Shown here: positions 1 through 64,000 of the stretch, piece by piece
Layout of the letters: each line of letters opens with the position of its first letter
How positions within the stretch are numbered: position 1 is the stretch's first letter
Assembly (NCBI GenBank): GCA_009780375.1
Contig: WRAD01000001.1
Coordinates: 48,228-112,227, forward strand
DNA from: Bacillota bacterium
GTDB taxonomy: Bacteria > Bacillota > Clostridia > Christensenellales > UBA1242
Direction of reading: 5' to 3'
Length of the DNA stretch: 64,000 bases
Program-made: the position numbers and the translations under genes
The notes under the pieces: generated by a model
Database searches by the model: none
Seen by the model: only the letters and a program-made list of their open reading frames with translations
What the model was told of the DNA's origin: nothing

Positions 1-2
1 AA

Positions 3-1109
3 GTTATGGTTGTTGATGCCGGTGCCCCAAATGATAATTCACGCAATGCACTGCTTCATTATATGACAAACTATATTTTCCCACATAATACACCAAGATC
101 AATAGATTTGTTTGTTGCAACACACAGTCATGCCGATCACATAGGTGGGGCGGCAAACAGTTTTAACATGACAAGTGCGTTATTTGACAACTTTTATGTG
201 TCACACATAATAAGGCCAATTTCTTTTACAATGGCGGAAATCGAGGCAGATATTCACAGAGATCAATTTGGTATTGAAACCCGCCCAACAATGCATGATA
301 CCGCAATTTTCCGAAACTTTGTAACCCGAATAAATTCGCATACATGTATTAATGGGCAGGCATCTATTGTAACAATACCTTATGTAGGAAAGCAAATGCA
401 TTTTGGTGACGCATATATAAAATTCTATTCACCAACGCGACCTTTTTATGGAAACCTAAATTCTACTCCAGGGGCAAGTGGTGACAATGCAATAAATCAA
501 ACAAGTACAGTCTTTTCACTTAACTATGCCGGACGGCGTGTACTTTTTACAGGTGATGCCTATATTTATAACGAGGACAATATTATAAATACACTTGATG
601 CAAATGGAAGAACAATCTTTGGAACATTACCAGGCGAAATTTACAAGGTTGATGTGCTAGACGTTGGGCATCATGGAAGTAATACAAGTACAGGTCTTAA
701 CCTGCTTAGAAAAATTCAACCAACATATGCGGTTATCCAGGTTGGAGCAGCAAACAGTTATGGGCATCCACATACTGCATTGATAAATCGTCTTGTACAA
801 TATGTTAATCCATATAATATTCTGACAACCATGGATGATGGAGATATTCTAATTCAAATTAGGGCAGATGGACAATTGACCGTTGCAGGGGTTATTCAAT
901 CGGATCTGCCTGGAATTCTTTCTGGACTTTCAAATTGGTTTGCAACAAATGGATTTTGGGTTGAATATTGGATGATTGCCATTCCGATTATAATATTGTC
1001 TTTCCTATTACTTCTAGCTATGGATTTTTTTGGTAAAAATAATGCCTCAAATACAAGAAAAAATACAAATCGTCGAAACCAAGCAATCCCAGGAAATCGG
1101 CGAAGATAA
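3..1109 (+). CDS. ComEC C-terminal-type metallo-beta-lactamase-fold protein, 5' partial (continues upstream of the window), with a C-terminal TM anchor
   Basis: Carries HSHADHIGG (HxHxDH), DVGHHGS and YGHPH motifs. It aligns from about residue 80 of the tandem paralog 1127..2320, so the N-terminus lies off-window. C-terminal TM is WMIAIPIIILSFLLLLAM. Confidence 0.8.
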   Translation, partial: VMVVDAGAPNDNSRNALLHYMTNYIFPHNTPRSIDLFVATHSHADHIGGAANSFNMTSALFDNFYVSHIIRPISFTMAEIEADIHRDQFGIETRPTMHDTAIFRNFVTRINSHTCINGQASIVTIPYVGKQMHFGDAYIKFYSPTRPFYGNLNSTPGASGDNAINQTSTVFSLNYAGRRVLFTGDAYIYNEDNIINTLDANGRTIFGTLPGEIYKVDVLDVGHHGSNTSTGLNLLRKIQPTYAVIQVGAANSYGHPHTALINRLVQYVNPYNILTTMDDGDILIQIRADGQLTVAGVIQSDLPGILSGLSNWFATNGFWVEYWMIAIPIIILSFLLLLAMDFFGKNNASNTRKNTNRRNQAIPGNRRR

Positions 1110-1126
1110 AAACATATACATAAAGC

Positions 1127-2320
1127 ATGAGAACAAATAACAGAGGATTTCGATGGTTTGCGATATTATTTACTTTTGTTTCCATTTTGTCTCTAGGGTT
1201 TGTGTGGACAACACAAATTGAAAATTTTATAAATAAGGCCCTATTAGGATATAGGTCTTCACCAAAAATTCAAAGATTTGAAAACGGTCTTGCCATACAT
1301 TTTGTAAACATAGGTCAAGGTGATGCAACGGTAATTCAAACACCAACGGGTGAAGTAATACTCGTCGATGCAGGTAATCAAACTCCTGCAAGTCGTCATG
1401 TGCTCAGCAACTATTTAAAAAATGAAATTTTCAAGAATCAAGCCGAACGAACAATAAATCTTTTCATAGCAACACACAGCCATGCCGATCATATAGGGTC
1501 TGCAAGTTATTTGCTTGAAAACTATGATGTTGCACACATTATTCGACCAAAATCGTTTACGCCAACCGAGATTGCAAGTAACGTGCCATACCTTGAATTT
1601 GGGATAGAGGGAAGGGTAACCCCACACAACACAATTGCTTTTCAACAATTCATACATTCAATGAGCCAAAGTAACGCACTTATAGAGATTCCCAGAAAAG
1701 GAAAAGAAATACAGTTTGGAAATGTAGTTATACGCTTTTTTTCACCTACTACCGCATTTTACGGGCCTGATATAGGCAAAGTAAATTACCATAAATTCAT
1801 CAATCAACTCAGCACAGTATTCACCGTCAGTTATTCAGGAAGACGAGTTTTGTTTATGGGTGATGCCTATACCGAAAATGAATTGAGATTGCTTAATTAC
1901 AGGTGTGAAAATGGTCTCGATGCATTTGGCACATTACCAGACGATCCATTCAAGGTTGATGTCCTTGATGTCGGACACCATGGAAGCAATACAAGTACAA
2001 GTACACTTTTTCTTAATAAAATACGTCCATCTTATGCAATATTGCAACTTGGAAGAAATCACTATGGACATCCGCATAGCGAAGTAATAGGGAGACTTGA
2101 ATCAATTGATGCCAATATTCTTATAACTAGACAGGTTGGGCATGTCTTGGTACAAATAGACACGGATGGGCGATTAATCGTTCAAACAATACCAGACTCA
2201 AATCAATTTTGGGTAAACTATTGGATGATTTTTTTACCAATATTGTTAACTCCTCTTTTGTTTATATCAATCGGAAAAGTGGTTAAAAGGACAAAAGTAC
2301 TCTACATGTTTCCCAGTTAA
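1127..2320 (+). CDS. ComEC C-terminal-type metallo-beta-lactamase-fold protein with N- and C-terminal TM anchors
   Basis: N-terminal TM, then GQGDA, HSHADHIGS, DVGHHGS and YGHPH motifs, then a C-terminal TM. Tandem paralog of 3..1109. Confidence 0.85.
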   Translation: MRTNNRGFRWFAILFTFVSILSLGFVWTTQIENFINKALLGYRSSPKIQRFENGLAIHFVNIGQGDATVIQTPTGEVILVDAGNQTPASRHVLSNYLKNEIFKNQAERTINLFIATHSHADHIGSASYLLENYDVAHIIRPKSFTPTEIASNVPYLEFGIEGRVTPHNTIAFQQFIHSMSQSNALIEIPRKGKEIQFGNVVIRFFSPTTAFYGPDIGKVNYHKFINQLSTVFTVSYSGRRVLFMGDAYTENELRLLNYRCENGLDAFGTLPDDPFKVDVLDVGHHGSNTSTSTLFLNKIRPSYAILQLGRNHYGHPHSEVIGRLESIDANILITRQVGHVLVQIDTDGRLIVQTIPDSNQFWVNYWMIFLPILLTPLLFISIGKVVKRTKVLYMFPS

Positions 2321-2374
2321 ATTTCTTGAAAAGCCATAAGAGCAAAAAGAACTTAAAAATATTAATTTTAGGTA

Positions 2375-2403
2375 TTGACAAGTGATTTAATAGTTGCTAT
2401 AAT
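2375..2403 (+). promoter_or_regulatory. Sigma-70-type promoter of the LysR gene: TTGACA-17-TATAAT, with the ATG 8 nt after the -10 (leaderless or near-leaderless)
   Basis: TTGACA at 2375-2380, TATAAT at 2398-2403, ATG at 2412. No SD lies between them. Confidence 0.6.
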
Positions 2404-2411
2404 ACGTTATT

Positions 2412-3308
2412 ATGATAGCAAGCAACGTAAATTTTAATCTCTACAAATCGTTCGTGGCGGTCTTTGACCAAAAGAACATAAGCAAAGCGGCGGCCCAGTT
2501 ACAGATAACACAACCAACTGTGACCTATAACGTCAAGGAACTTGAACGGCAACTTGGTGTAAAGTTGTTCCATACTCACCCCCGGGGTGTCGAACCAACT
2601 AAAGATGCAAATGAACTCTACAAGTTCGTTGTGGCCGCACTCATTTCGATTGCAAACGGCGAAAACGCAATTCGTACTTTCGATGAGAGTGCAAGTGTTG
2701 TTATTCGCATCGCATCGTTTGGAGGTTTTGTGGCAAGTTATGTTGCAAAGGCAATTCGCAACTTTTCAAAAAAATATCCTCTTGCGAAATTTGAGGTTCT
2801 TTATTCAAGTTATGGTGATCCATTTACTCGCCTTTCGCAACACGGTGCAGATCTTGTGATTGATATGTACGAGGCATCCATGCCACAACTTGCAAGTTTT
2901 GAACTTAAAAAAGTCGAGCGTGTGGCGGTCGCAACCCCAGAGTTTATTAAAGAAAACAAAGTTGGTGATAAAATTTCTGCAGAAACACTTGAAACAATAC
3001 CATATGCGGTTTTCAAAAAGGCAATACGTCTTATTGATTCAAAAGTAAAAGCAACGCCTTTTGCAATTGTAGAAACATCAAGCAATTTACTTGAAATGGT
3101 AAAGGCATCTGCAACACTTGGAATTTGTTATGCCGACGATATTGAAGGGATGGATGGTCTTACAACTATTGACATTTCAAAGCTTGCACTTCCATCAAGT
3201 ACGCTTAAATGCATCTATAACAAAGAATCGGTTACAAAACCAACAAAGGCATTCATTTGCGAACTTTGCGAAGTATTTAATGTAAAGGCTCCTTTCATGA
3301 AAGACTGA
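2412..3308 (+). CDS. LysR-family transcriptional regulator
   Basis: N-terminal HTH (ISKAAAQLQITQPTVTYNVKELERQLGVKLF) followed by a ~200-aa substrate-binding-like C-terminal region. Confidence 0.85.
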   Translation: MIASNVNFNLYKSFVAVFDQKNISKAAAQLQITQPTVTYNVKELERQLGVKLFHTHPRGVEPTKDANELYKFVVAALISIANGENAIRTFDESASVVIRIASFGGFVASYVAKAIRNFSKKYPLAKFEVLYSSYGDPFTRLSQHGADLVIDMYEASMPQLASFELKKVERVAVATPEFIKENKVGDKISAETLETIPYAVFKKAIRLIDSKVKATPFAIVETSSNLLEMVKASATLGICYADDIEGMDGLTTIDISKLALPSSTLKCIYNKESVTKPTKAFICELCEVFNVKAPFMKD

Positions 3309-3340
3309 GAAAGAAAAATAGTAACATAATTCCATAAGCA

Positions 3341-3368
3341 AAAACACCCGTAATAAGGTGTTTTTGTT
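3341..3368 (+). terminator. Intrinsic terminator after the LysR gene
   Basis: Stem AACACC/GGTGTT, 8-nt loop, then TTTTTGTTT. Confidence 0.7.
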
Positions 3369-3374
3369 TATAGG

Positions 3375-3416
3375 CTAGGAATTATCGCTTTAAGTCACCG
3401 TTAGGTGCTTTTGTTC
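3375..3416 (+). repeat. Dispersed repeat copy C1 (internally deleted)
   Basis: CTAGGAATTATCGCT is joined directly to TTAAGTCACCGTTAGGTGCTTTTGTTC. It lacks the central T6-GTACTAGGATCTCGGC part of the consensus. Confidence 0.8.
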
Positions 3417-3432
3417 GATCATTAATTCATTT

Positions 3433-3786
3433 TTACGCAACAGTTTGTGTAACAATAACAGTTGTTCCTGCATCCGCAAAGTGTGTGTTACTTGCAACCC
3501 AATGAGCACGTGCACGTGCACGAAACCCAAGCAACGCGTAGAAACCGAATGTTATAAAGGTAAGTAACATCCAAAGTATCGAGCGAATCCAAAGTCCCAT
3601 TGCACGACCATCAAAGCGAAGTTGTTTTCCATCAACAATTGTGTTGTTGATAATAAAACGCTTCATCATACAGTTGTACCATGCGAAAAGGATCCCGAAT
3701 GTAAGCAGACCACCAATGATTACAGGAAACAACAACAAAGCTCTCCCAAGAAACCCTAGTGGGTTACCAATCCATTTTGATTCCAT
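3433..3786 (-). CDS. Small 2-3 TM membrane protein, possibly DUF898/YjgN-like
   Basis: AAGGAGG SD upstream. Two long hydrophobic segments flank a KRFIINNTIVDGKQLRFDG loop. The family call is by resemblance only. Confidence 0.5.
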   Translation of the reverse strand: MESKWIGNPLGFLGRALLLFPVIIGGLLTFGILFAWYNCMMKRFIINNTIVDGKQLRFDGRAMGLWIRSILWMLLTFITFGFYALLGFRARARAHWVASNTHFADAGTTVIVTQTVA

Positions 3787-3864
3787 TAATTTTCCTCCTT
3801 TTGTTAAAGTATATGTCTAATCGTACGATTTTATCAAAACAAAGTCAAATGATTTCTCTTCTGC

Positions 3865-5256
3865 TTACTTGCCTATGCAAAAATTTGAAAATATTTCGTC
3901 AATTACCGCATCAGACACATTGGTTCCACTTATATTTCCAAGATGATCAAGTGCGGTTGTAATGTCTGTAGCAATCATATCAAGGGACAACCCGTTAATA
4001 TTCTCAAGTGCGTTTACAAGAGCCCGATATGCAAGTGCAAGTTCGTTTAGATGACGTGTGCTTGTAATGACAAGTGTGTCATGTGCCTGATGAATTTGGA
4101 AACTTTCAGTAATTGAAGAATAGACAAGTTCTTTAAGTTTTGAAATGTTTTCATGTGACACCGCAGAAGTGAAAATGGTATTCCCGCATGGTGTGTCCCA
4201 GTTGACTGTGTTTTCATTAAATGAGGTCAAATCACTTTTATTAAGTACAAAAATAACTTGTTTGTTATTAAAGGAGTCAAGCAAATCCAAGATTTTGATG
4301 TCTTGCTTTGTTGGTTTGCAAGATCCATCAAAAATTGCAAGAATTATATCTGCCTTTTCCATTACTTGTCTAGAACGTTGAATGCCAAACTCTTCGATTT
4401 TTGAAATCTCATTCGTCTTTGTATCGGATCGAATATCGCGTTGTCCTGCGGTGTCATTAAATACCAGTTTAACACCTTTATATAAAATACTCTCGGTTAT
4501 GGTGTCTGTTGTTGTTCCTTCAATGTTTGTGACGATGCTTCTGTCTCTGTTTATAATTGCGTTAAATAAACTGCTCTTACCGACATTAGGTCGCCCTATA
4601 ACCGCGATTTGGATACCACTTGACATTATTCGTCCTTCATTTGCACTTGAAATAAAAGAATTAATGTCACTGCCCGCAGATGCAATTTTGGATTTAAGGT
4701 CGGCAACAGTACTGTAATCAATATCATCATCTGGTTGATCAAGTATTGTTTCAATTTGTGCAAGGCAGTTCAAAAGTTCCTTTTCCATTAAAAAGAGTTT
4801 TTTCGACAAAGCCCCTTGGCTTACAAGGGATATCGCTTTTAATTGACTCTCACTCTCTGCTGCAATTTTGTCCATAATTGACTCTGCCTGATCAAGTGAA
4901 ATTTTACCATTCAAAAAAGCTCGTTTTGAAAATTCTCCAGGCTGTGCCAATGTTGCACCCAAAGTTAACAAATGTTCAACAAGTTTCTGTAAAAGAAATG
5001 CTCCGCCATGAGCTTGGATTTCTACAACATTTTCCCCAGTGAAAGACCTGGGTCCAGGAAAGTAAATAACAATTACATCATCACTGAAATCAGGTGTTAA
5101 AATCGTTCCATACGTTGCATAACGAGGTTTAATTGAGGTCTTTGAAGTAAAACACTTTAAAACAATATCAAGTGCCAATGAACCACTTAAACGTATTATT
5201 CCAACACCGCCATTTCCAATGGGTGTTGCAATCGCTGCAATCGTTGTCTTTTCCAT
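3865..5256 (-). CDS. mnmE: tRNA modification GTPase MnmE
   Basis: Conserved N-terminus MEKTTIAAIATPIGNGGVGIIRLSG, G-domain GRPNVGKSSLFN and DTAG, and the C-terminal CIGK motif. The start was moved to M9 of the track ORF because of the extended -10 just upstream. Confidence 0.93.
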   Translation of the reverse strand: MEKTTIAAIATPIGNGGVGIIRLSGSLALDIVLKCFTSKTSIKPRYATYGTILTPDFSDDVIVIYFPGPRSFTGENVVEIQAHGGAFLLQKLVEHLLTLGATLAQPGEFSKRAFLNGKISLDQAESIMDKIAAESESQLKAISLVSQGALSKKLFLMEKELLNCLAQIETILDQPDDDIDYSTVADLKSKIASAGSDINSFISSANEGRIMSSGIQIAVIGRPNVGKSSLFNAIINRDRSIVTNIEGTTTDTITESILYKGVKLVFNDTAGQRDIRSDTKTNEISKIEEFGIQRSRQVMEKADIILAIFDGSCKPTKQDIKILDLLDSFNNKQVIFVLNKSDLTSFNENTVNWDTPCGNTIFTSAVSHENISKLKELVYSSITESFQIHQAHDTLVITSTRHLNELALAYRALVNALENINGLSLDMIATDITTALDHLGNISGTNVSDAVIDEIFSNFCIGK

Positions 5257-5261
5257 ATCCA

Positions 5262-5270
5262 AGTTTAACA
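5262..5270 (-). promoter_or_regulatory. Extended -10 (TGtTAAACT) 5 nt upstream of the mnmE ATG
   Basis: Minus-strand sequence reads TGTGTTAAACTtggatATG, with no SD. Confidence 0.55.
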
Positions 5271-5314
5271 CAAAAGACATGTCATTTTTGATTCAATTTA
5301 ATTCTCAAACTGGA

Positions 5315-5342
5315 ACAAAAAATTTAGCGATAATTCCTAGAC
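5315..5342 (-). repeat. Dispersed repeat copy C2 (5' half only; the only minus-strand copy)
   Basis: Reverse complement reads GTCTAGGAATTATCGCTAAATTTTTTGT and then continues TCCAG, skipping the remainder of the element. Confidence 0.8.
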
Positions 5343-5345
5343 TGC

Positions 5346-5369
5346 AAAAAAAGGGGCATTTACCCCTTT
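5346..5369 (-). terminator. Intrinsic terminator after CDS 5383..6105
   Basis: Minus strand reads AAAGGGGtaaatgCCCCTTTTTTTGC, with a GGGG/CCCC core and a T7 run. Confidence 0.7.
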
Positions 5370-5382
5370 GAATCGATATTTA

Positions 5383-6105
5383 CTAATAAGTTTCATCTGG
5401 GCGTTCGACCGCAAGTGATTGCACAAAGCGTGCGAGAGGGGCAAAATTAGCAAAGGTACTTAAACTGTAACGAAGTGAATGTGCATCTGCATCACCTGAA
5501 TGACCCAAACTGAAAAGTATTTCTTGTCTTTGAAATCTGTTTCTTTGATTCGCAAGGGGTATATACATTTGACGAATGCCTTGTGCATAGGTCGGGCGAT
5601 GTTGAACAAGCACATCATTTATATCAAGTTCATACCATGTGTAATCCATAGGAACGATTCTGTGGTCGCGACTGCTTGTGCCAAGCAAAGCCCATTGTGG
5701 GGTTGCAAATGAAATCATCATGTAATGCCATCCTGTTGCTGAACGAACTCCGTGTGTATTTTGCATCTGTGTATTGCCATTAAATCCGGCACGCTCTCTT
5801 CCTGACACACCTGTTGTAAATTGTTCTAACATATTGGTTCGACGTCCGCGGTTAAAGTGTCGCATTGCCTCGTTCATTAAAAGTGTTTCGAAATTATTTG
5901 AACTGTCTGGGAAAATAATCTCACGTTCGGTATTTCCCGCACCCCAGCGAAGTTCAATTGCATTTACATGTCTCAAATCAATGTCAAGTCCATAGGTTGT
6001 GCGTATTGATGTAAATAAAATTGCACCTACAGAAGAAAATATAACCAAAACAATAACAAGTCCGATTATTGCATTTCTAAGAATTTTTTTCCTGCGTTGT
6101 GTCAT
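5383..6105 (-). CDS. Hypothetical membrane-anchored (N-terminal TM) protein
   Basis: A GGAGGGA SD lies 4 nt upstream, embedded in the ftsH 3' end. The start overlaps ftsH by 29 nt. N-terminal signal anchor is IIGLVIVLVIFSSVGAILF. Confidence 0.6.
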   Translation of the reverse strand: MTQRRKKILRNAIIGLVIVLVIFSSVGAILFTSIRTTYGLDIDLRHVNAIELRWGAGNTEREIIFPDSSNNFETLLMNEAMRHFNRGRRTNMLEQFTTGVSGRERAGFNGNTQMQNTHGVRSATGWHYMMISFATPQWALLGTSSRDHRIVPMDYTWYELDINDVLVQHRPTYAQGIRQMYIPLANQRNRFQRQEILFSLGHSGDADAHSLRYSLSTFANFAPLARFVQSLAVERPDETY

Positions 6106-8698
6106 CGTCTCCCTCCGTTGTACTTGTGTCTTGTGTAACCTCTTGCGTCTCTACACCTACAAGTGTACCATAAACATGGATATTGTCAATAGTAGGGAAG
6201 TGAGTAAGATTTCCACCCTCTGTTATAATTTTACGCCCAAGTTCAATATTATACTCTAACGCACGTACACGTTCTTCGTCAATAAGGTTTGCTTGAAGAT
6301 AAGTTGCCGCAATTTCTCTAAGCCTGCCTACCTCGCGGTCATAAATGCCAAGTTCCTGTTCAATACGATCTTTCTTTTCTTGCTCACGAACTTTTTCAAC
6401 CCTTTCTTCGATGCCTTTAATAACCTGCTTTGCAGATTTTCCTGCCATGATAAGGTCAATATCTTCGGCATAAATTGTTTCGCGTTCAAGTAATACTTCA
6501 ACCATTACATTAATTTCTTTTTTCTTGTCGGCCATAACTTTTTTCGCCCTGTCCATCGCCTCGACAAGAAGTGCTTTAATCTCGCCGTCGATAAGAGATT
6601 GCATCTCATTGCTTATTTGCTTGCTTTCATACTGACGCATGAGTGCCTCGTCATGCCTGCCATAATAAAGAGGTCCAAGTTTTTCACTCATACCAAAGTT
6701 TGTAACCATTTTCTCTGCAAGTCCGGTTGCCACTTTTAAATCTTGTTGTGCACCTGTACAAATATCCCCAATAAACACATCTTCTGCCGCACGGCCACCC
6801 ATATAAAGTGCAAGTTGGGCTTTTAAAAAGGTTTTTGATTTATGTGCGGTTACATCATCTTGATCATTTGTAAGTGTGTAACCTGCCGCCATTCCTCTAG
6901 GGATAATTGAAACTTCTTGAACAGTATGTTTTGGTTGCAACATTCTTGATACAACCGCATGACCCGCCTCGTGATATGCGGTAATTTTTTTATCTTCTTC
7001 GGTAATAATACGACTTCGTTTCTGAGGGCCAAGAAGAACCTTATTAATTCCTTCGGTTATGTCTTGCATTCCAATTTTGCGTCTATCTTTCTTTGCCGCA
7101 ATAATCGCCGCTTCGTTCATAAGGTTTTCAATGTCGGCACCGGTAAATCCACTTATAATCTGTGCAACGCGTTTAAGATCAACGTCTGATCCAACAGGCT
7201 TGTTCTTTGTGTGGACGCCAAGTATTTTTTCACGCCCAGAAACATCAGGCATTTGAACAACTATTTGACGATCAAAACGACCTGGACGAAGAAGTGCAGG
7301 GTCCAAAACATCTGGACGGTTTGTCGCCGCAAGAACGATAACCCCTTCAGATTTTGTAAAACCATCCATTTGAACAAGAAGTTGGTTAAGTGTTTGTTCA
7401 TTTTCTTCTGCTGCACCGCTTATTCCAACACCACGCATTCGGGCGATACTGTCAATTTCGTCAATGAAAATAATACATGGGGCACTTGCTTTTGCCTCTT
7501 CAAATAAATCTCTCATACGAGAAGGACCAACCCCGACAAGCATTTCACTGAAATCCGACCCACTTATCGAAAAGAAAGGCACTCCGGCTTCACCTGCAAT
7601 TGCTTTTGCCAAAAGTGTTTTACCTGTTCCTGGTTGCCCTACAAGAAGAAATCCTTTAGGAATTCTTGCCCCAAGTTCAAGAAATTTGTGTGGAGTGCGA
7701 AGAAATTGAACAATTTCTTCAACTTCCATCTTTTCTTCTTCAATGCCTGCAACATCGTTAAAACGAACAGGACTTGAAAGTGTTCTTTGGGCACGGTGCT
7801 TGCCCATTCCACTTAGGCCACTTGAACGCATTATGCCTCGTGATAAAATCCAGAACAGGAAGATTGCGAATAAAATGAATGGCAACCAACTTAGGACGGT
7901 GCTCCAGATAGAAGTTGATACAACACGAGGGAAGTGGTTAATAGTATCGGTATTGTTGCCCTGTGTACGGAAATAATCGTTTCGTTCGCGAATTCGGGCT
8001 TCACTCTCTCTCCAGTTTGGGTTAAAAAGCCTGTAATCCGCATGACGTGAAGGATTATTTTGGAAATTTCTTACGCGATTTTCTGGAACATTTACACCCT
8101 CACGATTTCTTGTACGAAGTATATAAGTGGTATTACCATGGAAAATAACAGAATGTATAATAGAAGGTCCCCAAACAGGCACAGGCACAGGAGTAACAAA
8201 ATCAACAGAAGTATCAATTGTCAAGACCGGAAATCCTGCTGGGAAATTTGTGGTGTCAGAAAGCACTGTGTTAATTGCTGATGCAAGTGTTGTGATTTCT
8301 GGTGTTTCAGAGGTAACCCCACGAAGATTAAAGTTGACATTAATATAAGGTATGTCAGAAGCATCATGTGCAACGGTAACAGTAACAAATTCAACTCCAT
8401 TAACATCATCAAATACACCATTTACAAGTGTCAAAATTTCCGAACGTTTTGTTGCCATGTCTGTTGTGCTTGTGCCTGGTGCAAAACCTGTGACACGTAT
8501 AAGCTTGCCACTTGGATATTGGGGGATTGAACCACGTATAAGTCTGTCAAATTCATCAACACTGATTCTTGGAACATTTGGTCCCAAATTAATGTTATTA
8601 AAAAGCATCATACCCAAAAAAAAGACTACAAGAAGTATAAATGCAATCATTAAAGGATTTCTTTTTCTTGGTTGCTGTTGTTGCTGTTGATTACTCAT
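6077..8698 (-). CDS. ftsH: ATP-dependent zinc metalloprotease FtsH with an enlarged ectodomain and a C-terminal extension
   Basis: Walker [14 protein letters not shown], Walker [10 protein letters not shown], and the HEAGHAV zinc motif. Two TM segments are separated by about 230 aa. Start set at the ATG (MSNQQQ), with GGAG upstream. Confidence 0.93.
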
Positions 8699-8904
8699 AA
8701 AGGAATGTACTCCGATTAAAGGCAAATTGTTCGCCTGACAAATATCACCTAGTATACCACAAACGACAAAAGTTCATCATGCAAAATATCAATATGTAAA
8801 AAACAAAACGACTAATTTAAGTAAAATACTTGCATAATAATATAAAATGGGATATATTAATTACATTAACATTCAATGTCTAAGGAACAAGGGGTTATAA
8901 ATTT

Positions 8905-9114
8905 ATGTGGAAAATTATTTTAGGTATAGTTGTACTTGTTGTTGCAATTGTTGCATCTATTGTGCTTTATATTTGGATTGCAGGGCAAGACTTTTCAAAT
9001 CTTGACTTTTGGTTACTTATTGTCGCGGTAACATTTCTGTTGGCGTCGGCAATTGTGCTTTGTGGACTTCTTATCGAGCGTGGATTCCGTGAACGACAAT
9101 ATGGTACTAACTGA
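8905..9114 (+). CDS. Small two-TM membrane protein
   Basis: AAGGGG SD-like sequence upstream, two hydrophobic helices, and a terminator following. Confidence 0.5.
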   Translation: MWKIILGIVVLVVAIVASIVLYIWIAGQDFSNLDFWLLIVAVTFLLASAIVLCGLLIERGFRERQYGTN

Positions 9115-9130
9115 GGTCAATCTATTTCCA

Positions 9131-9167
9131 AAAAACTGCTTCCATTTTTAAAAGGAGCAGTTTTTTT
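9131..9167. terminator. Bidirectional-looking intrinsic terminator
   Basis: A5-CTGCTTC...GGAGCAG-T7: a 7-bp stem (one G-U pair) flanked by an A-run and a T-run. Confidence 0.6.
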
Positions 9168-9189
9168 GTTGTATTCATATATTCCCTGT

Positions 9190-9486
9190 ATGGAAAGAAC
9201 AATTTGTGCAAGAGGCAGTATTGAAACATTTGCAAACGACATAGGCGCGGATAACATAAATAGGTTTTTTGTGCGAAGTATGGACAAACGAGTATGCCGA
9301 GGCAATTGCAACGGTCAGATAGTTTTGAGAACTCCTCAAGTTCCGGTTCCATCATCACAATCATCAAAACCAAAGCCCGAAACGGTTTCATTAAAACTTG
9401 GTAAAATCAGAATCCAAATTAAAAACGCGGAAAATATTAAAGTTCGTGAAGAAGAAGGCGGTGTGATGATTTCGGTTTCACAATAG
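9190..9486 (+). CDS. Hypothetical Cys-containing small protein
   Basis: It is the only long ORF in the gap. TATATT sits 6 nt upstream of the ATG, matching the leaderless pattern. I recognise no family. Confidence 0.35.
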   Translation: MERTICARGSIETFANDIGADNINRFFVRSMDKRVCRGNCNGQIVLRTPQVPVPSSQSSKPKPETVSLKLGKIRIQIKNAENIKVREEEGGVMISVSQ

Positions 9487-9488
9487 AC

Positions 9489-11141
9489 CTAGACATTAAA
9501 GAGTAATATAGCAAATCCATAAATTGCAAAACTTATTCCCGCAAGCGAGTAACGAATGGTTTTCTTCTCGATAAAAATAAATCTAGACAACAGAAAAAGA
9601 CCAATAAAATAGAATAAAAACCAATAACCATTTATGTTAAATGCAACCTGGGCATTTATTGAACTTATCCAATTTGTTGCATGAATAACACCGCGAGTAA
9701 AAATATCTGCCCAATATAATAAAGGCGAACCAATAAAAGTAACAAGAGCAATAACCGATAATTTGAATGCAATCACCAAAAGAGGAAGCAAGAATAAATT
9801 TGTAAGAATACTGAATGCAGGATATGCACCAAAATACAAAACTATAAATGGGAATACCGCAACAGATGTACTTAAATCAAGTGCAATTGTTCCCGATATA
9901 AATTTTCTAAACCATTGTATCCACTTTTTTTGTGCATTCTCGTTTTTCCCAAAGCACAAGACCTTGTTACAAAAACGATATAGAGGTCGGTACAAAAGTG
10001 CAATCCCAATCATACATCCAAAAGTCAATTGAAATGATACAGACATAATTGAAAATGGAAACAAAACAAGTACAATTACCATCGCCATGCAAATAGAGGA
10101 AAATAAATCAACTCGCCGTACAAATAACCTATTAAAAACCATCACAAGAAACATAATGGCGGCACGCATAATTGAATATCGAAAATCCGCAAGAAACAAA
10201 TAAAGTAACAGTGTACAAAAAATTATAAAGAATTGAGGCTTTTTTGGCATTTTTAAAATATGCATAACACCAACAAGCAATCCAACGACCATACCTACAT
10301 GAAGTCCACTGACCGCCAGAACATGTGCAAGACCTGTTGCCGAAAAACTTTCTCTAATATCAGAATCTAAACTTGATCTGTCGCCAAACAACATAGAGTA
10401 CATGAGAGTTGCACTTTGTTCACTCATATGACGATTGAAATAGTTATAGGTATACCTCATAACACTCATTCTTGCATCTGAACTGCTCCCATGAAATATT
10501 AAACCTCTTCCACGATGTGATGTGGTGTATCTGATTCGGTTGTTAACATTAAATGGACTTGAATTACTTGCAGATAAAGTTGTATTAAGACTTACAACAG
10601 TACCAAAGCCAAGACTCCTAAGCGATTCTAATACTTCCTCGTCCTGGGCCGTTAAATTCACCCGAACACGCCCGGTGATTCTTTGCCCCATAAACGTTGC
10701 ATTGTTCAAAACAATATTTGCCCTTCCTTCATCCAAAAAAGTATCATCTCGAATTGTAAATGATGTAATTGTGCCGCGAAGTTGTCCTTCGCCTATAAAA
10801 CTTCTTTGGTTTTCAAAAACAACTTGTGTTACTCCAAATGAAATTATTACCGCCAAACATAATAACAACGTAGACGCAAAAAATATCTTTGATGAACCAA
10901 TTGCCTTTAAACACGTTCCCCGAAAACCTTTCTTGTTATTCCAAGCATTCATTGCAACAAAAAATAAAATAAGTAAGCCAATCCACACAAATACAAGCCA
11001 AAACCCAACGTCTCTTGAAATCATACAAATAATAACGGTTAATCCAACAAACAGTGCAAAAAAACATACAGGACGAAAATTAACCAATTGCCTGTTTTTG
11101 CAAATTTTATCATTTTTTGTCACAATATCATTGTACAACAA
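9489..11141 (-). CDS. comEC: ComEC/Rec2 competence channel protein lacking the C-terminal MBL domain
   Basis: Polytopic membrane protein with an N-terminal OB/DUF4131-like insert and the competence-domain motif GLAHVLAVSGLHVG. It ends after the TM core, with no HxHxDH region. TTG start. Confidence 0.85.
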   Translation of the reverse strand: MLYNDIVTKNDKICKNRQLVNFRPVCFFALFVGLTVIICMISRDVGFWLVFVWIGLLILFFVAMNAWNNKKGFRGTCLKAIGSSKIFFASTLLLCLAVIISFGVTQVVFENQRSFIGEGQLRGTITSFTIRDDTFLDEGRANIVLNNATFMGQRITGRVRVNLTAQDEEVLESLRSLGFGTVVSLNTTLSASNSSPFNVNNRIRYTTSHRGRGLIFHGSSSDARMSVMRYTYNYFNRHMSEQSATLMYSMLFGDRSSLDSDIRESFSATGLAHVLAVSGLHVGMVVGLLVGVMHILKMPKKPQFFIIFCTLLLYLFLADFRYSIMRAAIMFLVMVFNRLFVRRVDLFSSICMAMVIVLVLFPFSIMSVSFQLTFGCMIGIALLYRPLYRFCNKVLCFGKNENAQKKWIQWFRKFISGTIALDLSTSVAVFPFIVLYFGAYPAFSILTNLFLLPLLVIAFKLSVIALVTFIGSPLLYWADIFTRGVIHATNWISSINAQVAFNINGYWFLFYFIGLFLLSRFIFIEKKTIRYSLAGISFAIYGFAILLFNV

Positions 11142-11176
11142 TTTTAGATATGAATTATCACATTGTTAATTAATGA

Positions 11177-11185
11177 TGCTATACT
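11177..11185 (+). promoter_or_regulatory. Extended -10 (TGcTATACT) 8 nt upstream of the holB ATG
   Basis: Sequence ATGCTATACTGGGTTtaaATG. The same ATGCTATACTGGGTT string is found upstream of folD. Confidence 0.55.
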
Positions 11186-11193
11186 GGGTTTAA

Positions 11194-11919
11194 ATGATTT
11201 ACACGAATGAAATACTTGATAAAGATTTGGCAACAAACAATTTATCGCAATCTTATTTATTGGTCTCGTTTGATATTTTATATCTTGAGGAAATTGCAAA
11301 AAGATTTTCAAAAAATTTTAATATCGCAGATGTATTCTGGCTAAGGCCAAAAGATGGAGGGAAGAGTATCTCTGTCGAACAAGTAATTGCATTTAATGAA
11401 AATGTACATTTGGCGGCGATTGGATTTAAAAAATTACTTGTTATAAGTGATTTTTCAGCAATGACAATCCAAGCACAAAATAAAATGTTAAAAGTTCTTG
11501 AAGATATACGAAATGACAGTGTATTTTTATTACTTGCAAGTAATCCTGACAGAGTTATTAACACAATTAAAAGTCGCTGTGTAATTTTATATCAACAAGA
11601 ATTAAAAGGGGCAAGTTTATATGAACAAGACTTGTTCACAAATAACAAAGCAACTGCTGAAATTTTCGAAAGTGCAAAAGCGTTATTCGTATCTAAAGAT
11701 TTGAACGAGGCATTGCCACATATTGTTGTGCTTGGCAACAAGGACAATTTTAAAATAGCACTAATTGCCCTTTCAAAACAGGTGTCGCTTATGGATTTAA
11801 AAGCACCAAAGACATATCGTCTTATGTCTGCGTTGTCAGAAATAAATCGTAATGTCGAGGCAAACTGTAATCCGACAAACGCACTTGATCTTCTTGTAAT
11901 TGAATTATTCCAATGCTAG
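11194..11919 (+). CDS. holB: DNA polymerase III delta-prime subunit (short form)
   Basis: AQNKMLKVLEDIRNDSVFLLLASNPDRVINTIKSRC matches the clamp-loader sensor region (..LLKtLEEP..TI.SRC). The P-loop is degenerate, as is typical of delta-prime. Confidence 0.7.
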   Translation: MIYTNEILDKDLATNNLSQSYLLVSFDILYLEEIAKRFSKNFNIADVFWLRPKDGGKSISVEQVIAFNENVHLAAIGFKKLLVISDFSAMTIQAQNKMLKVLEDIRNDSVFLLLASNPDRVINTIKSRCVILYQQELKGASLYEQDLFTNNKATAEIFESAKALFVSKDLNEALPHIVVLGNKDNFKIALIALSKQVSLMDLKAPKTYRLMSALSEINRNVEANCNPTNALDLLVIELFQC

Positions 11920-11959
11920 ACATTCTTTGAATTTGCTCTATTTCTTTTTTGGAATTTTG

Positions 11960-11968
11960 TGCTATACT
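11960..11968 (+). promoter_or_regulatory. Extended -10 (TGcTATACT) 5 nt upstream of the ricT ATG
   Basis: Sequence TGCTATACTtgcacATG, with no SD. Confidence 0.55.
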
Positions 11969-11973
11969 TGCAC

Positions 11974-12795
11974 ATGACAAAAGTTGTAAATATAAGGATC
12001 GGGGACAACAACCCGCCTGTGAAATATGATACCAAAATTGATCTTGCCCCAGAAGATTTTGTTGTTGTCGAATCACCAAATGGTGCCGAATGGGGCGTGG
12101 TAGACACAAATCCATATGAACAAAAAACAAGTGGTCAAAATTATCTTGTAATTCGAAAAGCAGACGATAATGACATGAAAACAATAAAACTTCGTCAAAA
12201 TGATGCAAAAAATGCGGTAAAAGTTGCCACCGACAGAATTGAAAAATACAAGCTTGATATGAAATTACTTAACGCAACATATACCTTTGATGGTGGCAAA
12301 GTTATAATCCAGTTTTCGTCACCTGGGCGTGTTGATTTCAGAGAACTTGTCAAAGATTTGGCCTACAGCCTTAAAACAAGAATCGAATTAAAACAAGTAG
12401 GATCTAGAGACGAAGTTAAAACTTTTGGTGCACTAGGTGGTTGTGGGCAAGTGTGTTGTTGTGTAAGATTCAAACAAGATTTTGAAAATATTACGATTAA
12501 AATGGCAAAGACACAAGGACTAAGTCTTAATCCGCAAAAGATTAATGGGATGTGCGGACGATTGCTTTGTTGTTTGAATTATGAAAATGCACATTACATT
12601 GAAACCGCCGAAAGGATGCCAAAATATGGGCAAGAAGTACAAACGCCCGATGGCAAAGGAATTGCACAAGGACATAATGCAATTAAAGAAACGGTAGATG
12701 TAAAGTTCCATAAAGATGGCGTCTTCAGAACAGAATGTTTCAGGGCATGCGATGTAAAATGCGGTGGGTGTCGCAAGCATGAAGAAAATATTTAG
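11974..12795 (+). CDS. ricT: PSP1-domain protein (YaaT/RicT, stage 0 sporulation-type regulator)
   Basis: PSP1 C-terminal signature with Cys clusters (GGCGQVCCCV, CGRLLCCLNYE). Sits downstream of holB, as in Bacillus. Confidence 0.85.
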   Translation: MTKVVNIRIGDNNPPVKYDTKIDLAPEDFVVVESPNGAEWGVVDTNPYEQKTSGQNYLVIRKADDNDMKTIKLRQNDAKNAVKVATDRIEKYKLDMKLLNATYTFDGGKVIIQFSSPGRVDFRELVKDLAYSLKTRIELKQVGSRDEVKTFGALGGCGQVCCCVRFKQDFENITIKMAKTQGLSLNPQKINGMCGRLLCCLNYENAHYIETAERMPKYGQEVQTPDGKGIAQGHNAIKETVDVKFHKDGVFRTECFRACDVKCGGCRKHEENI

Positions 12796-12835
12796 AGGCA
12801 TGGTTAATTAACAAATGTGTTAAACTCTTGATAAG

Positions 12836-13321
12836 ATGAAACAGGTAATTATCATAAATGGAAATTGTGGTGTCGGAAAAGACACAATGATTGAATTCGC
12901 CAAAAGAAAATTCAAAATACGAAATGTCTCAAGTATTGACCCTATAAAAGAAATTGCACGCATTGGTGGTTGGCGTGAAAAAGACGAAAAGGGCAGACGA
13001 CTTCTTGTAAACCTTAAAGAATTATTCATAGAATTTAATGATCTTCCAACAAATTACTTGATAAAACAATATAACCAGTTTCTTAAAAGTGATGAACATC
13101 TCATGTTTGCACATATACGTGAACCTGAAGAAATAGACAAGTTTAAAAAAATTTCTCAAGCAAAAACACTTTTAATAACGCGAAGTCAATCTGCTGCAAT
13201 TGACTGTGGACGAAATAATGTAAAGTATACATATGACTTTCTGTTTGCAAATGATGGTGATACTATAAGTGAAAATGGTGAAAATTTTATAAAATTCCTA
13301 TTTGAGTGCTTATTCAAGTGA
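12836..13321 (+). CDS. Small P-loop NTPase/kinase-like protein
   Basis: Walker A GNCGVGKDT near the N-terminus, 161 aa. TGtTAAACT box 9 nt upstream. Confidence 0.55.
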   Translation: MKQVIIINGNCGVGKDTMIEFAKRKFKIRNVSSIDPIKEIARIGGWREKDEKGRRLLVNLKELFIEFNDLPTNYLIKQYNQFLKSDEHLMFAHIREPEEIDKFKKISQAKTLLITRSQSAAIDCGRNNVKYTYDFLFANDGDTISENGENFIKFLFECLFK

Positions 13322-14713
13322 TAATTTTTCAAAATCCTTTTTTGTATAAGAATATCCTGAATAAATTATAATTGCAATCGCCGCACTTATTGTAACTCCA
13401 CCAATAAGTAACCATCCAAGCCAGTTTTGTACCGACATGCTCTGTGTTGTTTGGTTTCCTCTAAAGCCAATGATGTCAAGGCTTACCCCTATTGTAAACA
13501 AAATAAAAGCATTTGAAATCTTTGTGCAAAAGGTCAAAAATGCCGCACTTATCGCTGTTTTATCTTGGCCTGTACGTTTTCTCTCAAGTTCAATGCAATC
13601 TGCAAACATTGAAATAGGTAAACTGTATAAACAACCGGTACCAATTCCACAGAATAAAATTGTCAAAATTACAAGAGGAAGTACAGCGGCAGATGGAACA
13701 GAATTCCGGAATGCGAGAACAAAGCCAAATATAATCATGCCCAGAATTATGATGAAAAGTGATGATTTCAAAGCAACGATTTTATCGGTTCGTTTTGCAA
13801 TATAGAACCAAAGCGGTTGACCTGCAATTATTCCTGTTATAAGTGCAATCATGATGAAAGGTATTTGAAGTGTAGAAAAATGAAAAGTATAAGTAAAAAT
13901 ATGCATACCAAGGCTTGTTAAGAATGCCCCTGCACTTAGACTTATCGCATATCCAAGAATCAATCGACCAACATTTTTTTGGCGCATGACAGAGAAAAAA
14001 TCGCCATGAATTGTGGTTTTCTTTTTTGCGTTTGGTGTTAACGTTTTAACGGGTTGTAAAGTATCACTCTCGACTTCAGATTGATGTCGATGCTTGTACG
14101 TTCCCCAAAACATAAGCAATCCACAAACCACACAAAGAATGCTTGTCACAATCGCAATCTGTATAAATCCATTGCTTGAATTTGTTGCCCGGGCATCGGA
14201 CAAAAATACACTCATAAGTACTGATGGGACAACAAGGGCAAGAAAACTGAATGTTGTCTTGTATCCTTGTATAGCTGTTCTGTCTTCATACGTTTTACTT
14301 AGATCAAGTCCAAGTGCCTGGTACGGCGTAGAATACGTTGTGTTAAATGTTTCAATGACAAGAAGCAATACAAATAACAAAGAAAATTTTGCCCACAACC
14401 CCATGTCGGGCGATATTGACCAAATTAAAACGTTAGTAATTGCAACCGCTATGCACCCAAATAAAATAAATCCGTGTCGCTTTCCAAATCGTTTGCTTTT
14501 TATTTTATCACTGTAATACCCGACAAATGGATCGGTTGTCGCATCCCATACCGTAGATAATGCAATAGCAATACCCATAAGTGAGCCAGGGATACCCAAA
14601 AGCCCGGTTCCAAAAAACATTAAAAAACTTGAAAATGTCTGAGTTGTTGTACCATACCCAAACGCACCAAGCCCATAAAACAACTTTGTTTTTCTTGCAA
14701 GTGGTTTTGCCAT
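13310..14713 (-). CDS. MFS transporter of the GPH (glycoside-pentoside-hexuronide:cation symporter) type
   Basis: About 12 TM segments. The N-terminal motif DATTDPFVGYYSDKIKSKRFGKRHGFIL is typical of MelB/GPH family loop 2-3. Confidence 0.8.
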   Translation of the reverse strand: MAKPLARKTKLFYGLGAFGYGTTTQTFSSFLMFFGTGLLGIPGSLMGIAIALSTVWDATTDPFVGYYSDKIKSKRFGKRHGFILFGCIAVAITNVLIWSISPDMGLWAKFSLLFVLLLVIETFNTTYSTPYQALGLDLSKTYEDRTAIQGYKTTFSFLALVVPSVLMSVFLSDARATNSSNGFIQIAIVTSILCVVCGLLMFWGTYKHRHQSEVESDTLQPVKTLTPNAKKKTTIHGDFFSVMRQKNVGRLILGYAISLSAGAFLTSLGMHIFTYTFHFSTLQIPFIMIALITGIIAGQPLWFYIAKRTDKIVALKSSLFIIILGMIIFGFVLAFRNSVPSAAVLPLVILTILFCGIGTGCLYSLPISMFADCIELERKRTGQDKTAISAAFLTFCTKISNAFILFTIGVSLDIIGFRGNQTTQSMSVQNWLGWLLIGGVTISAAIAIIIYSGYSYTKKDFEKLSLE

Positions 14714-14749
14714 TCACTATGCTTATGCAAAGATGTGTTTAATTTTGAA

Positions 14750-15469
14750 TTATTTAATGCCCCTTTGCCTATTTATTTCATAAAGAACCATTGCGGTTGC
14801 GGTTGCCACATTTAAACTGTTTACCCGACCAAACATAGGCACAGAAACAACATTGTCTACAAGTGACTTTGTAAGATGCCTGACTCCTGTATTTTCACCA
14901 CCCATAACAAGGGCAATTGGACCTGTCAAGTTGTTTTGTGCAACGTTCACCCCTCCCATATCTGCCGCATAAACCCAGAATCCTTTTTGCTTTAAATGCT
15001 CAATCTCTTGATTAATATTTGTCACTTTTGCAATTTTCACATGATTCGCGGCCCCCGCACTTACACGAATAACCGTTTCATTGACACTCGCCGCCCGATT
15101 TTTCCCAATGATTATCCCATCAACGCCCATACATTCGGCGGTGCGAATTATATTGCCAAGATTATGTGGATCTTCAACACCATCCAAAATGACTAATAAT
15201 GGTTGCCGTGGATTTCCTTTGGATCCTTGTAAAATTTCAGATAATGTAAAATATTTATAATCTGTCACAAAAGCGATAAAACCTTGATGATTCTTTGTTT
15301 TACTAAGTCTGTCAAGTGCGACTTTGTCAACGAACTGGTACTGGATACCACTTGATTTTATTTTTGAAACAAGGTCGTTATGCCCGGTTCCCTTGAACAT
15401 CATTATTTTTTCAATTGTCGCATTGCTTGCAAGTAATTCTTCGACCGCATTTTTTCCTTCAACTAACAT
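14750..15469 (-). CDS. rlmB: SpoU/TrmH-family 23S rRNA 2'-O-ribose methyltransferase (RlmB-like)
   Basis: N-terminal substrate-binding region plus SpoU motifs (DGVEDPHNLGNIIRTA, LVMGGENTGV, NSLNVATA). Confidence 0.85.
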   Translation of the reverse strand: MLVEGKNAVEELLASNATIEKIMMFKGTGHNDLVSKIKSSGIQYQFVDKVALDRLSKTKNHQGFIAFVTDYKYFTLSEILQGSKGNPRQPLLVILDGVEDPHNLGNIIRTAECMGVDGIIIGKNRAASVNETVIRVSAGAANHVKIAKVTNINQEIEHLKQKGFWVYAADMGGVNVAQNNLTGPIALVMGGENTGVRHLTKSLVDNVVSVPMFGRVNSLNVATATAMVLYEINRQRGIK

Positions 15470-15475
15470 AGTTTT

Positions 15476-15484
15476 ATTATACCA
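15476..15484 (-). promoter_or_regulatory. Extended -10 (TGgTATAAT) 6 nt upstream of the rlmB ATG
   Basis: Minus strand reads CGTGGTATAATaaaactATG. Confidence 0.55.
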
Positions 15485-15498
15485 CGTACCAGACTCTT

Positions 15499-15858
15499 TT
15501 AAATCTTAATTAAATCAATTGCCCGTTTTTCGTTGCCAGTTAGCACGTTGAACCCAATCACCGATTCTAGTGCCGTTGCCTTTTTATATTCTGCCAGTGA
15601 GCAACTTGACGGTACAGTATTCACACTCGCATTTCTTGCCCTGTTTGCAATATCTTTTTCAACATCACTCAAGCCTTCAAAGATTTTGTCAAATAATTCT
15701 GCCTGTGCCTTTGCACAAACAATTTTACTTGCCATATCATGTAACTTTGCAACTTTGAAGCCGTTTGCTGCAAGTTCCTTTCTTATAACTAAACTCATAT
15801 ATGCATCCCCAACAAACGCAAGTACAAGAACATTCTTATTCGCAATTTCTTTTTCCAT
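15499..15858 (-). CDS. mrnC: Mini-ribonuclease 3
   Basis: LAFVGDAYMSLVIRKEL matches the RNase III-like catalytic helix of Mini-III. About 120 aa after moving the start to M32 of the track ORF; the N-terminal extension runs through a promoter. Confidence 0.8.
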   Translation of the reverse strand: MEKEIANKNVLVLAFVGDAYMSLVIRKELAANGFKVAKLHDMASKIVCAKAQAELFDKIFEGLSDVEKDIANRARNASVNTVPSSCSLAEYKKATALESVIGFNVLTGNEKRAIDLIKI

Positions 15859-15863
15859 AAGCA

Positions 15864-15872
15864 AGTATATCA
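15864..15872 (-). promoter_or_regulatory. Extended -10 (TGaTATACT) 5 nt upstream of the mrnC ATG
   Basis: Minus strand reads GTGATATACTtgcttATG. Confidence 0.55.
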
Positions 15873-15898
15873 CTTTTTTAAAAGCATAAATATAAAAC

Positions 15899-16642
15899 AT
15901 GAACCTTGTACGAATTATATTTGAATTAAGCACACCAATGATTCTAAACAATGAACTTACCGTGTCAACATATCCTTTTGCAATTGATTATCCAAAAGAT
16001 ACCGATATTGTAATAGATAACATGTCTGAACGATTTATATTTAACACACGTAATGTCACCGATGACAATGCATCAAAATATTGGGACATTATTCAAATTA
16101 ACAAAGAGCTCATAGTCTTGCGCTCACATAAAGACACAAATAAAAAAATCAACATAGAAAATACAAGTTCTCATTTTATTTTCCCCAAACGCTATATTGT
16201 TGAACTTGGGAACGATGAAAAGGTAACATATTTCACAATATACAGTAAACAAACCGACAAAGTGGCAATCAATCTGGGCACAGTTGCAATTAATCCAGGT
16301 GTTATGCTTGAGAGAAATACCATAATATTACGAAGTGACAATATCTCGTTTACATATGACCCTGTGCAAAACAAAGTTCTTGAACATAAAATATTTTTAC
16401 ATCAATCATCGCCTCTTCCATTTCGATTTTTGCAACATCTGAAAAACAAAGACCTACTGGAAGCACAAAAACTTCTTGCTTTTAAAATAAATTTGGAAAA
16501 ACTTGAATCTTATTTTGGTAACTTTGAAATCATACTTAATAATTATCTAAACCAAGAAAATCTTGTCACTGTAAAAACAAACGGTGAAATTAAAACGCTG
16601 CACTTTGAAATTAAAGATAACTTGATTCAAAATATACAATAG
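15899..16642 (+). CDS. Hypothetical protein
   Basis: Uninterrupted 247-aa ORF with no competing ORF. I recognise no motif. Confidence 0.5.
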   Translation: MNLVRIIFELSTPMILNNELTVSTYPFAIDYPKDTDIVIDNMSERFIFNTRNVTDDNASKYWDIIQINKELIVLRSHKDTNKKINIENTSSHFIFPKRYIVELGNDEKVTYFTIYSKQTDKVAINLGTVAINPGVMLERNTIILRSDNISFTYDPVQNKVLEHKIFLHQSSPLPFRFLQHLKNKDLLEAQKLLAFKINLEKLESYFGNFEIILNNYLNQENLVTVKTNGEIKTLHFEIKDNLIQNIQ

Positions 16643-16653
16643 AGGGCAATTAT

Positions 16654-16780
16654 AAAAAGCCGTCAAGGGTGTGACGGCAAAAAAACATTCAAAATATATA
16701 ATAAAAGATATATAGAAAACTTTGGCGGGGTTTTATGCCTTACGGGAGATTAATTTCGCCATGCACTTGACGGCTTTTTT
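16654..16780 (+). other. Long-range inverted repeat enclosing about 98 nt, with a competing local hairpin and a T-run
   Basis: AAAAAGCCGTCAAG (16654-16667) is complementary to CTTGACGGCTTTTT (16766-16779). TGACGGC at 16672-16678 can alternatively pair with the first arm. Confidence 0.5.
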
Positions 16781-16801
16781 CTTGTGTGCTATCAGAAAAC
16801 A

Positions 16802-16810
16802 TGATAAAAT
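16802..16810 (+). promoter_or_regulatory. Extended -10 (TGaTAAAAT) 6 nt upstream of the NUDIX gene ATG
   Basis: Sequence ATGATAAAATactgacATG. Confidence 0.5.
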
Positions 16811-16816
16811 ACTGAC

Positions 16817-17323
16817 ATGAAATTGTTGAAAGAAATATGTCAAGACCCACAGGTTAAATGTGATAAGTATGGAATACGCAAAACTGCTCGTGCTATTTTG
16901 CTGAATGACAAGAATGAGATTCTTTTATTACACGCAAGAAATGGTAATTGGTATGAATTGATAGGCGGTGGCATCGATGATGGTGAAACACTGGAACAAG
17001 CACTTCACCGTGAGTGTTTAGAAGAAGCAGGAGCAAAAATCAAAGTGTTGGGCGAAGTTGGTGTAACTCTTGAATTCAGAAACACACAACAGAGATTGAA
17101 AATAAATCATTGTTATGTCGCAAAAATACTTGGTGAACTTGGGGCAACTAATATGACTGACGAAGAAATCCGTGACGATTTTGTTTTGGAATTTCATTCA
17201 TTGGATAAAGCAATAGAACTTTTGAAAAGTGCAAAACCTTTTGGAGAACAGGAATTATTAGGAAAATTCATGATTGCTAGTGAGTTGGCATTTTTAGAAG
17301 AATACAAAAAGAGGGCAAAATGA
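16817..17323 (+). CDS. NUDIX hydrolase
   Basis: Nudix box GGGIDDGETLEQALHRECLEEAGA (GX5EX7REUXEEXGU). Confidence 0.85.
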   Translation: MKLLKEICQDPQVKCDKYGIRKTARAILLNDKNEILLLHARNGNWYELIGGGIDDGETLEQALHRECLEEAGAKIKVLGEVGVTLEFRNTQQRLKINHCYVAKILGELGATNMTDEEIRDDFVLEFHSLDKAIELLKSAKPFGEQELLGKFMIASELAFLEEYKKRAK

Positions 17324-18078
17324 AAACATCTTTGATACGATTTTTAACAAGTGACAACTTGCGATTAGACGGTCTACTATTTGAACCGAACATAAAAACA
17401 AGTAAAATTGTTATCCATGTTCACGGAACATCGGGTGACTTTTTTAGCAATAAATTCATTGATGTATTTGCGGAAAAATTAACGGCGAAAGGCATAGCAT
17501 TTTTGACATTCAATAATCGTGGTGCTTGTAACAATTATGAATTCCGCAAGGAAATTAACGGTAGGCGTGTCGATAAAGTTGAAATAGGTTCGGAAAACGA
17601 AATCTTTGAAGAAAGTAATCTTGATTTAATTTCTGCGGTTGATTTTGTCAAGAGCAAAGGGTTCACGGATATATCTTTACAAGGTCACAGTTACGGTTGT
17701 AACAAAGTTGTTTGGTATGCACAGGGTAATAATTTTAACGACAAGTTGATTTTGCTTGCCCCATGTGACTTGGTTGAATTAACCGAACAAGACAAACTTG
17801 ACCCAAAGAAAGCACAGGACATTGAAAACTGTGATATGTTCAAATATCGCAACGGACAACATAACCCTGTTTTGTCAAAAATTAAAGGTGGCATACTTGT
17901 TCAAATCGGAACTGATGATCCGTATATTTTGCAACCGAACAAACAAGATTGCCTTGATTATCTCAAAGTAACTTTCAAAAATTCTGATGTGGCTGGAAAC
18001 CTTATTGTCGGGGCAAATCACGGCTATGAAGAAAAATTTGACGAATTAGTGGATAATGTTGTGGCGTGGTTAGTATAA
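17320..18078 (+). CDS. Alpha/beta-fold hydrolase
   Basis: Nucleophile elbow GHSYG. ATGA overlap with the NUDIX gene suggests translational coupling. Confidence 0.7.
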   Translation: MKTSLIRFLTSDNLRLDGLLFEPNIKTSKIVIHVHGTSGDFFSNKFIDVFAEKLTAKGIAFLTFNNRGACNNYEFRKEINGRRVDKVEIGSENEIFEESNLDLISAVDFVKSKGFTDISLQGHSYGCNKVVWYAQGNNFNDKLILLAPCDLVELTEQDKLDPKKAQDIENCDMFKYRNGQHNPVLSKIKGGILVQIGTDDPYILQPNKQDCLDYLKVTFKNSDVAGNLIVGANHGYEEKFDELVDNVVAWLV

Positions 18079-18597
18079 TTCAAACTTGGTTATAGAACAA
18101 TTTTCCGTTCCTCGCTTATACTTTTTTCTGTTTTCGTCAAACTTGCAAAAATCAAAGGTGTCATGCTCCAAACAATATCCGATTGTCGAAATTATGCCCC
18201 TATGCGTGATTACCGCAACATTATCGACTTTGTTCGCTCTTAATTCTGAAAGAAAACTTTGTACACGGTCAAAAGCGTCTTTGAAAGATTGCTTGATTAA
18301 CTCGTTATATTTTTCTTGTTCCGCCTGTGTCAAATTATCAAGGTTTTTTATTGGGTGTTCCGCAATAATCGAAAATTCACGCAAGCGTGGGTCATATATA
18401 ACATCAACGCCGACAACCGCATTGACAATTTCCGTTGTTTGTCTTGCCCTTACAACATCTGACGAATAGATTTTGTCAATTCCCAGTTCTGTAACCCTTG
18501 GGGCAACCATCCTTGATTGTTCAATTCCAATTTCATTCAAAGGCACATTGCCTTTCTGACCGCCATCGGTTTTGCCGTGTCTTACAACATAAATCAT
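18070..18597 (-). CDS. Histidine phosphatase family protein (phosphoglycerate mutase-like)
   Basis: N-terminal RHG motif (MIYVVRHGKTD) and a downstream H in THRGII. AAGGGG SD upstream. Confidence 0.8.
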   Translation of the reverse strand: MIYVVRHGKTDGGQKGNVPLNEIGIEQSRMVAPRVTELGIDKIYSSDVVRARQTTEIVNAVVGVDVIYDPRLREFSIIAEHPIKNLDNLTQAEQEKYNELIKQSFKDAFDRVQSFLSELRANKVDNVAVITHRGIISTIGYCLEHDTFDFCKFDENRKKYKRGTENCSITKFELY

Positions 18598-18606
18598 ATT
18601 TGCCCC

Positions 18607-19023
18607 TTACTCTTTCATTTCTGCAATTATTTTATTCAAAGTTTTCTCGTCACAATCATTTGGCAAATCAATTTTTATTGCAAGTGGCCACGAAACATCG
18701 TGCCACGCTCTGCCGTGTCGCTCCTGCGTTTTGCTGTATCGGGGGAAAGCGTGAAAGTGAACAAATGGGTCTTTCATCATCAATGCTAGATAGTTGAACT
18801 TTTCCGCTCCGTAAAGTGATTTTGTTTTATTTTCAAACCATGCACAAACTTTTTGCAACTCGCCGCTTTCCGCCGTTGTCATTTCCGCAAGTGACGAAAT
18901 ATCCCTTTTCAAACAAAACACACACGCCCCAAGTGTCAAATGATTGTATCGTTGCAAAACAACCCAGTATTCAAAATCTTTTACAAGATACTTTTCGGGC
19001 GAAAAAACTTTCAAATGTTCCAT
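18607..19023 (-). CDS. HIT-like nucleotide hydrolase/transferase
   Basis: VHFHAFPRY resembles the HxHxHxxPR histidine triad, with the first His replaced. Start moved to M10 (MEHLKV) because of an extended -10 6 nt upstream. Confidence 0.55.
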   Translation of the reverse strand: MEHLKVFSPEKYLVKDFEYWVVLQRYNHLTLGACVFCLKRDISSLAEMTTAESGELQKVCAWFENKTKSLYGAEKFNYLALMMKDPFVHFHAFPRYSKTQERHGRAWHDVSWPLAIKIDLPNDCDEKTLNKIIAEMKE

Positions 19024-19029
19024 GCACCT

Positions 19030-19038
19030 ATAATACCA
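19030..19038 (-). promoter_or_regulatory. Extended -10 (TGgTATTAT) 6 nt upstream of the HIT-like gene ATG
   Basis: Minus strand reads GGTGGTATTATaggtgcATG. Confidence 0.5.
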
Positions 19039-19158
19039 CCGTTTTCGCATAGTGGCAAATTATTAGTTTAATTTTTCCGCAACTATTCTCGCTATCCCGA
19101 CAAACTCTGTCACGGCGTGGGTGTTCCATTATTTGCTTTGATAACGCAGAAGACAGTG

Positions 19159-19167
19159 TGTTATAAT
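19159..19167 (+). promoter_or_regulatory. Extended -10 (TGtTATAAT) 5 nt upstream of the sigma factor ATG
   Basis: Sequence GTGTGTTATAATaaaccATG. Confidence 0.55.
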
Positions 19168-19172
19168 AAACC

Positions 19173-19679
19173 ATGGATGATATAAATCAGTATCGTAAAC
19201 TTGTAATCACTGTTGTACGACACACTATATTTAAACTTGACGCTCATCCATCTCTAGGTGAAGAAGACCTTATCCAAGAGGGGTTAATTGCACTTCTGCG
19301 GGCAAAACAGACTTTTAAAGGCGATGGTGGGGCAAAGTTTGAAACTTATGCAAGTACATGTATTAGAAACCGACTTATTGATATCCTTCGTAAGGAATCT
19401 ACACAAATCCCCTCGAAATCAATAGGTGATGAAAATAACACCAAATATACCCAGTCCGACATAGATGCCGCAACTCGTAAAACCGAATTTTTAGAAAAGG
19501 AAGAGATATTAAAAACTGTGCTTAATACCTGTACAGACATAGAAAGGGCAATTCTTAACACATATCTTCAAGGATATTCATATACTGAAATTGCAAAGAT
19601 TTTTGAAATATCAAACAAAAAAATAGATAATACGATTCAAAAGATAAAACAAAAAATCAAACAAACAATACAAGAGTAA
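19173..19679 (+). CDS. Sigma-70 family RNA polymerase sigma factor (small, group 3/4-like)
   Basis: Region 2 (LIQEGLIALLRA...FETYASTCIRNRLIDILR) and region 4 HTH (YSYTEIAKIFEISNKKIDNTIQKIKQKI). Confidence 0.8.
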   Translation: MDDINQYRKLVITVVRHTIFKLDAHPSLGEEDLIQEGLIALLRAKQTFKGDGGAKFETYASTCIRNRLIDILRKESTQIPSKSIGDENNTKYTQSDIDAATRKTEFLEKEEILKTVLNTCTDIERAILNTYLQGYSYTEIAKIFEISNKKIDNTIQKIKQKIKQTIQE

Positions 19680-19696
19680 CAAACATACAATGACAT

Positions 19697-20263
19697 ATGA
19701 ATACATACGACATTCTGTTTGCCTCTTTTGTGCTTTTAATAGTTGTGTCCATTGATATATTCATGGTAGGCTTTTCGTATGGGGCAAATAAAACCAAAAT
19801 AGGTTGGCGACGATTGACTCTTGTATCTTTAATAGGCAACATAATTCTTGGCTCGGCATTAATATTTGGTTACTTCATAGTAAGATACATACAAGAAGAC
19901 GCGATAACATGGACGGTATTTACAATATTTATGCTTGTTGGTGTTATAAAACTTTGTTGTTGGATGGCATCAAATGCACTTGAACAAGAAACAAAGACAA
20001 GAACCCAGAATTGGAAAGAAACATTTTTACTTGCAACAATTCTTGCAATTGACGGTATAGGTATTGGTTTTGCAACAGGGCTTGATAAGATGACCTTGCC
20101 TTTTATGTTTATAATAATATCCATATCTTTCGTTTTTGATATATTTTTATTCAAGTTTGGTGAATACATTGGAAATAAACTTGCAACAAAAACCAAATAT
20201 AATCTTGGTTGGGTTAACGGGGCGATGTTTATTGCTCTGGCAATTTTGAATATCTTCATCTAA
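19697..20263 (+). CDS. DUF204-type membrane protein (YtaF / MntP-like)
   Basis: Six-TM protein with duplicated halves and the DIFMVGFSYG / DGIGIGFATG motifs typical of the MntP/YtaF family. Confidence 0.65.
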   Translation: MNTYDILFASFVLLIVVSIDIFMVGFSYGANKTKIGWRRLTLVSLIGNIILGSALIFGYFIVRYIQEDAITWTVFTIFMLVGVIKLCCWMASNALEQETKTRTQNWKETFLLATILAIDGIGIGFATGLDKMTLPFMFIIISISFVFDIFLFKFGEYIGNKLATKTKYNLGWVNGAMFIALAILNIFI

Positions 20264-20405
20264 AGTAGAATTTTTACATTGTACGTAACGTAATCAAAAC
20301 ATAATAAAAGCACAGCGAATATAAATCTTTAGCAGAGTCTCTCTTTTGTTGAAATGACTGAACAAACAATAAGAGTTTCTTTTGTGCACCAGATTTTTCT
20401 TTTGT

Positions 20406-22178
20406 TTATCTGCTTTTCTGAAAAACCCTTAAACCCCAAACAGCAGCAACATATGATAAAAGTGCAATAACCCCTGAAAGAATAACCCACCATTTTCCCT
20501 CGGGCAATAAAAACATAAGCCCAACAAGAAGTCCGCCTAAGCCCAAACCGACTCCAATAATCTTTACCATATTCCAAGTAAATCGCAATTGCAATCCTAG
20601 AAACTTCCATACAAAAAATATATTCAGTATGAACGCAATCGCAAAACAAAGTACATTACCAATCGATACCGCATAAATACCCATGCTTGTACGTATAAGT
20701 GCCATTTGAAACGCAATTTTCACAATACCACCCACAAGTATCGCAAACAAAGGCCATTTTGCTTTGCCTGCACCTTGTAACATACTTGTAAATATTTGAC
20801 TCAGACCCATTAATAAAATCATTGCACTTTCAATTTTTAAAAGATTTGTTGCAATTACAAGTTGAGCCTGGTTGTCTCTGAACGCCGCTTCGTAAAGAAG
20901 CAAAATAATTTGTCGTGCAAACACCATATAAAACAATGCAAAGAATAAAGTTATAATCACAGCCAATTTTATTGCAAGTGTGCTCTTGGATTGGAATTCT
21001 GCGGTATTACCTTTTTTAAGAAGTGATGCGGTCATAGGAACAACCGCCGTTCCAATAGCCATCCCTAAAACCGCAGGCATGTTTATAAGTGTGTGTACGG
21101 TGCCAGAAGATATACCATATAACTGGGTTGCTATTTTCACGCTTGTATCTGCGTTTGTTAACATTCTTACAACAACCAAACTGTCAAAAACCAAAATCAA
21201 TGGAAACACAGAAGCCATCAGGGTTATAGGCAAAGATTTTTTTACAATTAACCACATCAACTTCCAAGAGATGTATTTTTTAAAATGAGATTTTTTATTT
21301 GTTACAGGCACAGTAATCTGTCGTTTGCTTGCTGGCTTTTTGTTTTGCATCAAAAAACCTTCATGATTTGTTGTCTTCTTAAGTCTTTTTTTGTGAATTA
21401 AATAAAAAATAACTAGATATGCAAACCCTAATGCCTCGCTTGTCGTAACCGCCAGAATCGCCCCAAAAACAGCCCAATAGACACCAAGAGGGAAAAGTAC
21501 AATTGCCAAAGTAAGGCCTACACCAACTTTTACTACTTGTTCAACAATCTGGCTTGTTGCGGTTGGAATCATGTTTCTAAGCCCTTGGAAATAACCACGA
21601 AAAGCGGCTATGAGACAAACAAAAAACACCGCAGGGGCAATTGCCATGTAAATTTTGCCAATGCCAATATTTCCCTGAAGTCTTGCAATAGGAAAAGCAA
21701 TGCCAATAAATACACCCGACACCACAAGGCCAATAACCCCAAGCAGAATCAATGCATTAACAAGAATTTGTGTCGGAGTATAATCATCTCCATCTGTAAC
21801 TTTTTTTTTCTTTGTCGCTTTGGATATATCTATATCATTATCATTTTGTTTGGATTGGCTTGCCGCCACCATTCTGGATATTGCAACAGGTATGCCCGCA
21901 CTTGAAATAATTAAAAGAAGTGCATAGATAGGGAAAACCATCTGGTAGAGTCCCATGCCATAATTCTGTACAATGTTCGCAAGTGGAATTCGAAATGCAA
22001 TGCCAAGTAAACGACAAATAATTCCGGCCGCCGCCAAAGTAACCGCACCTGTTAAAAAGCCTTGACCTTTAAAAATTGCAAATAACCTAGAAACCTTGCC
22101 ATCCTTTTTTGTCTTTGATTTTCTATCCTTGGTTTTTTTTTTACCCGTTTCTTTGTCCCTTGTCTTTTGTTTTTTCAC
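20406..22178 (-). CDS. MOP-superfamily flippase (MurJ / SpoVB-like) with a Lys-rich N-terminal tail
   Basis: About 14 TM segments. The N-terminal core LLGIAFRIPLANIVQNYGMGLYQMVFPIY is typical of SpoVB/MurJ. Start tentatively set at GTG 22178, with TACACT 6 nt upstream. The TTG at 22229 lies inside a terminator-like hairpin. Confidence 0.8.
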   Translation of the reverse strand: MKKQKTRDKETGKKKTKDRKSKTKKDGKVSRLFAIFKGQGFLTGAVTLAAAGIICRLLGIAFRIPLANIVQNYGMGLYQMVFPIYALLLIISSAGIPVAISRMVAASQSKQNDNDIDISKATKKKKVTDGDDYTPTQILVNALILLGVIGLVVSGVFIGIAFPIARLQGNIGIGKIYMAIAPAVFFVCLIAAFRGYFQGLRNMIPTATSQIVEQVVKVGVGLTLAIVLFPLGVYWAVFGAILAVTTSEALGFAYLVIFYLIHKKRLKKTTNHEGFLMQNKKPASKRQITVPVTNKKSHFKKYISWKLMWLIVKKSLPITLMASVFPLILVFDSLVVVRMLTNADTSVKIATQLYGISSGTVHTLINMPAVLGMAIGTAVVPMTASLLKKGNTAEFQSKSTLAIKLAVIITLFFALFYMVFARQIILLLYEAAFRDNQAQLVIATNLLKIESAMILLMGLSQIFTSMLQGAGKAKWPLFAILVGGIVKIAFQMALIRTSMGIYAVSIGNVLCFAIAFILNIFFVWKFLGLQLRFTWNMVKIIGVGLGLGGLLVGLMFLLPEGKWWVILSGVIALLSYVAAVWGLRVFQKSR

Positions 22179-22200
22179 GAACCTAGTGTATGCAAAACAA

Positions 22201-22228
22201 AGAAAAAGCCTTGCATTACGCAAGGCCA
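22201..22228 (-). terminator. Terminator-like hairpin (GCCTTGC/GCAAGGC) with a T-run on the minus strand
   Basis: Minus strand reads GGCCTTGCgtaatGCAAGGCTTTTT. It overlaps the 5' end of the track ORF 20406..22229. Confidence 0.5.
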
Positions 22229-22329
22229 ACTCTTTTCATAACCCACACGACCTTTCTAATTCAAGAGTTAACCAAGTATATACCAAGTTTAGAATTCTGT
22301 CAAGTTGCCAAAAATTAGATTAAGGAGGT

Positions 22330-22605
22330 TTGATGAAAAAACAAGATTTTGTTAATCAATTATCAGAAAAAATTAACCTGCCAAAGAAAATAACAAACGA
22401 TATTGTGGACGAATTTTCCGCACTCATCATGCAATCGCTTAAAAGTGGTGACGAAGTTGGTCTGTCAATAGGAAAATTTCAACTTAAAAAGCGTGATGCT
22501 CGTATAGGTACAAATCCACTTACTGGTCAACGTATTGTCGTTGCACCAAAGGTTGTACCATCATTTAAACCAAGTAAAACATTCAAAACCGCTGTACTTG
22601 AATGA
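22330..22605 (+). CDS. hup: Histone-like DNA-binding protein HU
   Basis: Strong AAGGAGG SD, 91 aa. GKFQLKKRDARIGTNPLTGQRIVVAPKVVPSFKPSK matches the HU arm/beta-ribbon. Confidence 0.93.
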   Translation: MMKKQDFVNQLSEKINLPKKITNDIVDEFSALIMQSLKSGDEVGLSIGKFQLKKRDARIGTNPLTGQRIVVAPKVVPSFKPSKTFKTAVLE

Positions 22606-22683
22606 TATTTTTTTGCAGGGTGATTTTATTGTCGCCCGTTATAAATCTCAACGTAAACCAATAATTCAAGGAGACACAAAATA

Positions 22684-22899
22684 ATGTCCTGCCAAATAAT
22701 TCAATTCCCAGAAAGCGACACCGAGCCAAGTTTAGAATATGATCCATATCAAAATACACTCTTGTCAGAAGAAGATATTTTGAATTTGCTTGTAGGTGTA
22801 ATAAATCTAATAAAACGCTATGCGACGGTAACACAACTTGAATTTTTGCTTGATCGACTTGAAGATGTGCGAGAGGACTTGTTACAAGGATTCATATGA
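22684..22899 (+). CDS. Small acidic hypothetical protein
   Basis: AAGGAGA SD 7 nt upstream, 71 aa. No recognisable motif. Confidence 0.45.
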   Translation: MSCQIIQFPESDTEPSLEYDPYQNTLLSEEDILNLLVGVINLIKRYATVTQLEFLLDRLEDVREDLLQGFI

Positions 22900-23098
22900 C
22901 ACAGTTATGTTTTGCTGTGATCACTTTGCCGCTTTTATCAAATACTATACCTTCTTTCTCAAGTAATGTTCTCTGTTGCTGTTTACCGCCGAATGCAAAT
23001 GCAGGTGATAAACTTCCATTTTTGAAAACAACCCTGTGACATGGTATGACACCAGGTTCGGGGTTTTTGTGTAATGCGTATCCAACTTGCCTTAGTTC
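22892..23098 (-). pseudogene. ogt: Remnant of methylated-DNA-protein-cysteine methyltransferase (Ogt/MGMT), C-terminal 68 codons only
   Basis: Minus-strand translation is ELRQVGYALHKNPEPGVIPCHRVVFKNGSLSPAFAFGGKQQQRTLLEKEGIVFD..., carrying the PCHRVV active-site motif. An in-frame TAG lies immediately upstream and there is no start codon. Absent from the ORF track. Confidence 0.75.
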
Positions 23099-23103
23099 CT
23101 AGA

Positions 23104-24000
23104 CTATAAAACGATTGATGAAAGTATCCAAACAATCGTAACCGCAAATAGCGTATGAGTTATTTTATAAAGCAAATAAAACCAAAAACTCATTCCAAAC
23201 TTTCTAAAGAACAGATATCCTTGCATCCCAACCGAAAGGCCACCAAAAGTCAAAACTGCCGTCGGTACCAAAATACTTGTTGACAAGGGCACAGATACAA
23301 ACACCCCAACCGTCATTTCAAATATTGACGCCAAAATTGCACCTGCAACTTGTGACAAGCCCAAGACTGTATCAAGTTGTGCGGTTATTATATAAAATAA
23401 AACTATCATTCCACCAACCGAAAAGATGCTTTGCAATGCATTTTGTAATGTATTCGCAATGGTTGCACCTATGTCAATTTTTGCAACATCTTTGGCATAA
23501 TCTTTACCTGCATTAAAAGGAGAAATATTTTGTTGTTTTCTTTTGCCAAGTATTATATTGAACAATATTCCATTAGCGAGTGCACCCAAAATCATACCTG
23601 TAAAAACAATAACCCCACTCCAAGCACTTCCAAGTAATCCAACACCTACCGTTGCAATCACAAAAATTGGACTTACTGTACTTGTTGCCGTTGCCAATTT
23701 GATTGCCTTTACTCGGTTTATCTCGCCTTTTTGGTATAATTCCGACAATAATTTGGCACTTGTAGGAAAACCACTTGTATAACTTAAAAGCATTACTGTA
23801 CTTGTACGACCTCGCAAGCCTGCTTCTGTCATAAGCCCAGTTATGAAAAAGAAAGGAAATAATACAGGTAGAACGTTTCTTGCAAATAAATTAAAGCCAT
23901 TTCGACTTGCAAGAACAAAGCCAGACACATCGGCAAAGCAAAGTACGGCAAATCCAATACTTGCCGTCACCAAAAAAAACTTGCCAAAGTTACGTAACAT
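23104..24000 (-). CDS. Nucleoside-recognition/YlbJ-like integral membrane protein (short)
   Basis: Polytopic membrane protein resembling the sporulation protein YlbJ family (SGFPTSAKLLSELY), 298 aa. Confidence 0.55.
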   Translation of the reverse strand: MLRNFGKFFLVTASIGFAVLCFADVSGFVLASRNGFNLFARNVLPVLFPFFFITGLMTEAGLRGRTSTVMLLSYTSGFPTSAKLLSELYQKGEINRVKAIKLATATSTVSPIFVIATVGVGLLGSAWSGVIVFTGMILGALANGILFNIILGKRKQQNISPFNAGKDYAKDVAKIDIGATIANTLQNALQSIFSVGGMIVLFYIITAQLDTVLGLSQVAGAILASIFEMTVGVFVSVPLSTSILVPTAVLTFGGLSVGMQGYLFFRKFGMSFWFYLLYKITHTLFAVTIVWILSSIVL

Positions 24001-24010
24001 TGACCAATCT

Positions 24011-24583
24011 TTATGCAGGCAGACTCAAACAATAAACCCTTGCAAGGCCATATTTTTTTATCTTAACGTTAAAAAATGTCTCCCACTTTCCGATTATTTC
24101 TAAATCAAAATCTTTATTCGTCTCATACACTATAACAGAGCCAGAAGAAATCATTTGATTAGAGTATAAAAAATCAATTGCAATCATTCCAAAATCACTT
24201 TGATAAGGTGGATCCAAGAACACAACATCAAATTTTGGTATCTTTTTGCTTTTAATATAACCGCTTGCAAGTTCAAGCAATTTATAAAAATCCAAGTTAA
24301 AAACGTTAAAACAACGTTGTTTCACAGAATTTAAATTGCTTTTAATTATTTTAAACGCTTTCTCACAGTTGTCATTTGTAATAATCGATTTTGCACCACG
24401 GCTTGCTGCCTCTATTGAAAATATACCTGATCCGGCAAATAAATCAAGAACATGTGCCTCGCGTATTCTAGATCCTATAATATTGAAAATACTCTCACGG
24501 ACGCGGCTTGTTGTAGGCCTCGTCTCATTACTTGATATAAATTGGATCTTTTTTCCTCTAAACTTTCCGCCGATTATCTGCAT
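24011..24583 (-). CDS. rsmD: 16S rRNA (guanine966-N2)-methyltransferase RsmD
   Basis: N-terminus MQIIGGKFRGKKI...TRPTTSRVRESIFN, SAM motif LDLFAGSG, and the catalytic FLDPPY. Confidence 0.9.
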   Translation of the reverse strand: MQIIGGKFRGKKIQFISSNETRPTTSRVRESIFNIIGSRIREAHVLDLFAGSGIFSIEAASRGAKSIITNDNCEKAFKIIKSNLNSVKQRCFNVFNLDFYKLLELASGYIKSKKIPKFDVVFLDPPYQSDFGMIAIDFLYSNQMISSGSVIVYETNKDFDLEIIGKWETFFNVKIKKYGLARVYCLSLPA

Positions 24584-24589
24584 ATAAAG

Positions 24590-24598
24590 ATTATACCA
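24590..24598 (-). promoter_or_regulatory. Extended -10 (TGgTATAAT) 6 nt upstream of the rsmD ATG, overlapping the alr start codon
   Basis: Minus strand reads CATGGTATAATctttatATG. The TG comes from the complement of the alr ATG. Confidence 0.5.
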
Positions 24599-25704
24599 TG
24601 GGTAAGAAAAGCAATGACAACATAATATGTGTTAAAATCTCTGCAAAGACAATTCTCGAAAACATAAGAACCTTGAAAAAAAATCTTGAACCAAATGTGC
24701 AAATTTGTGCAGTAATTAAGGCAAACGCATATTCTCTTGGAGATGTAGAAATTGCAAAAATCTTACTTCCGTATGTGTCTTGTTTTGCGGTTGCTCATCT
24801 GGCAGAAGCAAAACGCCTTAGAGATGCAAACATAACCAACCAAATTCTTTTATTAGGTCCGTGCCAAGATTTTAAAAAAGCTCTTGACCTAGATTTAATG
24901 ATTTCAATTAACTCTGTCTCAGAGGCAAAAAACTGTGTTAAAGTAATCAATGAAATTCAAAAACAAAAATTGGAACCCTTGAATGTACATTGGCACATTA
25001 AAGTTAACACAGGTCTAAACCGTTTTGGTATTTCTGAATTAAACGATCTCCAGTCTATTCTTAATGTGGCAATCAAGTGTTCAAGTATAAAACTTGGGGC
25101 ACTATACACACATTTATCATATGACGAACAAAATACAAACGCTGTTAATGAACAACTTGAACGATTTGTTCCATTTAAAACACTCTTCAAACAATATGCA
25201 CAAAATGGAATTATTCATGCTGCCTGCAGCCATACTGCACATTATAACCCTGCACAATTCGATATGGTAAGAATAGGCAAGAGTTTTTACGGCGGATATC
25301 ATGGATACAAAACCGCATTAGATGTAAAAGCCAAAATCACAGCAACGCAAAATATAAAATCGGGCGAAAGGGTAGGATACAACGGAACTTTCCAAGCGAC
25401 CGAAAATATGAAAATCGGTGTAGTTGCTTGTGGATATGCCGATATAATGGATTGCAACTTTGCAAACAAAACATATGTTTATGTGGACGATGTAAAATGT
25501 AAAATAATCGGAAGGATTTGCATGGATGCTTTTATGATTGATGTAACACAGATAAAAAATCCAATGAATAAAATGGCAACAATAATTGCAAATAGGCCGG
25601 GCATAACAATAATGGAATTATGCGAAAAAAGTGATATAATTGCCTGCGACCTGTTTTGTGGCCTTAATTTCGGGCGAGCAAAATTGACATATACAAACAG
25701 GTAA
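24598..25704 (+). CDS. alr: Alanine racemase
   Basis: PLP-lysine region AVIKANAYSLG, about 368 aa, and the C-terminal beta-domain GRICMDAFMIDV. Confidence 0.9.
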   Translation: MGKKSNDNIICVKISAKTILENIRTLKKNLEPNVQICAVIKANAYSLGDVEIAKILLPYVSCFAVAHLAEAKRLRDANITNQILLLGPCQDFKKALDLDLMISINSVSEAKNCVKVINEIQKQKLEPLNVHWHIKVNTGLNRFGISELNDLQSILNVAIKCSSIKLGALYTHLSYDEQNTNAVNEQLERFVPFKTLFKQYAQNGIIHAACSHTAHYNPAQFDMVRIGKSFYGGYHGYKTALDVKAKITATQNIKSGERVGYNGTFQATENMKIGVVACGYADIMDCNFANKTYVYVDDVKCKIIGRICMDAFMIDVTQIKNPMNKMATIIANRPGITIMELCEKSDIIACDLFCGLNFGRAKLTYTNR

Positions 25705-25717
25705 CAGGGCAAGTTTG

Positions 25718-25746
25718 AAAAAAGCACCGTATGCGTGCTTTTGTTC
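25718..25746 (+). repeat. Solo 3' module of the dispersed repeat, acting as the alr terminator
   Basis: Sequence AAAAAAGCACCGTATGCGTGCTTTTGTTC. The 15-mer GCACCGTATGCGTGC is identical to the hairpin of copy C9 (59922-59936). Confidence 0.75.
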
Positions 25747-25748
25747 AA

Positions 25749-25818
25749 GTCTAAGAATTATCGCTAAATTTTTTGTACTAGGATCTCGGCTCTAATGCAC
25801 CTTTAGGTGCTTTTGCTC
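25749..25818 (+). repeat. Dispersed repeat copy C3 (full length)
   Basis: GTCTAAGAATTATCGCTAAATTTTTTGTACTAGGATCTCGGCTCTAATGCACCTTTAGGTGCTTTTGCTC. Confidence 0.9.
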
Positions 25819-25838
25819 AATTGAATTAAATAAAGATT

Positions 25839-26606
25839 TTATGACGCAAATACAAGATCAACACGAAGCCCGAGGTGTTCTGTTGAGATAAATACACGTT
25901 GGCGACAAGTGCTTAACATTGATGTTTCATCCGCTCCGAAGAGAAGATTGTTTCTCTCGGGTGTAACATTAGACCCAGATCTTACATCAAAAACCATAGT
26001 GCGATGGCCTGGGTTTTCTGCATTAATAAGCGTAAAGAAGCCGCGACTATGTGCAGATGTTGCTCCGTACCTTACAAATTCAAAATCTCCAAAAACGACT
26101 TGACGACGGTTCTGGTTGGCGTTTGCCCCTGTTGTTGCGCCATGGTTTACATAACGAACTTGGGTTGTTGTAAATACGATTGAATAATCTTCTCTGGCGG
26201 TTCTTTGTTGGTTTAAAAATGCCGCCATTGTTGTTGCATCAAAAGCCTCAAACGTAACCGTATAATCACGATCTGGGTTTGAATTTTCAATTTCTGTTCT
26301 GTATGTTGTCATTGCTGTGTTAATTGTGGCTGCACTGATGAGGTCTTCTGAATCAAACTCTATCACTAAAATACCTTCACCATATCCACTTCCTGTCGGT
26401 GTGCCCACAGTATCGGTATCAAGATAAAAAGTAAAAGTGTATGTGTATTCTACATGAACCCTCACTCCGTCTGCCTCGAATGTGCCACCAAAAACCGCCG
26501 GTGAATTGTTGTTGTCACGGAACATGAAAACACTTGCAATCATCAAACCAATAAGTGCCGCAAAAACAACCCCATAAACAATAAATCTTGTACGCTGTTG
26601 AGACAT
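25839..26606 (-). CDS. Hypothetical membrane-anchored (N-terminal TM) extracytoplasmic protein
   Basis: GGGAGG SD 5 nt upstream. N-terminal anchor FIVYGVVFAALIGLMIASVFMF. Confidence 0.6.
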   Translation of the reverse strand: MSQQRTRFIVYGVVFAALIGLMIASVFMFRDNNNSPAVFGGTFEADGVRVHVEYTYTFTFYLDTDTVGTPTGSGYGEGILVIEFDSEDLISAATINTAMTTYRTEIENSNPDRDYTVTFEAFDATTMAAFLNQQRTAREDYSIVFTTTQVRYVNHGATTGANANQNRRQVVFGDFEFVRYGATSAHSRGFFTLINAENPGHRTMVFDVRSGSNVTPERNNLLFGADETSMLSTCRQRVFISTEHLGLRVDLVFAS

Positions 26607-26714
26607 GTCAACCTCCCTAAATTATAGATACAACAATAATATTGAATAACCATCATTATGTCAAGCCATTAAAGTAAACAAATACCTATTAATTATCTAT
26701 ATTGAATAAACTGG

Positions 26715-26743
26715 TTGAAAAAAAAGCAAGAAATTTGTATAAT
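26715..26743 (+). promoter_or_regulatory. Promoter TTGAAA-17-TATAAT, with the metK ATG 6 nt after the -10 (leaderless)
   Basis: TTGAAA at 26715-20, TATAAT at 26738-43, ATG at 26750. No SD, and no room for a riboswitch. Confidence 0.6.
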
Positions 26744-26749
26744 TGAACA

Positions 26750-27961
26750 ATGAAATCAATTTTAACAAGCGAGAGTGTTAACATAGGTCACCCAGATAAA
26801 ACGTGTGATACAATTGCCGATGCTTTTTTAGACGAGGCATTACGTCAAGACCCAAACGCGCAAATGGCGGTTGAATGTGCAATAAAGGATGACCATCTTT
26901 TTATTTATGGTGAGGCAACCACAACCGCAAAGATAAATTATGCAAACATTGCCTGTAAAATTCTTGCAGACATAGGATATACAAATCCATTCAAAACCAT
27001 TGAAAAAATTTCAATGCAAAGCCCAGAAATCAACAAGGCTACACTGGGATTAAATAATGCATGTGGGAAAAAACTGTTATCTGATGCGGCAGACGTAGAC
27101 GAAGTCAAAGCTAACGATCAAGGCATAGTATATGGGTATGCCACAAACGAAACCCCAGAATTCATGCCACTTCCAATTATTCTTGCACATAAACTTATGA
27201 AACGGTATGAAGATTTTAGAAAGCAATATATCGCAAGCGATAAAAGCCCAATGCCTGGTGCGGCATCACGTTGGTTCTTTGCTGACGCGAAGAGTCAGGT
27301 TTCAATTGAATATAAAAACAATGTATCAACCAAAATTCACACTGTTTTGGTATCTGTATCTCATTCTGAAGACATAGATGATAATGCTTTGATTTATGAG
27401 ATAATTAAGCAAAATGTAGTGCAGCCGGTTCTTGCCGAGTATAAATCATTAATTAAAAATGACTATTCACTTATAATCAATCCATCGGGCAAGTTCACAA
27501 TATGGGGTTCACATTCCGACAGTGGTTGTGTCGGACGAAAAATTGTTGTCGATACATATGGCGGAATCGGGCGTATAGGCGGTGGATGCTTTTCTTCAAA
27601 AAACGCAACAAAGATAGATCGAAGTGGTGCATATTATGCAAGGTATGTTGCAAAAAACGTGGTGGCAAATGGCTTTTGTGATCGCGTTGAGGTAAGTGCA
27701 AGTTATGCAATAGGTTTAGCTGATCCACTCAAAATTAACATAGATACTTTTGGAACGCATGAAGGCAAAATGAAAGATGGCAAACCAGTCGAATTAAACG
27801 ATATTTATCACTTTGTAAATGATAACTTCTGTTTTCGTCCTGCAAGTATTATTAAAGAACTTGATCTATTAAAACCTATTTACCAGCCAACCGCCTGTTA
27901 TGGACATTTCGGAAGATCCGAGTTTCCGTGGGAGCAAATTAAAGCAATAAACAAGAGATGA
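26750..27961 (+). CDS. metK: S-adenosylmethionine synthetase
   Basis: Motifs SESVNIGHPDKTCD, GDQGIVYGYA and GGGCFSSKNATKIDRSGAYYARYVAKN. Confidence 0.93.
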   Translation: MKSILTSESVNIGHPDKTCDTIADAFLDEALRQDPNAQMAVECAIKDDHLFIYGEATTTAKINYANIACKILADIGYTNPFKTIEKISMQSPEINKATLGLNNACGKKLLSDAADVDEVKANDQGIVYGYATNETPEFMPLPIILAHKLMKRYEDFRKQYIASDKSPMPGAASRWFFADAKSQVSIEYKNNVSTKIHTVLVSVSHSEDIDDNALIYEIIKQNVVQPVLAEYKSLIKNDYSLIINPSGKFTIWGSHSDSGCVGRKIVVDTYGGIGRIGGGCFSSKNATKIDRSGAYYARYVAKNVVANGFCDRVEVSASYAIGLADPLKINIDTFGTHEGKMKDGKPVELNDIYHFVNDNFCFRPASIIKELDLLKPIYQPTACYGHFGRSEFPWEQIKAINKR

Positions 27962-27999
27962 ATGTTATTTTAAAAAAATTGGAATGGAGTCAATAGAAT

Positions 28000-28605
28000 T
28001 TATCCTAGATGCAATCGAATATTTCTTTTTTGTTCCTTATATGTTGTGCTTTTACCGTGTCCATGATGTGCGATTTCAAATTCAATATCCTGAAGTTTTT
28101 CAAGGGTATCTAGCATTAAACGCTCGCCAAATCTTATAAAGTCTGTTCGTCCAATACCCATTGCAAATAATACATCTCCTGTAAATAAATGACCATGCAT
28201 CAAAAAAACGATACTTCCTATGCTGTGTCCTGTACAGAAAAATGGTTTTATTCTAAACAATCCTACTGTTATTTCTTTTTCACTTGTAATAGGCACAAAA
28301 TTTTCAAAATTTTTTGGAATGTTAATTGGTTTTAAAATATTGTTTTGAAAGTCACCTAATCTCAAGTCATCAATAATAACCGAATGACAATAAATAGGGC
28401 AATCAAATTCTTGTATATAATCTGCGATATATGTAATATGATCAAAGTGTTCATGCGTTAAAAATATTGCACTCACGCTTCTTTTTCCAATTATCTTTTT
28501 AACATCACTTACTCTTGCACCTGCATCAAATAAAATAACTAAATTCACCTCGCTTGCAACAAAAGTATTACTGTCAAGCGTTCCTTTAGCAACTTCAATA
28601 TTCAT
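28000..28605 (-). CDS. MBL-fold metallo-hydrolase (glyoxalase II-like)
   Basis: THEHFDH (HxHxDH), a later GHSIG, and a C-terminal HHGHG. Confidence 0.8.
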   Translation of the reverse strand: MNIEVAKGTLDSNTFVASEVNLVILFDAGARVSDVKKIIGKRSVSAIFLTHEHFDHITYIADYIQEFDCPIYCHSVIIDDLRLGDFQNNILKPINIPKNFENFVPITSEKEITVGLFRIKPFFCTGHSIGSIVFLMHGHLFTGDVLFAMGIGRTDFIRFGERLMLDTLEKLQDIEFEIAHHGHGKSTTYKEQKRNIRLHLG

Positions 28606-28808
28606 AAATCCTCCGTTGTATTTTGTGCACTTGTTATGCCATCTCTGTGTTTATAAATCATTGTTGCACGCATACTCTTGTATAAAAACTCGCCTCTGTC
28701 TGTAATCATACTGCGTGCTTTTCTATCAAGAAATTTACAATCAAGTTTTTTACCATCTCGAAATATAATTAAAATTCTTGTACCTCTTGGGAAGTTATGA
28801 TGCAGCAT
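28602..28808 (-). CDS. Small hypothetical protein
   Basis: 68 aa, with an ATGA overlap onto the downstream MBL gene. Extended -10 6 nt upstream of its ATG. Confidence 0.45.
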   Translation of the reverse strand: MLHHNFPRGTRILIIFRDGKKLDCKFLDRKARSMITDRGEFLYKSMRATMIYKHRDGITSAQNTTEDL

Positions 28809-28814
28809 AGATAA

Positions 28815-28823
28815 AGTATAACA
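28815..28823 (-). promoter_or_regulatory. Extended -10 (TGtTATACT) 6 nt upstream of the ATG at 28808
   Basis: Minus strand reads ATATGTTATACTttatctATG. Confidence 0.55.
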
Positions 28824-28879
28824 TATTACTTGTTTTCAAATTGCATATGATATACTTGTATTATTAAGGAGAAATTGAA

Positions 28880-30136
28880 TTGATGCAAAAAACCCGTATT
28901 ACTGCAATCATAGCCGAGTTCAATCCACTCCACAAAGGACATAAATACATAATTAAACGTGCAAAGGAACTTACCGATGGAAACAGTATCCTCGTAATAC
29001 TAAGTGGTAATTTCACTCAAAGAGCAGAACCTGCAATCTTAGAAAAACATACTCGGGCAAGACAAGCAATAATTGCAGGGGCAGATGCAGTAGTTGAAAT
29101 CCCCGCCACCTATGCAACGGGTAATGCCGAAGTATTTGCAAAAGCGGCGGTTAAAATAGCCTGTTCTTTTTCCCATGTAACTCACCTTGTCTTCGGTACA
29201 GAAGCACAGGATTTAACATTGCTAAAACTTATTGCTAAAACCGTTGTGAAAAAGCGTAGGGAGTTTGAACGATCAATGAAATTTTATTTAAAAAAAGGAA
29301 TAAGTTTTGACAACGCTCGAACCGAAGTAATGAAAAGGCTGTTACCGAAAATTCCAGGCGAAGTAATTGAGAAAACAATGCACACACCAAATAATATTCT
29401 TGCAATTGAATATTTAAAGGAACTTGTTCGTCTTAAAACCACCGTTCATCCAATAGGTGTTCAAAGAATAAAAACACCTTCCGCATCACAAATAAGGGCG
29501 GTTGTTGTTTCTAATTCTCAACATGCACTTGCACTTTCTTCATCCGTACATGATACATCTAATCAATCACAAATCATCCTTGATTCTTATAACTCATCTT
29601 TTGGCTTGATTCCTGTTCCGAAACGAAAGATAGATATACCAAAGAGTGCCGATTTGAATTATTTGACAATTGCAAATTTTGAAAAATTCGCCTCGCTCGC
29701 ATTATTTTCATTAATGACAAAACTAAACGAAGAAATTTATAATTCTAACACAGAACTTGTAAATCTGATAAAAAATCTTCATCCAACGACCTATAGACAA
29801 TTAAAGGAACAGGCCCCCACTAAACGGTTTGCTGTATCACGTTTCGCAAGGCTTGCCCTTCATTGCACACTTGATATAACAAAAAAAGATATAAATTTTC
29901 TATATAAAAATACTTATGTGCCATATACAAATTTACTTGCGGTTAAAAAAAGTGGTGATTCGTTATTTGCAACATTGGTTCTTAACCAAAAAACTCCTCT
30001 TATTGTTCGTGGAAATAAAATAAAGCCAAAACAAAACAAATATTATCACGCACTTAAACGCATAGATGAAAAAGCCGAGTTACTTTATGAATCTGTTTCT
30101 GGGGTAAAGGTTCCTAAGAAATGTGAATTCGTTTGA
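28880..30136 (+). CDS. tmcAL: tRNA(Met) cytidine acetate ligase (TmcAL / YlbM, UPF0348 nucleotidyltransferase)
   Basis: N-terminal IIAEFNPLHKGHKYII (HxGH-type) and NNILAIEYLK. AAGGAG SD upstream. A TTG is immediately followed by an ATG, and either could initiate. Confidence 0.75.
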   Translation: MMQKTRITAIIAEFNPLHKGHKYIIKRAKELTDGNSILVILSGNFTQRAEPAILEKHTRARQAIIAGADAVVEIPATYATGNAEVFAKAAVKIACSFSHVTHLVFGTEAQDLTLLKLIAKTVVKKRREFERSMKFYLKKGISFDNARTEVMKRLLPKIPGEVIEKTMHTPNNILAIEYLKELVRLKTTVHPIGVQRIKTPSASQIRAVVVSNSQHALALSSSVHDTSNQSQIILDSYNSSFGLIPVPKRKIDIPKSADLNYLTIANFEKFASLALFSLMTKLNEEIYNSNTELVNLIKNLHPTTYRQLKEQAPTKRFAVSRFARLALHCTLDITKKDINFLYKNTYVPYTNLLAVKKSGDSLFATLVLNQKTPLIVRGNKIKPKQNKYYHALKRIDEKAELLYESVSGVKVPKKCEFV

Positions 30137-30137
30137 C

Positions 30138-31139
30138 TTATTTGACAATAACTGCTTTTGTCAAGCCTCTTGGTTTATCAACATCCAGGCCAAGTTCTTC
30201 TGCAATATACAATGCAACTAGCTGCATAGGTACAATGTTCAGAATTGTTTTTAATACTTGCACCTCGTTTTTATTCTTATTTTTCCAAGCAAATTTGTCT
30301 GGTTCAAGCATATATATACTTGCACCTTTTTGTTTTAATTCATCTGATAACTTGTTCGCCCCATCCCCATCAAATAATACACACAAGCATCGGTTGTCAA
30401 CCATCGCAATTGGGCCATGGCGAAATTCTTTCAATGGATAACCTTCGCAATGTTTATAAGTAATTTCTTTAAGTTTTAACGCAGATTCTTTTGCGGTAAC
30501 CACATCAAAACCTCTTCCCATAAAGAAATATGACTGAATATCTTTGTTTTCTTTTGCAAGTTCCTTGTAAACATTTGCATCTTTTAAAATACTTTCAATA
30601 AACATCGCCATATTATCCCAGTCACATTTTCCACTTGCCAATGCAAACCCAACAAGTACTTGTGCAACATATGCCTTTGTGCTTGCAATGCCAATTTCTT
30701 CACCTGCAAGCACTGGTAAATATGTATCCGCATCCCTAACAATCGAACTTTCTTTAACATTGCAAATTGCCACAATAGGCATGCCTGATTTTTTCATAAC
30801 TGACATCGCATCAAGTGTATCGGTTGTTTCGCCGCTTTGACTTATAACAATACCAAGATCTTGATTGCCAATGACAGGTTTTTCAAATTCGCTTGCAATA
30901 TACACTCGTGCACGTTTACCCACCAAACGTTCGAACATAAGTCCAATCATCAAACCGGCATGATATGCGGTTCCACACCCAACAATGTGAATGCAATCAC
31001 AAAGGTGAATATAATCCTGAAGCCCCAAAAATTCATCACTCTTTACAATCTTTTGGTACTCTTTTGTTAATTCACGAATTACACTTGGAATTTCAAAAAT
31101 TTCTTTTTCGGTAAAGGTTTTAAAATCTTTTTTGCTCAT
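30138..31139 (-). CDS. SIS-domain sugar-phosphate isomerase/aminotransferase (GlmS C-terminal half-like, AgaS/FrlB type)
   Basis: Two SIS repeats (VGCGTAYHAG, ISQSGETTDTL) with no glutaminase domain. C-terminus KPRGLTKAVIVK resembles the GlmS tail. Confidence 0.7.
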   Translation of the reverse strand: MSKKDFKTFTEKEIFEIPSVIRELTKEYQKIVKSDEFLGLQDYIHLCDCIHIVGCGTAYHAGLMIGLMFERLVGKRARVYIASEFEKPVIGNQDLGIVISQSGETTDTLDAMSVMKKSGMPIVAICNVKESSIVRDADTYLPVLAGEEIGIASTKAYVAQVLVGFALASGKCDWDNMAMFIESILKDANVYKELAKENKDIQSYFFMGRGFDVVTAKESALKLKEITYKHCEGYPLKEFRHGPIAMVDNRCLCVLFDGDGANKLSDELKQKGASIYMLEPDKFAWKNKNKNEVQVLKTILNIVPMQLVALYIAEELGLDVDKPRGLTKAVIVK

Positions 31140-31269
31140 AAATTCTATATATGAAAAATCGGATATTATTGTCAGGTCTAGTGACTCTTATGAGTAAGTC
31201 CAAACAAAGAATTTATAAAGGCAAGAAGAGAAGGGTAAAAATAAACTTTGCAATTGCGAAGACATTTGC

Positions 31270-33495
31270 TCATTCCGAATAAAATGCCTCGGTCTTGTCT
31301 TTCATTTCGACAAGAAAATTTTTCAACATAGTAAAACGCTTTTGAATATAGGTATTTTTAACCATCTTTTCAATATTTGCTGCATCTCCAACCAAAACAA
31401 CCATTTTTTTTGCGCGTGTTACCGCGGTATACAAAAGATTCCGAGTTAAAATCATGTATGCACCACTTGTGACCGGAACAATCACAACATCAAATTCACA
31501 GCCTTGACTCTTATGAACGGTAATAGCATATGCAAGTACGAGATTTGCAAGATCTGTACGCATATAAGTTGTAATTCTACCATCTTCAAGTTCCACAACT
31601 ATTTCACCATTATGACGATTAATTCCTATAATCGAGCCAATATCACCATTATATACACCACTTCCTTCAACACCATCCTTTCGCCACTCTTGATTGTAGT
31701 TGTTCGCCGTTTGCATAACTCGGTCGCCTAATCGGAAGAGTGTTTTTTGCATTTGCCCAAACTCGTATTCAGACTTGTCAATATCGGGTGGATTAAGTGC
31801 CTCTTGCAACGCAATATTAATTGCATTCATGCCTGCTTCGCCTGCTTTCATAGGTGTAAGAATTTGAATTTGTGGCGTGTAATCGGTGAAATATTTTTGA
31901 ATACGCCCGGTTGTTAAATTTACAACTTTTTCTCTGATTTGCAATGGGCTTGATGCACTTGCAAAGAAAAAGTCCGAACTTGTGTTTGATAAATCAGGCA
32001 TCTTTCCATTGTTGATTGCATGGGCAGAGAAGACAATCTCACTTTTTTCTGTTTGCCTGTAAATCTCTGTTAATCTAACCGTTGAAATTATACCAGAATC
32101 AATAATATCACCAAGAACACTTCCAGCACCTACACTTGGTAATTGGTCAATATCACCAACAATTATAATGCGTGTTCCAGGCAAGATTTTTTTAAGCAAG
32201 TGGTTGGTTAATTGTGAATCACACATAGAAAATTCATCAATAATCACAACATCACATTCAAGTGCCTCGGTTTCATCATATCCAAACGCCCGTTTATCTG
32301 CACCACCAAAGTCAAGATCTAATGCGCGATGTATTGTACTTGCCTCAAGCCCTGTTGTTTCTTCCATCCGTTTTGCCGCACGTCCGGTTGGTGCAAGTAA
32401 TTTTGTCACAAGTCCTTCTGCTTTGTTAACGTACAAAATTGCATTTACAATTGTGGTTTTACCGGTTCCTGGGCCTCCTGTGATAACACACACGCCACTT
32501 GTGACCGCTTGTTTAACCGCTTGTTTTTGTTTGTCATGAAGTTTTATTTTTCTGTTACGCTCGTAATGATTGATTAATTTATCAAGTTTGTCGTCTGGCA
32601 AATTATCATTATCTTTTTTAATTGCAAGCATATTAAGTCGGGTGGCAATAGACTTTTCTGCATTATAAAATTTTGTTAACGCATATCCTTCGCCAATTGC
32701 CGTCAAGTATTTTTCCAAGCAAAGTTCATAAAGAACTTGATTTAAAACATTTTGTAAATCATCCATTTTTATTCTAAGTAATTTGCAAACATCTGCAGAT
32801 AATTTTTCCTTTGGTAAAAATGTGTGCCCGTCTTGGTCACTTGCCACTTTTAATGTATAAACCGCACCTGCACGCACTCGAAATACACCGTCATAAGGAA
32901 TACCAAGTTCCCTTGCCATTTTATCGGCGGTAATAAACCCAATTCCGTCAATCGTTTCAATAAGTGAATATGGATTGCTTTGAACGCGTTCCACCGTTCT
33001 TTCCCCATAGAACTTGTATATTTTCATCGCCATGTTAAGTGAAATTTCAAACTTTTGCAAAAATAAAATACTTGCCTGCATTTGTTTAATACCTGCATAC
33101 TTTTCTCCAATTACTTTTGCTTTCTTTAATGAAACACCACGCACCGCAATTAATTCCTCTGGTGCATTCTCCATTATCTTTAACGTGTCTTTGCCAAATG
33201 TTTTAACAATGCGTTCGGCGGTAACAGGCCCAATGCCATCAATAAGTCCACTTCCGATAAATGCCATTATCTTTGCAGGTGTGTTAGGTGGCAAAACTTC
33301 GTAACCTGTAACCTTGAATTGCATGCCGTACTTTGCATTGTTGACATAATCGCCCTCTAAATTCATTTCTTGACCACTTGCAACATAGGCAAAGACCCCG
33401 GTTGCGGTAACACCCGATTGTTTAAGTCTTAATACACTGTATCCATTCTCATCGTTATGATAAAGAATGTCTGCCACTTCGTCGGTTATCTTCAC
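31270..33495 (-). CDS. recD2: RecD2-type SF1B DNA helicase
   Basis: HhH-rich N-terminal region, Walker A GGPGTGKTT, DEFSM, IIVGDIDQLPSVG, and the C-terminal SH3/2B region ending AITVHKSQG..YTAVTRAK. GTG start. Confidence 0.9.
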   Translation of the reverse strand: MKITDEVADILYHNDENGYSVLRLKQSGVTATGVFAYVASGQEMNLEGDYVNNAKYGMQFKVTGYEVLPPNTPAKIMAFIGSGLIDGIGPVTAERIVKTFGKDTLKIMENAPEELIAVRGVSLKKAKVIGEKYAGIKQMQASILFLQKFEISLNMAMKIYKFYGERTVERVQSNPYSLIETIDGIGFITADKMARELGIPYDGVFRVRAGAVYTLKVASDQDGHTFLPKEKLSADVCKLLRIKMDDLQNVLNQVLYELCLEKYLTAIGEGYALTKFYNAEKSIATRLNMLAIKKDNDNLPDDKLDKLINHYERNRKIKLHDKQKQAVKQAVTSGVCVITGGPGTGKTTIVNAILYVNKAEGLVTKLLAPTGRAAKRMEETTGLEASTIHRALDLDFGGADKRAFGYDETEALECDVVIIDEFSMCDSQLTNHLLKKILPGTRIIIVGDIDQLPSVGAGSVLGDIIDSGIISTVRLTEIYRQTEKSEIVFSAHAINNGKMPDLSNTSSDFFFASASSPLQIREKVVNLTTGRIQKYFTDYTPQIQILTPMKAGEAGMNAINIALQEALNPPDIDKSEYEFGQMQKTLFRLGDRVMQTANNYNQEWRKDGVEGSGVYNGDIGSIIGINRHNGEIVVELEDGRITTYMRTDLANLVLAYAITVHKSQGCEFDVVIVPVTSGAYMILTRNLLYTAVTRAKKMVVLVGDAANIEKMVKNTYIQKRFTMLKNFLVEMKDKTEAFYSE

Positions 33496-33501
33496 AAATT
33501 A

Positions 33502-33510
33502 AGTATATCA
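33502..33510 (-). promoter_or_regulatory. Extended -10 (TGaTATACT) 6 nt upstream of the recD2 GTG start
   Basis: Minus strand reads TATGATATACTtaatttGTG. Confidence 0.5.
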
Positions 33511-33630
33511 TAGAGAAATTGTTACATACTCAATTACTTCTTCAAAATTTACAGCTGTGGGGCGTTGGGAGCGTCAAATTAGCACACCAAGTGTCGAGGC
33601 AATTATCTTACTTTGTGAATTTTTTAATAA

Positions 33631-33699
33631 TCTAGGAATTATCGCTAAATTTTTTGTACTAGGATCTCGGCTCTAATGCACCGAAAGGTGCTTTTGTTC
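33631..33699 (+). repeat. Dispersed repeat copy C4 (full length)
   Basis: TCTAGGAATTATCGCTAAATTTTTTGTACTAGGATCTCGGCTCTAATGCACCGAAAGGTGCTTTTGTTC. Confidence 0.9.
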
Positions 33700-33770
33700 T
33701 TGCAGTGCCGATTATTTATTAGGCTTAATTGAAAAGCCGCATAAACATTGGTAATGTTGATGTAAAAACC

Positions 33771-33799
33771 TTGACCTTTTTGCCAAAAAGCCGCATAAT
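33771..33799 (+). promoter_or_regulatory. Promoter TTGACC-17-CATAAT, with the ATG 6 nt after the -10 (leaderless)
   Basis: TTGACC at 33771-76, CATAAT at 33794-99, ATG at 33806. Confidence 0.6.
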
Positions 33800-33805
33800 A
33801 AAGAT

Positions 33806-35104
33806 ATGAACTATAACACACTTACGCCAACCGAAAAAAACATAAAAAAAGCACAAAACTTTGCCACAGGCCATTTTACGACCTCTGGAGAGGTTTATAA
33901 TATTGCAATTATAAATTCTGGTACAACTGCCGATTGTTTGTTGTCAAATGTTGTGGCAGGTATAAAACAAGGTGGGGCAATACCCCTTGTCTTTAATTTA
34001 CCTGGGTTTGGGTTTTTAAATAAAATAAATCCCGCCGTTGCAAAATACGCACAAAGTACAAGTATGGTAATTGCCGCAAATACCGAGGCAATTATAAAAA
34101 CCAATATTATCGATGGTGTCGTGGTTGTATCTGATTGTGACATCACAACCGCGGGTGTATTATCTGGATGCTTGAAATGTAACTGTCCTGTGCTTGTTGT
34201 CCCTAATGGAGTTAATCCAAGTTTTGATGTTGATTTTTTAAAGTTAAACGGAAGGGCGGTTGTTAATGCAACAGAAATAGATGGACAACTTGAAAAAGCA
34301 TCTCTTTTAGAGGGTATTCAAGAAAACTCGACCACTCATACTTTTTTCAAGGCAATTGAAGGGTTTGGTCTGGCACTCAAAACTGCGTCTGCAAATATTT
34401 ATCTTTCAGGTAAACAAATTGCGCTTGCACAAAAAACTGGCAAAAAAATCGTTGAATACGCAAAAGATCTTAACGGACCTCGTCGCTTGTTAACAAAAGA
34501 TGCATTGATGGTTGTGGCAAAGAAAATTTTTTCTGATGGTGGTGCAGAGGGTTTCTGTGGTTTTATGCCTATAATTTCACTTCTTATACAAAACGGCAAT
34601 AAAATTCCACATGACTTTTTTATTGATATTGCAAAAAAGTTACCGAATTTTCCACTTATTCTTCTTCGTGGAAGTGCTTGTGAAGACGGTGGTTATGCAA
34701 TAGCAAAAGATAATTTAAATTTCAGTGGCAAAGCTTGGGTATATCACACCCTTGAAGATGCAGATAAAGCAATTTCAAGCGGGGCAATTAACGAAGGGGT
34801 GATTGTTCTTCAAAATTGTGTTGGACAAAATGTTTCATGTATCCTGTATGCAATTGAAGGCATGGAAAAACAATCTCAAATTGCCGTTGTGACCGACGGA
34901 CTTGTTGAACCTTCGTCTGTTCTTGCAATAGTAAATTGTCGTCCTGCATCAAATGAAAACGGTGATTTTGCAAACATACAAACAGGTGACATTATCGAAC
35001 TCGATCTTGCCAAAGGTCGATTCAATACCTCAATTTCCGCCAAAGATATGAAAGCTCGTGCAAAACGTAATTCTGTTAAAGAACAACCAAAGTATTTTTT
35101 GTAA
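33806..35104 (+). CDS. IlvD/Edd-family dehydratase-like protein, short and divergent
   Basis: Collinear with dihydroxy-acid dehydratase (IAIINS..., SDCDITTAG versus CDK.xPG, C-terminal GDIIELDLAKGRFN). Only 432 aa, and the DDG and K motifs are substituted. Confidence 0.5.
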   Translation: MNYNTLTPTEKNIKKAQNFATGHFTTSGEVYNIAIINSGTTADCLLSNVVAGIKQGGAIPLVFNLPGFGFLNKINPAVAKYAQSTSMVIAANTEAIIKTNIIDGVVVVSDCDITTAGVLSGCLKCNCPVLVVPNGVNPSFDVDFLKLNGRAVVNATEIDGQLEKASLLEGIQENSTTHTFFKAIEGFGLALKTASANIYLSGKQIALAQKTGKKIVEYAKDLNGPRRLLTKDALMVVAKKIFSDGGAEGFCGFMPIISLLIQNGNKIPHDFFIDIAKKLPNFPLILLRGSACEDGGYAIAKDNLNFSGKAWVYHTLEDADKAISSGAINEGVIVLQNCVGQNVSCILYAIEGMEKQSQIAVVTDGLVEPSSVLAIVNCRPASNENGDFANIQTGDIIELDLAKGRFNTSISAKDMKARAKRNSVKEQPKYFL

Positions 35105-35129
35105 AATCTATGATATACTTATCCATAGT

Positions 35130-35324
35130 ATGGCAACGAAAGAACAACTGAATGAAATATCAAAGACTATTCCATTAATGAAGACAATACGTTACGGGAT
35201 AATGAAGCCATTTTTCCACCAGACTCTTGAAGACTATTTACGATTAACAGAATGCGAGAAATTCGTCCTTTTTTTGAAAAACACCAAAAACTTGATGAAT
35301 GGAATAACTTTTTTGTCAAGTTAA
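35130..35324 (+). CDS. Small hypothetical protein
   Basis: 64-aa ORF with TGaTATACT 10 nt upstream. No homology recognised. Confidence 0.3.
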   Translation: MATKEQLNEISKTIPLMKTIRYGIMKPFFHQTLEDYLRLTECEKFVLFLKNTKNLMNGITFLSS

Positions 35325-35325
35325 A

Positions 35326-35334
35326 TGCTATACT
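35326..35334 (+). promoter_or_regulatory. Extended -10 (TGcTATACT) 6 nt upstream of the folD ATG
   Basis: Sequence ATGCTATACTGGGTTcATG. Confidence 0.55.
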
Positions 35335-35340
35335 GGGTTC

Positions 35341-36213
35341 ATGAATACAAAAGGCATAATAATCGACGGCAAATTAATATCACAAAAAATTAAAGACGAA
35401 CTTAGGTTAAAAGTTCAACAACATAATAACAAGCACGACACACAAATTGGCCTTGCGGTGGTTCTTGTAGGAGAAAATCAAGCAAGCCAAGTCTATGTAC
35501 GCAATAAAGTAAAGGCATGTGACCAAGTAGGCATAAAGTCTTTTGTGCATAAACTTGATGAAACCATATCAGCAGATGAGGTTACCAGCCTTATCAAAGA
35601 ATTGAACAATAATCCAAATATCAACGGTATTTTAATCCAGCTCCCACTTCCAAAACATTTGAATGAGGATAAAATACTCGCCCTTGTAGACCCATCAAAA
35701 GATGTTGATGGTTTTCATATCCATAATGCCGCCGGACTCTTTCTTGGCCACCATATTAGTCAATCTACTCAAACTCCTATACTTTATCCATGCACGCCCA
35801 GTGGCATAATTGAACTTGTAAAATCTACTGGTGAATCAATAGAAGGGAAACACGCGGTTGTCATTGGACGAAGTAACATTGTCGGAAAGCCTGTTGCGAT
35901 GATGTTGTTGTCTCTTGGCTGTACTGTGACAATTTGTCATTCTAAAACAAAGGATCTTCCGTCTATAACAAAACAGGCAGATATCCTTGTTGTCGCAATA
36001 GGTCGCAAAGAATTTATAAGCGGCGATATGGTCAAGCCTGGTTCGATTGTAATTGATGTAGGTATAAACAGGCACGAAGGCAAAATTTATGGTGATGTTA
36101 ATTTTGATCAGGCAAAACAAATTGCAAAACACATAACCCCGGTTCCTGGTGGTGTTGGACCAATGACAATTGCAATGCTCTTGTCAAATACATTAAAGGC
36201 AAGTGAAAAGTAA
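35341..36213 (+). CDS. folD: Bifunctional methylenetetrahydrofolate dehydrogenase/cyclohydrolase FolD
   Basis: SQVYVRNKVKAC, GILIQLPLP, GRSNIVGKPVAMMLL and PVPGGVGPMTIAMLL. Confidence 0.93.
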   Translation: MNTKGIIIDGKLISQKIKDELRLKVQQHNNKHDTQIGLAVVLVGENQASQVYVRNKVKACDQVGIKSFVHKLDETISADEVTSLIKELNNNPNINGILIQLPLPKHLNEDKILALVDPSKDVDGFHIHNAAGLFLGHHISQSTQTPILYPCTPSGIIELVKSTGESIEGKHAVVIGRSNIVGKPVAMMLLSLGCTVTICHSKTKDLPSITKQADILVVAIGRKEFISGDMVKPGSIVIDVGINRHEGKIYGDVNFDQAKQIAKHITPVPGGVGPMTIAMLLSNTLKASEK

Positions 36214-36281
36214 TCTCTGAGTGTTTCTAAAGTTGATGTAGATAGGATTATACTTTCGTCAAAAGAATTTTCATAAAATTC

Positions 36282-36310
36282 TTGACAAATTTTTCAAAAT
36301 GCCGTATATA
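36282..36310 (+). promoter_or_regulatory. Promoter TTGACA-17-TATATA ahead of a ~120-nt leader of the pot operon
   Basis: TTGACA at 36282-87 and TATATA at 36305-10. The -35 overlaps the palindrome AAGAATTTTcatAAAATTCTT. Confidence 0.5.
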
Positions 36311-36433
36311 TATCTATTGCAATTTTTGCAAACAATAAAACAATTTTTAAGAGAGGTAACTTAGGTTAATCATCGACAGCAGTTCTAAGAAAAAATCATT
36401 TTGAGGGCAAAAGCCAAAAAGGGGGTATTTGAT

Positions 36434-37999
36434 ATGACAACACCAAACACAGGTATGCCTATTAAAAGGAAAACTCTTGAAAAGATTATAGAACTTAAGA
36501 ACCTTTCAAAAATATTCGGCAAGACAACGGTTGTCGATGATATAAGTCTTAATATTGTACGGGGCGAGTTCGTGACATTACTTGGCCCAAGTGGGTGTGG
36601 CAAGACAACGCTTTTGCGTATGATAGCAGGGTTTGAAACACCAACAAGTGGTGGTATTTATCTTGAAGGTAAAGACGTTACAAAAATCCCACCGTATAAT
36701 CGTAATGTAAACACTGTGTTTCAAAAATATGCACTCTTCCCGCATCTAGATGTACATGGAAACATAGCATATGGGTTAAAGCTTAGAAAAATATTATTAC
36801 CTGAACAAGAGATAAATGAAAAACTTGAAAAATTAAGACAGAAAAAATCTGAAGAAGTTGTTGCAAAGACAGAAGAGAGATTAAGAACACGAACAAGACT
36901 TTATACAAAAAAAGAAATTAAAGCAAAAGTAAATGATGCATTAAAACTTGTCGGGCTTGAAGACTATGGACACAGAGATGTTGACAGTTTATCAGGGGGG
37001 CAGCAACAACGTGTTGCAATCGCAAGGGCATTGGTAAATGAACCACGTGTTTTGCTTCTTGATGAACCACTTGGTGCACTTGATCTTAAGATGAGAAAAG
37101 AAATGCAAGCCGAACTTCGTCGTATGCATAAAGAACTTGGGATAACTTTTATTTACGTTACCCACGACCAAGAAGAGGCACTTACAATGTCAGATACAAT
37201 AGTTGTAATTAACGACGGAGAGATTCAACAAGTCGGAAGTCCACAAGCAATTTACGACAAACCTGCGAATGCATTTGTCGCCGACTTTATAGGCGAAAGT
37301 AACATTCTAAGTGGAATTATGCTTGGCGACAACTTGGTTAAATTTCTGGGAAAATCGTTTAATTGTGTATCAAAAGGTTTTGCCAAAAACCAACCAGTAG
37401 ACATAGTAATTCGCCCAGAAGACATAACCGTTCATGTTAAAAAGAGTACCAAAACCCAGCTTAACGGAAAAGTGATTTCTAATACTTTCCTAGGGACTTT
37501 TTTCGAAGTGGAAATTGAAGTTAACGATGGCGAGTACCAGTTCACAGTGCAAACAAATCAAAATATTGCACTTGATGCCATAGTTGGCCTTGAAATAAAA
37601 CCTGAGAACATACACATCATGGCAATGGAGGCAACAATCAATGAAATTGAGGCAGAAATGACCGCAGGTGATTGGGTAAAAATTGCAGGAAAAGAATTCG
37701 AGGTAACCCCACAAAATGATGCCAATGGTGAAGAATTTGGGAAAGGGGATAGAGTAACCGCGTTTATTCCGTTTGATAAAATTGAACTTACCGACGATGA
37801 AAACGATGGAACGGTTGGTGGATGGGTGACACATACTCTTTACAAAGGTTCATATTACCAGGTAAAAGTTTGGACCGATAATGACACGTTGTTTATCATT
37901 AACACACAGTACGAATGGGATATCAACGATAGGGTAGGTATAAAAATCTTACCTACAGATATCCGCATACAAGCCAGAGAAGACCTTGATGTAGGTTAG
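36434..37999 (+). CDS. potA: Spermidine/putrescine ABC transporter ATPase PotA (enlarged)
   Basis: Walker A GPSGCGKTT, signature LSGGQQQRVAIARAL, Walker B LLLDEPLGALD. SD AAAGGGGG before the ATG at 36434. About 40 aa of charged insert and a long C-terminal domain. Confidence 0.85.
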   Translation: MTTPNTGMPIKRKTLEKIIELKNLSKIFGKTTVVDDISLNIVRGEFVTLLGPSGCGKTTLLRMIAGFETPTSGGIYLEGKDVTKIPPYNRNVNTVFQKYALFPHLDVHGNIAYGLKLRKILLPEQEINEKLEKLRQKKSEEVVAKTEERLRTRTRLYTKKEIKAKVNDALKLVGLEDYGHRDVDSLSGGQQQRVAIARALVNEPRVLLLDEPLGALDLKMRKEMQAELRRMHKELGITFIYVTHDQEEALTMSDTIVVINDGEIQQVGSPQAIYDKPANAFVADFIGESNILSGIMLGDNLVKFLGKSFNCVSKGFAKNQPVDIVIRPEDITVHVKKSTKTQLNGKVISNTFLGTFFEVEIEVNDGEYQFTVQTNQNIALDAIVGLEIKPENIHIMAMEATINEIEAEMTAGDWVKIAGKEFEVTPQNDANGEEFGKGDRVTAFIPFDKIELTDDENDGTVGGWVTHTLYKGSYYQVKVWTDNDTLFIINTQYEWDINDRVGIKILPTDIRIQAREDLDVG

Positions 38000-38033
38000 T
38001 TGTACTTAAATTCTAATTAAAAGGGGGTTGACC

Positions 38034-38858
38034 ATGAAACAAAAACAAAAAAAAGAAAAAGCAACAAAGCAAAGAACTTCTTTTCGTCCAAATAACAAAG
38101 TATGGTTCGCCGCACCCTTTGTAATTTTTCTTATGCTTATGGTCGTTATTCCTCTTGGACTCTTGTTTTATTATGCATTCGCAAGTGACGGTGGGGCAAG
38201 TGCAAACTTTGGACATGTGTTCGGCACAACTGGATATATGAGAATGATTGGAATCTCGTTAGGGATTGCTTTGTTTGCCGCAACAATTGCTGTTCTTATT
38301 GCCTATCCAATTGCCTATGGACTAAGTATGGTTGGATTTAAACGTGTACCAACTATATTATTGCTCTTTATTGCTCCTATGTGGATTAATTTGTTGCTTC
38401 GGTCATTTGCACTTGATCAATTTTATGAACTCATAGGTCTTGGACGTGGGTTTTGGGCATTGATAATCGCACTTGTCATTGATTATCTGCCGCTTGCGAT
38501 TTTACCAATGTATGTCGCCCTGAGTGGCATCAATAAAAAATTCATAGAGGCAAGTTACGACCTTGGTGCAACCAGAGGACAGATGTTCAGAAAAACCGTA
38601 CTGCCTCTAAGTGTTCCTGGAATAATTACAGGATTTTTGCTTGTATTCACTCCTGTCATGTCAACATATTTCTTGTCAATGTATTTTGGCACTAATGAAA
38701 CTCGAATGATAGGTGAAATGCTTAACGTATATGTTGAAAATCATATCCTTGGTATTGCTTCTGTAATTGCGATGGTTATCCTTGTAATAATTCTGTTCGC
38801 GTTTATTGTTGCAAATCGCCTTTCTAAAATTGGCAACAAGAGAGGTGGAGTATGGTAA
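38034..38858 (+). CDS. potB: Spermidine/putrescine ABC transporter permease PotB
   Basis: Six-TM permease with an EAA-like loop (IEASYDLGATRGQMFRKTVLPLSVPG). GGGGG SD upstream. Confidence 0.85.
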   Translation: MKQKQKKEKATKQRTSFRPNNKVWFAAPFVIFLMLMVVIPLGLLFYYAFASDGGASANFGHVFGTTGYMRMIGISLGIALFAATIAVLIAYPIAYGLSMVGFKRVPTILLLFIAPMWINLLLRSFALDQFYELIGLGRGFWALIIALVIDYLPLAILPMYVALSGINKKFIEASYDLGATRGQMFRKTVLPLSVPGIITGFLLVFTPVMSTYFLSMYFGTNETRMIGEMLNVYVENHILGIASVIAMVILVIILFAFIVANRLSKIGNKRGGVW

Positions 38859-39664
38859 AAATCAACACACGTAAACTTGTTTATACCGCATTTATCTTTC
38901 TTGTCCTTGGCATTATTTATGCACCTATCATCCTCTTATTTGTTTTCTCTTTCTCAGAAACACCGATTCTTGATGTGAATAATTTTAGACCAGGAACAGG
39001 TTTATATGACGAATTATTTAGAAACAGTGACATAAGAGAAGCGGTGATAAATACGTTCGTCATTGCTATTGTGTCGGGTATAACCGCAACATTCATAGGA
39101 ACGGTGGCATGTGTCGGCATTTTGGCTATGCGCAAACGAAGTCGAGGGTTTGTAATGACACTTAACCAAATCCCACTTATTAACGCAACAATAATTACGA
39201 GTTTTTCTTTGGTCCTTTTGTTTACGACTTTGGGGATGTTCAATATGGGATATATAAGACTTATACTTTCCCATACATTGCTATGCCTTCCTGTGGTTGC
39301 ACTTGTTGTGTTGCCAAAACTAAGAAGCCTTGATCAAAACCTCTTCGAGGCCGCACAAGATTTGGGTGCAAGACCACTTAGGGCGTTATTTACCATTATC
39401 ATTCCACAACTCATTCCTGCTATGTTTATTGCATTTATTCTTGGCTTTACATTTTCACTTGATGACTTTATCATAACGCAATACAATAACGATGGTGTTC
39501 GTACCATATCAACACTTATTTATTCTGCAAGGCCGGTTATTCCGCCTGTATTCCGTGCACTTAGTGCAATGATGTTCGGTTTTGTTGTCCTTATGGTCAT
39601 CGTGATAAACGTTGCCATGTGGCGTCAAAATAAAAAGAGAAAAAAACTTAAAGGAGGTGCTTAG
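38852..39664 (+). CDS. potC: Spermidine/putrescine ABC transporter permease PotC
   Basis: EAA loop FEAAQDLGARPLRALFTIIIPQLIP. The start overlaps the potB stop. Confidence 0.85.
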   Translation: MVKINTRKLVYTAFIFLVLGIIYAPIILLFVFSFSETPILDVNNFRPGTGLYDELFRNSDIREAVINTFVIAIVSGITATFIGTVACVGILAMRKRSRGFVMTLNQIPLINATIITSFSLVLLFTTLGMFNMGYIRLILSHTLLCLPVVALVVLPKLRSLDQNLFEAAQDLGARPLRALFTIIIPQLIPAMFIAFILGFTFSLDDFIITQYNNDGVRTISTLIYSARPVIPPVFRALSAMMFGFVVLMVIVINVAMWRQNKKRKKLKGGA

Positions 39665-39666
39665 AA

Positions 39667-41112
39667 TTGAGCAAAAAAGTAATTGCAATTGCAATGGTTG
39701 TCATTCTTCTCGTCGGTGGAGGATTGACCGCATGGTTGGTGACGCGAACACCAAGAAGAGATATCCTTAGAATAGGGAACTGGGGTCATTTTTTGTGTCC
39801 AGATCTTGTGTCTGAATTCCAGGCTCATCATCGACAAGTAACAGGAAACAGAAACTTTCGTGTACGCGTGCAAGAATTTGCTGCAAACCAATCAATGTAT
39901 ACCGCACTTAGGTATAATCGATCTGACCATGATATTATGGCACCATCCGATTATATGATTGAAAGACTTATCTCTCGTAATCTTCTTCAACCACTTGATA
40001 CAAGTCGCCTTTTCTTTTATAACCTTGACAACTATGGAAATCGTATTCCTGTCACAGGTGGAGAATACGGTGAATATGAAAGATTTTACTGGTACGAAAG
40101 CAACTTTGATAATTCGGTACCAAGTTTCTTCAAGGACCAAGTTTTTGCCGCGGCACCGACAAGAACACGAATGGTCGAAGGTGAAACCGTAATAGATCGT
40201 TTTGCAATACCATATTTCTATGGCACAATGGGCGTTATGTATGACCCAACACGAATGGTTTCTGTTGGTGGGGTATCAACCTTTGCAGACACCGATGCCG
40301 CATCCGCATGGATTGAAAATAATGGGTGGGCATCAATATGGGAGGCACAAAACAATGGGATTGTGTCATTCATCAAGCAAAATGCACGTGATACCTATGG
40401 GATTGCTCAACTTATGCTTAATCGGACTGCACTGCTTAATGCCGCAGATGATGAGGCACGTATGGAAATCATCAGACCACTTTTTGCGGATACAAGTTTA
40501 CAACAAATTACCAATGCAGAAAATCTTCTCTTAACACTTCAAGGTTCAACCGTTATCGAATCAAACGACAATGCTCTTACTCATTTCGGTAGTGGTGTAA
40601 ATACTTCAGGGCAACTTGGGCTTGAATGGAACGTATCGGCTGCGTGGGCAATGGCTTCAAACCATAATGTTCGCTATCATGTACCTACCGAGGGAACTAA
40701 CTTGTGGGTAGATTCACTTGTAATCCCAAGAAGGGCAGGAAACGTTGATGCCGCATATGCATTCATTAACTTTATTATGAACCAAGATAACGCACGTCGC
40801 AACGCGGACTTTGTAAAAGGGACAAGTCCAATTGCCGAAGTTGCACAAAATCAGTTTAATGAATTCAGTAACTTTACTCACGCAGATTTTTACAGAGAAG
40901 AGATCATTTTCTTTGACGCACCTGCAAACAATCAAGATTTTATTGATTGGAGAACAAACTTTCTTTACACAATGTTCCCACTTGAAAGTGGTTCAAATGC
41001 ACTTGACCGTGCAGGTATAAAACGCTATCTTGATCGTCATCCAGGGAACACAGATTTTGAAAGAGAAATCGTTCTTATGATGACTGCTGTAATGCTTTAC
41101 ATCGGAAGTTAA
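39667..41112 (+). CDS. potD: Polyamine-type ABC substrate-binding protein PotD-like (enlarged, TM-anchored)
   Basis: TTG start 9 nt after AAGGAGG. N-terminal TM anchor without a lipobox Cys. SBP family-1-like core in the last position of the pot operon. Confidence 0.7.
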   Translation: MSKKVIAIAMVVILLVGGGLTAWLVTRTPRRDILRIGNWGHFLCPDLVSEFQAHHRQVTGNRNFRVRVQEFAANQSMYTALRYNRSDHDIMAPSDYMIERLISRNLLQPLDTSRLFFYNLDNYGNRIPVTGGEYGEYERFYWYESNFDNSVPSFFKDQVFAAAPTRTRMVEGETVIDRFAIPYFYGTMGVMYDPTRMVSVGGVSTFADTDAASAWIENNGWASIWEAQNNGIVSFIKQNARDTYGIAQLMLNRTALLNAADDEARMEIIRPLFADTSLQQITNAENLLLTLQGSTVIESNDNALTHFGSGVNTSGQLGLEWNVSAAWAMASNHNVRYHVPTEGTNLWVDSLVIPRRAGNVDAAYAFINFIMNQDNARRNADFVKGTSPIAEVAQNQFNEFSNFTHADFYREEIIFFDAPANNQDFIDWRTNFLYTMFPLESGSNALDRAGIKRYLDRHPGNTDFEREIVLMMTAVMLYIGS

Positions 41113-41138
41113 TCAAAAAAGCAACTTGACCTAGATGC

Positions 41139-41168
41139 AAAAAACGCTTATTGGGCGTTTTTTGTTCC
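41139..41168 (+). terminator. Intrinsic terminator after potD
   Basis: AAAAAACGCttattgGGCGTTTTTTGTTCC. Confidence 0.7.
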
Positions 41169-41169
41169 A

Positions 41170-41241
41170 GTCTAGGAATTGTCACTGAGATTTTTTGTAC
41201 TATAATCTCAGCCTTAATGCACCGTATGCGCGCTTTTATTC
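41170..41241 (+). repeat. Dispersed repeat copy C5 (divergent full-length variant)
   Basis: GTCTAGGAATTGTCACTGAGATTTTTTGTACTATAATCTCAGCCTTAATGCACCGTATGCGCGCTTTTATTC. Contains a perfect 8-bp inverted repeat, CTGAGATT/AATCTCAG. Confidence 0.85.
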
Positions 41242-41275
41242 GGTTTGTAAGTTTCTTAATGGGTATAATTGAAAC

Positions 41276-42133
41276 ATGCGTCTTTCTGTAATTCTTAACT
41301 TTTTAATTCGTTCATTCTTTTTATTTTTGATTTTTTATTTATGGGGAACATTTTTTATAAATGGTTTCTTTCTAACGTTTCTTATTGCCTTTTTATTGAC
41401 ATGTATTGTTAACTATGCCTGGTTTTTCTTTGCAATTAAACGCAAAAAAAAAATAACACTTACTCGTGAAGAACTTGATCATGCCGACAAAGTTATACTA
41501 AATCTTGAATTCATGACAAAGCAAGAGACACTTGTATTGTTTTATGGTGCTTTGAAGAAAAAGTTCCTTATAAAGGATCTAAACCAAACGCAACATAAAG
41601 AACCGGACATCCAAATTCACCACGACAAAATTTCGATTAACTCATACAGGGGTGATTCTCTGGCGCCTGCCGACACAGAAAGTCCTGTTAATATTTTTTC
41701 TATGTTCCATAAAGATGTTACCAAACAAGATATAGTTAATGCAATTGCAAACACAAAAACAGGTGCGAAAACAGTGATTCTTGCAAAAATTGTCCCTACT
41801 GAACTTAAATTGTTTTTTGAACGTCTTAACTGCTCGCCAATATTTATCGAGGCGGAACAGGCTTATTCGGAAATCCTAAAACCAACACAGACTTTTCCAC
41901 AATTTAAAATCGAGGTTAAAAAATCAACTCGTTTAACACTTCGACAACTTCGTACAATTGCATTTCAACGTCGCAAAGCAAAAGGTTATATATTGGTTGG
42001 AATTCTTGTTCTTGCCACATCTTTCATCGTACGTCCGTCTATTTTCTATGTTGTTATGGCAACGATAATTTTCGGCATGGCGGCAATCTCTTTCTTTCGT
42101 GGTGGCACACCTAACAAGGGGAAATTATGGTAA
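41276..42133 (+). CDS. Hypothetical membrane protein (2 N-terminal and 2 C-terminal TM segments)
   Basis: TATAAT 6 nt upstream of the ATG. The hydrophobic termini flank a ~170-aa soluble domain. Confidence 0.55.
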   Translation: MRLSVILNFLIRSFFLFLIFYLWGTFFINGFFLTFLIAFLLTCIVNYAWFFFAIKRKKKITLTREELDHADKVILNLEFMTKQETLVLFYGALKKKFLIKDLNQTQHKEPDIQIHHDKISINSYRGDSLAPADTESPVNIFSMFHKDVTKQDIVNAIANTKTGAKTVILAKIVPTELKLFFERLNCSPIFIEAEQAYSEILKPTQTFPQFKIEVKKSTRLTLRQLRTIAFQRRKAKGYILVGILVLATSFIVRPSIFYVVMATIIFGMAAISFFRGGTPNKGKLW

Positions 42134-42171
42134 ATTCTCAGTGCTCTTAATTTGGTACAAGATAAAAATCG

Positions 42172-42180
42172 TGATATAAT
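42172..42180 (+). promoter_or_regulatory. Extended -10 (TGaTATAAT) 6 nt upstream of the tsaE ATG
   Basis: Sequence CGTGATATAATacttgaATG. Confidence 0.55.
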
Positions 42181-42186
42181 ACTTGA

Positions 42187-42681
42187 ATGAATTCAACATT
42201 TATTGTCAATTCACTCGCCGACACTCAAAATCTTGCAAAGAATTTTGCAAAAGAACTTGCAAAAAATCCCCATGCAATAATTTTGATGTATGGTGAAATG
42301 GGCGTCGGTAAAACCACATTTTCTCGATTTTTGTTAAAATCTCTTAACCATACAATAAACCCATCAAGCCCAACTTTTTCAATAATAAACCAGTACACCA
42401 ACAACATCTATCACATCGATCTATATCGTATCGAAAACCCAGACAACTTTATGCACTTGGGTCTGGAAGAAATATTCTCATCCGATGACAAGGGCAGACC
42501 AAATAATATCGTCATAATTGAATGGGCAGAAAATCTACCGCCTGAATATATGAAATCTCTTATTTTAAACGATAAAGAAACTGTACAATCATATGTTTAT
42601 AAAATTCTAATCAAAGCACTTGACGACGAAAAAAGAGAAATCACAATTGAAACACATAACGAGGTGCAAAATGCCATTTAA
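42187..42681 (+). CDS. tsaE: tRNA t6A biosynthesis ATPase TsaE
   Basis: P-loop GEMGVGKTTFSR and the conserved SPTFSIINQY...HIDLYR. Confidence 0.85.
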   Translation: MNSTFIVNSLADTQNLAKNFAKELAKNPHAIILMYGEMGVGKTTFSRFLLKSLNHTINPSSPTFSIINQYTNNIYHIDLYRIENPDNFMHLGLEEIFSSDDKGRPNNIVIIEWAENLPPEYMKSLILNDKETVQSYVYKILIKALDDEKREITIETHNEVQNAI

Positions 42682-43186
42682 AATTAATATCCCTGCCCCA
42701 ACACTTCCAACATTATCTGCACTTCCAGAAGCAATCAAGAAACCCGACTTTATACTCATTGTCGATTCGGTACATCCAGTTATGACAATAGATTTAATTA
42801 CATTGTGTCAAAACAATCCGCAATATTGGCATGCCGAATCCACTATTCAAAAACAACATGATACTCTCATCGCCACAAAGACAAGCAAATTGCTTGAAAC
42901 GGCTTGCATTTCTTTTGCTGACCTTGCTGCATATGCGGTTGTAACTGGACCAGGTTCATGGATAGGTTCTCGTGTAGGAATTACCGCAATAAAGGCTTTT
43001 CATCTTATTCATTCTCATCCAATTATTGCTGTTAACTCGATAGAGGGGCAAGGAACAGAATACTTTGAAAATCTTTGTATTGCAATTAAATCAAAATTCA
43101 GTGCCAAAGATTTCATAACATCCCAAGCCCTTGAACCATTTTATGATAAAGAATATTTGGTTAACGGTAAAGAATATAAGATGTAA
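42671..43186 (+). CDS. tsaB: tRNA t6A biosynthesis protein TsaB (short form)
   Basis: VTGPGSWIGSRVGITAIKAF matches the TsaB GPGSFTGLRIG motif. GAGGTG SD upstream, and the start overlaps the tsaE end. Confidence 0.65.
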   Translation: MPFKINIPAPTLPTLSALPEAIKKPDFILIVDSVHPVMTIDLITLCQNNPQYWHAESTIQKQHDTLIATKTSKLLETACISFADLAAYAVVTGPGSWIGSRVGITAIKAFHLIHSHPIIAVNSIEGQGTEYFENLCIAIKSKFSAKDFITSQALEPFYDKEYLVNGKEYKM

Positions 43187-43194
43187 TCTTAAAT

Positions 43195-43899
43195 CTACAT
43201 GTAAACCACTCCCAAAAATGCAAACGAGTCTACAATAAATCTTTCCCGTTCGTCTATATAACAAAAATGACCGCTTTTTTCGTAAACCTTTAACTTTGCA
43301 TTTTTTGCAAGTTTGTACCATTTTTTACCCAATTTTACAGGTGTAGCTTTGTCCATAGACCCAAAAACAAGAAGTGTGTCATGTTCAATTTGTGAAATTT
43401 GATATCGCAAATCACGTCTAATCACATTATGAAATGTAATCTTGCCATAGTCGCTCAGTTTCTTATAATCCTCACTTCCTGTATTCTTTGACACAAATTC
43501 ACGTCCAAAAATTGACGCAAGTTTTTTCCTGGCTTTGTATATAAGTATCTTTAACATTGTACGTATGCTGCGACGCTTTTTAATGCCTGCCGCACCGGTC
43601 ATGACAAGTTTTTTAAATCGTTCGGCATTACGTCTCACCAATAACACCGCAACTCTGCAGCCAAATGAATGTGCCACTATATGGCATTTTTCAACCTGGT
43701 GTTCATCAAGTTTTCTTTCTATAAATTCGGCATAATCTTCCAATGTCCATGGCTTGTCTGGTTCATTTTCACCGTTTTCACGTTGAAACATAGGCAGGCT
43801 TAAACTTATACATTTAAAGTGTTTTTCAAACATTGGTAAGATTGGTGCAAAACTGTACTCATTTCCACCCCAACCATGTAAAAACAGAATTGTATCCAT
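43195..43899 (-). CDS. Alpha/beta-fold hydrolase
   Basis: LFLHGWGGN oxyanion region and AHSFG nucleophile elbow. TATATT 5 nt upstream of the ATG. Confidence 0.75.
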   Translation of the reverse strand: MDTILFLHGWGGNEYSFAPILPMFEKHFKCISLSLPMFQRENGENEPDKPWTLEDYAEFIERKLDEHQVEKCHIVAHSFGCRVAVLLVRRNAERFKKLVMTGAAGIKKRRSIRTMLKILIYKARKKLASIFGREFVSKNTGSEDYKKLSDYGKITFHNVIRRDLRYQISQIEHDTLLVFGSMDKATPVKLGKKWYKLAKNAKLKVYEKSGHFCYIDERERFIVDSFAFLGVVYM

Positions 43900-43988
43900 A
43901 CATTAATATATAAAAATTCAATCCTGTTTGTGTTCCTGTTGAAGTTCTCGAATTGGTCTAAAAAGCGACCCAAATTAATTTCCTATTG

Positions 43989-43997
43989 TGATATAAT
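43989..43997 (+). promoter_or_regulatory. Extended -10 (TGaTATAAT) 6 nt upstream of the lspA ATG
   Basis: Sequence TGTGATATAATaaaataATG. Confidence 0.55.
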
Positions 43998-44003
43998 AAA
44001 ATA

Positions 44004-44651
44004 ATGACAAAGCAAGAACAAATAAAAAAAATAGGGAAAAATTTAAAGCCCTTTTGGCTGTTTATGCTTGTCTTTACAATTTTATTAACCATTGATCTTG
44101 TAACAAAACACATATTCACCGACTTTGCAAACCGAACATTCATACCAAACTTTATATCAATACACTATGTTCAAAACAGGGGCGTTGCCTTTGGTTGGTT
44201 ATATGGTTCATCTGCACTTATAATATCATTAACATCTGTTATGATTGTTGCAGGTGCAATCTTTTATACAATCTATCGTCATAAAAAACTTGAAATATCA
44301 AATCAAAGCGGTCAATTTGATAAACAAGAAACCTCGGCCAGCCATTCCTGTAACAAGTCAAAAAGACATATGAAAAGATTGTTTGATGTGGCTTTTGCAT
44401 TATTTCTTTCCGGTGCACTTGGCAACCTAATTGACAGAATATTCCTCGGGTACGTCCGAGATTTTATCCGCTTTGATTTTATGAATTTTCCTGTATTCAA
44501 CCTTGCCGATGTATTTATTAATTTGGGTGTTTTGTTACTTGTTATCTATTTCATAATCGAATGGGCACATGAATTAAAAAAAGGACGCACAAAATACGCG
44601 GACAAGAAAAAGGTTTGTGATTCTGTTGTTAAGGAGGGTACAAATGATTGA
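44004..44651 (+). CDS. lspA: Lipoprotein signal peptidase II (with a ~35-aa charged insertion)
   Basis: NRGVAFG and GALGNLIDR...VRDFI...FNLAD catalytic-Asp motifs. Confidence 0.85.
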   Translation: MTKQEQIKKIGKNLKPFWLFMLVFTILLTIDLVTKHIFTDFANRTFIPNFISIHYVQNRGVAFGWLYGSSALIISLTSVMIVAGAIFYTIYRHKKLEISNQSGQFDKQETSASHSCNKSKRHMKRLFDVAFALFLSGALGNLIDRIFLGYVRDFIRFDFMNFPVFNLADVFINLGVLLLVIYFIIEWAHELKKGRTKYADKKKVCDSVVKEGTND

Positions 44652-45627
44652 AGAAAATCCTAATCTTATCAAAGTTAAAAAAGGCGGAACGCGTCTTGAT
44701 ACATATTTAAAAAATCACTTTGGCGATAAACACACCCGAAGTCAAATCACAAACAGTATCAATAACGGACATACAACACTTAACGGACAAAAGGTTAAAA
44801 ACGGGAAAATAGTTGAACGTGGTGACATGATTCTTGCCCAAATTGAAAATTTTGATACACCTGCAATCGCCGAAAACATTCCGCTTGACATAATCTACGA
44901 AGATTCGCATCTTCTTGTTATAAACAAACCTAAAGGCATGATCATTCATCCTGGGGCAGGTGTTCATGGTGGAACACTTCTTAATGCACTATTACATTAT
45001 TTTGAAATTCCTTTTGTCACAGAACCTGATACAAATTATCCCACGCCTGAGACAAATAATATATCAAATCAAACAGTTGAACATTCGAAGACATTAGTCA
45101 GAGCCGGAATTGTTCATCGACTTGACAAAAATACATCTGGGCTTATGATTGTTGCAAAAACCGCTCAAACACAAGCCAAATTATCAAAAATGTTTGAAAC
45201 ACATGAGATAAAGCGTACGTATGTCGGGCTTGTCGAGGGGAGTTTGCAAGGCCAAGGTACAATAAAAAAAAACATCATCCGCGATCCAAATAATCGCACT
45301 CGCTATAAAACAGATCCTACAAAAGGCCGCCATGCCATTACTCATTACATTGCCTTATCTCACTATCGCTATGGTAACCGTCCGCTAAGCCTTGTCCAAT
45401 TTAATCTTGAAACCGGTCGTACGCATCAAATACGCGTTCATATGAAATCACTTAATCATCCACTTGTTGGTGATATTGAATACAACCATAGCTCCACTCT
45501 AAAAATAGAAGGACAACTTCTGGAATCGGTTGAACTCTCATTTATTCATCCAATTACAACCAAGCAAATGGAATTCAAAATTCAACCGCAAATGCAATCA
45601 ATAATTGCTAAACTTGCAAAAATTTAA
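44644..45627 (+). CDS. rluD: RluA-family 23S rRNA pseudouridine synthase (RluD-like)
   Basis: N-terminal S4 domain, HRLDKNTSGLMIVAK catalytic motif, GRTHQIRVH. AAGGAGGG SD upstream. Confidence 0.85.
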   Translation: MIEENPNLIKVKKGGTRLDTYLKNHFGDKHTRSQITNSINNGHTTLNGQKVKNGKIVERGDMILAQIENFDTPAIAENIPLDIIYEDSHLLVINKPKGMIIHPGAGVHGGTLLNALLHYFEIPFVTEPDTNYPTPETNNISNQTVEHSKTLVRAGIVHRLDKNTSGLMIVAKTAQTQAKLSKMFETHEIKRTYVGLVEGSLQGQGTIKKNIIRDPNNRTRYKTDPTKGRHAITHYIALSHYRYGNRPLSLVQFNLETGRTHQIRVHMKSLNHPLVGDIEYNHSSTLKIEGQLLESVELSFIHPITTKQMEFKIQPQMQSIIAKLAKI

Positions 45628-45640
45628 CGCTATGAACAAC

Positions 45641-45671
45641 AAAAAACGGTGAACCAGTCACCGCTTTTTTT
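45641..45671 (+). terminator. Intrinsic terminator after rluD
   Basis: AAAAAACGGTGAaccagTCACCGCTTTTTTT. Confidence 0.75.
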
Positions 45672-45718
45672 CTTGTACTAGGATCTCGGCTGAAGCGCAC
45701 CTTTAGGTACTTTTGTTC
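45665..45718 (+). repeat. Dispersed repeat copy C6 (3' half, joined to the rluD terminator T-run)
   Basis: TTTTTTTCTTGTACTAGGATCTCGGCTGAAGCGCACCTTTAGGTACTTTTGTTC. The 5' CTAGGAATTATCGCTAAA part is absent. Confidence 0.85.
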
Positions 45719-46200
45719 TACTTTTGTTTGAAGAACTGTGCCATCAATAGTGTCGCATTATCTTCATTCAATGATTCCAAAAGCTTGACCGTTTGTCGCA
45801 CAAACATAAATACATCAAGTTTACAGGAATTTACAAAGTTGTACAATGCCGCTGTCTCATCGCAGGTTGTTGCTGAGTGGACGTGATGTGAATTTATATA
45901 CTTGGTGAACCAATCAATATGCGAAGGGCCTAGTGCCGCTTTAAGCAACACACAAAGGTTCTCATCCACAAAAGCTTGGTTCTCTTGAAGCATTTGTTCG
46001 ACATATTCTTTTGAACCACGCATGAGTATACTCCTGTGGGGAAGATTTTTGTAAACATCTGAAAGTGTTGTCGGGATTGACACAAAAACTTCTTTATCCA
46101 GATTGTTGACAAGTTCGTACATACAGGACACGTCTGCGTCAGGCATAAGCATAAGCCATTCTTGCTTACACACAAATTGAACCATTTCTAGATTCGTCAT
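45718..46200 (-). CDS. Hypothetical protein
   Basis: 160 aa from MTNLEMV. The longer track ORF would run through the rimM promoter and start. Its TAG stop abuts the end of repeat C6. Confidence 0.45.
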   Translation of the reverse strand: MTNLEMVQFVCKQEWLMLMPDADVSCMYELVNNLDKEVFVSIPTTLSDVYKNLPHRSILMRGSKEYVEQMLQENQAFVDENLCVLLKAALGPSHIDWFTKYINSHHVHSATTCDETAALYNFVNSCKLDVFMFVRQTVKLLESLNEDNATLLMAQFFKQK

Positions 46201-46302
46201 AATTCTCAAATCCTTTCTGTTTTCTCTCCATTTGAGAGTAAAAATAATAATGATTTTGGAACTTCTCAAGTATAACATACCCCTCATATCAAAGTCAATA
46301 TG

Positions 46303-46311
46303 TGATATACT
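46303..46311 (+). promoter_or_regulatory. Extended -10 (TGaTATACT) 7 nt upstream of the rimM ATG
   Basis: Sequence TGTGATATACTattaaacATG. Confidence 0.55.
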
Positions 46312-46318
46312 ATTAAAC

Positions 46319-46798
46319 ATGAAAAACAAATTTTTAATCGGCAAAATACTTAAACCCCGAGGCCTTAAAGGTGAACTTAAAATTCAAATTCTGACAAATG
46401 TGCTTGATGTTTTTACTAGCCTTAAAAAGGTCTATATAGGTAACAATGATCAAGCCGATTCATACACAGTGGTAAAGAGTTCCATCCAAAACGAATTCGC
46501 ATATATTTCTATCAAAGATGTAACCACAGTTGAGCGTGCCGAAGATTTTCGCGACATGCAAATCTTTGTAAATAAGAATCAACTTGAAATCGCCGATGAT
46601 GAAATAATCGCCGATGATATTTTGGGGTTTGAAATTATAAACCAAAAAGGTGTAAAACTCGGAGTCTTAAAATCTATTGAAAACTATGGTGGGTCGGACT
46701 TTTTAAATTTGGGTAATGAACTTGAAATTCCTTATGAAGAGGAATTCATAATTGAAACAAATATGACCGACAAAAAGATACTTGTTAAATGGGGGTAG
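46319..46798 (+). CDS. rimM: 16S rRNA processing protein RimM
   Basis: The N-terminus MKNKFLIGKILKPRGLKGELKI is the canonical RimM start. Located upstream of trmD. Confidence 0.85.
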   Translation: MKNKFLIGKILKPRGLKGELKIQILTNVLDVFTSLKKVYIGNNDQADSYTVVKSSIQNEFAYISIKDVTTVERAEDFRDMQIFVNKNQLEIADDEIIADDILGFEIINQKGVKLGVLKSIENYGGSDFLNLGNELEIPYEEEFIIETNMTDKKILVKWG

Positions 46799-46799
46799 C

Positions 46800-47441
46800 A
46801 TGAAAATCCAAATATTAACACTGTTCCCACAAATGTTTTCCGCACTTGAACACAGTATTATTAAACGTGCAAAAGACAAAGGGCTTGTCGAAATTGAATA
46901 CATAGATTTTCGCAATTATTCCAAAGACAAACATAAAAAAGTCGATGATTATGCGTTCGGCGGTGGGGCAGGGCTTGTATTAATGGCTCAACCAATCATA
47001 GACTGTATAGAAACAATAGACCCATTGCACCTTGCCCATCGAATATATTTGACCCCGTCCGCCAAAAATTTGACCCATAAAAAAGCGGTAGAGTTATCCA
47101 AACACAAAAATTTAATATTATTATGTGGTCACTATGAAGGCATAGACCAACGCATTATAGATCTTGTAATTGATGAAACAATAAGTATAGGCGAATATGT
47201 ATTAACAGGCGGTGAAATCCCTGCAATGGTTATTGTCGATGCGGTTGTACGTCATATTAAGGGGGTAATTTCCGTCGGGAGTCTTCAAAATGAAAGTCAC
47301 ACCACACAGGGGCAATGGGAATATCCACAATATACGCGTCCTCAAACAATTCGCAATCTTGATGTGCCACCGGTACTTTTATCTGGAAACCATGCGGAAA
47401 TCGAAAAGTGGAAAAAGGAAAATTCTGTAAAATTCAAGTAA
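46800..47441 (+). CDS. trmD: tRNA (guanine37-N1)-methyltransferase TrmD
   Basis: MKIQILTLFPQMF, DDYAFGGGAGLVL, CGHYEGIDQR and LTGGEIPAMV. Confidence 0.93.
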   Translation: MKIQILTLFPQMFSALEHSIIKRAKDKGLVEIEYIDFRNYSKDKHKKVDDYAFGGGAGLVLMAQPIIDCIETIDPLHLAHRIYLTPSAKNLTHKKAVELSKHKNLILLCGHYEGIDQRIIDLVIDETISIGEYVLTGGEIPAMVIVDAVVRHIKGVISVGSLQNESHTTQGQWEYPQYTRPQTIRNLDVPPVLLSGNHAEIEKWKKENSVKFK

Positions 47442-47496
47442 CATTTTAACTTTGATTCTTCCATTATAAGTGTTACAATTATAATAACGGGGGACA

Positions 47497-47931
47497 GTGA
47501 AAAAACAAAAAAAACCATTATTGTCGAACAAGTGGATTTTAATCTTAAAGGTGGCTTCTGCATGTGTGTTGCTTTTTATTTCTGCATTTTTCTTTTTTCA
47601 AAATCTGAATATATTCTGGTCCGATCTGCGAACCGCCAATCCGCCTTTATTTTTTATTCCTGTGCTTTTTGTAATTTGCGTAATCCTTGTTTGTGCCTAC
47701 ATTATATTTTTGCTATTCAAGGTTGACGATGGCAAAGTTTATCGTGCCGATCGCTTTGACATAATCTATAAAATTATTTACAGTTTTATTGTATTGCTTA
47801 TCTCTGTGCGAAGCTTCTTTGTCGAGCCGTACCTCGAGGCACCAATAGTCATTGTAGTAATAAGTTTAATTTTCGGTGTTGCAAATTGGATGATACCGAA
47901 CCTTTATTATCACGATAGTGAAGATTTCTAA
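47497..47931 (+). CDS. Hypothetical 4-TM membrane protein
   Basis: GTG start with a GGGGGA SD, and four hydrophobic segments. Confidence 0.5.
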   Translation: MKKQKKPLLSNKWILILKVASACVLLFISAFFFFQNLNIFWSDLRTANPPLFFIPVLFVICVILVCAYIIFLLFKVDDGKVYRADRFDIIYKIIYSFIVLLISVRSFFVEPYLEAPIVIVVISLIFGVANWMIPNLYYHDSEDF

Positions 47932-47933
47932 TG

Positions 47934-48013
47934 CTCTAGGAATTATCGCTAAATTTTTTTGTACTAGAATCTCAGCTTAATGAACTTAATGCACCATAAG
48001 TTGCCTTTGTTTG
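47934..48013 (+). repeat. Dispersed repeat copy C7 (full length with a small internal duplication)
   Basis: CTCTAGGAATTATCGCTAAATTTTTTTGTACTAGAATCTCAGCTTAATGAACTTAATGCACCATAAGTTGCCTTTGTTTGC. Confidence 0.85.
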
Positions 48014-48835
48014 CTATATGCCCGTATCTTCAATTTCTGAAAAACTTCCACCGATAAATTTTGCCGTCTTTCCAGTATTGTCAAGTTCACCATCATTATC
48101 ATTAATTATTGGCATCCTTGCAACACTGTTTCTTCTCAGGGTTTGTTTAAAAAATCGTTCTAAACTTGTGTGATATTTATCCTTGTGCGTGAGATTAAAT
48201 TCCGCAATTTGTTGAAGCTTCGCACTTCGTACATCACCTGTATCAATACTTGTCTGGATTAATGCCTCAACATCACCTTCGGTATAAACAAGTGCCGCCG
48301 CGGTATTTAATTGGCTTTGCTTGTAGAGCGGCATTAAAACATCAAACAAATTTGCATCATCAAGGCCACTTCCGATAACAATGAGGGTACAATGGGAAAA
48401 AGAAACAGTCCGTCCCATGTTAACCCCAATATCGGCCAGTGCTTCGGTAATATCTGTGCCACGCCCAACTGCAATATGTCTTTCTGGTATGCCAAAAGGG
48501 TCAAAATTAAATAAAACATGTTCACCGTAAACAATAATTTCATCGTCTTCCATGTCAATCGCTATTGCGGTTAATATTGTTCTTGTCAACGCCATCGATT
48601 GTTTTGACACAGCCATAGGTAATAATGCAACAAGCATAGCCAATATAATAAGCAAAAACTTTTTCTGCCATATCGTAATAAAAATTTTTACAAACACATT
48701 TTGTTTTTGTTCTAGCCTAGGAATTATCGTTAAATTTTTTGTACTAGGATCTCGACTGGAGCGCACCGTATGGTGCTTTTGTTCTTTTTTTTTCTTGCTT
48801 TCATCGACTTCTTTATTGGTTGTTCTATCTTTCAT
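48014..48835 (-). CDS. GerAC/Ger(x)C-like germination protein, apparently truncated and with a repeat-derived N-terminal extension
   Basis: The core (LTAIAIDMEDDEIIVYGEHV..., GRTVSFSHCTLIVIGSGL) resembles the N-terminal half of Ger(x)C. ATGA overlap with the upstream gerAB-like gene. Residues ~18-41 are translated from repeat C8. No lipobox Cys. Confidence 0.5.
   Translation of the reverse strand: MKDRTTNKEVDESKKKKEQKHHTVRSSRDPSTKNLTIIPRLEQKQNVFVKIFITIWQKKFLLIILAMLVALLPMAVSKQSMALTRTILTAIAIDMEDDEIIVYGEHVLFNFDPFGIPERHIAVGRGTDITEALADIGVNMGRTVSFSHCTLIVIGSGLDDANLFDVLMPLYKQSQLNTAAALVYTEGDVEALIQTSIDTGDVRSAKLQQIAEFNLTHKDKYHTSLERFFKQTLRRNSVARMPIINDNDGELDNTGKTAKFIGGSFSEIEDTGI
48716..48785 (+). repeat. 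Dispersed repeat copy C8 (full length, antisense inside the gerAB/gerAC junction)
   Basis: CCTAGGAATTATCGTTAAATTTTTTGTACTAGGATCTCGACTGGAGCGCACCGTATGGTGCTTTTGTTC, preceded by TTTTGTTCTAG. Confidence 0.9.
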
Positions 48836-50016
48836 ATTCTTGCCTCCTTTGTTGCAGAGTCACTTTTTTGTTTCTTGTCTTTTTTACCAGAATTTCTTTT
48901 TTTCAAAATCAATGCGTTAATTAAACACACAACAGGCACCGTAAAGAACAAAATCGCAATCGCAGGGGCGACAATAACAATGAAATCATTCAATCTGTCA
49001 GGTGTTTTTACAAGCAACCACCACATTAGATATAAAAACAATGCAACAGAAAACCCAATGTAACCGGCCCTATGTTTGACGTTAAAAATATATCTTAAAC
49101 ATGCAAACACCGCAAAAAACGTTGCCCCAAATCTTAATAATAATAACATTGACCAAATGCAAACCAAAATCCAATCAAGACGCCCACTCTGTGTCAAGAA
49201 TTCTGAATAGGTTGTCAAGTTTGTAATTGCCAAATCTTTTGTAGGTCCAAGTGGTCCAAAAATGCTTGTAAACATAAACACAAAAAATACAAAGAAAGCC
49301 CCAACAAGTCCGGCCACAAGCATAAATTTTGTTATGAATTCTTTTGGATTTTTAAAAGGTATTGGTTGATTTTCACCTTGTGCCTTTGCCGGGCATCCTT
49401 GTTGGATGTCACCAGAAAAAATCAACAAAAAAGCCGCACTTTCAAAGTAAATAAGATTATGATAAAAACCACGTAAAATCGGCATAAAACCGCCACTGAA
49501 CAACGGTGTAATCTCACCCGGATTCATACTTCTTAATGCAGGGAACACCGATAGTGCAATGCCAATAATAATCAACAGGTAAAAAATTTCACCACTACGG
49601 AAAAAAGCCCTTGCAGGTAAAAAGCAAAATGCTGCACCAAAAATAACAAGTGGTATTAAAAATTTGTGGATATTTAATTCGGTAAAAAGATTTTGACCTA
49701 ATATAATGTAACTTTGACTTGCCAAAATAAATAATTGTAAAAGTAAAAGACCAAGCATCAAAAGAACAACAAGTTTTGCCCCCACAAACTTTGTATTAGA
49801 TCGCAAATCGCTGTATATATCACTTCCTGCCCCAATTACAAGTACATTAAGAACCGCAAAAATTACAAGCAACTCGAACACCGTTCCAATCAACGCAATT
49901 ACCCATGCATTGCGAACGCTCTCGCCCGATAATATTGCTGGAAGTGCCAAAAATTTTATTGCAAACGAATATATACAATAAAATATAATCAACTGTCTTG
50001 TGGAAATTTTTTTCAC
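48832..50016 (-). CDS. Spore germination GerAB/GerKB-type permease (APC-like)
   Basis: The N-terminus MKKISTRQLIIF... is typical of Spore_permease proteins (IS.RQL). About 10 TM segments. GTG start. Confidence 0.7.
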   Translation of the reverse strand: MKKISTRQLIIFYCIYSFAIKFLALPAILSGESVRNAWVIALIGTVFELLVIFAVLNVLVIGAGSDIYSDLRSNTKFVGAKLVVLLMLGLLLLQLFILASQSYIILGQNLFTELNIHKFLIPLVIFGAAFCFLPARAFFRSGEIFYLLIIIGIALSVFPALRSMNPGEITPLFSGGFMPILRGFYHNLIYFESAAFLLIFSGDIQQGCPAKAQGENQPIPFKNPKEFITKFMLVAGLVGAFFVFFVFMFTSIFGPLGPTKDLAITNLTTYSEFLTQSGRLDWILVCIWSMLLLLRFGATFFAVFACLRYIFNVKHRAGYIGFSVALFLYLMWWLLVKTPDRLNDFIVIVAPAIAILFFTVPVVCLINALILKKRNSGKKDKKQKSDSATKEARI

Positions 50017-50045
50017 ATCTTTAATCTTTGCAAATAATGAAGGTA

Positions 50046-50219
50046 CTATTCAGTACCAAATTGACTAAGGTCTTCATCATGTGCAACATAGTCAAAAATA
50101 AGGCGTACCAATTTTTTAAGAAATTCCTTATCTCTGTTAATATGTTGTATAAGTGCGTCCATTTTGTCACTTACAATCTTTTCCTTGTCTTCAAAAATTT
50201 TGCCTTGGGTATCTATCAT
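50046..50219 (-). CDS. Small hypothetical protein (57 aa), divergent from the XRE gene
   Basis: AGGAGG SD 9 nt upstream of the ATG (MIDTQGK...). Predicted helical and acidic. Confidence 0.5.
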   Translation of the reverse strand: MIDTQGKIFEDKEKIVSDKMDALIQHINRDKEFLKKLVRLIFDYVAHDEDLSQFGTE

Positions 50220-50241
50220 GTTTAAAAACCTCCTATTTTCA

Positions 50242-50289
50242 CCAATATGGCACAAGTATAAATTATTTTGTTCCAATATGCAACAATAT
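50242..50289. promoter_or_regulatory. Operator-like direct repeats in the divergent promoter region
   Basis: CCAATATG occurs at 50242-50249 and 50273-50280, and CAATAT again at 50284-50289. Confidence 0.35.
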
Positions 50290-50294
50290 TTTAT

Positions 50295-50498
50295 ATGAGT
50301 TTAGCAAAAAATATTAAAACATTACGTAAAGAGAAAGGACTTACTCAAGAGGCATTGGCAAAAGATTTAGATATAGGTCGTGGAGCACTTGCACATTATG
50401 AAGCAGGGGACAGACAAGTGCCTAGTTATCTTGTACCAAAAATCGCAAAATACTTTAATGTGTCAATAGATTATTTATATGGAGAAAGAGAAGAATAA
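50295..50498 (+). CDS. XRE-family helix-turn-helix transcriptional regulator
   Basis: IKTLRKEKGLTQEALAKDLDIGRGALAHYEAGDRQVP is a canonical Cro/C1 HTH. 67 aa from MSLAKN. Confidence 0.85.
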   Translation: MSLAKNIKTLRKEKGLTQEALAKDLDIGRGALAHYEAGDRQVPSYLVPKIAKYFNVSIDYLYGEREE

Positions 50499-50547
50499 TT
50501 TTTTCAATATCATATGTAGGGGCAAACTTGCGATTCGTTCAAAAAAA

Positions 50548-50592
50548 TTGACAAACTTTGTAATTGTCAAAAATCAAAAAACATCGTAATAT
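50548..50592 (+). promoter_or_regulatory. Inverted repeat TTGACAA-N9-TTGTCAA overlapping the promoter TTGTCA-17-TAATAT of CDS 50599
   Basis: Perfect 7-bp arms at 50548-54 and 50564-70. The -10 TAATAT at 50587-92 lies 6 nt before the ATG. Confidence 0.5.
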
Positions 50593-50598
50593 TAAACT

Positions 50599-51030
50599 AT
50601 GTTAAAAAAACTTTTTGCAAAAAAATCAAAAACAAAAGGATATCCACGAGGATATACGCCAACTTCTGCCGATTTGGCTGTAGATAATTTTGTTGCAAAC
50701 ACACTTAAACAAAAACAGGAACTTAATTATACGCAAAGTGACTATGAAAAACTTGTTGGTAAAAAACTTCAAATATTCAATTGCACAAATGGGGAAGACA
50801 TAACCTATAAACTTGAATCGGTTGCTCATCTGGAAAATTCAACTTTTGGTGACACATTTTATTTACTTGCTAACGCCCCTGACAAAACACAAATTGTATT
50901 TCATCCGCGTTACCAAGATGAATCGTTTTGTTTTATTACTGCGGTGAACGGGAAAACTCTTGACGGGTATTTATCATTGTCTGATCACGAAATTTGTGCT
51001 GAACTTTTGCCTAAAATTACAAAGTCATAA
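50599..51030 (+). CDS. Hypothetical protein
   Basis: 143-aa ORF in the leaderless promoter context. No motif recognised. Confidence 0.5.
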   Translation: MLKKLFAKKSKTKGYPRGYTPTSADLAVDNFVANTLKQKQELNYTQSDYEKLVGKKLQIFNCTNGEDITYKLESVAHLENSTFGDTFYLLANAPDKTQIVFHPRYQDESFCFITAVNGKTLDGYLSLSDHEICAELLPKITKS

Positions 51031-51121
51031 GATTCTAATATCTACTTATAAGACCTGCATGAATTTACACTTTGGCATTACAGGAAAAATGTTCTTAATT
51101 GTCGTTATAAACATTTCCGCA

Positions 51122-51149
51122 TTGACATAATTCGATTTTTGGCTATAAT
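51122..51149 (+). promoter_or_regulatory. Promoter TTGACA-16-TATAAT, with the ATG 7 nt after the -10
   Basis: TTGACA at 51122-27, TATAAT at 51144-49, ATG at 51157. Confidence 0.6.
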
Positions 51150-51156
51150 GGAAGAT

Positions 51157-52884
51157 ATGAAAAGACGCATCTTAACCATAGTCGGTATTGCAATTGTTGT
51201 ATTTGCAGGTGGACTTACCGCTATTTTGATAAACGCGATGGCAACAACAATTAGGCTCTCTCCTGTAGGAAGTATCTACAGTGTCTCTGGCAATGGTGGG
51301 AATGCCGTTTCCGTCGGCGGTTACTTGTATTTTATTGGTAACTTTCACTCAAGGTACGATATAAACAGGCGTCCAAATAACATTTATGGTAATCCAGGCA
51401 CAGGGCATCGATTGACAAATGGTGCGATTTGGCGTATTCGTTTAAACGAAGAGGGGCTTCCACAATATGACAACAGTTGGATTGACGGATGGCAAGATGA
51501 ATGGAATGCAGGGCACCCTGATTTTATAGGCGGTCCAAATTCATCAGAAATTGATGATTTAAGACAGGACAATGAACATATAGAAACACAGATTGACTCG
51601 CGATTTGTTCCAGGTACCCTTGAACTTGTTGTGCCAAAGGTCGCAGGTCACGAACAAAGTTCGTTATTTATTATGGGCAATCATCTCATTTACACAAGTC
51701 CACACAACTATTATGGAAGAGGTCATGATGATTTACAAATCGACCGAACAGATTTTTTCAGGGTAGATTTAACAGGTGCAAATAACAGGCTTTTGTATAC
51801 AACAAGGTCAAGGGCTCATCAGGTAACACGCAATGACTTCACCGTCGCATGGGTAGATGGACAAAGTCATCTTTTAATTCGTGAACCTGTTGGGGATGGA
51901 CTCAGCCGAATCACACACGTTAATGTATCCACCGCAAGGGTACAAACACTTACAACCGAGGCGGCAACATGGGCATTCCCAGAGGTGACAACCTTCATAA
52001 GAACCACCTCAGGTGGAACCCACTTAAAAGGCTTTGGGGGCATAATGTCATTCGTGTATTGGACCGAGGCTCGTCCTGAATCCGATCCAACAAATGGTGA
52101 CCTTGTATTCCGTCACCACTTGGGGTCAAGAAACGCAACACGTAACCTTATGGCAGACGACCATAACACAAGATTTCAACTTGTATCGCTAAGCGGTGGA
52201 CGCCTTATTTGGAGAAGAGGCAATTTTAATACTCCACACAATTGGTCACTTCGCATAACAGAAAGTACCGATCAGGGTGTTTTTGCATCAGGTGCAATAA
52301 ACGCAGAAACTCGCCAAGTATGGGAAGCCGACATGGTGTCAATGTCAACAAGTGATTCCGAATTTAATACAATCGTTGCACCAACAGAAAACGCAGGATT
52401 TGTATTCAGTTTCTTTACGCTGTTCGGTCCTTCTGGTAACCAAAGTATTTGGAGATGGACATTAAGCGATGGACAATTTTCCGAGACGGTGATTCCTGGA
52501 ACGCAAGGTGTTGAAGAAATTGTAAAGGTTGCATCAAGTCGCCTGTTCTTTATGCGTGGCGGACAACTTCATTCAATTAATTTTGACGGTACAATTGCAA
52601 GACCACCTGTCACAATTTCTCCTGACCGTGAGACACGAATAAATATCTCTATCTTCACCCCAATCGCAAGTGATGGGTTCAGGGTAAATAACGCACATGA
52701 CTTTATCTCATATATCCGCACAATTCACTCAATTGTTGATGACGACATGGTTATCGATGATGAAACTGGCGAATCTCCAATCCCAACAGGTAATTCAATA
52801 ACAATTGCAGTGATTGTTGATCGTCAAAACAACGCTCATCGTCTTTGGAATCTTGAAAATGAATTCGTAGGAATTCCATCTTAA
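51157..52884 (+). CDS. Membrane-anchored beta-propeller-like protein (DUF5050/TolB-like repeats)
   Basis: N-terminus MKRRILTIVGIAIVVFAGG anchor, with recurring YF/LY..G..L..I..DG-type blades (YLYFIGN, LIYTSPHN, FFRVDLTGANNRLLYT, LFFMRGGQLHSINFDGT). Family call is by resemblance only. Confidence 0.55.
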   Translation: MKRRILTIVGIAIVVFAGGLTAILINAMATTIRLSPVGSIYSVSGNGGNAVSVGGYLYFIGNFHSRYDINRRPNNIYGNPGTGHRLTNGAIWRIRLNEEGLPQYDNSWIDGWQDEWNAGHPDFIGGPNSSEIDDLRQDNEHIETQIDSRFVPGTLELVVPKVAGHEQSSLFIMGNHLIYTSPHNYYGRGHDDLQIDRTDFFRVDLTGANNRLLYTTRSRAHQVTRNDFTVAWVDGQSHLLIREPVGDGLSRITHVNVSTARVQTLTTEAATWAFPEVTTFIRTTSGGTHLKGFGGIMSFVYWTEARPESDPTNGDLVFRHHLGSRNATRNLMADDHNTRFQLVSLSGGRLIWRRGNFNTPHNWSLRITESTDQGVFASGAINAETRQVWEADMVSMSTSDSEFNTIVAPTENAGFVFSFFTLFGPSGNQSIWRWTLSDGQFSETVIPGTQGVEEIVKVASSRLFFMRGGQLHSINFDGTIARPPVTISPDRETRINISIFTPIASDGFRVNNAHDFISYIRTIHSIVDDDMVIDDETGESPIPTGNSITIAVIVDRQNNAHRLWNLENEFVGIPS

Positions 52885-52963
52885 ATTTACTCCAATTCAT
52901 TATTTTTCGTTTTGAACTTCTTTGTTTTTACCTTATAATAAGATATATCTAGGGGGAAAACAA

Positions 52964-53449
52964 ATGGAATTGAAATTAATTAAAAGGCTTGCCGAGTTAA
53001 TGAATTCGGAAGGGCTTAAACAGCTTGAGCTTACAACGGATGCAGGGTCAATATGGCTTGAAAGAGACAGCAGTGTTACTGTTGTTGATACAACATCTAT
53101 AAGGGCAAAAGTTCCAGAAAGTGTAGATCAACGCGTTTTAATTAAAAAAGTAACAAAGCCAGGTAAGAAAACAACAGTAAAAGAAATCAAAGTAATGTCT
53201 GGTAAGTGTTATGAAATTCGAAGCCCAATCGAAGGAATATTTTATGCGGCAACAGAACCTACCGATCCGCCATATGTAACAATAGGGCAAACGGTATCCG
53301 ATGGAGACTTGCTTTGTGTTATCGGTGAAGATGGCGTAATGAATGAACTTGAATCCGAAGTTGATGGCGAAGTGTCGGAAATCCTTGTATCAAACGGTCA
53401 AAAAATTACATTTGACCAAGTTCTTTTCAAAATAACTAAAAAAGGCTAA
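52964..53449 (+). CDS. Biotin carboxyl carrier protein (BCCP)-like protein lacking the biotinyl-lysine
   Basis: The N-terminus MELKLIKRLAELMNSEGLKQLEL and C-terminus RSPIEGIFY...GDLLCVIGEDGVMNELESEVDGEV are collinear with AccB, but EAMKM is replaced by GEDGVM. AGGGGGA SD upstream. Confidence 0.65.
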   Translation: MELKLIKRLAELMNSEGLKQLELTTDAGSIWLERDSSVTVVDTTSIRAKVPESVDQRVLIKKVTKPGKKTTVKEIKVMSGKCYEIRSPIEGIFYAATEPTDPPYVTIGQTVSDGDLLCVIGEDGVMNELESEVDGEVSEILVSNGQKITFDQVLFKITKKG

Positions 53450-53458
53450 ACTAAAACT

Positions 53459-55462
53459 ATGTACAATCTTGGCATCGTTCAAAAATTTAAAGAAAAATGG
53501 CATGTCTATACAATCATAGCGATTGTAACTGTCGTTATATTTTTGTTTTTAACAATGATGATAATCAACATGGTAAGCGGAAATCCTATCTTCAGTTTTG
53601 GTGCGGTAAGAAATCCTTACTTTATAACAATTGCACTTATAATACCGTTCGGGGTAATCGCTTTGTTGGTCGCAGGGTTTTTCTTCAGTGACGAAAAGAG
53701 TAAAACCGTCGAACAATTTTATTCTAACCGTTGGATGTCAAAGTCGGAACTTAACAAAGTTTATCTCTCAACTACACTAAGCCGACTTAAAATGCAACAA
53801 AAAACAGGAACCCTTGTAAGATTTGAAAAAGTAGGAACCGACATCCAGATTAATATGGTTCCACAAGATTATCATACGATTGTTCTTGGAACAACAGGTT
53901 CTGGTAAAACTCAAGGGTATGTGTTGCCATATGTTTATGTGCTTGGGCACTCTGCCCAAAAGCCAAATATGGTTATCACCGACCCAAAGGGCGAGATTTA
54001 TGCAAAAACCGCCGAAACCTTGCGACGAAATGGTTATGATGTCCAGGTTTTTAACCTAAGTGCACCGACACAATCTTCAAGATGGAATCCACTCGAGAGA
54101 GCATGGGATATGTTTCAACGTGCACACAGTTTGGAAAGAGAACTTAAAAAACATACATCCAAAGATCCGGCATCAATGGGGTTAAGAGTAATTGCAAGTA
54201 ACTATCCAAGTGAATGGTACGAATTTAACGGGGTTGCATTCCCAAGTTTTCAAATGGCAGACATGGAAAGGAAAACACTCAAGCAACGGCTTCTTTCCGA
54301 GTCTGAATCTGATATAAAAGATGTATGTGCGGTAATTTGCCCAATAGAAAACGAGCGTGACCCAAGTTGGGAAAATGGGGCAAGGGACCTTATCCAGGGT
54401 ACCGTTCTTGCAATGTTAGAAGACAGTCTCCGTCCAGAACTTGGCATGACAAAGCAAAAATTTAATTTTTATAACGTGTACAAAATCTTAACGATGCGAG
54501 ATAATGATCCAAACGCATCTTTCAAATCCATTGCAAACTACTTTATGGGGCGTTCCAGATTATCTCCGGCGGCAATGCTTGCACAAACGGTTATTGCCAA
54601 CAGTGAAAATACAAAGCGTAACTTCTTTGGTGTGTCTACAAATAAACTTTCCATGTTTGCCGATAAAGGTATTTGCTATATAACAAGCGGTACCGAAATA
54701 GAATTTAAAGGATTTGTTGAACGTCCAACCGCAATGTTCCTTGTTATTCCTGACCAAATTAAAATTCGTCATCCTCTTGCTGTGCTTTGTGTGGCTCAAC
54801 TTTACAAAACGCTTGTTGATCTTGCCAATCAACAGGGCGGAACCCTAAAATGGCCGACATACTTTATTCGTGACGAGTTCGGTAATATGCCAAAGATGAA
54901 TGACTTTGAAACAATAATCACCGTTGCCCGTTCTCGTAAAATCTTTATCACCCTTGTTTTGCAGGACTATAAACAACTTGAAACCGTTTATGGTGCGGAC
55001 AAAGCGGTTACTATTCGAAATAACTGTAATACACAAATTTTTATCGGTGTTAATGATATGGATACAAGAAAGATGTTCTCGGATCTTCTTGGTGAAATGA
55101 CTGTTGAGGCACATTCCACCTCGGAATCAAAAAACACAGGCAAGCAAATCAAGGATGATCCTCTAAGTGGTTCAAAATCTACATCTACAAATACGGTGTC
55201 CCGTCCTCTGTTACCACCCAACGAACTTCTTGATCTTCAGCCGGGGCAAATTTATGTTTATGCATTTGGCTTTCACCCTCTGAAATCTCATGTAACTCAC
55301 TTTTGGAAGGCTCAACAAGCAGGTCTCGTAAAGCTCTATCCTGAACCTGACACATGGTCTGCATCCAAATATTTTGATGAAGAGGCGGTTTATTATGATG
55401 TTCGCCGTCGTAACGACATAGTTATCAACAATGCTCGTCGCAATGATGTTTTTGATTGGTAA
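53459..55462 (+). CDS. Type IV secretion coupling protein (VirD4/TraG/TraD-family ATPase)
   Basis: Two N-terminal TM segments, Walker A VLGTTGSGKTQG, Walker B-like YFIRDEFGNMP, and the LVLQDYKQLETVYG and IFIGVNDMDTRKMFSDLLG motifs. Confidence 0.8.
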   Translation: MYNLGIVQKFKEKWHVYTIIAIVTVVIFLFLTMMIINMVSGNPIFSFGAVRNPYFITIALIIPFGVIALLVAGFFFSDEKSKTVEQFYSNRWMSKSELNKVYLSTTLSRLKMQQKTGTLVRFEKVGTDIQINMVPQDYHTIVLGTTGSGKTQGYVLPYVYVLGHSAQKPNMVITDPKGEIYAKTAETLRRNGYDVQVFNLSAPTQSSRWNPLERAWDMFQRAHSLERELKKHTSKDPASMGLRVIASNYPSEWYEFNGVAFPSFQMADMERKTLKQRLLSESESDIKDVCAVICPIENERDPSWENGARDLIQGTVLAMLEDSLRPELGMTKQKFNFYNVYKILTMRDNDPNASFKSIANYFMGRSRLSPAAMLAQTVIANSENTKRNFFGVSTNKLSMFADKGICYITSGTEIEFKGFVERPTAMFLVIPDQIKIRHPLAVLCVAQLYKTLVDLANQQGGTLKWPTYFIRDEFGNMPKMNDFETIITVARSRKIFITLVLQDYKQLETVYGADKAVTIRNNCNTQIFIGVNDMDTRKMFSDLLGEMTVEAHSTSESKNTGKQIKDDPLSGSKSTSTNTVSRPLLPPNELLDLQPGQIYVYAFGFHPLKSHVTHFWKAQQAGLVKLYPEPDTWSASKYFDEEAVYYDVRRRNDIVINNARRNDVFDW

Positions 55463-55502
55463 GGTGATCTTATCGGAACGTCAAGATTAAAAATGGGATT
55501 CA

Positions 55503-55531
55503 TTGACAAAAAGCATATTTTGACGCATAAT
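55503..55531 (+). promoter_or_regulatory. Promoter TTGACA-17-CATAAT, with the ATG 6 nt after the -10
   Basis: TTGACA at 55503-08 and CATAAT at 55526-31. The string CGCATAATAAAGATATGAA is identical to the one at 33792-33810. Confidence 0.6.
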
Positions 55532-55537
55532 AAAGAT

Positions 55538-56446
55538 ATGAAATCAATAAAAAAGGTTTTGCTTTTGATTCTGATCCTTGTACTAATTGCCCCTGTCGCA
55601 ATAATTGCAACAGGATGCTTTGGCGGTAATAACAACTCAATCAATCGCGAGCACATACAAAATATACAATGGAATCTTGCACGAGTCGAAAGTTCCTCAT
55701 CACATGACCCAACGGTTCATTCAATAGGAGCGGGAGATATTTTATTTGATAACCAATTTGCCGGTTTTTTGTTTTTGGGCGGAGCCGGTAATTTTATCGA
55801 AACACTTGGTATTTTAGGTGAATTTCATGGGCATTGGACATTGTCATCTACGCGATTGGTTCTTACTTATGATATAGGAGGATTTGTTGACAGATGGAAT
55901 ATAAGATTAAAGAACAATAACACTACGCTTGAAAAATCTCAAACACAGCTTGGTATAACTTCAACGTTTATTTACACCAAAAACGAAGTTCTGCCTAATG
56001 TTAATCCAATAAACCCGGCACAAATTGTCGATATTCAATGGAATCTACACTCGGTAAGTTATATAGATGAATCATCCAATGTAACAATTGTAGACGAATA
56101 TGAACACATGGAGTTTGGAAGTTACAATCATTTTACAGAAATGTATGCAGGCTATCTCATCTTGCACAATGACAACAGATTTATACAAACTCAAGGTCAA
56201 TTTGGCGCATTTGAGGGTGCTTGGACATTGTCGCAAGGAACGTTGGATTTAACCTTTGACCCAGAAATTATTGATAACTGTGAACTTTATCCAGAACATC
56301 AACATTATTGTTTCCCTCCAAGCCGTACTGAAACCTGGAGACTTGGCATATCTGAAGATGGACAAACTTTGGAAAAGGTGCGTGCGGAACTTTCATTTGA
56401 GGGTGGTATCGCTTTTGAAATTCGTATATTTACTCGTGAAAACTGA
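55538..56446 (+). CDS. Lipoprotein with two tandem homologous domains (possibly META/HslJ-like)
   Basis: Lipobox IIATGC. Two ~125-aa repeats each start I(Q/V)(N/D)IQWNL and end (H/A)WTLS...L.LT(Y/F)D. Confidence 0.65.
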   Translation: MKSIKKVLLLILILVLIAPVAIIATGCFGGNNNSINREHIQNIQWNLARVESSSSHDPTVHSIGAGDILFDNQFAGFLFLGGAGNFIETLGILGEFHGHWTLSSTRLVLTYDIGGFVDRWNIRLKNNNTTLEKSQTQLGITSTFIYTKNEVLPNVNPINPAQIVDIQWNLHSVSYIDESSNVTIVDEYEHMEFGSYNHFTEMYAGYLILHNDNRFIQTQGQFGAFEGAWTLSQGTLDLTFDPEIIDNCELYPEHQHYCFPPSRTETWRLGISEDGQTLEKVRAELSFEGGIAFEIRIFTREN

Positions 56447-56617
56447 ACCTCATTTATATATATGACCAAATTAATAGTCAGACACAAGTATTTTCATACT
56501 TGCTTTTCTTATGCACTTATGGTACACTTAATACCAATCTCTTCGAGGCTTGGTGGCTTTGTTCTCAGGTAAAATCACCCCTTGCTTTGATTAGATGGTA
56601 AAAAAAGGAGAAACATA

Positions 56618-57004
56618 ATGTCAGAAGAAACAACAATCACAGCAGAAATTGCAGAAGTAAAAACATCCGCAAAGAAAACCGCGACGAAGGTAACCCCTGC
56701 AAAATCAACAAAGAAAGAAGCCAAAGCGGAAGCAAAAGATGCACTCAGTCAATTAAGCATTGCCCAAATTGTCGCAGAATTTGGGAAAGCACCGACCGAT
56801 ACGGGAAGCCCAGAAGTACAAATCGCACTTCTTACCGCACGTATCAATCATCTAACCGAGCACCTTAAGATACATAAACAAGACAAGCACAGTCGTCGTG
56901 GACTTATGAAAATGGTTGGTCAACGTCGTGGTTTACTTGTGTATCTTGAAAATAAAGATATCGAGTCTTTCCGTACACTCAAAACAAAACTTGGTATAAG
57001 ATAA
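56618..57004 (+). CDS. rpsO: 30S ribosomal protein S15 with a ~41-aa Lys/Ala/Thr/Glu-rich N-terminal extension
   Basis: The core [50 protein letters not shown] is canonical S15. AAGGAG SD precedes the extended start. Confidence 0.9.
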
Positions 57005-57012
57005 TTTAAACG

Positions 57013-57037
57013 AAAGACGGTGCAAATCGTCTTTTTG
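57013..57037 (+). terminator. Intrinsic terminator 1 after rpsO
   Basis: AAGACGgtgcaaatCGTCTTTTTG. Confidence 0.7.
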
Positions 57038-57053
57038 TATGGCTCATGTCATA

Positions 57054-57092
57054 AAAATCCCCAAAATTCTATCATGGGGATTTTTATTTTTT
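57054..57092 (+). terminator. Intrinsic terminator 2 after rpsO
   Basis: AAAATCCCC-N13-GGGGATTTTTATTTTTT. Confidence 0.7.
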
Positions 57093-57211
57093 ATTCTAAT
57101 GCCACTGTGGGTTGCTAAATTAACAACTAATTATCTCATAACAGTCACTAAAAACCAATAATTATTATGAAATTATGTATGACGTAAACTCTTTCGTTTT
57201 TCGTTGGCATA

Positions 57212-57284
57212 TGGTATAATACCATACAAAAATGCCCCTCTCTGCGAGAGGGGCGGCCCGCGAAAGCGAGACGGGGAGGAAATA
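57212..57284 (+). promoter_or_regulatory. pnp promoter (TGgTATAAT) plus a GC-rich structured 5' leader
   Basis: TATAAT at 57215-20. Hairpin GCCCCTCTC-tgc-GAGAGGGGC at 57234-54. A C-GAAA-G tetraloop hairpin at 57259-68. SD GGAGG at 57275-79. Confidence 0.55.
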
Positions 57285-59360
57285 ATGACCGACAGTTATA
57301 AAAAATTCGACACAGTAATCGGCAATCGTAAAGTAAGTGTTGAAACAGGTGCACTTGCAGGTTTGTCCGCAGGTTCATGTATTGTAACCTGTGGCGAAAC
57401 GGTAGTCATGGCAAATGTAACCGTTGCAGACACACCACGTCCAGGAATTGATTTTTTTCCGCTTGGTGTAGATTTTGAAGAAAAGTTATACAGTGTCGGC
57501 AAAATCCCAGGTGGGTTTAAAAAACGTGAAGGTCGTCCAACAGATTCCGCTGTTCTTATATCTCGTCTTATTGATCGTCCAATGCGTCCACTTTTTCCAA
57601 AAGGGATGTTTAATGATGTGTCACTTGTCGTCACTACCTTGTCTATTGATCCTGAAATTTCACCTGTGCCATTTGCAATGCTTGCCGCATCTATTGCAAC
57701 TGTCATAAGTGATATCCCATGGAATGGTCCAACAGGAAGCGTAGTTATTGGAAGAGGTGAAGATGGATTTATCGTTAATCCAACCACAACTGAAGCGGAA
57801 AAATCAGATATCGAGGTAATTATAAGCGGTACCGAAGATGCAATTATGATGGTAGAGGCAAACGGTGCGGAAATATCCGAGGAAGATATGCTTGGGGCAA
57901 TTATGTTTGGTCACCAAGAAATAAAAAAACAATGTGAATTTCAAAAAACACTTATTAAAAAAGTGGGTAAAGAAAAACGCAACATTGAAATGTTTAAATT
58001 TGATGAAGATTTGGAACAACGGGTAGAGAGTTACGCAACAAGTTTTCTTGAAAAAGCAATGGGCGAAACCGATCTTGAAAAACGACGCAAAGCAGAGAAA
58101 AAAGTCGATGAAATGATAGCAGATCAATTTGCAGACACATATGAAGATGACAAAATTGCAATAGGAAAAATTGTTAATAATATTAAACAAGATATTATCC
58201 GTGAAAAAATCTTGCAAAAAGGACTTCGTCCAGATGGCAGAGGAACAAAAGATATCCGACCAATTTGGACCGCAACAGGAATACTTCCACGTGTTCACGG
58301 TTCATCTGTATTTACAAGAGGCAATACCCAAGTTCTTAACGTCTGCACTTTGGGCATGGTTTCTGATTGTCAAAAACTCGATGGTATTGATGACGAGGTT
58401 CAAAAACGCTATATGCATCATTACAATATGCCTCCTTATGCAACAGGAGAAGCCCGTCAAATGCGTGGCACGTCAAGGCGAGAAATTGGACACGGGGCAC
58501 TCGCCGAACGGGCTATTGAACCACTTCTTCCATCCGAAGAAGAATTTCCATACGCAATTAGAACGGTCAGCGAAGTTCTTTCAAGTAACGGCTCGTCATC
58601 TATGGCAAGTGTCTGTGCAAGCTCTATGTCTCTTATGAATGCAGGCGTGCCGCTCAAATCTGCGGTTGCAGGTATAGCAATGGGTCTTATAAAGGATTCC
58701 GAATCGGGTAAAACCGCAATTTTATCTGACATTCAAGGTGTTGAAGATTTTCTTGGAGACATGGATTTCAAGGTGGCAGGAACAGAAAAAGGAATCACGG
58801 CAATCCAAATGGACATAAAAATTGCAGGTATAGACGAAGCAATCCTTAAACAGGCACTTAAACAGGCACGTGAAGGAAGATTACATATTCTTAAAGCAAT
58901 GAATACAGAAATTGACAAGCCAGAACCTAAACTTTCAAAATACGCCCCAAAGATTACTATCATGACAATCAAACCAGAAAAAATCAAGGATGTCATAGGA
59001 AGCGGTGGTAAGATTATAAACAAAATCATTGAGGAAACAGGTGTTAAAATTGACATAAGCGATGATGGTAAGATATTTATTGGTTCGTCATCTGACCAAT
59101 CCAATGCACGTGCAAAAGAAATTATTGAAGGAATTGTATTTGAACCCGAAGTTGGTATGGAATTTACAGGTAAAGTTGTACGCACAATAGAAATTGGTGC
59201 ATTTGTTGAATTCAACGGAAAAGAAGGAATGGTGCATATATCAAAACTTGCACCTACAAGAGTGGAAAAGGTGCTTGATATTGTTAAACCTGGTGACAAT
59301 ATCCAAGTAAAAGTAATTAAAATCGATGATAAGGGCAGAATTGATCTTAAGAAGATTTAA
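57285..59360 (+). CDS. pnp: Polyribonucleotide nucleotidyltransferase (PNPase)
   Basis: Two RNase PH domains (FPLGVDFEEKLYSVGKIPGGFKKREGRP, GHGALAERA), then KH (GSGGKIINKIIEETG) and S1 (GAFVEF..GMVHISKL). Start at the ATG after GGAGG. Confidence 0.93.
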   Translation: MTDSYKKFDTVIGNRKVSVETGALAGLSAGSCIVTCGETVVMANVTVADTPRPGIDFFPLGVDFEEKLYSVGKIPGGFKKREGRPTDSAVLISRLIDRPMRPLFPKGMFNDVSLVVTTLSIDPEISPVPFAMLAASIATVISDIPWNGPTGSVVIGRGEDGFIVNPTTTEAEKSDIEVIISGTEDAIMMVEANGAEISEEDMLGAIMFGHQEIKKQCEFQKTLIKKVGKEKRNIEMFKFDEDLEQRVESYATSFLEKAMGETDLEKRRKAEKKVDEMIADQFADTYEDDKIAIGKIVNNIKQDIIREKILQKGLRPDGRGTKDIRPIWTATGILPRVHGSSVFTRGNTQVLNVCTLGMVSDCQKLDGIDDEVQKRYMHHYNMPPYATGEARQMRGTSRREIGHGALAERAIEPLLPSEEEFPYAIRTVSEVLSSNGSSSMASVCASSMSLMNAGVPLKSAVAGIAMGLIKDSESGKTAILSDIQGVEDFLGDMDFKVAGTEKGITAIQMDIKIAGIDEAILKQALKQAREGRLHILKAMNTEIDKPEPKLSKYAPKITIMTIKPEKIKDVIGSGGKIINKIIEETGVKIDISDDGKIFIGSSSDQSNARAKEIIEGIVFEPEVGMEFTGKVVRTIEIGAFVEFNGKEGMVHISKLAPTRVEKVLDIVKPGDNIQVKVIKIDDKGRIDLKKI

Positions 59361-59867
59361 TTATTTCATTTTATAATCAATCACTCTTTCTAAATGATTT
59401 GCTGTTTCATTAACAAGAATATAAGAAAGTGCAAATTTTTCGTATGCTTCTTGTCTTTTTGTCATATTTGGGTTTAAAGGCGGTTGTCTTTTAAGTGCAC
59501 GCGAGTAATCCACACTGCGAGGAACTTCGCCTATTTCTTTGTAGAGTGAATGCACAACCCAATTACGAAGTTGCCTCACATAATCAATTCTATCAAGTTC
59601 TGCAATAGTTAAAAAAATTCTTTTTCCACGTGCAATTTCATCCCTCATTCTTTCCACCAAATTCGACCAACCACGTTTGTCATCAATCTGCAGACTATCA
59701 ACTTCGGTTGCCAAAAATACAAGTTGTCCCTCAATTTGTTGTTGCCCTTTGATAATACTTTCAACCCACATTGTTTGCCAAAAATCAGATTTACTTCCTT
59801 CAAGTAATCCACGTGCACGTTCTTTATATTGTCTGATGATATCGTCCATAAGCAAAGTGTACCACAT
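59361..59867 (-). CDS. Hypothetical all-helical protein with a HEPN-like RNxxxH motif
   Basis: LRNWVVHSLY at residues 100-109 resembles the HEPN/DUF86 RNxxxH..Y motif. Start set at MWYTLL, because the track's N-terminal extension is translated from repeat C9. Confidence 0.45.
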   Translation of the reverse strand: MWYTLLMDDIIRQYKERARGLLEGSKSDFWQTMWVESIIKGQQQIEGQLVFLATEVDSLQIDDKRGWSNLVERMRDEIARGKRIFLTIAELDRIDYVRQLRNWVVHSLYKEIGEVPRSVDYSRALKRQPPLNPNMTKRQEAYEKFALSYILVNETANHLERVIDYKMK

Positions 59868-59875
59868 ATTTTCTG

Positions 59876-59946
59876 CTCTAGGAACTATCGCTTCAATCAT
59901 TTGCAGGATATCGGCTGAAACGCACCGTATGCGTGCCTTTGTTCTA
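59876..59946 (+). repeat. Dispersed repeat copy C9 (divergent middle)
   Basis: CTCTAGGAACTATCGCTTCAATCATTTGCAGGATATCGGCTGAAACGCACCGTATGCGTGCCTTTGTTCTA. Confidence 0.8.
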
Positions 59947-59993
59947 CGAAAACACGAATAGTGTGTTTGGTGATAATTGCACATAATTAAGTT

Positions 59994-61304
59994 ATGGAAT
60001 CAATTTGGAAAAAATATTTAAAGCCTATTGACAATGTTAAAAAAACAGATGCAAAAGTTACAAAACTTGATTGCATAGTTGTGGGAGGCGGGATCGCAGG
60101 CATAATGTGTGCCTATATGCTTGCAAAAGAGGGTCAGAAAGTAACAATTATTGAGGCGGCCCAAGTTCTAGGCGGTGTGACATCTAACACAACCGCCCAT
60201 GTTACAAGTTTACAAGGAAGATACAGAGACATACCTGGTGCAAAAAGACGAAAGTTATTTTTCCAAAGCCAACAACAAGGGATAGACGGAATCGAAGAAC
60301 TTGTTAATAAACACAAAATAGACTGTGATTTTCAAAGGACAGATGGTATTGTATTTGGAAATGGCAAACCTTTAAAAAAAGAATTCAAGGTAATGAAAAA
60401 AATTTCCAGTGATATAAGATTAGAAAAAAACAAGAAACTCCCATTTGGTGATTTCGATTGCATAACTTTGAACATGCAAGCCCGATTTAATCCAATCAAC
60501 TTTTGTTATGGAATAATAAAAGCCGGTAATTTTGACATAATTGAGAATTGTCGTATCAAAAAAGTTTGTTTAATGAAAAAAAGACTTGAAACCGAGAACA
60601 TGATTTTTAAATACAACAAAGTTGTCTTTGCCACAGGGTTTCCGATTATAAACATTCGAGGTATTTATGCGTTCAAAATGTATAAATCTTCTTCATACGC
60701 AATTTGCAAGAACAATTCACAGCAGCTAGGTGCAATTTACAATTCGGTTGAATCTGATGGAATGACATATAGAGATTCCGAAGATGGAGTTATAATTGGT
60801 GGTTTTGATCATAGAACCGGTCGACATAAATGTAGCAAATACTTTTCAAAACTTGGTGATGGTAAATTCAAATGGGCGGCAAATGATTGCATGACCTTTG
60901 ATGGTATTCCATACGCAGGTCGTTTATTACGTGTATTCGCACGCGATACATATGTAATAAGTGGATTTTCAAAGTACGGCATGGTGAACAGTTTTATATC
61001 GGCAAAGATAATCGCAGATACTGTTTCTCGCAAAAAGAATCTATATAAAAGACTTTTCAAGCCAACACGTGTTTTGAATGTCAAAGTTTGGCCTTTATTC
61101 TTTTTGAATTTTTTATTGGATGCGAAAAATCTCACGGCAGGACTTTTCAGCAGTGGCAAACGAAGATGCCCACATATGGGGTGCAGGTTAAAATTTAATC
61201 CTAACACAAAGACATTTGATTGTCCATGTCATGGATCACGACTTACAAAAAAAGGCGATATAATCATAAGTCCGACGGTTGACGCAAATGAAAAATTATT
61301 GTAA
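59994..61304 (+). CDS. FAD-dependent oxidoreductase with a C-terminal Rieske [2Fe-2S] domain
   Basis: N-terminal dinucleotide motif VVGGGIAGIMCAYMLAKEG and C-terminal CPHMGC...CPCHGS Rieske ligands. CATAAT 6 nt upstream of the ATG. Confidence 0.75.
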   Translation: MESIWKKYLKPIDNVKKTDAKVTKLDCIVVGGGIAGIMCAYMLAKEGQKVTIIEAAQVLGGVTSNTTAHVTSLQGRYRDIPGAKRRKLFFQSQQQGIDGIEELVNKHKIDCDFQRTDGIVFGNGKPLKKEFKVMKKISSDIRLEKNKKLPFGDFDCITLNMQARFNPINFCYGIIKAGNFDIIENCRIKKVCLMKKRLETENMIFKYNKVVFATGFPIINIRGIYAFKMYKSSSYAICKNNSQQLGAIYNSVESDGMTYRDSEDGVIIGGFDHRTGRHKCSKYFSKLGDGKFKWAANDCMTFDGIPYAGRLLRVFARDTYVISGFSKYGMVNSFISAKIIADTVSRKKNLYKRLFKPTRVLNVKVWPLFFLNFLLDAKNLTAGLFSSGKRRCPHMGCRLKFNPNTKTFDCPCHGSRLTKKGDIIISPTVDANEKLL

Positions 61305-61886
61305 TTCTAATTGTTCAGAAAGATATTTCAGGTCCGCAATTTGAGGTTGGGCAAACGTATCATTGTCATTTGTTACAACTATAAATGTTCCTCGTATTGG
61401 TTTGCCACTTTCAAGACGTTTCTGTAAATTTTTTGTAACCGAAAGAAAGGCAAATGCTTTAACATTTGCAAGTTCAATTTTTGTTTTCCCGGCCCAATCT
61501 TCTTCCCAAATATCACTCCCACTTACTTCATCGCCATTTAACCAGTTTACTTTTGCCTCAGAATCTAAAGCGGTTGATATAGAAGATAATGAATTTGCAT
61601 TTTTGATTTTGATTGCTTTTTCAAGCACTATACTTTGTGACTTCAAAGTTACAAGATTTTTTGGCATCGCTATAACATGGAAAAAGTCAAAGAAATACCA
61701 AATAAAATAGAGCCAAGAAAGGAATACGATTATCGCTATCACGGTTAACATCCAATAAAGAAAACTTGGAATTACATTTTCAATGTCTGTACGAAATATT
61801 CCGAAAGGAATTATAAACGCTAAACAGATAACAATTGGCAAAAGTGCGAATAAAAAATTTTGACGCGTTGCAATAACCTTATTCAT
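61296..61886 (-). CDS. Hypothetical membrane protein (2 N-terminal TM segments plus a soluble C-terminal domain)
   Basis: 196-aa ORF with two hydrophobic helices. Its 3' end overlaps the convergent oxidoreductase gene by 9 nt. Confidence 0.5.
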   Translation of the reverse strand: MNKVIATRQNFLFALLPIVICLAFIIPFGIFRTDIENVIPSFLYWMLTVIAIIVFLSWLYFIWYFFDFFHVIAMPKNLVTLKSQSIVLEKAIKIKNANSLSSISTALDSEAKVNWLNGDEVSGSDIWEEDWAGKTKIELANVKAFAFLSVTKNLQKRLESGKPIRGTFIVVTNDNDTFAQPQIADLKYLSEQLELQ

Positions 61887-62020
61887 ACTATATCATAGCA
61901 CGCAAAATGCAAATCCAGAACCTTTATTTTTGAATACCTGAAAAATTATGACCATCAATTTTTGCTAATTTATCATCTGGCAAGCAACTGTAACTGACTT
62001 GATGAAAAAGTTGCAATAAA

Positions 62021-63748
62021 TTATTTCTCACTATCTTTTTCATTATCTTGTTGCGATTGATTCCATTCATTCCAATCTTTTTGAATTTGTGCTTCGTCAA
62101 TAGAACTTTGTCGGAATTGCTCAAGTGTCATGCCAAGAACTTGAACACAAACTTGTTCGCCCATTTGTGAAAAATAATCTCGCAGTTGTGACATGTCATT
62201 TGAATATTCAGAACGTTCGGCATCCGACATATGTTGCATATCTTCCAAACGAGAATACCCACCACCATACTTTTCTTGTACTTTTTGAACAAGGGTTGCG
62301 ACTTCGGTTGCCTTTGTCATGTCGTTGTTAAGGTGACGTGCGAAATAGTTTGCCCAAGCATTTGTATTAATTGTTTTGTCGGTTTGTTGTTCTTTGTGGC
62401 TTTCGTTGATAACTGCAAGAGTGCTTATTGTATAGTCGTTGCCGATGTCAAGATTAATAATCCACCATTGCATGCCATAATCGCTTTGCATTTGTGGCAA
62501 TGTGTCGTCATGGTGTTGTTGTAACAATTCAAATTCTTTGTCTAGGCTTTCTCGGTCACGGATTTGTGCACCCTCGTTTAATTTTCGCACAAGTGTCGCA
62601 ATTCGTTTAACATCATCGGCAAACATTTTTTGTTCAACTTTGTCTTGTGCTTTGTTGCCGGAAATTGTTTGGTCGGCTGGCAATTCGTAATACGATGAAA
62701 TCATGTCATATTGAAATGCAAGTTCTTGCAACGATTTTTTGGCAACATTAATATCGTGTTGATCTTGATGCGTTATTGGTTTTAATGGCTCGCTTGATTT
62801 GATTGGTTTTGGTGGGGTTGGTGCTTTGGGTGGTAAAGGTGGGGTTGGCATGGAGAATGTTGGTTGTTGGGGTGTTTGTTCAGATTCTATTGTTGTTTCA
62901 ATAAAAGGTGTTATTGCATCAATATCCTCCTGCGTATAACTTCTATCAATCAACCTAGATGCACGATTAAATCCGATACGAAAATCTCTTTGAAGTCGTG
63001 ATGTCATAGGCTGTCCAGTTGAATCTTGGGCATCATAAATGCGATCTAAAAATTCTTCCGTTGTGATTTGTCCACCTTTGAATTGTTCAATACAATCTTT
63101 CATTTCTTGTGGTGTTCTAATCGTTTTGTTTTCTTGTCTGTTATCTTGATAAATCTCATTTGCTATAGTGTCGTAAACTTGCACCAATGTTTCTGTATTG
63201 AAAAATGATTCATTTTCAAACATTGAACGATATCTGTTTTCTTCTTTTTTATTTACCGCTTGCCAATGCAAAACTGTCCAATCTACTTCATCTTCATTTT
63301 GCAAGTTTTTAAGTTCATCAAACATCAACGCCACAAAATCGTTTGAATTATAATCAGCAACATCTACAAATTCTTTTACAAGTTCTGTAAACAATTCTAT
63401 TGTTGTTGGTGTGATTGCTTGTTGGTCTTGGTTGTGGATAGTGATTTTTGGTGTTTTTTCCGTTTCACGTTCTGCTTTCTCATACAAGTTAAACAAGTTT
63501 TGAATTTTATCCAAAGCAACTACTTTAGTTACTAGTCCAATTTCGTCAAGCAATGAATACATTTGCCAATAACTAACTTCAAGACCAAGCAATGAATCAA
63601 TTTCGTATTGCGTAAGCATATCACCACCAGTTGCACTGCGATACGTAAAATATTCGACTGCGGTTTTGAAAATTTCCCAATCGTATACTTCATAATCACC
63701 AGACAATAAATGTTTTTTCATCGCATTTTGAATTTGTTCGTCTGTCAT
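62021..63748 (-). CDS. Large acidic hypothetical protein with an FtsK-gamma-like winged-helix motif and a Pro-rich linker
   Basis: GGAGG SD before the ATG at 63748. SRLQRDFRIGFNRASRLIDR resembles the FtsK gamma LQRRLRIGYNRAARLI. Linker is PTPPLPPKAPTPPKP. Confidence 0.6.
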   Translation of the reverse strand: MTDEQIQNAMKKHLLSGDYEVYDWEIFKTAVEYFTYRSATGGDMLTQYEIDSLLGLEVSYWQMYSLLDEIGLVTKVVALDKIQNLFNLYEKAERETEKTPKITIHNQDQQAITPTTIELFTELVKEFVDVADYNSNDFVALMFDELKNLQNEDEVDWTVLHWQAVNKKEENRYRSMFENESFFNTETLVQVYDTIANEIYQDNRQENKTIRTPQEMKDCIEQFKGGQITTEEFLDRIYDAQDSTGQPMTSRLQRDFRIGFNRASRLIDRSYTQEDIDAITPFIETTIESEQTPQQPTFSMPTPPLPPKAPTPPKPIKSSEPLKPITHQDQHDINVAKKSLQELAFQYDMISSYYELPADQTISGNKAQDKVEQKMFADDVKRIATLVRKLNEGAQIRDRESLDKEFELLQQHHDDTLPQMQSDYGMQWWIINLDIGNDYTISTLAVINESHKEQQTDKTINTNAWANYFARHLNNDMTKATEVATLVQKVQEKYGGGYSRLEDMQHMSDAERSEYSNDMSQLRDYFSQMGEQVCVQVLGMTLEQFRQSSIDEAQIQKDWNEWNQSQQDNEKDSEK

Positions 63749-63902
63749 AGAAACCTCCATATCGTTTGTGATGCATAAAAATTACCGAAACTATTAAATT
63801 GTGGTTTGCTTGTCAGGCACTATAAATTATACTACATTTGAACTAAAATGAAAAGACAAAAGTTACGGGGCAATAACACAATAAATTACTTATTGGCGGA
63901 CG

Positions 63903-63934
63903 AACAAAAAACCAAGATTTACTCTCGGTTTTTT
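63903..63934 (-). terminator. Intrinsic terminator after the partial upstream minus-strand CDS
   Basis: Minus strand reads AAAAAACCGAGagtaaatCTTGGTTTTTTGTTCG. It shares the TTTTGTTC tail seen at other terminators. Confidence 0.6.
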
Positions 63935-63937
63935 GGT

Positions 63938-64000
63938 TTACCATGGGGTGTCAAACTTGGATTTTCTTTTCACGACCTGTTCAACTTCGCACGATATTCG
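63938..64000 (-). CDS. 3' end of an unidentified CDS continuing beyond the window
   Basis: Open frame to the window edge ending ...RISCEVEQVVKRKSKFDTPW-stop, followed by a terminator. Confidence 0.35.
   Translation of the reverse strand, partial: RISCEVEQVVKRKSKFDTPW

Follow-up and report, generated by a model that had tools for sequence, protein, structure and literature searches.

Promoter boxes placed directly before start codons suggest widespread leaderless expression in a 64-kb region of a Christensenellales-related Clostridia genome

RESULTS AND DISCUSSION

A −10 box close to the start codon

The DNA analysed here, referred to as the window, is a 64,000-nucleotide stretch of contig WRAD01000001.1 from an uncultured termite-gut member of the Bacillota. 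Its genes include lysR, mnmE, holB, ricT, rlmB, rsmD, metK, recD2, folD, tsaE, lspA and rimM, all of which start a few nucleotides downstream of a hexamer related to TATAAT (Table 1). A preliminary description of this DNA had proposed that 29 genes have a −10 hexamer 5-9 nt upstream of the start codon, with a mode of 6 nt, usually preceded by TGn and lacking an intervening Shine-Dalgarno (SD) sequence. The gene starts used were those called in the source assemblies themselves (78 genes, from −4618 to +1461 relative to the window, with 66 inside it). A second definition that takes no account of the −10 box, with every ORF beginning at its first ATG, was also applied. Boxes were considered strict when they matched TATAAT in at least five of six positions and loose when they were of the TANNNT type, in both cases at a spacing of 5-9 nt to the start codon.

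Table 1. Boxes and start codons of window genes (window coordinates). Numbers between elements are spacings in nucleotides; the position of the start codon is in parentheses.
Gene	Coordinates	Strand	Arrangement	Remarks
lysR	2375..2414	+	TTGACA-17-TGcTATAAT-8-ATG(2412)	12/12 promoter match; first start after in-frame stop
mnmE	5254..5270	-	TGtTAAACT-5-ATG(5256)	loose −10; gene caller ATG 5280; from ATG 5256, TrmE_N position 1 = residue 5
orf9190	9178..9192	+	TATATT-6-ATG(9190)	no TG or −35; weaker case
comEC	11121..11135	-	TACAAT-6-GTG(11123)	
holB	11177..11196	+	TGcTATACT-8-ATG(11194)	
ricT (PSP1)	11960..11976	+	TGcTATACT-5-ATG(11974)	
P-loop (AAA_18-like) gene	12818..12838	+	TGtTAAACT-9-ATG(12836)	loose; longest spacing
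rlmB	15467..15484	-	TGgTATAAT-6-ATG(15469)	SpoU_sub_bind position 1 = residue 2
mrnC	15856..15872	-	TGaTATACT-5-ATG(15858)	alternative start TTGACA-16-TAGAAT-7-GTG(15933)
NUDIX gene	16802..16819	+	TGaTAAAAT-6-ATG(16817)	
HIT-like gene	19021..19058	-	TTGCCA-17-TGgTATTAT-6-ATG(19023)	
ECF-type sigma factor	19138..19175	+	TTGATA-18-TGtTATAAT-5-ATG(19173)	
Mntp-like gene	19686..19699	+	TACAAT-5-ATG(19697)	only 17 nt after sigma gene
murJ-like (Polysacc_synt/MatE) gene	22176..22190	-	TACACT-6-GTG(22178)	loose
rsmD	24581..24598	-	TGgTATAAT-6-ATG(24583)	Pfam profile position 1 = residue 1
metK	26715..26752	+	TTGAAA-17-TATAAT-6-ATG(26750)	profile position 2 = residue 3
orf28808 (68 aa)	28806..28823	-	TGtTATACT-6-ATG(28808)	
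recD2	33493..33510	-	TGaTATACT-6-GTG(33495)	OB_YrrC position 6 = residue 5
ilvD/edd-family gene	33771..33808	+	TTGACC-17-CATAAT-6-ATG(33806)	
folD	35326..35343	+	TGcTATACT-6-ATG(35341)	profile position 1 = residue 8
orf41276	41264..41278	+	TATAAT-6-ATG(41276)	
tsaE	42172..42189	+	TGaTATAAT-6-ATG(42187)	profile position 2 = residue 8
alpha/beta hydrolase	43897..43910	-	TATATT-5-ATG(43899)	
lspA	43989..44006	+	TGaTATAAT-6-ATG(44004)	
rimM	46303..46321	+	TGaTATACT-7-ATG(46319)	RimM position 2 = residue 7
orf50599	50564..50601	+	TTGTCA-17-TAATAT-6-ATG(50599)	loose −10
orf575	51122..51159	+	TTGACA-16-TATAAT-7-ATG(51157)	gene caller ATG 51148, overlapping −10
TraG/VirD4-like gene	53447..53461	+	TAAACT-6-ATG(53459)	loose; 9 nt after BCCP-like gene
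lipoprotein	55503..55540	+	TTGACA-17-CATAAT-6-ATG(55538)	gene caller ATG 55493
FAD/Rieske oxidoreductase	59982..59996	+	CATAAT-6-ATG(59994)	−10 overlaps start codon of divergent orf207
orf196	61884..61900	-	TGcTATGAT-5-ATG(61886)	

With the gene-caller starts, 28 of the 78 genes have a strict hexamer 5-9 nt upstream of the start, while ~5.6 would be expected from the other offsets (Poisson p = 1.4e-11; control offsets 12-44 show 1.1 such genes per offset). The spacing in these 28 genes is 5 nt in 7, 6 nt in 16, 7 nt in 2 and 8 nt in 3. Under the first-ATG rule TANNNT is found at a spacing of 5-6 nt in 18 of 63 genes compared to ~1.8 per other offset, and internal in-frame ATGs, taken as a control, showed a flat spacing profile without a peak. 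Comparison with shuffled sequence had been put forward in the preliminary description as a check of its claim; when the 50 nt upstream of each start were shuffled 2000 times with dinucleotides preserved, the boxes stood out clearly, 27 strict ones being observed versus 3.1±1.7 (z=14), and 35 by the loose criterion versus 10.7±2.9. The 35 accepted cases have spacings of 6 nt in 20, 5 nt in 8, 7 nt in 3, 8 nt in 3 and 9 nt in 1, in agreement with the mode of 6 nt described previously. As for the 29 genes listed previously, 27 pass (23 strict and 4 loose) and two fail, the SIS gene (31139) and the XRE gene (50295), neither of which has an acceptable TANNNT box. Four other genes in the window also qualify: comEC, the Mntp-like gene, the TraG/VirD4-like gene and orf196.

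Hexamers resembling TATAAT occur often in DNA of 37% GC, and the pattern could be an artefact of chance or annotation in which the starts were picked to fit. The failure of the SIS and XRE genes goes in this direction, as does the overall number of promoter-like matches in the window, which is not higher than in shuffles (84 against 71±11, 76 against 72±10 and 74 against 65±9). As generic matches stay at about the shuffle level, the evidence is positional rather than based on abundance. Shuffled upstream regions satisfy the loose criterion in ~14% of cases and the strict one in ~4%, so that some of the loose calls could be due to chance, ~10 of the 35 by the shuffle expectation; five of the calls in the window rest on 4/6 hexamers. 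What an artefact does not account for is a sharp 6-nt peak that appears under two independent start definitions, or the z value mentioned above. The presence of boxes near the starts is a real pattern, confirmed far beyond chance.

Start codons

The start codons are fixed by upstream stops and by the N-termini of Pfam profiles, a further point against the artefact. The start codon is the first one possible after an in-frame stop in 23 of the 35 genes, and the profiles begin at residues 1-8 in RsmD, RlmB, MetK, MnmE, FolD, TsaE, RimM and RecD2. The gene-caller starts look wrong in three window genes. The start-site corrections advanced in the preliminary description are reasonable, being backed by Pfam or signal peptide evidence in the cases of mnmE (5256) and the lipoprotein (55538), which from this ATG begins MKSIKKVLLLILILVLIAPVAIIATGC, a signal peptide with a lipobox; those for ricT, mrnC, the HIT-like gene, the murJ-like gene and rimM were already the starts of the gene caller. 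The start codons of the box genes are confirmed as correct. A Pfam search with orf575, formerly described as a propeller protein, produced no match.

Promoter features of the boxes

TGn precedes 21 of the 35 boxes. A TG is located exactly one base 5' of the hexamer in 19 of 30 cases against a background of 10.4% (p 4e-12), and this is the register of the extended −10; the neighboring registers include 0-7 cases. A −35 sequence with at least 5/6 matches to TTGACA is found at a gap of 16-18 nt in 10 of the 35 genes compared to 1-2 of 35 at control gaps, and the six −35 elements already proposed (at 2375, 26715, 33771, 50564, 51122 and 55503) were all recovered by an independent scan. A trade-off between TG and −35 is suggested at a level that is not significant (p 0.15). 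Hexamer positions A2 and T6 are invariant across the boxes, and in a promoter scan both of the 12/12 matches and three of the 11/12 ones end 5-8 nt before starts. The boxes behave as sigma-A promoters. Promoter-like sites are also present further upstream of some genes, such as at 41179-41206 for orf41276 and at 22303-22275 for the murJ-like gene, and as a consequence leadered transcripts without an SD may coexist.

Shine-Dalgarno sequences and operon position

The 78 genes could be classified as 35 leaderless, 28 SD-led and 15 with neither feature, and none with both. An SD of at least 5 nt was found in 0 of the 35 leaderless calls, as had been claimed, and the genes cited earlier as SD-led do carry one in every case (hup, rpsO, pnp, potA-D, tsaB, rluD, trmD, the histidine phosphatase and the BCCP-like gene). 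Three of them, tsaB, rluD and trmD, are located downstream of the leaderless-type tsaE, lspA and rimM, respectively. Comparison of start-codon usage between the leaderless and SD classes showed no difference. The leaderless genes are operon-first in 33 of 35 cases, and the 16 internal operon genes include 10 that are SD-led and 2 that are leaderless.

The absence of an SD together with A/T-rich sequence just upstream of the start would also be compatible with the box being a non-SD translation signal, such as an S1-type A/U-rich enhancer or a ribosome binding site of the group B kind, within a longer 5' UTR, and a few genes have promoter-like sites further upstream. A signal of this nature should mark internal genes too; however, the box is found in only 2 of the 16 internal genes versus 33 of 62 operon-first-like genes (loose criterion). 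Moreover, the invariant A2 and T6, the TG confined to a single register and the −35 at 16-18 nt are features of recognition by RNA polymerase, and several divergent gene pairs are 9-70 bp apart, leaving no room for separate UTRs. We consider a translation signal very unlikely.

Relatives and other Firmicutes

A single uniform first-ATG metric was used for comparison across genomes. Leaderless-type starts account for 33% in the window, 9.6% in a sister termite-gut clade and 26% in MAGs labelled Christensenell*, compared to 1.6-1.8% in 892 genes from other Firmicutes loci. These loci are of equal or lower GC content and their value is below that of their own control offsets, which speaks against the artefact discussed above; that explanation is largely refuted here and we hold it to be extremely improbable.

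Promoters at the start codon are conserved at the orthologs of recD2, lysR, holB, ricT and the 575-aa ORF. In three relative loci (L105, L106 and L109) the recD2 ortholog is arranged as in the window. In locus L016 the holB ortholog is also TG-extended with a spacing of 6 and ricT has TGcTACTCT-7-ATG, and the orf575 orthologs in L016/L017 show TTGACT-18-TATAAT-7-ATG. The metK gene deserves separate mention, as in relatives it is preceded by a SAM riboswitch and an SD while in the window it is of the leaderless type; no SAM riboswitch was found at the window gene, and no Rfam cis-regulators were found in the 64 kb. The window gene has lost the SAM riboswitch that is kept by the relatives.

Proposed mode of expression

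The mechanism that we propose starts with a sigma-A-type housekeeping promoter like those of Firmicutes, consisting either of an extended −10 (TGnTAtAaT) or of a −10 accompanied by a TTGACA-like −35 at 16-18 nt, with the hexamer located 5-8 nt (mostly 6) upstream of the start codon. Transcription usually starts at a fixed distance from the −10 in sigma-70 promoters, and a purine is favoured as the initiating base. Initiation at the usual 7 nt past the hexamer would coincide with the A of an ATG start or the G of a GTG start, and with the 6-nt spacing the A of the ATG is itself the canonical +1. The mRNA would have the start codon as its 5' end and no SD. The ribosome, carrying initiator tRNA, would then bind the 5'-terminal AUG directly. 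An SD is retained by genes located downstream in operons and by several that are highly expressed (hup, rpsO and pnp), which would result in a dual system. Both the transcription start at the start codon and the mode of ribosome recruitment are what we infer from these arrangements.

A variant is that the promoters are real and the +1 lies a few bases further upstream, generating mini-leaders of 4-10 nt translated by an SD-independent 30S pathway. A spacing of 7-9 nt in 7 of the 35 genes points this way, and very short leaders are also predicted for SD-led genes, in which the −10 is only 11-40 nt from the start; metK of the relative locus L018 has a −10 located 11 nt upstream. On the other hand, the spacings of 6 nt (20/35) and 5 nt (8/35) put the canonical +1 on or beside position 1 of the start codon, which is a purine in all 35 cases. 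Mini-leaders therefore seem unlikely to us. The sequence-level predictions of leaderless expression all hold, which supports the view that ~26-31 of the 66 window genes, corresponding to roughly half of all transcription units, are quite probably expressed leaderless, or with leaders of at most 3 nt, by the mechanism proposed.

It is an even question whether a clade of Christensenellales-related gut Clostridia shifted independently towards leaderless expression and lost 5'-UTR riboregulation along with it, this organism being the extreme case. The sources concerned are hindguts of higher termites and other gut samples. Core genes that would be leaderless under this reading are rpsL, metK, folD, recD2 and mnmE here, and secA, gyrB, polA, glyS and holA in relatives. 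If it is correct, no low-GC Firmicutes lineage described so far would be richer in leaderless genes, and the evolution of the transition could be studied in a natural gradient that runs from riboswitch plus SD to leaderless. The span covered by close relatives makes this transition accessible to comparative genomics and metatranscriptomics. In leaderless genes riboswitches, T-boxes and attenuators must be replaced, metK being a concrete case. There is also a practical consequence: with ~40% of genes looking leaderless in a Clostridia lineage, SD-tuned gene callers would misplace starts in MAGs of this kind.

Comparison with known leaderless systems

Leaderless initiation is regarded as characteristic of Actinobacteria, Deinococcus-Thermus and archaea, with Firmicutes as the textbook example of a phylum that relies on SDs. 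The transcripts of lambda cI from PRM and of Tn1721 tetR start at the A of AUG and are translated without an SD. While these are isolated cases in SD-dominated genomes, leaderless expression would be the majority mode for transcription units here.

Bacteroidetes with the non-SD ribosome binding site of group B resemble the window in having many genes without an SD and A/T-rich upstream sequence. However, the group B motif precedes internal genes too and cannot be a promoter, while the motif described here is confined, apart from the two internal cases, to operon-first genes and is accompanied by TG and −35. Closer is group C of GeneMarkS-2, which comprises bacteria with leaderless transcription such as its type cases Mycobacterium tuberculosis and Deinococcus deserti, in which a Pribnow box is found 6-8 nt from operon-first starts, internal genes have SDs and 25-50% of operons are predicted to be leaderless (PMC6028130). 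The window shows the same −10 peak at operon-first starts, SDs on internal genes and a similarly substantial leaderless-type share. It differs in that the host is a 37% GC Firmicute of the spore-former type rather than a high-GC actinobacterium or a Deinococcus, and in that its −10 boxes show the complete TAtAaT plus a TG extension and not a bare TANNNT.

Leaderless genes with a TG extension have been described in Lactococcus/Streptococcus, Oenococcus/Leuconostoc and Mycoplasma by Zheng et al. (2011), with a leaderless share in Firmicutes that averaged 4.2% of genes and reached a maximum of 16.6% (PMC3160421). These low-GC Firmicutes have a TAtAAT with a TG peak at an equal distance from the start; in the Christensenellales-related termite-gut Clostridia lineage the share would be 35-45% of genes. 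In solventogenic clostridia, which belong to the same class, have the same sigma-A promoter consensus and have had their transcriptomes mapped experimentally, 2-3% of transcripts are leaderless and 5' UTR lengths peak at 32 nt (PMC9045289), while roughly half of the transcription units examined here would leave no room for a UTR. The assertion that the pattern is unusual for low-GC Firmicutes is sustained by the latter percentage and by the value obtained for the 892 genes; it is not unprecedented (PMC3160421), 36 of 1064 Firmicutes having been assigned to group C (PMC6028130). The best reading of these data is that of a probable leaderless-rich genome of the group C type in Christensenellales-related Clostridia, and leaderless-rich Clostridia can be considered a further case of a known phenomenon that is rare in the phylum.

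A -10 hexamer at a fixed distance from the start codon

Gene starts were taken from the source assemblies' own gene calls, which comprise 78 genes in the window and its flanks of 4.6 kb and 1.5 kb, 66 of them in the window. Among the 78 genes, hexamers that match TATAAT in at least five of six positions are found 5 nt before the start codon in 7 genes, 6 nt in 16, 7 nt in 2 and 8 nt in 3, on a background of 1.1 per offset farther upstream (p 1.4e-11 for the peak). A first-ATG-per-ORF rule, blind to the -10 box, gave an identical peak, and in-frame internal ATGs, used as control, gave a flat profile. When the 50 nt upstream of the starts were shuffled with dinucleotide content preserved, the expectation was 3.1±1.7 versus 27 observed with the strict criterion (at least five of six matches) and 10.7±2.9 versus 35 observed with a looser one that also admits weaker TANNNT boxes. 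The explanation of the boxes by chance or AT-richness was rejected on the basis of the peak and the shuffles, and the leaderless-type spacing, i.e. a TATAAT-like box 5-9 nt before the start codon with no Shine-Dalgarno (SD) sequence in between, is a real anatomical feature of the sequence and statistically robust. Over all 35 sites the spacing is 6 nt in 20, 5 in 8, 7 in 3, 8 in 3 and 9 in one, and their alignment has the consensus (T)TGnTAtAaT-N6-ATG. The preliminary description had listed 29 genes with such starts; 27 passed, the SIS (31139) and XRE (50295) genes failed, and comEC, a Mntp-like gene, a TraG-like gene and orf196 were added. Individual weak calls, chiefly 4/6 hexamers or boxes without TG and -35, may be chance matches. 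A TANNNT sequence is also found at spacing 0 from the annotated ATG in 7 of the 78 genes in the window and flanks (about 2.3 expected), and the annotation may have misplaced some of these starts, e.g. that of orf85 (TTGACAtcTATAAT-ATG), just past the window end.

Of the 30 strict hexamers, 19 have the dinucleotide TG in precisely the register of an extended -10, compared to 10.4% of all such hexamers in the sequence (p 4e-12), and in neighboring registers the count is 0-7. A TTGACA-like box (at least 5/6) is located 16-18 nt upstream in 10 of the 35 sites versus 1-2 at four control spacings. An independent consensus scan recovered these sites as well: its two 12/12 matches, at lysR and at the gene for a 575-aa protein, end 5-8 nt before the start codon, as do three matches of 11/12, at metK and at the genes for the sigma factor and the lipoprotein. 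Since a generic scan of the window yielded a total of promoter-like matches not above shuffle expectation, the signal is positional and abundance cannot be used. The trade-off between TG and -35 has the expected direction but is not significant (Fisher p 0.15). On the evidence of their sequence, the boxes read as promoters; an explanation as non-SD ribosome-binding sites was considered and rejected. The canonical initiation point of sigma-70-type promoters is 7 nt after the -10 hexamer, so that with a spacing of 6 nt between hexamer and ATG the canonical +1 would be the A of the ATG.

Operon position and start codons

The 78 genes divide into 35 of the leaderless type, 28 led by an SD and 15 that show neither signal; no gene shows both. 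For 33 of the 35 genes of the leaderless type, the upstream gene is divergent or separated by 25 nt or more, while the 16 tightly packed internal genes have an SD in 10 cases and a box in 2. The typical operon consists of a leaderless-type first gene and SD-led followers, as in tsaE-tsaB, lspA-rluD and rimM-trmD, and also in rpsL-orf80-rpsG just outside the window, where rpsL is leaderless-type and orf80 and rpsG are SD-led. The rpsL product is a highly expressed ribosomal protein; fusA/tuf do not follow the rpsL-rpsG pair. In SD-led first genes the best -10 is only 11-40 nt upstream, and therefore leaders seem to be short throughout the genome. Promoter grammar, exclusion of the SD and operon position make the leaderless reading proposed in the preliminary description the most likely meaning of the pattern.

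Twenty-three of the 35 leaderless-type starts are the first possible after an in-frame stop, located 3-51 nt upstream. Pfam profiles begin at residue 1 in RsmD, 2 in RlmB, 3 in MetK, 5 in MnmE (from 5256) and the RecD2 OB domain, 7 in RimM, and 8 in FolD and TsaE; starts farther downstream would thus truncate conserved domains. The lipoprotein read from 55538 has a textbook signal peptide and lipobox at its N-terminus. The start of mrnC is ambiguous, as two candidates each have a promoter at leaderless distance. Start-codon usage does not discriminate between leaderless-type genes (32 ATG, 3 GTG) and SD genes (26 ATG, 1 GTG, 1 TTG).

Two pairs of divergent genes have start codons so close, with an overlap in one of them, that each promoter would lie inside the neighbor's 5' end. 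Upstream of the murJ-like gene, a strong promoter-like site is followed by a GC-rich hairpin with a T-run, immediately upstream of the leaderless-type box; this arrangement could represent a small RNA or an attenuator, and Rfam gave no match for the hairpin region. Terminator-like hairpins number 37 in window positions 40001-60000 (14.9±3.8 in shuffles), and the other two segments scanned are not enriched.

Coordinates of the features (window positions unless a locus is named)
Feature	Location	Description
rpsL	L023:18114-18491 (L023 includes the upstream flank)	~2.0-2.4 kb upstream of window position 1; TTGACA-18-TGaTAGAAT-7-ATG, perfect leaderless-type promoter; product starts MPTI
mrnC start	15856-15968, - strand	GTG 15933 (TTGACA-16-TAGAAT-7); ATG 15858 (TGaTATACT-5)
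murJ-like upstream region	22207-22303, - strand	candidate small RNA or attenuator
Promoter-like site	22303-22275, - strand	TTGACA-17-TATACT
Hairpin and T-run	22227-22207, - strand	9-bp GC-rich hairpin
rsmD/alr	24583-24598	divergent start codons 14 bp apart
metK	26750-27961	403 aa
orf207/Rieske	59984-59994	divergent start codons 9 bp apart
Rieske -10	59982-59987	CATAAT; includes complement of the orf207 ATG
BCCP-like and TraG/VirD4-type pair	52964-55462	
Same pair	L016:9287-13234	
Same pair	L018:6814-9933	
Giant ORF	L016:13721-21161	
Giant ORF	L018:1-5772	
Giant ORF	L105:1-9968	
Giant ORF	L107:1-9521	
Giant ORF	L108:1-8615	
Giant ORF	L109:963-9986	
S10 operon	L105:19925-22232	gaps of 100-120 bp between rpsJ, rplC, rplD, rplB

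Host lineage and relatives

The window (GC 37% over 64 kb) sits inside the 113,687-bp metagenome contig ENA ERZ27257297 k141_2636167, and its proteins recur on contigs of JGI metagenome 3300010369, which was sampled from the P1 hindgut segment of Labiotermes labralis, a higher termite that feeds on soil (PMC7800795). In NCBI the proteins are listed under a Firmicutes bacterium MAG. Chromosomal core genes (rpsL, rpsG, rpsO, pnp, ftsH, mnmE, metK, folD, tsaE/B, rimM/trmD) and spore genes (GerAC, spore permease, YabP) are both present on the contig, which is therefore part of a Firmicutes chromosome. By MetK and RecD2 sequence, the closest named relatives are MAGs labelled as Christensenellaceae or Christensenellales (56-63% identity).

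A uniform, annotation-free metric, a hexamer with at least 5/6 matches 5-8 nt before the first ATG, was applied to the window and to loci of relatives.

Leaderless-type starts and SD sequences by group
Group	Genes	Leaderless-type	Control offsets	SD
Window	57	33%	5%	30%
Termite-gut sister clade, six loci	104	9.6%	4.8%	38%
Christensenell*-labelled, two loci	27	26%	8.6%	44%
Other metK-selected relatives	163	1.8%	6.7%	69%
Other pnp-selected Firmicutes loci	729	1.6%	4.6%	59%

When the source gene calls are used, 8-11 of 21 starts are leaderless-type in the sister locus L106, whose RecD2 is 68% identical (secA, holA, glyS and recD2 among them), and 5 of 11 are so in L109, from a Christensenellaceae-labelled MAG (polA, der and recD2 among them). 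The leaderless-type architecture of recD2 is kept in the window, L105, L106 and L109 while the flanking sequence diverges, and that of lysR, holB, ricT and the 575-aa ORF is kept in the sister locus L016 despite diverged flanks. The locus of the closest pnp relative (L026, 69%) was set aside, as its flank looks prophage-derived and is uninformative on host core genes.

In seven relatives, including L016, metK is preceded by a SAM riboswitch and then an SD; in the window it has TTGAAA-17-TATAAT-6-ATG and no riboswitch. An Rfam scan of the whole window, used for this comparison only and not as a density statistic, found no family at the gathering threshold, and the sole match at E<=1, a weak one to a eukaryotic scaRNA family, was taken as chance. 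Judged from these upstream regions, metK shows an apparent transition between riboswitch plus SD and leaderless organization. MetK is longer in the window (403 aa) and the sister lineages (386-409 aa) than in most relatives (about 360 aa), and hence probably has a lineage-specific insertion.

Other features of these loci were observed. In every relative examined, giant ORFs (about 2,500-3,900 aa, without a Pfam match) lie directly upstream of recD2 or beside metK/TraG-like genes; in the window, none adjoins recD2. In a chromosomal core-gene context, a BCCP-like (Biotin_lipoyl) gene forms a pair with the gene for a TraG/VirD4-type coupling protein; this pairing is conserved across the clade, and in L018 a T4SS pilin gene is also found at this site. 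The gaps between rpsJ, rplC, rplD and rplB in the S10 operon of the sister MAG locus L105 are unusually long, and each of these four genes still has an SD.

Comparison with known systems

In group C of GeneMarkS-2 the Pribnow box is 6-8 nt away from the starts of first genes, and 25-50% of operons are leaderless; the group accounts for 90% of Actinobacteria and 97% of Deinococcus-Thermus but only 36 of 1064 Firmicutes (PMC6028130). Zheng et al. described TG-extended leaderless genes in Lactococcus/Streptococcus, Oenococcus/Leuconostoc and Mycoplasma, amounting to 4.2% of genes on average and 16.6% at most (PMC3160421), and in mapped clostridial transcriptomes leaderless transcripts amount to 2-3% (PMC9045289). 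A literature search, whose scope did not extend to the group C species list, brought up no publication that connects Christensenellales with leaderless expression. When the window is compared with the recognized category of leaderless-rich genomes, all the defining features that can be tested in sequence are present, and the system is of a mechanistically known kind; the novelty lies in the host lineage, in how widespread the trait is for a low-GC Firmicute, and in its graded distribution among relatives.

Follow-up and report, generated by a model that had tools for sequence, protein, structure and literature searches.

A terminator-docking, non-coding repeat family in an uncultivated termite-gut Firmicute

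In IS608 subterminal hairpins are recognised, and cleavage takes place about 10 nt from the hairpin foot. Elements of the IS91 family produce no target-site duplication (TSD); they use a tetranucleotide target at one end and carry a single subterminal palindrome by the GTTC cleavage site at the other, GTTC being the terminal cleavage tetranucleotide in IS801 and IS1294 (PMC13181058). A TSD is likewise missing in Helitrons, whose transposition terminator is a hairpin 11 nt before the 3' end (PMC4778049). Group IIC introns such as B.h.I1 target a stem-loop followed by T's and insert 3-11 nt beyond the stem (PMC1702495). SPRITE repeats of S. pneumoniae are terminator-like and enriched at the 3' ends of coding sequences, and their co-option as terminators was proposed (excerpt of PMC3049150).

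Here a previously undescribed non-coding repeat family of 70-125 nt from an uncultivated termite-gut Firmicute is compared with these systems. An earlier note on a 64-kb window (the whole stretch of DNA analysed, to which plain coordinates refer) had proposed a dispersed, non-autonomous repeat, and this is supported: about 45 distinct non-coding copies are known from the window and from 21 further loci, so that the family is not restricted to the window. The further loci were found in a metagenome scan and contributed about 35 more distinct copies, including a long form of about 125 nt and head-to-tail tandems. They were fetched with a pattern demanding both half-sites of the repeat, and the sample therefore favours intact copies. 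The 54-nt consensus gave 2 matches at ≤3 mismatches, compared with 0 in 100 shuffles, and nhmmer E-values for the copies reached 1e-23.

Short A, short B and long forms were distinguished, besides the tandems. The short form (about 72 nt) consists of (A/G)N-TCTAGGAATTATC, a spacer, TTTGTACTAGGATCTCGGCT, an A-tract, the hairpin GCACC-N4-GGTGC and TTTTGTTC, giving the module order left, spacer, middle, hairpin; the consensus proposed earlier was right. The long form has the same parts and an extra internal segment with a GGTTCGC-TTAA-GCGAACT hairpin. The repeat's own hairpin has a 5-bp stem; the larger share of the repeat lies 5' of it, is conserved and non-palindromic, and contains two direct CTAGGA half-sites. 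These had been recognised before with a spacing of about 30 nt, which has to be corrected to 27-28 nt from start to start; they are the most likely candidates for additional protein-recognition sites. The first base was a purine in all 35 aligned copies (A 23, G 12). No open reading frame was present inside the repeat, its left end has no hairpin, and neither terminal inverted repeats (TIR) nor a TSD were detected at its ends and flanks, so the label 'MITE-like' fits poorly.

Across the copies TCTAGGAA and TTTGTACTAGGATCTC were 90-100% conserved, and the loop, the pre-stem region and the spacer were variable. Pairwise identity averaged 81% with a maximum of 96%; no two copies were identical, and the sequences thus give no sign of a recent burst. 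The copies include mosaics of A and B spacers, pre-stem variants and two hairpin registers, and truncated or internally deleted copies were common. The copies at 48714 and at L009:565, which are unlinked and 93% identical, have CGTT, TGGAGC and the loop in common; as such derived variants occur at unlinked loci, their sources were copied. The whole repeat folded no better than shuffles (z about 0). The description of a variable loop on a preserved stem was accurate, but it does not extend to compensatory covariation: there were no double changes, 83.5% of the cells were paired, which is no better than shuffles, and stem mutations were uncompensated.

The window contains six full copies, three truncated copies and one solo 3' module, and all ten pieces listed in the earlier note were present to within 1-3 nt. 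Downstream of the LysR-type gene (2412-3308) the host terminator AAAAACACC-CGTAATAA-GGTGTTTTT (3340-3367, + strand), which folds at -17.2 kcal/mol, docks an internally deleted copy (3375-3417, + strand; nhmmer model positions 5-74, E = 9e-4). Its left module CTAGGAATTATCGCT is joined straight to the 3' hairpin module, and the deletion falls between CGCT and GGCT half-site microhomologies. On the minus strand the terminator AAAGGGG-TAAAT-GCCCCTTTTTTT (5346-5369; -11.1 kcal/mol) of gene 5383-6105 docks a 3'-truncated copy (5310-5343; model positions 2-36, E = 9e-6) that retains only the left module and an A-type spacer (AGTCTAGGAATTATCGCTAAATTTTTTGT); the T7 run of this terminator ends 4 nt before TCTAGG.

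All other window copies are on the plus strand. The solo 3' hairpin module AAAAAAGCACCGTATGCGTGCTTTTGTTC (25718-25746; model positions 49-74) begins 13 nt after the alr stop codon and is the sole terminator-like hairpin behind this gene; it may have been co-opted as a terminator, perhaps the only one of alr. The copy L010:1687-1759 has the same 23 nt, GCACCGTATGCGTGCTTTTGTTC, as its 3' module. A full short A-type copy (25748-25819; 72.4 bits, E = 4e-21), within which two independent Logan contigs break, is self-docked behind the solo module. Another full short A-type copy (33629-33700; 77.2 bits) is situated where RecD2 (minus strand) and the gene at 33806 diverge, and is preceded by a bare T6 run with no hairpin (class 'T-run only'). 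The terminator CAAAAAACGC-TTATT-GGGCGTTTTTT (41138-41163; -13.5 kcal/mol) of a potD-like gene docks a full short copy with a variant hairpin (41169-41242; 66.2 bits). Substitutions in this copy give a near-consensus sigma-70 promoter, TTGTCA-16-TATAAT (41179-41206; promoter scan 11/12), facing the gene at 41276, and the copy may have been co-opted as a promoter.

Behind an RluD-type gene the terminator scan gave CGGTGA-ACCAG-TCACCG followed by CTTTTTTT (45647-45671). The T-run of this terminator is fused in register with the internal T6 tract of a 5'-truncated copy (45663-45719; model positions 17-74, E = 2e-11) that consists of middle module and hairpin, an arrangement consistent with deletion between T-runs. 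In the full short copy at 47933-48012 (64.1 bits) 8 nt are inserted internally (TTAATGAAC region) and the hairpin is degraded (GCACC/AGTTGC); the copy starts 1 nt past the stop of gene 47497-47931. The full short copy at 48714-48785 (71.8 bits), of the A-type sub-lineage with CGTT and TGGAGC, is antisense between two minus-strand spore-germination genes. The Ger(x)C ORF as called covers it with a 5' extension that is too long, and in the translation of this ORF the signal peptide begins past the repeat. The last full short copy (59875-59945; 61.8 bits) is of B-type (GCTTCAATCATTTG); its middle module has lost 3 nt, its hairpin is the variant ACGCA-CCGTA-TGCGT, and a terminator-like call was made at 59920-59934.

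Docking on T-tracts, first described for the window, was borne out and applied to the family as a whole. In 33 of 41 distinct left ends a run of at least four T's ended 2-7 nt before TCTAGG, compared with 8% of intergenic background positions. Occupied runs of at least five T's were terminator-like in 13 of 18 cases, unoccupied runs in 34 of 463 (odds ratio 33, p = 8e-11). The distance from the start of the T-run, at the stem base, to TCTAGG was 10-11 nt in 24 of 33 junctions. Its standard deviation was 1.15 compared with 1.89 expected, and run length and spacer were anticorrelated (r = -0.65); the permutation P was <1e-4, and 0.005 without self-docked junctions. The repeat thus sits about 8-9 nt past the stem base of terminator hairpins, its own included, in a single fixed orientation. 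Survivorship at neutral sites could partly account for the enrichment at terminators, but it does not explain a ruler with 1-nt precision. The repeat's own stem is followed after 8 nt by the right end TTTTGTTC, and tandem junctions keep the same 11-nt rule. Because of this position of the right end the repeat can dock on itself, and head-to-tail tandems were found at L005, L007, L010, L017, L018 and L022; the suggestion that each insertion recreates its own type of site was therefore well founded.

Such positions could also result from selection, if the repeat were kept for a function at gene ends. It might back up a terminator or act as an insulator, serve as a signal for stability or processing in the 3'-UTR, or offer its two CTAGGA half-sites as a tandem binding site to a DNA- or RNA-binding protein. 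Terminator-docked copies lay behind a co-oriented gene in a ratio of 12:2 and would be co-transcribed with it. Conservation is blocky despite the mean copy identity of 81%, and this pattern of conserved blocks and variable positions could equally reflect selection on a host function. The situation behind alr and the co-option proposed for SPRITE (excerpt of PMC3049150) point the same way. The repeat's own hairpin, however, had a median free energy of only -5.5 kcal/mol, compared with -13.8 kcal/mol for the host terminators ahead of it (p = 1e-8), and it is mostly redundant, being situated directly behind a much stronger terminator. The uncompensated stem mutations and the abundance of damaged copies also speak against a host function. 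About one-third of the copies occupy a divergent region, a promoter region or a position antisense to flanking genes, and the repeat often precedes the start of a co-oriented gene by 8-50 nt. Function alone would leave the 10-11-nt ruler and the head-to-tail self-docking unexplained. Selection for a host role is thus an unlikely explanation; as a rule the repeat probably does not work as a terminator, and a general role as 'portable terminator' is doubtful.

Docking behind hairpins is better explained by a hairpin-reading mobile element than by a working terminator. On balance it is probable that the copies represent a lineage-specific, non-autonomous, non-coding, orientation-specific mobile repeat family of this kind. 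The repeat would insert, always the same way round, at a point about 8-9 nt beyond the base of a hairpin with a T-tract, in practice behind the intrinsic terminators of host genes. A trans-acting, strand-specific enzyme would recognise the subterminal hairpin and cut or join at a fixed distance 3' of it, and host terminators would be treated as look-alikes of the repeat's right end. A resident copy, ending in a hairpin and a T-tract, would become a new target and give rise to head-to-tail tandems. Inserted copies would then decay as they accumulate point mutations and suffer deletions, either from one T-run to another or from one direct CTAGGA half-site to the other. The earlier interpretation is retained in part, as a mobile, terminator-docking repeat, while its MITE-like label and strand-bias argument are given up and its portable terminator is doubted as a general role.

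The junctions would also suit an RNA intermediate. The unit would then be a small transcript reaching from the purine prefix to the RNA release point of its own terminator; a reverse transcriptase would copy it and switch template onto the 3' end of a terminated host mRNA or element RNA, and the cDNA would be recombined into the chromosome. At intrinsic terminators RNA is released 7-9 nt past the stem, which fits both the right end 8 nt past the repeat's stem and the host junctions 8-9 nt past the host stem. The invariably purine first base likewise resembles a transcript end, multimers and 1-3 variable nt at junctions are expected of end-to-end template switching, and the lack of TIR and TSD agrees as well. 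Group IIC introns, which are also retroelements, use the same target (PMC1702495). No reverse transcriptase was present in the window or its flanks, however, and no promoter was found upstream of the unit start, the internal hexamers (7-8/12) being located inside the unit. No pathway is known in bacteria by which such a cDNA could be integrated if its downstream side lacks homology. The repeat also lacks group II ribozyme features (72-125 nt, no GUGYG start, no Rfam match), its fold has a z of about 0 and its hairpin shows no covariation. This route is therefore quite improbable.

Searches outside the window characterised the family as lineage-restricted. Rfam contained no matching family, so the repeat does not correspond to an RNA family described there. 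The core pattern had no match in 185,579 species-representative genomes, and no match was found in viral contigs. Two relatives (68% RecD2 identity) had no copy in 22 kb of each, and in the relative L036 (73% potD identity) the orthologous, syntenic potD terminator was free of the repeat. Greater age and a wider distribution would be expected of a generally useful host element. Short-read assemblies broke inside copies. As every available assembly was 99.9-100% identical and represents one clone, active mobility is inferred rather than demonstrated.

A multicopy small-RNA gene family, or passive spread in which local duplication and gene conversion take the place of a dedicated mobility system, would agree with the terminator-shaped hairpin that ends each copy and with the mosaics, which suggest recombination between copies. 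It is highly improbable: no conserved promoter was found, upstream flanks being unrelated host sequence, the fold and covariation analyses and Rfam were negative, and gene conversion cannot seed copies behind dozens of unrelated terminators at a fixed ruler.

Eight of the nine window copies are on the plus strand, as had been observed, but six of the nine are simply co-oriented with the upstream gene, and the strand bias of the window follows the direction of upstream genes. Over the family, orientation relative to the local majority gene strand, a crude proxy for the replication strand, was 21:15, and both strands were occupied within a few kilobases at L009, L011 and L017. No replication-strand bias was thus detected by this proxy, and strand bias is no longer an argument for single-strand mobilisation. 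Enzymes known to work like the proposed one are the HUH single-strand nucleases typical of IS91/Helitron or IS200/IS605 elements, and mobilisation by such an enzyme is our best mechanistic guess. The idea is kept because of the anatomy of the repeat, namely the lack of TIR and TSD, the subterminal hairpin and the ruler from the hairpin base. In agreement with the earlier note, no transposase, integrase or reverse transcriptase was found in the window, nor an HUH domain, and the same held for the flanks; the search covered precomputed Pfam tables over the whole window and 10 unannotated ORFs scanned directly against Pfam.

According to the excerpt of PMC3049150, SPRITE is likewise a small, non-coding, interspersed and species-restricted Firmicute repeat with a hairpin and a U-rich tract, enriched just downstream of coding sequences in the coding orientation, and the A, B and C modules of BOX recall the left, spacer, middle and hairpin modules found here. 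The repeat has no sequence similarity to SPRITE, which is essentially one 18-bp stem with a long U-rich tract instead of a 5-bp hairpin behind a non-palindromic 5' part. Fixed-distance docking behind existing terminators and head-to-tail self-docking are not among the SPRITE features described in that excerpt.

With IS200/IS605, their non-autonomous PATEs and REP/BIME with RAYT the repeat has in common strand-specific insertion 3' of a short sequence without TSD or TIR. Very short non-coding derivatives occur there at high intergenic copy number, and BIMEs are mosaic and tandem. IS200/IS605 elements need a hairpin at both ends, whereas the left end of the repeat has none, and no Y1 transposase or RAYT was found for it in the window or its flanks. 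REPs usually form inverted pairs (REPINs), unlike the direct tandems described here. IS200/IS605 insertions are typically strand-biased, in contrast to those of the repeat by the gene-strand proxy.

Helitrons are eukaryotic elements of kilobase size that have CTRR/CTAG-3' as their end and an insertion point between A and T, and no RepHel protein accompanies the repeat. They resemble it in lacking TSD and TIR, in the 5'-TC start (TCTAGG, if the 2-nt prefix is junctional), in the end-defining hairpin about 11 nt before the 3' end, in the preference for AT-rich targets and in their tandem and truncated copies. IS91 elements (IS801, IS1294; PMC13181058) also lack TSD and TIR and have asymmetric ends. 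The repeat ends in hairpin-TTTT-GTTC, 11 of about 42 left flanks end in GTTC(N), and the second palindrome of the long form (GGTTCGC/GCGAACT) is nearer the other end, like oriIS regions. No Y2 HUH transposase was found for the repeat in the window or its flanks, however, most left flanks are a T-run with 2-3 variable nt rather than a fixed tetranucleotide, and the target is set by the ruler from the hairpin base. The GTTC strand relative to the palindrome may not match, and IS91 elements measure about 1.5 kb or more compared with 72-125 nt. Group II introns are ribozymes of at least 600 nt with a GUGYG start, domains I-VI and usually a reverse transcriptase ORF, while the repeat, at 72-125 nt, starts with (A/G)NUCUAGG and has neither ribozyme structure nor an Rfam match. 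Group IIC introns nevertheless resemble it: they follow terminator motifs directly, have the same orientation as the terminator and cause no target duplication (PMC1702495).

The dispersed repeat family described in the earlier note was recovered in full. A profile built from the six full-length copies in the window found all ten pieces (six full-length copies, three truncated copies and a solo 3' module) with E-values down to 1e-23, and their coordinates had been correct within 1-3 nt. The same family was found independently in the window by a repeat finder. The 54-nt consensus occurred at two window sites with at most three mismatches, compared with none in 100 shuffles. No Rfam covariance model matched the window at gathering thresholds, and at E<=1 only rRNA, tRNA and the L10 leader were matched in four loci that included long forms and tandems, none of them on the repeat; at these thresholds the family corresponds to no Rfam family. 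A separate 78-nt direct repeat (618-695 and 1925-2002, 81% identical) lies in two adjacent Lactamase_B-family genes (6-1109 and 1127-2320), which are tandem paralogues; it is unrelated to the family.

The window has a G+C content of 36.8%, contains no tRNA gene and encodes, among others, RecD2, a Ger(x)C spore-germination protein, alanine racemase and RluD. The exact window proteins were present in metagenome assemblies only, namely on a 113.7-kb contig in JGI and ENA and in Logan SRR5215140. The next-best match to RecD2 was 81% identical, and the following ones, annotated as 'MAG: Firmicutes bacterium', were at most 68% identical. One of several source metagenomes, 3300010369, represents higher-termite gut compartments (PMC7800795). 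Neither an exact 23-mer nor a degenerate core pattern matched any of 185,579 species-representative genomes, and no match was obtained in the viral collection; these scans demand an exact pattern match and would miss diverged relatives of the repeat. The family nevertheless extends beyond the window, as 21 loci were retrieved from three JGI termite-gut metagenomes with a two-module pattern, which requires both half-sites and biases the sample to intact copies. Genes in these loci are crude longest-ORF calls. The exact potD-like protein (39667-41112) is deposited in NCBI under the title 'MAG: extracellular solute-binding protein [Firmicutes bacterium]', which means that this organism has a public MAG; as the representative genomes gave no match, either they do not include this MAG or the repeats interrupt its contigs. 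Two Logan contigs terminate within the copy behind alr, one from each side, which is the expected effect of a dispersed repeat on short-read assemblies. Through such breaks within copies, the family fragments short-read assemblies in this termite-gut lineage.

About 45 distinct copies were collected, with pairwise identities of 63-96% (mean 81%) and no identical pairs. The short form of about 72 nt starts with a 2-nt prefix (AG, GC, AA and others), whose first base was a purine in 35/35 copies, followed by TCTAGGAATTATC(G/A)CT and a spacer of one of two kinds, A-type AAATTTTTT or B-type TCAATCATT. Its 3' part consists of TGTACTAGGATCTCGGCT, a stretch of 6 variable nt with an A-tract at its end, GCACC-N4-GGTGC and TTTTGTTC. 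The long form of about 125 nt has the short-form start, continues with ACATTCGTGGACATTAAGGAA...GGTTCGC-TTAA-GCGAACT-GGTCTTCT and then proceeds as a B-type copy; it contains no ORF and sits between ordinary genes. The best-conserved blocks are the direct half-sites CTAGGAATTATCGCT and CTAGGA-TCTCGGCT, located 27-28 nt apart. In about 10 copies a 1-nt insertion has shifted the hairpin to a second register, ACGCA-CCGTA-TGCGT. Among the truncated derivatives, the copy at 45663 is explained by a deletion between T-runs and that at 3375 by a deletion between the half-sites.

The whole element folded like its shuffles (z about 0), the only stable part being the hairpin of A-tract, 5-bp stem and U-tract. 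The 5' 45 nt formed no hairpin apart from weak CTAG-CTAG pairing of 5 bp around a 23-nt loop. The hairpin stem showed no covariation; there were no compensatory changes, and mutated copies just lose pairs. The designation as MITE-like could not be maintained, since the left end AGTCTAGGAATTATC and the right end GGTGCTTTTGTTC are not complementary and form no terminal inverted repeats, the conserved half-sites are direct and not inverted repeats, and the flanks of 36 full copies gave only short T-rich chance matches and no consistent target-site duplication.

A T4+ run ended 2-7 nt before TCTAGG at 33/41 distinct left ends, compared with 8% of intergenic background positions in the same sequences. 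A strong adjacent hairpin preceded 13 of 18 occupied T5+ runs and 34 of 463 unoccupied intergenic ones (odds ratio 33, p=8e-11); the occupancy fractions are inflated, as loci were picked for having a copy, a choice that leaves the contrast between terminators and bare T-runs unaffected. The occupied T-runs are real terminators. Terminator-docked copies stood behind a co-oriented gene in a ratio of 12:2, and copies behind bare T-runs were mostly located in divergent regions. The lengths of T-run and spacer were anticorrelated (r=-0.65), and their sum, the distance from stem base to TCTAGG, was 10-11 nt in 24/33 junctions. The standard deviation of this sum was 1.15, while 1.89 was expected under independence (P<1e-4 overall and P=0.005 without self-docked junctions). 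Distances were taken as T-run start plus spacer; the last paired base from RNAfold was dropped, as A-U extension pairs confound it. The anticorrelation together with the nearly constant sum indicates that the insertion point is set from the hairpin and not from the end of the T-run.

Including its prefix, the element starts about 8-9 nt after the host stem, and its own right end TTTTGTTC lies 8 nt after its own stem. Head-to-tail tandems were present at the metagenome loci L005, L007, L010, L017, L018 and L022 and, as solo module and full copy, behind alr, and all tandem junctions keep the same 11-nt spacing. The earlier note was right that an insertion renews the type of site which it occupies. 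GTTC(N) directly preceded the element at 11 of about 42 junctions, mostly self-docked ones, and the others had TTGC, TAAT, TTAT, TTGT and similar sequences. The left flank is hence a T-run plus 2-3 variable nt at ruler distance from the stem base, with no single fixed tetranucleotide. At the metagenome locus L016, copies at 2249-2320 and 1638-1740 lie ahead of a 16S rRNA gene that starts at 2585, about 265 nt downstream, and the copies at L022 107-306 immediately precede a tRNA gene (L022 392-464), so that the terminators of protein genes are not the only location of the family. A hairpin-containing sequence, GGCACAAAACCGCCGGTTATACCGGCGGTTCAAAAAAAGGTTTCACCGTGGGG, flanks copies at L018 (about 660-700), L020 (14301-14360) and L014 (about 10606-10660) in both relative orientations; it represents either another family of small repeats or a bidirectional terminator conserved beside a multi-copy gene.

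The strand bias seen in the earlier note held as a count, with 8 of 9 window copies on the + strand, but 6 of the 9 merely follow the direction of the upstream gene. A bias relative to replication was not supported, because copies on opposite strands occur only a few kb apart in other contigs and the orientation relative to the local majority gene strand was 21:15. The element does have the shape of a terminator (A-tract, 5-bp GC stem, UUUUGUU). However, the reading as a portable terminator was not supported: the median dG of its hairpin was -5.5 kcal/mol compared with -13.8 kcal/mol for host terminators (p=1e-8), a terminator scan of the 40-60 kb stretch called 2/4 full copies and these at minimum criteria only, and many copies are followed, after 8-50 nt, by the start of a gene in the same orientation. 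Only as the solo module, located 13 nt behind alr, may the repeat act as a gene's terminator. The element was also rejected as a general promoter. The family consensus TTATCG-15/16-TAGGAT scores 7-8/12, and a near-consensus promoter is present only in the copy at 41169, behind potD, where substitutions have produced a sigma-70-like TTGTCA-16-TATAAT (11/12; 41179-41206) that faces a gene at 41276, 70 nt downstream. This copy may have been recruited as the promoter of that gene, and the repeat behind alr, likewise, as a terminator. Two called ORFs on the minus strand run 5' across repeats, 48014-48835 over 48714-48785 and 59361-59984 over 59875-59945. The signal-peptide-like segment of the Ger(x)C protein begins after the repeat, so that the annotated N-termini of both ORFs are probably read-through artefacts; the family inflates ORF calls at these two window sites.

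A less likely alternative, a cis-element of the host kept by selection, would account for the blocky conservation, and the SPRITE repeats (PMC3049150) provide a precedent. Several features speak against it: the hairpin is weak, some copies are antisense or located in promoter regions, others are truncated, the family is restricted to one lineage, and the insertion point follows a ruler.

The assemblies JGI Ga0131853 and Ga0136643, ENA ERZ27257297 and Logan SRR5215140 were 99.9-100% identical in all overlaps, which made a within-species comparison of filled and empty sites impossible. Locus L030 was discarded as a strain variant, being 100% identical, and L023, a contig of a relative with 81% RecD2 identity, was discarded as an empty site, as its sequence upstream of RecD2 lacks synteny. 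In two relatives whose RecD2 is 68% identical, 22 kb each contained neither a copy nor an analogous family. Another observation concerns L026, the contig Ga0136643_10000002 of a relative with 68% RecD2 identity, which encodes a giant protein of 3,691 aa (1-9968) without a Pfam match immediately upstream of RecD2. The only closer relative has the same gene order around potD (73% identical; downstream gene 70%) and its own potD terminator, but no element at the 41169 site; in this potD-syntenic relative the site is empty. The copy at 48714 and an unlinked one (L009:565) have three separate derived states in common, and such variant sub-lineages at unlinked loci show that variant sources were copied.

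As the earlier note had stated, no transposase, integrase or reverse transcriptase is encoded in the window; the same was true of the flanks, and HUH proteins were absent from both. Specifically, no Y1 HUH transposase (TnpA) was found in the window or flanks, and no Y2 HUH transposase and no IS in the window. The 3' 57 nt were considered as the end of a larger autonomous element, as five loci have a conserved upstream GGTTCGCTTAAGCGAACTGGTCTTCT, but alignment revealed the 125-nt long form. These loci have the same TCTAGGAATTAT start and no ORF, and their flanking genes encode Lon, AdhE, RpoZ and 16S rRNA; the search for a longer autonomous element with the same ends thus yielded only the ORF-less long form. 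A RAYT-like arrangement at L017 was rejected, because the gene between inverted copies encodes a 233-aa repeat-domain surface or coat-like protein and not a nuclease. A cluster at 50302-56446 comprises genes for an HTH_3 protein, a biotin-lipoyl-like protein and a TraG/VirD4-type coupling protein (53459-55462; T4SS-DNA_transf, TrwB_AAD_bind, TraG-D_C) as well as unmatched ORFs of 143, 578 and 317 aa. It looks like a conjugative-element remnant, and no relaxase or integrase was recognised in it.

The absence of terminal inverted repeats and target-site duplications, the strict orientation to an asymmetric target, the subterminal hairpin 8 nt from the end, the end-mimicking target and the ruler from the hairpin base argue against a DDE-like mechanism. 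By analogy, this combination is in the style of single-strand, hairpin-reading systems. On balance we lean towards a non-autonomous element moved in trans, with host terminators serving as decoys of its right end. The trans-acting enzyme would read the hairpin in a strand-specific manner and would mistake host terminators for the right end of the element. Any assignment of this enzyme to a class is considerably less certain. It is very improbable that the repeat is instead a retro-copied small transcript, a SINE-like bacterial retroelement homing to transcript ends, for which a reverse transcriptase would switch template from the 5' end of the repeat to any terminated transcript, at its 3' end. 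In that case the ruler of 8-9 nt past the terminator stem would record, in DNA, the positions of RNA 3' ends, and the family would be a new kind of bacterial retroelement. The purine as first base in all 35 copies and the end of the unit where its terminator would release RNA agree with such an origin; the unit carries no promoter, however, no reverse transcriptase was found in the window and flanks, and we know of no integration route for such a cDNA. A plain family of sRNA genes received little support.

Bacteria commonly contain small interspersed repeats, but for most of these both the mobilising enzyme and the target rule are unknown. The present family follows an unusually explicit rule: copies have one fixed orientation, they lie 10-11 nt away from the base of a hairpin of the terminator type, and the 3' end of the repeat itself serves as a docking site. 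Precedents exist for small interspersed repeats, for repeats resembling terminators (SPRITE) and for retroelements that target terminators (IIC introns). Neither Rfam nor the literature searched contained a non-coding repeat of 72-125 nt without terminal inverted repeats or target-site duplication that docks, at ruler distance, both on terminator hairpins and on its own copies; on terminator-docking MITEs the literature search yielded nothing but papers on plant MITEs. IS200/IS605 elements are single-strand, hairpin-reading systems. The absence of a target-site duplication in these elements (PATE) fits the repeat, but they require hairpins at both ends and a fixed tetra- or pentanucleotide target, whereas the repeat has a stable 3' hairpin only and a variable flank set by the ruler. 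Members of the IS91 family produce no target-site duplication and have a short target at one end and a single subterminal palindrome beside a GTTC cleavage site at the other (PMC13181058). The right end of the repeat (GCACC-N4-GGTGC, TTTT, terminal GTTC) and its lack of duplications are alike; at the other end IS91 elements use the target tetranucleotide GTTC/CTTG, while GTTC(N) precedes the repeat mainly where it is self-docked. Helitrons also lack target-site duplications, and a hairpin 11 nt from their 3' end terminates transposition (PMC4778049). Group IIC introns insert 3-11 nt downstream of a stem-loop followed by T's, and this target, including the orientation to the terminator, is exactly that of the repeat (PMC1702495). 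Group IIC introns are, however, large ribozymes (GUGYG start, domains I-VI with domain V, usually an RT ORF), whereas the repeat has 72-125 nt, starts with (A/G)NTCTAGG, contains no ORF and matched no Rfam group II model at gathering or permissive thresholds. Should the enzyme prove to be a single-strand nuclease that reads hairpins, the terminators of the host would serve as transposon-end decoys, and the safe-harbour strategy of the 2-kb group IIC introns would be realised in an element of 72 nt.

Follow-up and report, generated by a model that had tools for sequence, protein, structure and literature searches.

A small interspersed repeat at both ends of a short gerAC-like gene, and its placement behind T-runs and terminators

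The window, the whole stretch of 64 kb of DNA that was analysed and whose positions are used throughout, contains a gerAC-like gene between a gerAB-like permease gene and a convergent gene for a membrane protein, with a copy of a small repeat at each of its ends. The features of the locus are as follows.

47497 to 47931, plus strand: convergent membrane-protein gene, 144 aa, full length, conserved beside gerAC in orthologous loci
47932 to 48013, plus strand: repeat copy C7, degenerate, filling the spacer from TAA (47929-31) to the gerAC stop (48014-16); nhmmer match at 47925-48015, E 1e-19
48014 to 48835, minus strand: gerAC-like gene, 273 aa in the list of open reading frames
48705 to 48712, plus strand: left-junction octamer TTTTGTTC of C8, the same sequence as the element's 3' end; the right octamer is at 48777-84
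48713 to 48784, plus strand: repeat copy C8, a 72-nt unit antisense to gerAC; nhmmer match at 48706-48786, E 1e-22
48832 to 50016, minus strand: gerAB-like permease gene, 394 aa
48843 to 48850, minus strand: Shine-Dalgarno sequence AAAGGAGG, 7 nt upstream of the ATG at 48835

The 394-aa ORF matches Pfam Spore_permease (E 3.6e-11), and is thus GerAB-like. Its TGA stop overlaps the gerAC ATG at 48835 as ATGA, which bears out the original prediction of a 273-aa frame coupled to gerAB; the two copies bracketing this frame also share one orientation, both on the plus strand, as had been proposed. The sole Pfam match of the 273-aa product is Spore_GerAC_N (PF25198, E 2.8e-17), which aligns residues 85-244 with profile positions 8-174 of 176. 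The protein consists of a disordered, Lys-rich N-terminal tail, a transmembrane helix at about residues 47-76, and a complete GerAC N-domain. No match to the Spore_GerAC C-domain (PF05504) was found in the ORF by Pfam, and a lipobox Cys is absent from the protein, where the segment reads ...LVALLPMAVSKQS. In an AlphaFold model built on the homologue alignment, the mean pLDDT was 82; residues 85-270, the last three strands included, were mostly above 90, and residues 1-45 were below 50. The protein showed a weak profile match to the GerBC chain 3n54_B (E 0.004). It terminates in ...TAKFIGGSFSEIEDTGI and is identical to the public protein P0001, from a Firmicutes MAG. The same pair of genes, with the Spore_permease gene adjoining or overlapping a short gerAC, is found at five other loci (L001-L005), and no GerA-family gene was found by Pfam as a neighbour in the window, nor at these five loci. 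At 50268-50498 there is a small divergent HTH gene, which shows no conservation with the gene in the equivalent position in L002.

The repeat family was traced with an nhmmer profile made from six copies in the window. The window contains six full and three partial copies, plus a solo 3' module at 25721-25748, a density of approximately 0.14 per kb, or about one copy per 7 kb. Besides C7 and C8, which are 78% identical to each other, the copies are the following.

3368 to 3420, plus strand: internally deleted copy, after a native terminator
5310 to 5350, minus strand: 3'-truncated copy, after the native terminator of gene 5383-6105 (minus strand); the only minus-strand copy in the window
25741 to 25822, plus strand: copy downstream of gene 24598-25704 (plus strand), preceded by the solo 3' module (hairpin and TTTTGTTC)
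33621 to 33703, plus strand: copy in a divergent intergenic region
41161 to 41245, plus strand: copy directly behind the native terminator of gene 39667-41112 (plus strand)
45662 to 45721, plus strand: 5'-truncated copy, joined directly to the native-terminator T-run of gene 44617-45627 (plus strand)
59867 to 59948, plus strand: copy of the TTCAATCATT subfamily; ORF 59361-59984 (minus strand) reads through it at the 5' end of the ORF

An exact-pattern scan of JGI metagenome contigs yielded 16 further loci, with approximately 30-36 copies by nhmmer, on contigs of the termite-gut type. None of these loci overlaps the window, so they include no empty site from the same species. The same kind of scan in GTDB species representatives, which do not include the host genome, returned 42 singletons in unrelated taxa, a chance-level result.

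The repeat unit is about 72 nt long. It begins with a conserved, unstructured 5' module of 44 nt, (T)CTAGGAATTATCGCTAAATTTTTTGTACTAGGATCTCGGCT, followed by a variable linker, a 5-bp hairpin (GCACC-loop-GGTGC), and the octamer TTTTGTTC. The hairpin and octamer are present in 24 of the 26 aligned copies and were scored as terminator-like. Two subfamilies differ at positions 14-24, which read TAAATTTTTT or TTCAATCATT. Five related loci outside the window carry a long form (about 128 nt) that contains an additional internal hairpin (GGTTCGCTTGAGCGAACT). The short form has one conserved hairpin only, at its 3' end; elements of the IS200/IS605-derived or REP/RAYT type have subterminal hairpins at both ends and an associated Y1 HUH transposase. 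This hairpin is visible by eye and in single-sequence folds, although RNAalifold predicted no conserved structure across the 26 copies, with just two pairs, and the single-sequence folds of the short form were no better than those of shuffled sequence. A search of the window against Rfam gave nothing at gathering thresholds, and noise at permissive thresholds for a short copy and the long form. Terminal inverted repeats were not found: the 5' end CTAGGAATT does not complement the 3' end TTTTGTTC, and no long stem is predicted. Flank duplication is absent at most copies, with no clear target-site duplication. Having neither inverted ends nor a clear target duplication, the repeat does not fit the definition of a MITE. 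C8 has TTTTGTTC on both sides, but the right octamer belongs to every copy; the left one, which on the gene strand reads GAACAAAA within a Lys/Glu/Gln-rich tail, may be either the T-rich target or a duplication.

Of the 29 distinct left junctions, 25 are T-rich, with 7 or more T among the 14 nt that precede CTAGG; the junction lies at a fixed 3-6 nt past the T-run. Many of these T-runs belong to sequence-unique, genuine-looking intrinsic terminators of the upstream genes; examples are the copies at 41161, 3368, 45662, and 5350 (minus strand) of the window, and those at L050, L051, L055, L058, and L060. The copies run in the same direction as the gene upstream of them, at 1-50 nt from gene ends, and often fill convergent spacers entirely or touch a stop codon. 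Tandem dimers with a period of about 72 nt, found at L051, L053, L056, and L049 and partially at 25721/25741 of the window, share TTTTGTTC because the element itself ends in the hairpin and this octamer. GC skew gave no clear replication direction against which strand bias could be tested.

The explanation that we favour, and consider likely to be correct, is that the gerAC gene is intact and belongs to a naturally short clade, and that the ~72-nt repeat was inserted at T-rich sites at both ends of the gene. The closest repeat-free loci are only about 70% identical to the window, so the empty sites are compared across species, and no polymorphism for presence or absence was seen within one. 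A minor possibility, doubtful but with real weight, is that the repeat is not selfish DNA at all but a module encoded by the host for a function, such as a spare terminator or a protein- or RNA-binding element of the 3'-UTR, and that it is regulatory at gerAC. In its favour, the 3' hairpin and T-run resemble a terminator, the copies follow genes closely in the orientation of those genes, and the 5' 44 nt are conserved in sequence yet unstructured. SPRITE repeats have likewise been suggested to be co-opted as terminators (PMC3049150). However, many copies stand behind a fully adequate native terminator, and tandem, truncated, and internally deleted copies are common. At gerAC, C8 is antisense within a coding region, and the hairpin of C7 has decayed. 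The repeat also matches no Rfam family.

The insertion of C8 can be read from orthologous loci. In the three closest orthologues (L001, L002, and L064), the gerAC ATG overlaps or adjoins the gerAB stop and is preceded, at a spacing of 6-7 nt, by AAAGGAGG (L001 and L002) or AAAAGGAG (L064). In all three, a short Lys-rich tail leads to the conserved FVKFF/IWQKKF segment. Compared with them, the window has exactly 72 extra nt (48713-48784), or 24 codons, and translation of C8 in antisense gives residues 18-41 (EQKHHTVRSSRDPSTKNLTIIPRL). Since the orthologues keep the ribosome-binding site, the ATG, and the coupling but lack the 24 residues, the 5' extension of the gene through the repeat, as originally predicted, stands. 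Without the 72 nt, the tail would read ...ESKKKKEQKQNVFVKIF, which matches MNKEKKQNAFVKFF in L064, and the window protein would have a predicted 249 aa. The reconstructed plus-strand target, CATTTTGTTTTTGTTC joined directly to TTTTTTTTTC, is a long T-run that derives from AAA, GAA, and CAA codons. The repeat consensus has one open frame on each strand; the gene passes through C8 in the antisense one. The inserted residues lie within the segment with pLDDT <50, upstream of the transmembrane helix at 47-76. The hairpin of C8 (GCACCGTATGGTGC), followed by TTTTGTTC, is intact on the plus strand; a terminator-like prediction was obtained on that strand only, with none on the gene strand. No sigma-70-like promoter site was found within C7 or C8 in a scan of 47300-50600.

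These data suggest that C8 is a tolerated insertion that is probably translated, and the sequence points to 48835 as the translation start. C8 could instead be untranslated and lie in the spacer between gerAB and gerAC, the true start being the GTG at 48697 (MFVKIFITIWQKKF...) and the 273-aa ORF an accidental upstream extension. Most of the more distant family members do begin exactly there, for example with MFKLIWQKKF, and ORF 59361-59984 (minus strand) was also extended through a repeat copy, probably as an artefact; moreover, the phase used by C8 is open in 8 of the 26 copies, so about 30% of copies would be open in it by chance. We nevertheless regard this reading as unlikely. The GTG has no Shine-Dalgarno sequence before it, whereas AAAGGAGG lies 7 nt before the ATG at 48835, and the three closest orthologues all use an ATG with a ribosome-binding site next to gerAB and carry Lys-rich tails. 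The combination of an exact 72-nt length and an open phase would, by our estimate, be a ~3-5% event if translation from 48835 were unconstrained.

At the 3' end, the shortness of the gene is a property of its clade. A search of 5.8 billion proteins returned P0001 and 16 homologues at 43-71% identity. All 16 have 214-261 aa, carry PF25198 as their only domain, and have C-termini, such as ...ATFINGIKS, ...VTFVGGILVP, and ...KAKFANGIFVEKI, that align to within a few residues of that of the window protein; no repeat is involved in their ends. The window protein retains all 36 invariant columns of the alignment with these short homologues. A lipobox Cys is absent from all 16 as well as from the two-domain relatives. 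A profile search of 1.84 billion cluster representatives gave best matches of 207-284 aa, followed by proteins of 339-384 aa; the five longer relatives tested (P0023, P0024, P0027, P0028, and P0041) all carry PF25198 and PF05504, and the nearest two-domain relatives fall outside the short clade. Because the best matches are short and the two-domain relatives lie beyond them, the C-domain was lost in the ancestor of the clade. The members P0002-P0022 are characterised by a length of about 207-284 aa, PF25198 alone, and the same C-terminal end point, all of which the window protein shares. It also has the clade anchor W-x-KKF...LP(M)A, with the invariant W56, K59, F60, and P73. Thus, the window gene is a full member of an uncharacterised short GerAC-like clade. 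The original prediction, that gerAC had been truncated at the repeat, was wrong on this point; its observation that the ORF lacks the C-domain holds, but the loss is clade-wide and did not come from C7. It had also named as its refutation either repeat-free orthologues with the same length and N-terminus or a protein complete within a shorter family; the orthologues agree with the window protein at the 3' end and differ from it at the N-terminus.

The comparison of stop codons locates the insertion of C7. At the locus of the closest homologue (L064), the two stop codons, 764-766 for gerAC and 763-765 for the convergent gene, overlap within TTTAAA. In the window, the same two stops are 82 nt apart, and the spacer is C7, which was therefore inserted between the two stop codons, just after GATTTCTAA. 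The 144-aa membrane protein shares 61% identity with the orthologue in L001 and 65% with the one in L064; all three end at the residues DF. The gerAC of L001 has an ordinary terminator of its own, with no repeat at its 3' end. C7 itself is degenerate, with an 8-nt internal insertion, a mismatched hairpin, and no stable fold (z +1.7). In the alignment with 25 other copies, its homology ends at 48012, where it has TTTGTTT compared with the consensus TTTTGTTC; G48013 and the complement of the stop, CTA (48014-16), are therefore flank, and the stop abuts the element without borrowing its terminal base, contrary to an earlier proposal. C7 altered neither gerAC nor the membrane protein on the favoured explanation. 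Since the window protein extends 4-7 residues further at its C-terminus than the three closest relatives do, C7 may have had a small effect on the final gerAC codons.

It is very unlikely that C7 removed the 3' half of a gerAC once about 370-400 aa long and left a truncated gene or pseudogene. The ORF does lack the PF05504 C-domain found in canonical GerAC and in the nearest two-domain relatives, and C7 does abut the stop codon, but the homologues from other genomes share its short length and its end point, with no repeat present. The downstream gene is a conserved syntenic neighbour that abuts or overlaps the gerAC stop in L064, and the C-terminal strands are confidently packed in the AlphaFold model. 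A displaced 3' half, for which a check had been proposed, was not found: a profile of the relatives' C-domains detected no remnant in any of the six frames of the 64-kb window (best E 2.2). The suggestion that gerAC is the cargo of a composite mobile unit, made up of C7, C8, and the ~700 bp they enclose, which the shared orientation and spacing of the copies had prompted, can be set aside, as the copies are 72-80 nt long and non-coding with neither transposase nor inverted ends, the family is scattered singly through intergenic regions at a density that makes two copies within 1 kb unsurprising, the gene order gerAB-gerAC-membrane protein is ancestral and syntenic in repeat-free loci, and C8 lies inside the gene, so that the unit would carry gerAC without its start.

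Under the explanation of an intact gene with two insertions, a dispersed, orientation-specific repeat would have inserted at T-rich sites flanking or within the ends of gerAC. C7 would have entered between the abutting stops of gerAC and the convergent membrane-protein gene, and C8 would have entered the Lys-rich N-terminal tail, where AAA-rich codons form a T-run on the opposite strand and hence the favoured type of site. The gene may have survived owing to the 72-nt length of the element, its single open antisense frame, and the position of its U-tract on the non-coding strand, so that C8 would not act as a terminator for the gerAB-gerAC transcript. The predicted outcome is a disordered cytoplasmic tail lengthened by 24 residues.

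The repeat may be a mobile element that seeks terminators, of a mechanistic type that has not been described; separately, GerAB and an N-domain-only, non-lipoprotein GerAC with no adjacent GerAA may constitute a distinct two-part receptor or transporter. Taken jointly, these two proposals are speculative and rather improbable. If the repeat does seek terminators, the target would strictly set its orientation, and the 5' junction would be fixed a few bases past the U-tract, approximately where terminated transcripts are expected to end. An element carrying its own terminator could then insert behind itself and give rise to tandem copies. Such a pattern would fit hairpin recognition or movement through an RNA template, and antisense runs of poly-lysine codons could serve as decoy targets, as in the case of gerAC.

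For annotation, these results mean that neither pseudogene nor fragment is the right label for the short gerAC-like gene, and that the public 273-aa model (P0001) contains 24 repeat-derived residues. The locus is a further case in which a protein tail that tolerates insertions has taken in a small interspersed repeat without loss of frame. The habit of the repeat of sitting behind intrinsic terminators and T-runs could help the study of target choice. The current understanding of spore germination receptors and of mobile DNA is unchanged.

Canonical Ger(x)C lipoproteins, such as GerAC and GerBC of B. subtilis (PDB 3N54), share with the window gene the Spore_GerAC_N domain and an adjacent GerAB-type Spore_permease gene. 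Of four canonical features, the N-domain is the one present in the window gene; the PF05504 C-domain, the lipobox Cys, and the GerAA-GerAB operon are not. An uncleaved transmembrane anchor takes the place of the lipobox, and the gene adjoins or overlaps a GerAB-like gene only, in contrast to the tricistronic arrangement with GerAA and GerAB. All of these differences, in the C-domain, the lipobox, the anchor, and the lack of an adjacent GerAA, apply clade-wide.

In-frame fusions between repeats and genes are well documented, for example for the RPE of Rickettsia (Ogata et al. 2000, reviewed in PMC3184786) and the QMITEs of Coxiella (PMC5896051). As in those systems, C8 is a short repeat within a coding gene that leaves the frame intact and contributes a peptide to a part of the protein where insertions are tolerated. 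However, RPEs and QMITEs are palindromic with inverted terminal repeats, and the window repeat has neither property. Only one intragenic copy was seen here, and the functional genes affected by QMITEs were changed at their 3' ends, whereas C8 lies in an N-terminal tail.

By its behaviour, the repeat is closest in kind to the pneumococcal SPRITE, a terminator-like repeat found near gene 3' ends, with an enrichment between convergent genes, for which no transposase is known (PMC3049150). The two are likened by description and not by sequence homology. Both are small (~100 nt or less), AT-rich, non-coding, interspersed repeats of a Firmicute, with a stem-loop and a T-rich tract; both occur near gene 3' ends and between convergent genes, with no convincing inverted ends or target duplication. 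The stem, however, has 5 bp in the window repeat and 18 bp in SPRITE. The window repeat also has a conserved, unstructured 5' module of 44 nt, a left junction fixed a few bases past a T-run or native terminator, and tandem dimers that share the TTTTGTTC octamer, which distinguish it from SPRITE. Its density of ~0.14 per kb in the window compares with 30 SPRITE copies in the genome of ATCC 700669. Class C bacterial group II introns are also inserted in a fixed orientation just downstream of intrinsic-terminator stem-loops. They are structured ribozymes of at least 600 nt, usually with a reverse-transcriptase ORF, whereas the window repeat has 72-128 nt and no intron-like structure. By analogy, then, the repeat belongs with the known small interspersed terminator-like repeats, as a new member whose least ordinary aspect is its precise placement behind terminators and T-runs.

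The 72-nt dispersed repeat may be derived from a longer parent. In related repeat-bearing contigs we found a long form of about 128 nt, whose 5' end (TCTAGGAATTAT) and 3' half match those of the 72-nt form, and which carries an additional internal module of about 57 nt containing the hairpin GGTTCGCTTGAGCGAACT. Folding of the long form was better than that of shuffled sequence (z about -2.6); it had no Rfam match and was absent from the window.

Long-form copies of the repeat
L054:495-625, minus strand
L057:8275-8405, minus strand
L061:10455-10580, plus strand
L062:1640-1745, plus strand
L060:10520-10650, minus strand

Repeat copies also occur in tandem, as dimers or 1.4-mers whose period is about 72 nt and whose units have the junction octamer TTTTGTTC in common. 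Such an arrangement would be expected of an element that targets positions behind terminator-like ends, its own end included.

Tandem repeat copies
L051:2622-2774
L053:8885-9035
L056:1686-1840
L049:2671-2787
window 25721-25822

Several convergent ORFs in the related contigs extend into a repeat copy on its antisense strand, and their last codons and stop are repeat-derived. This is a C-terminal extension, the opposite of the original proposal for the gerAC-like gene, in which a repeat copy would have cut off the 3' half.

ORFs ending in a repeat copy
L061:4378-6012, plus strand (copy 5969-6049, minus strand; the same case as L057:12848-13873, minus strand)
L051:2520-3269, minus strand
L059:6547-7248, minus strand

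ORF 59361-59984 (minus strand) is the second in the window with a 5' end extended through a repeat copy (59867-59948), which supplies RRTKARIRCVSADILQMIEAIVPRAEN at about residues 13-39. Translation more likely begins at an internal Met directly past the copy (MWYTLLMDD...), and the copy is therefore probably located in a divergent intergenic region. Within 45650-45721, a 5'-truncated copy is fused directly to the T-run of a native terminator, AAAAAACGGTGAACCAGTCACCGCTTTTTTT. The 208-aa ORF 45718-46344 (minus strand), whose start adjoins this copy, overlaps the plus-strand gene 46232-46798 and looks spurious.

Near the window's start, a 78-nt direct repeat (81% identity; 618-695 and 1925-2002) and a second pair (946-977 and 2199-2230) occur. 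The 78-nt copies lie inside the neighbouring plus-strand ORFs 6-1109 and 1127-2320, probably a tandem pair of paralogous genes.

The orthologous ger locus L001 has an additional 83-aa ORF (3007-3258, minus strand) separating gerAC from the membrane-protein gene; it is missing in the window (site 47932-48013) and in the ger locus L064, indicating past gains and losses at this intergenic spot. Just past the gerAB side of the window locus lie a 143-aa ORF (50599-51030) and a 581-aa ORF (51139-52884), both on the plus strand and without a Pfam hit at an E-value of 0.01 or lower. In the window and the orthologous loci L001-L005, the GerAB-like/GerAC-like pair has no adjoining GerAA gene and no lipobox; the longer two-domain outgroup relatives P0023, P0024, P0028 and P0041 also lack the lipobox Cys. 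At least five different genomes share the pairing of a GerAB-like permease with a GerAC-like protein consisting of the N-domain only (window 48014-50016; L001-L005).
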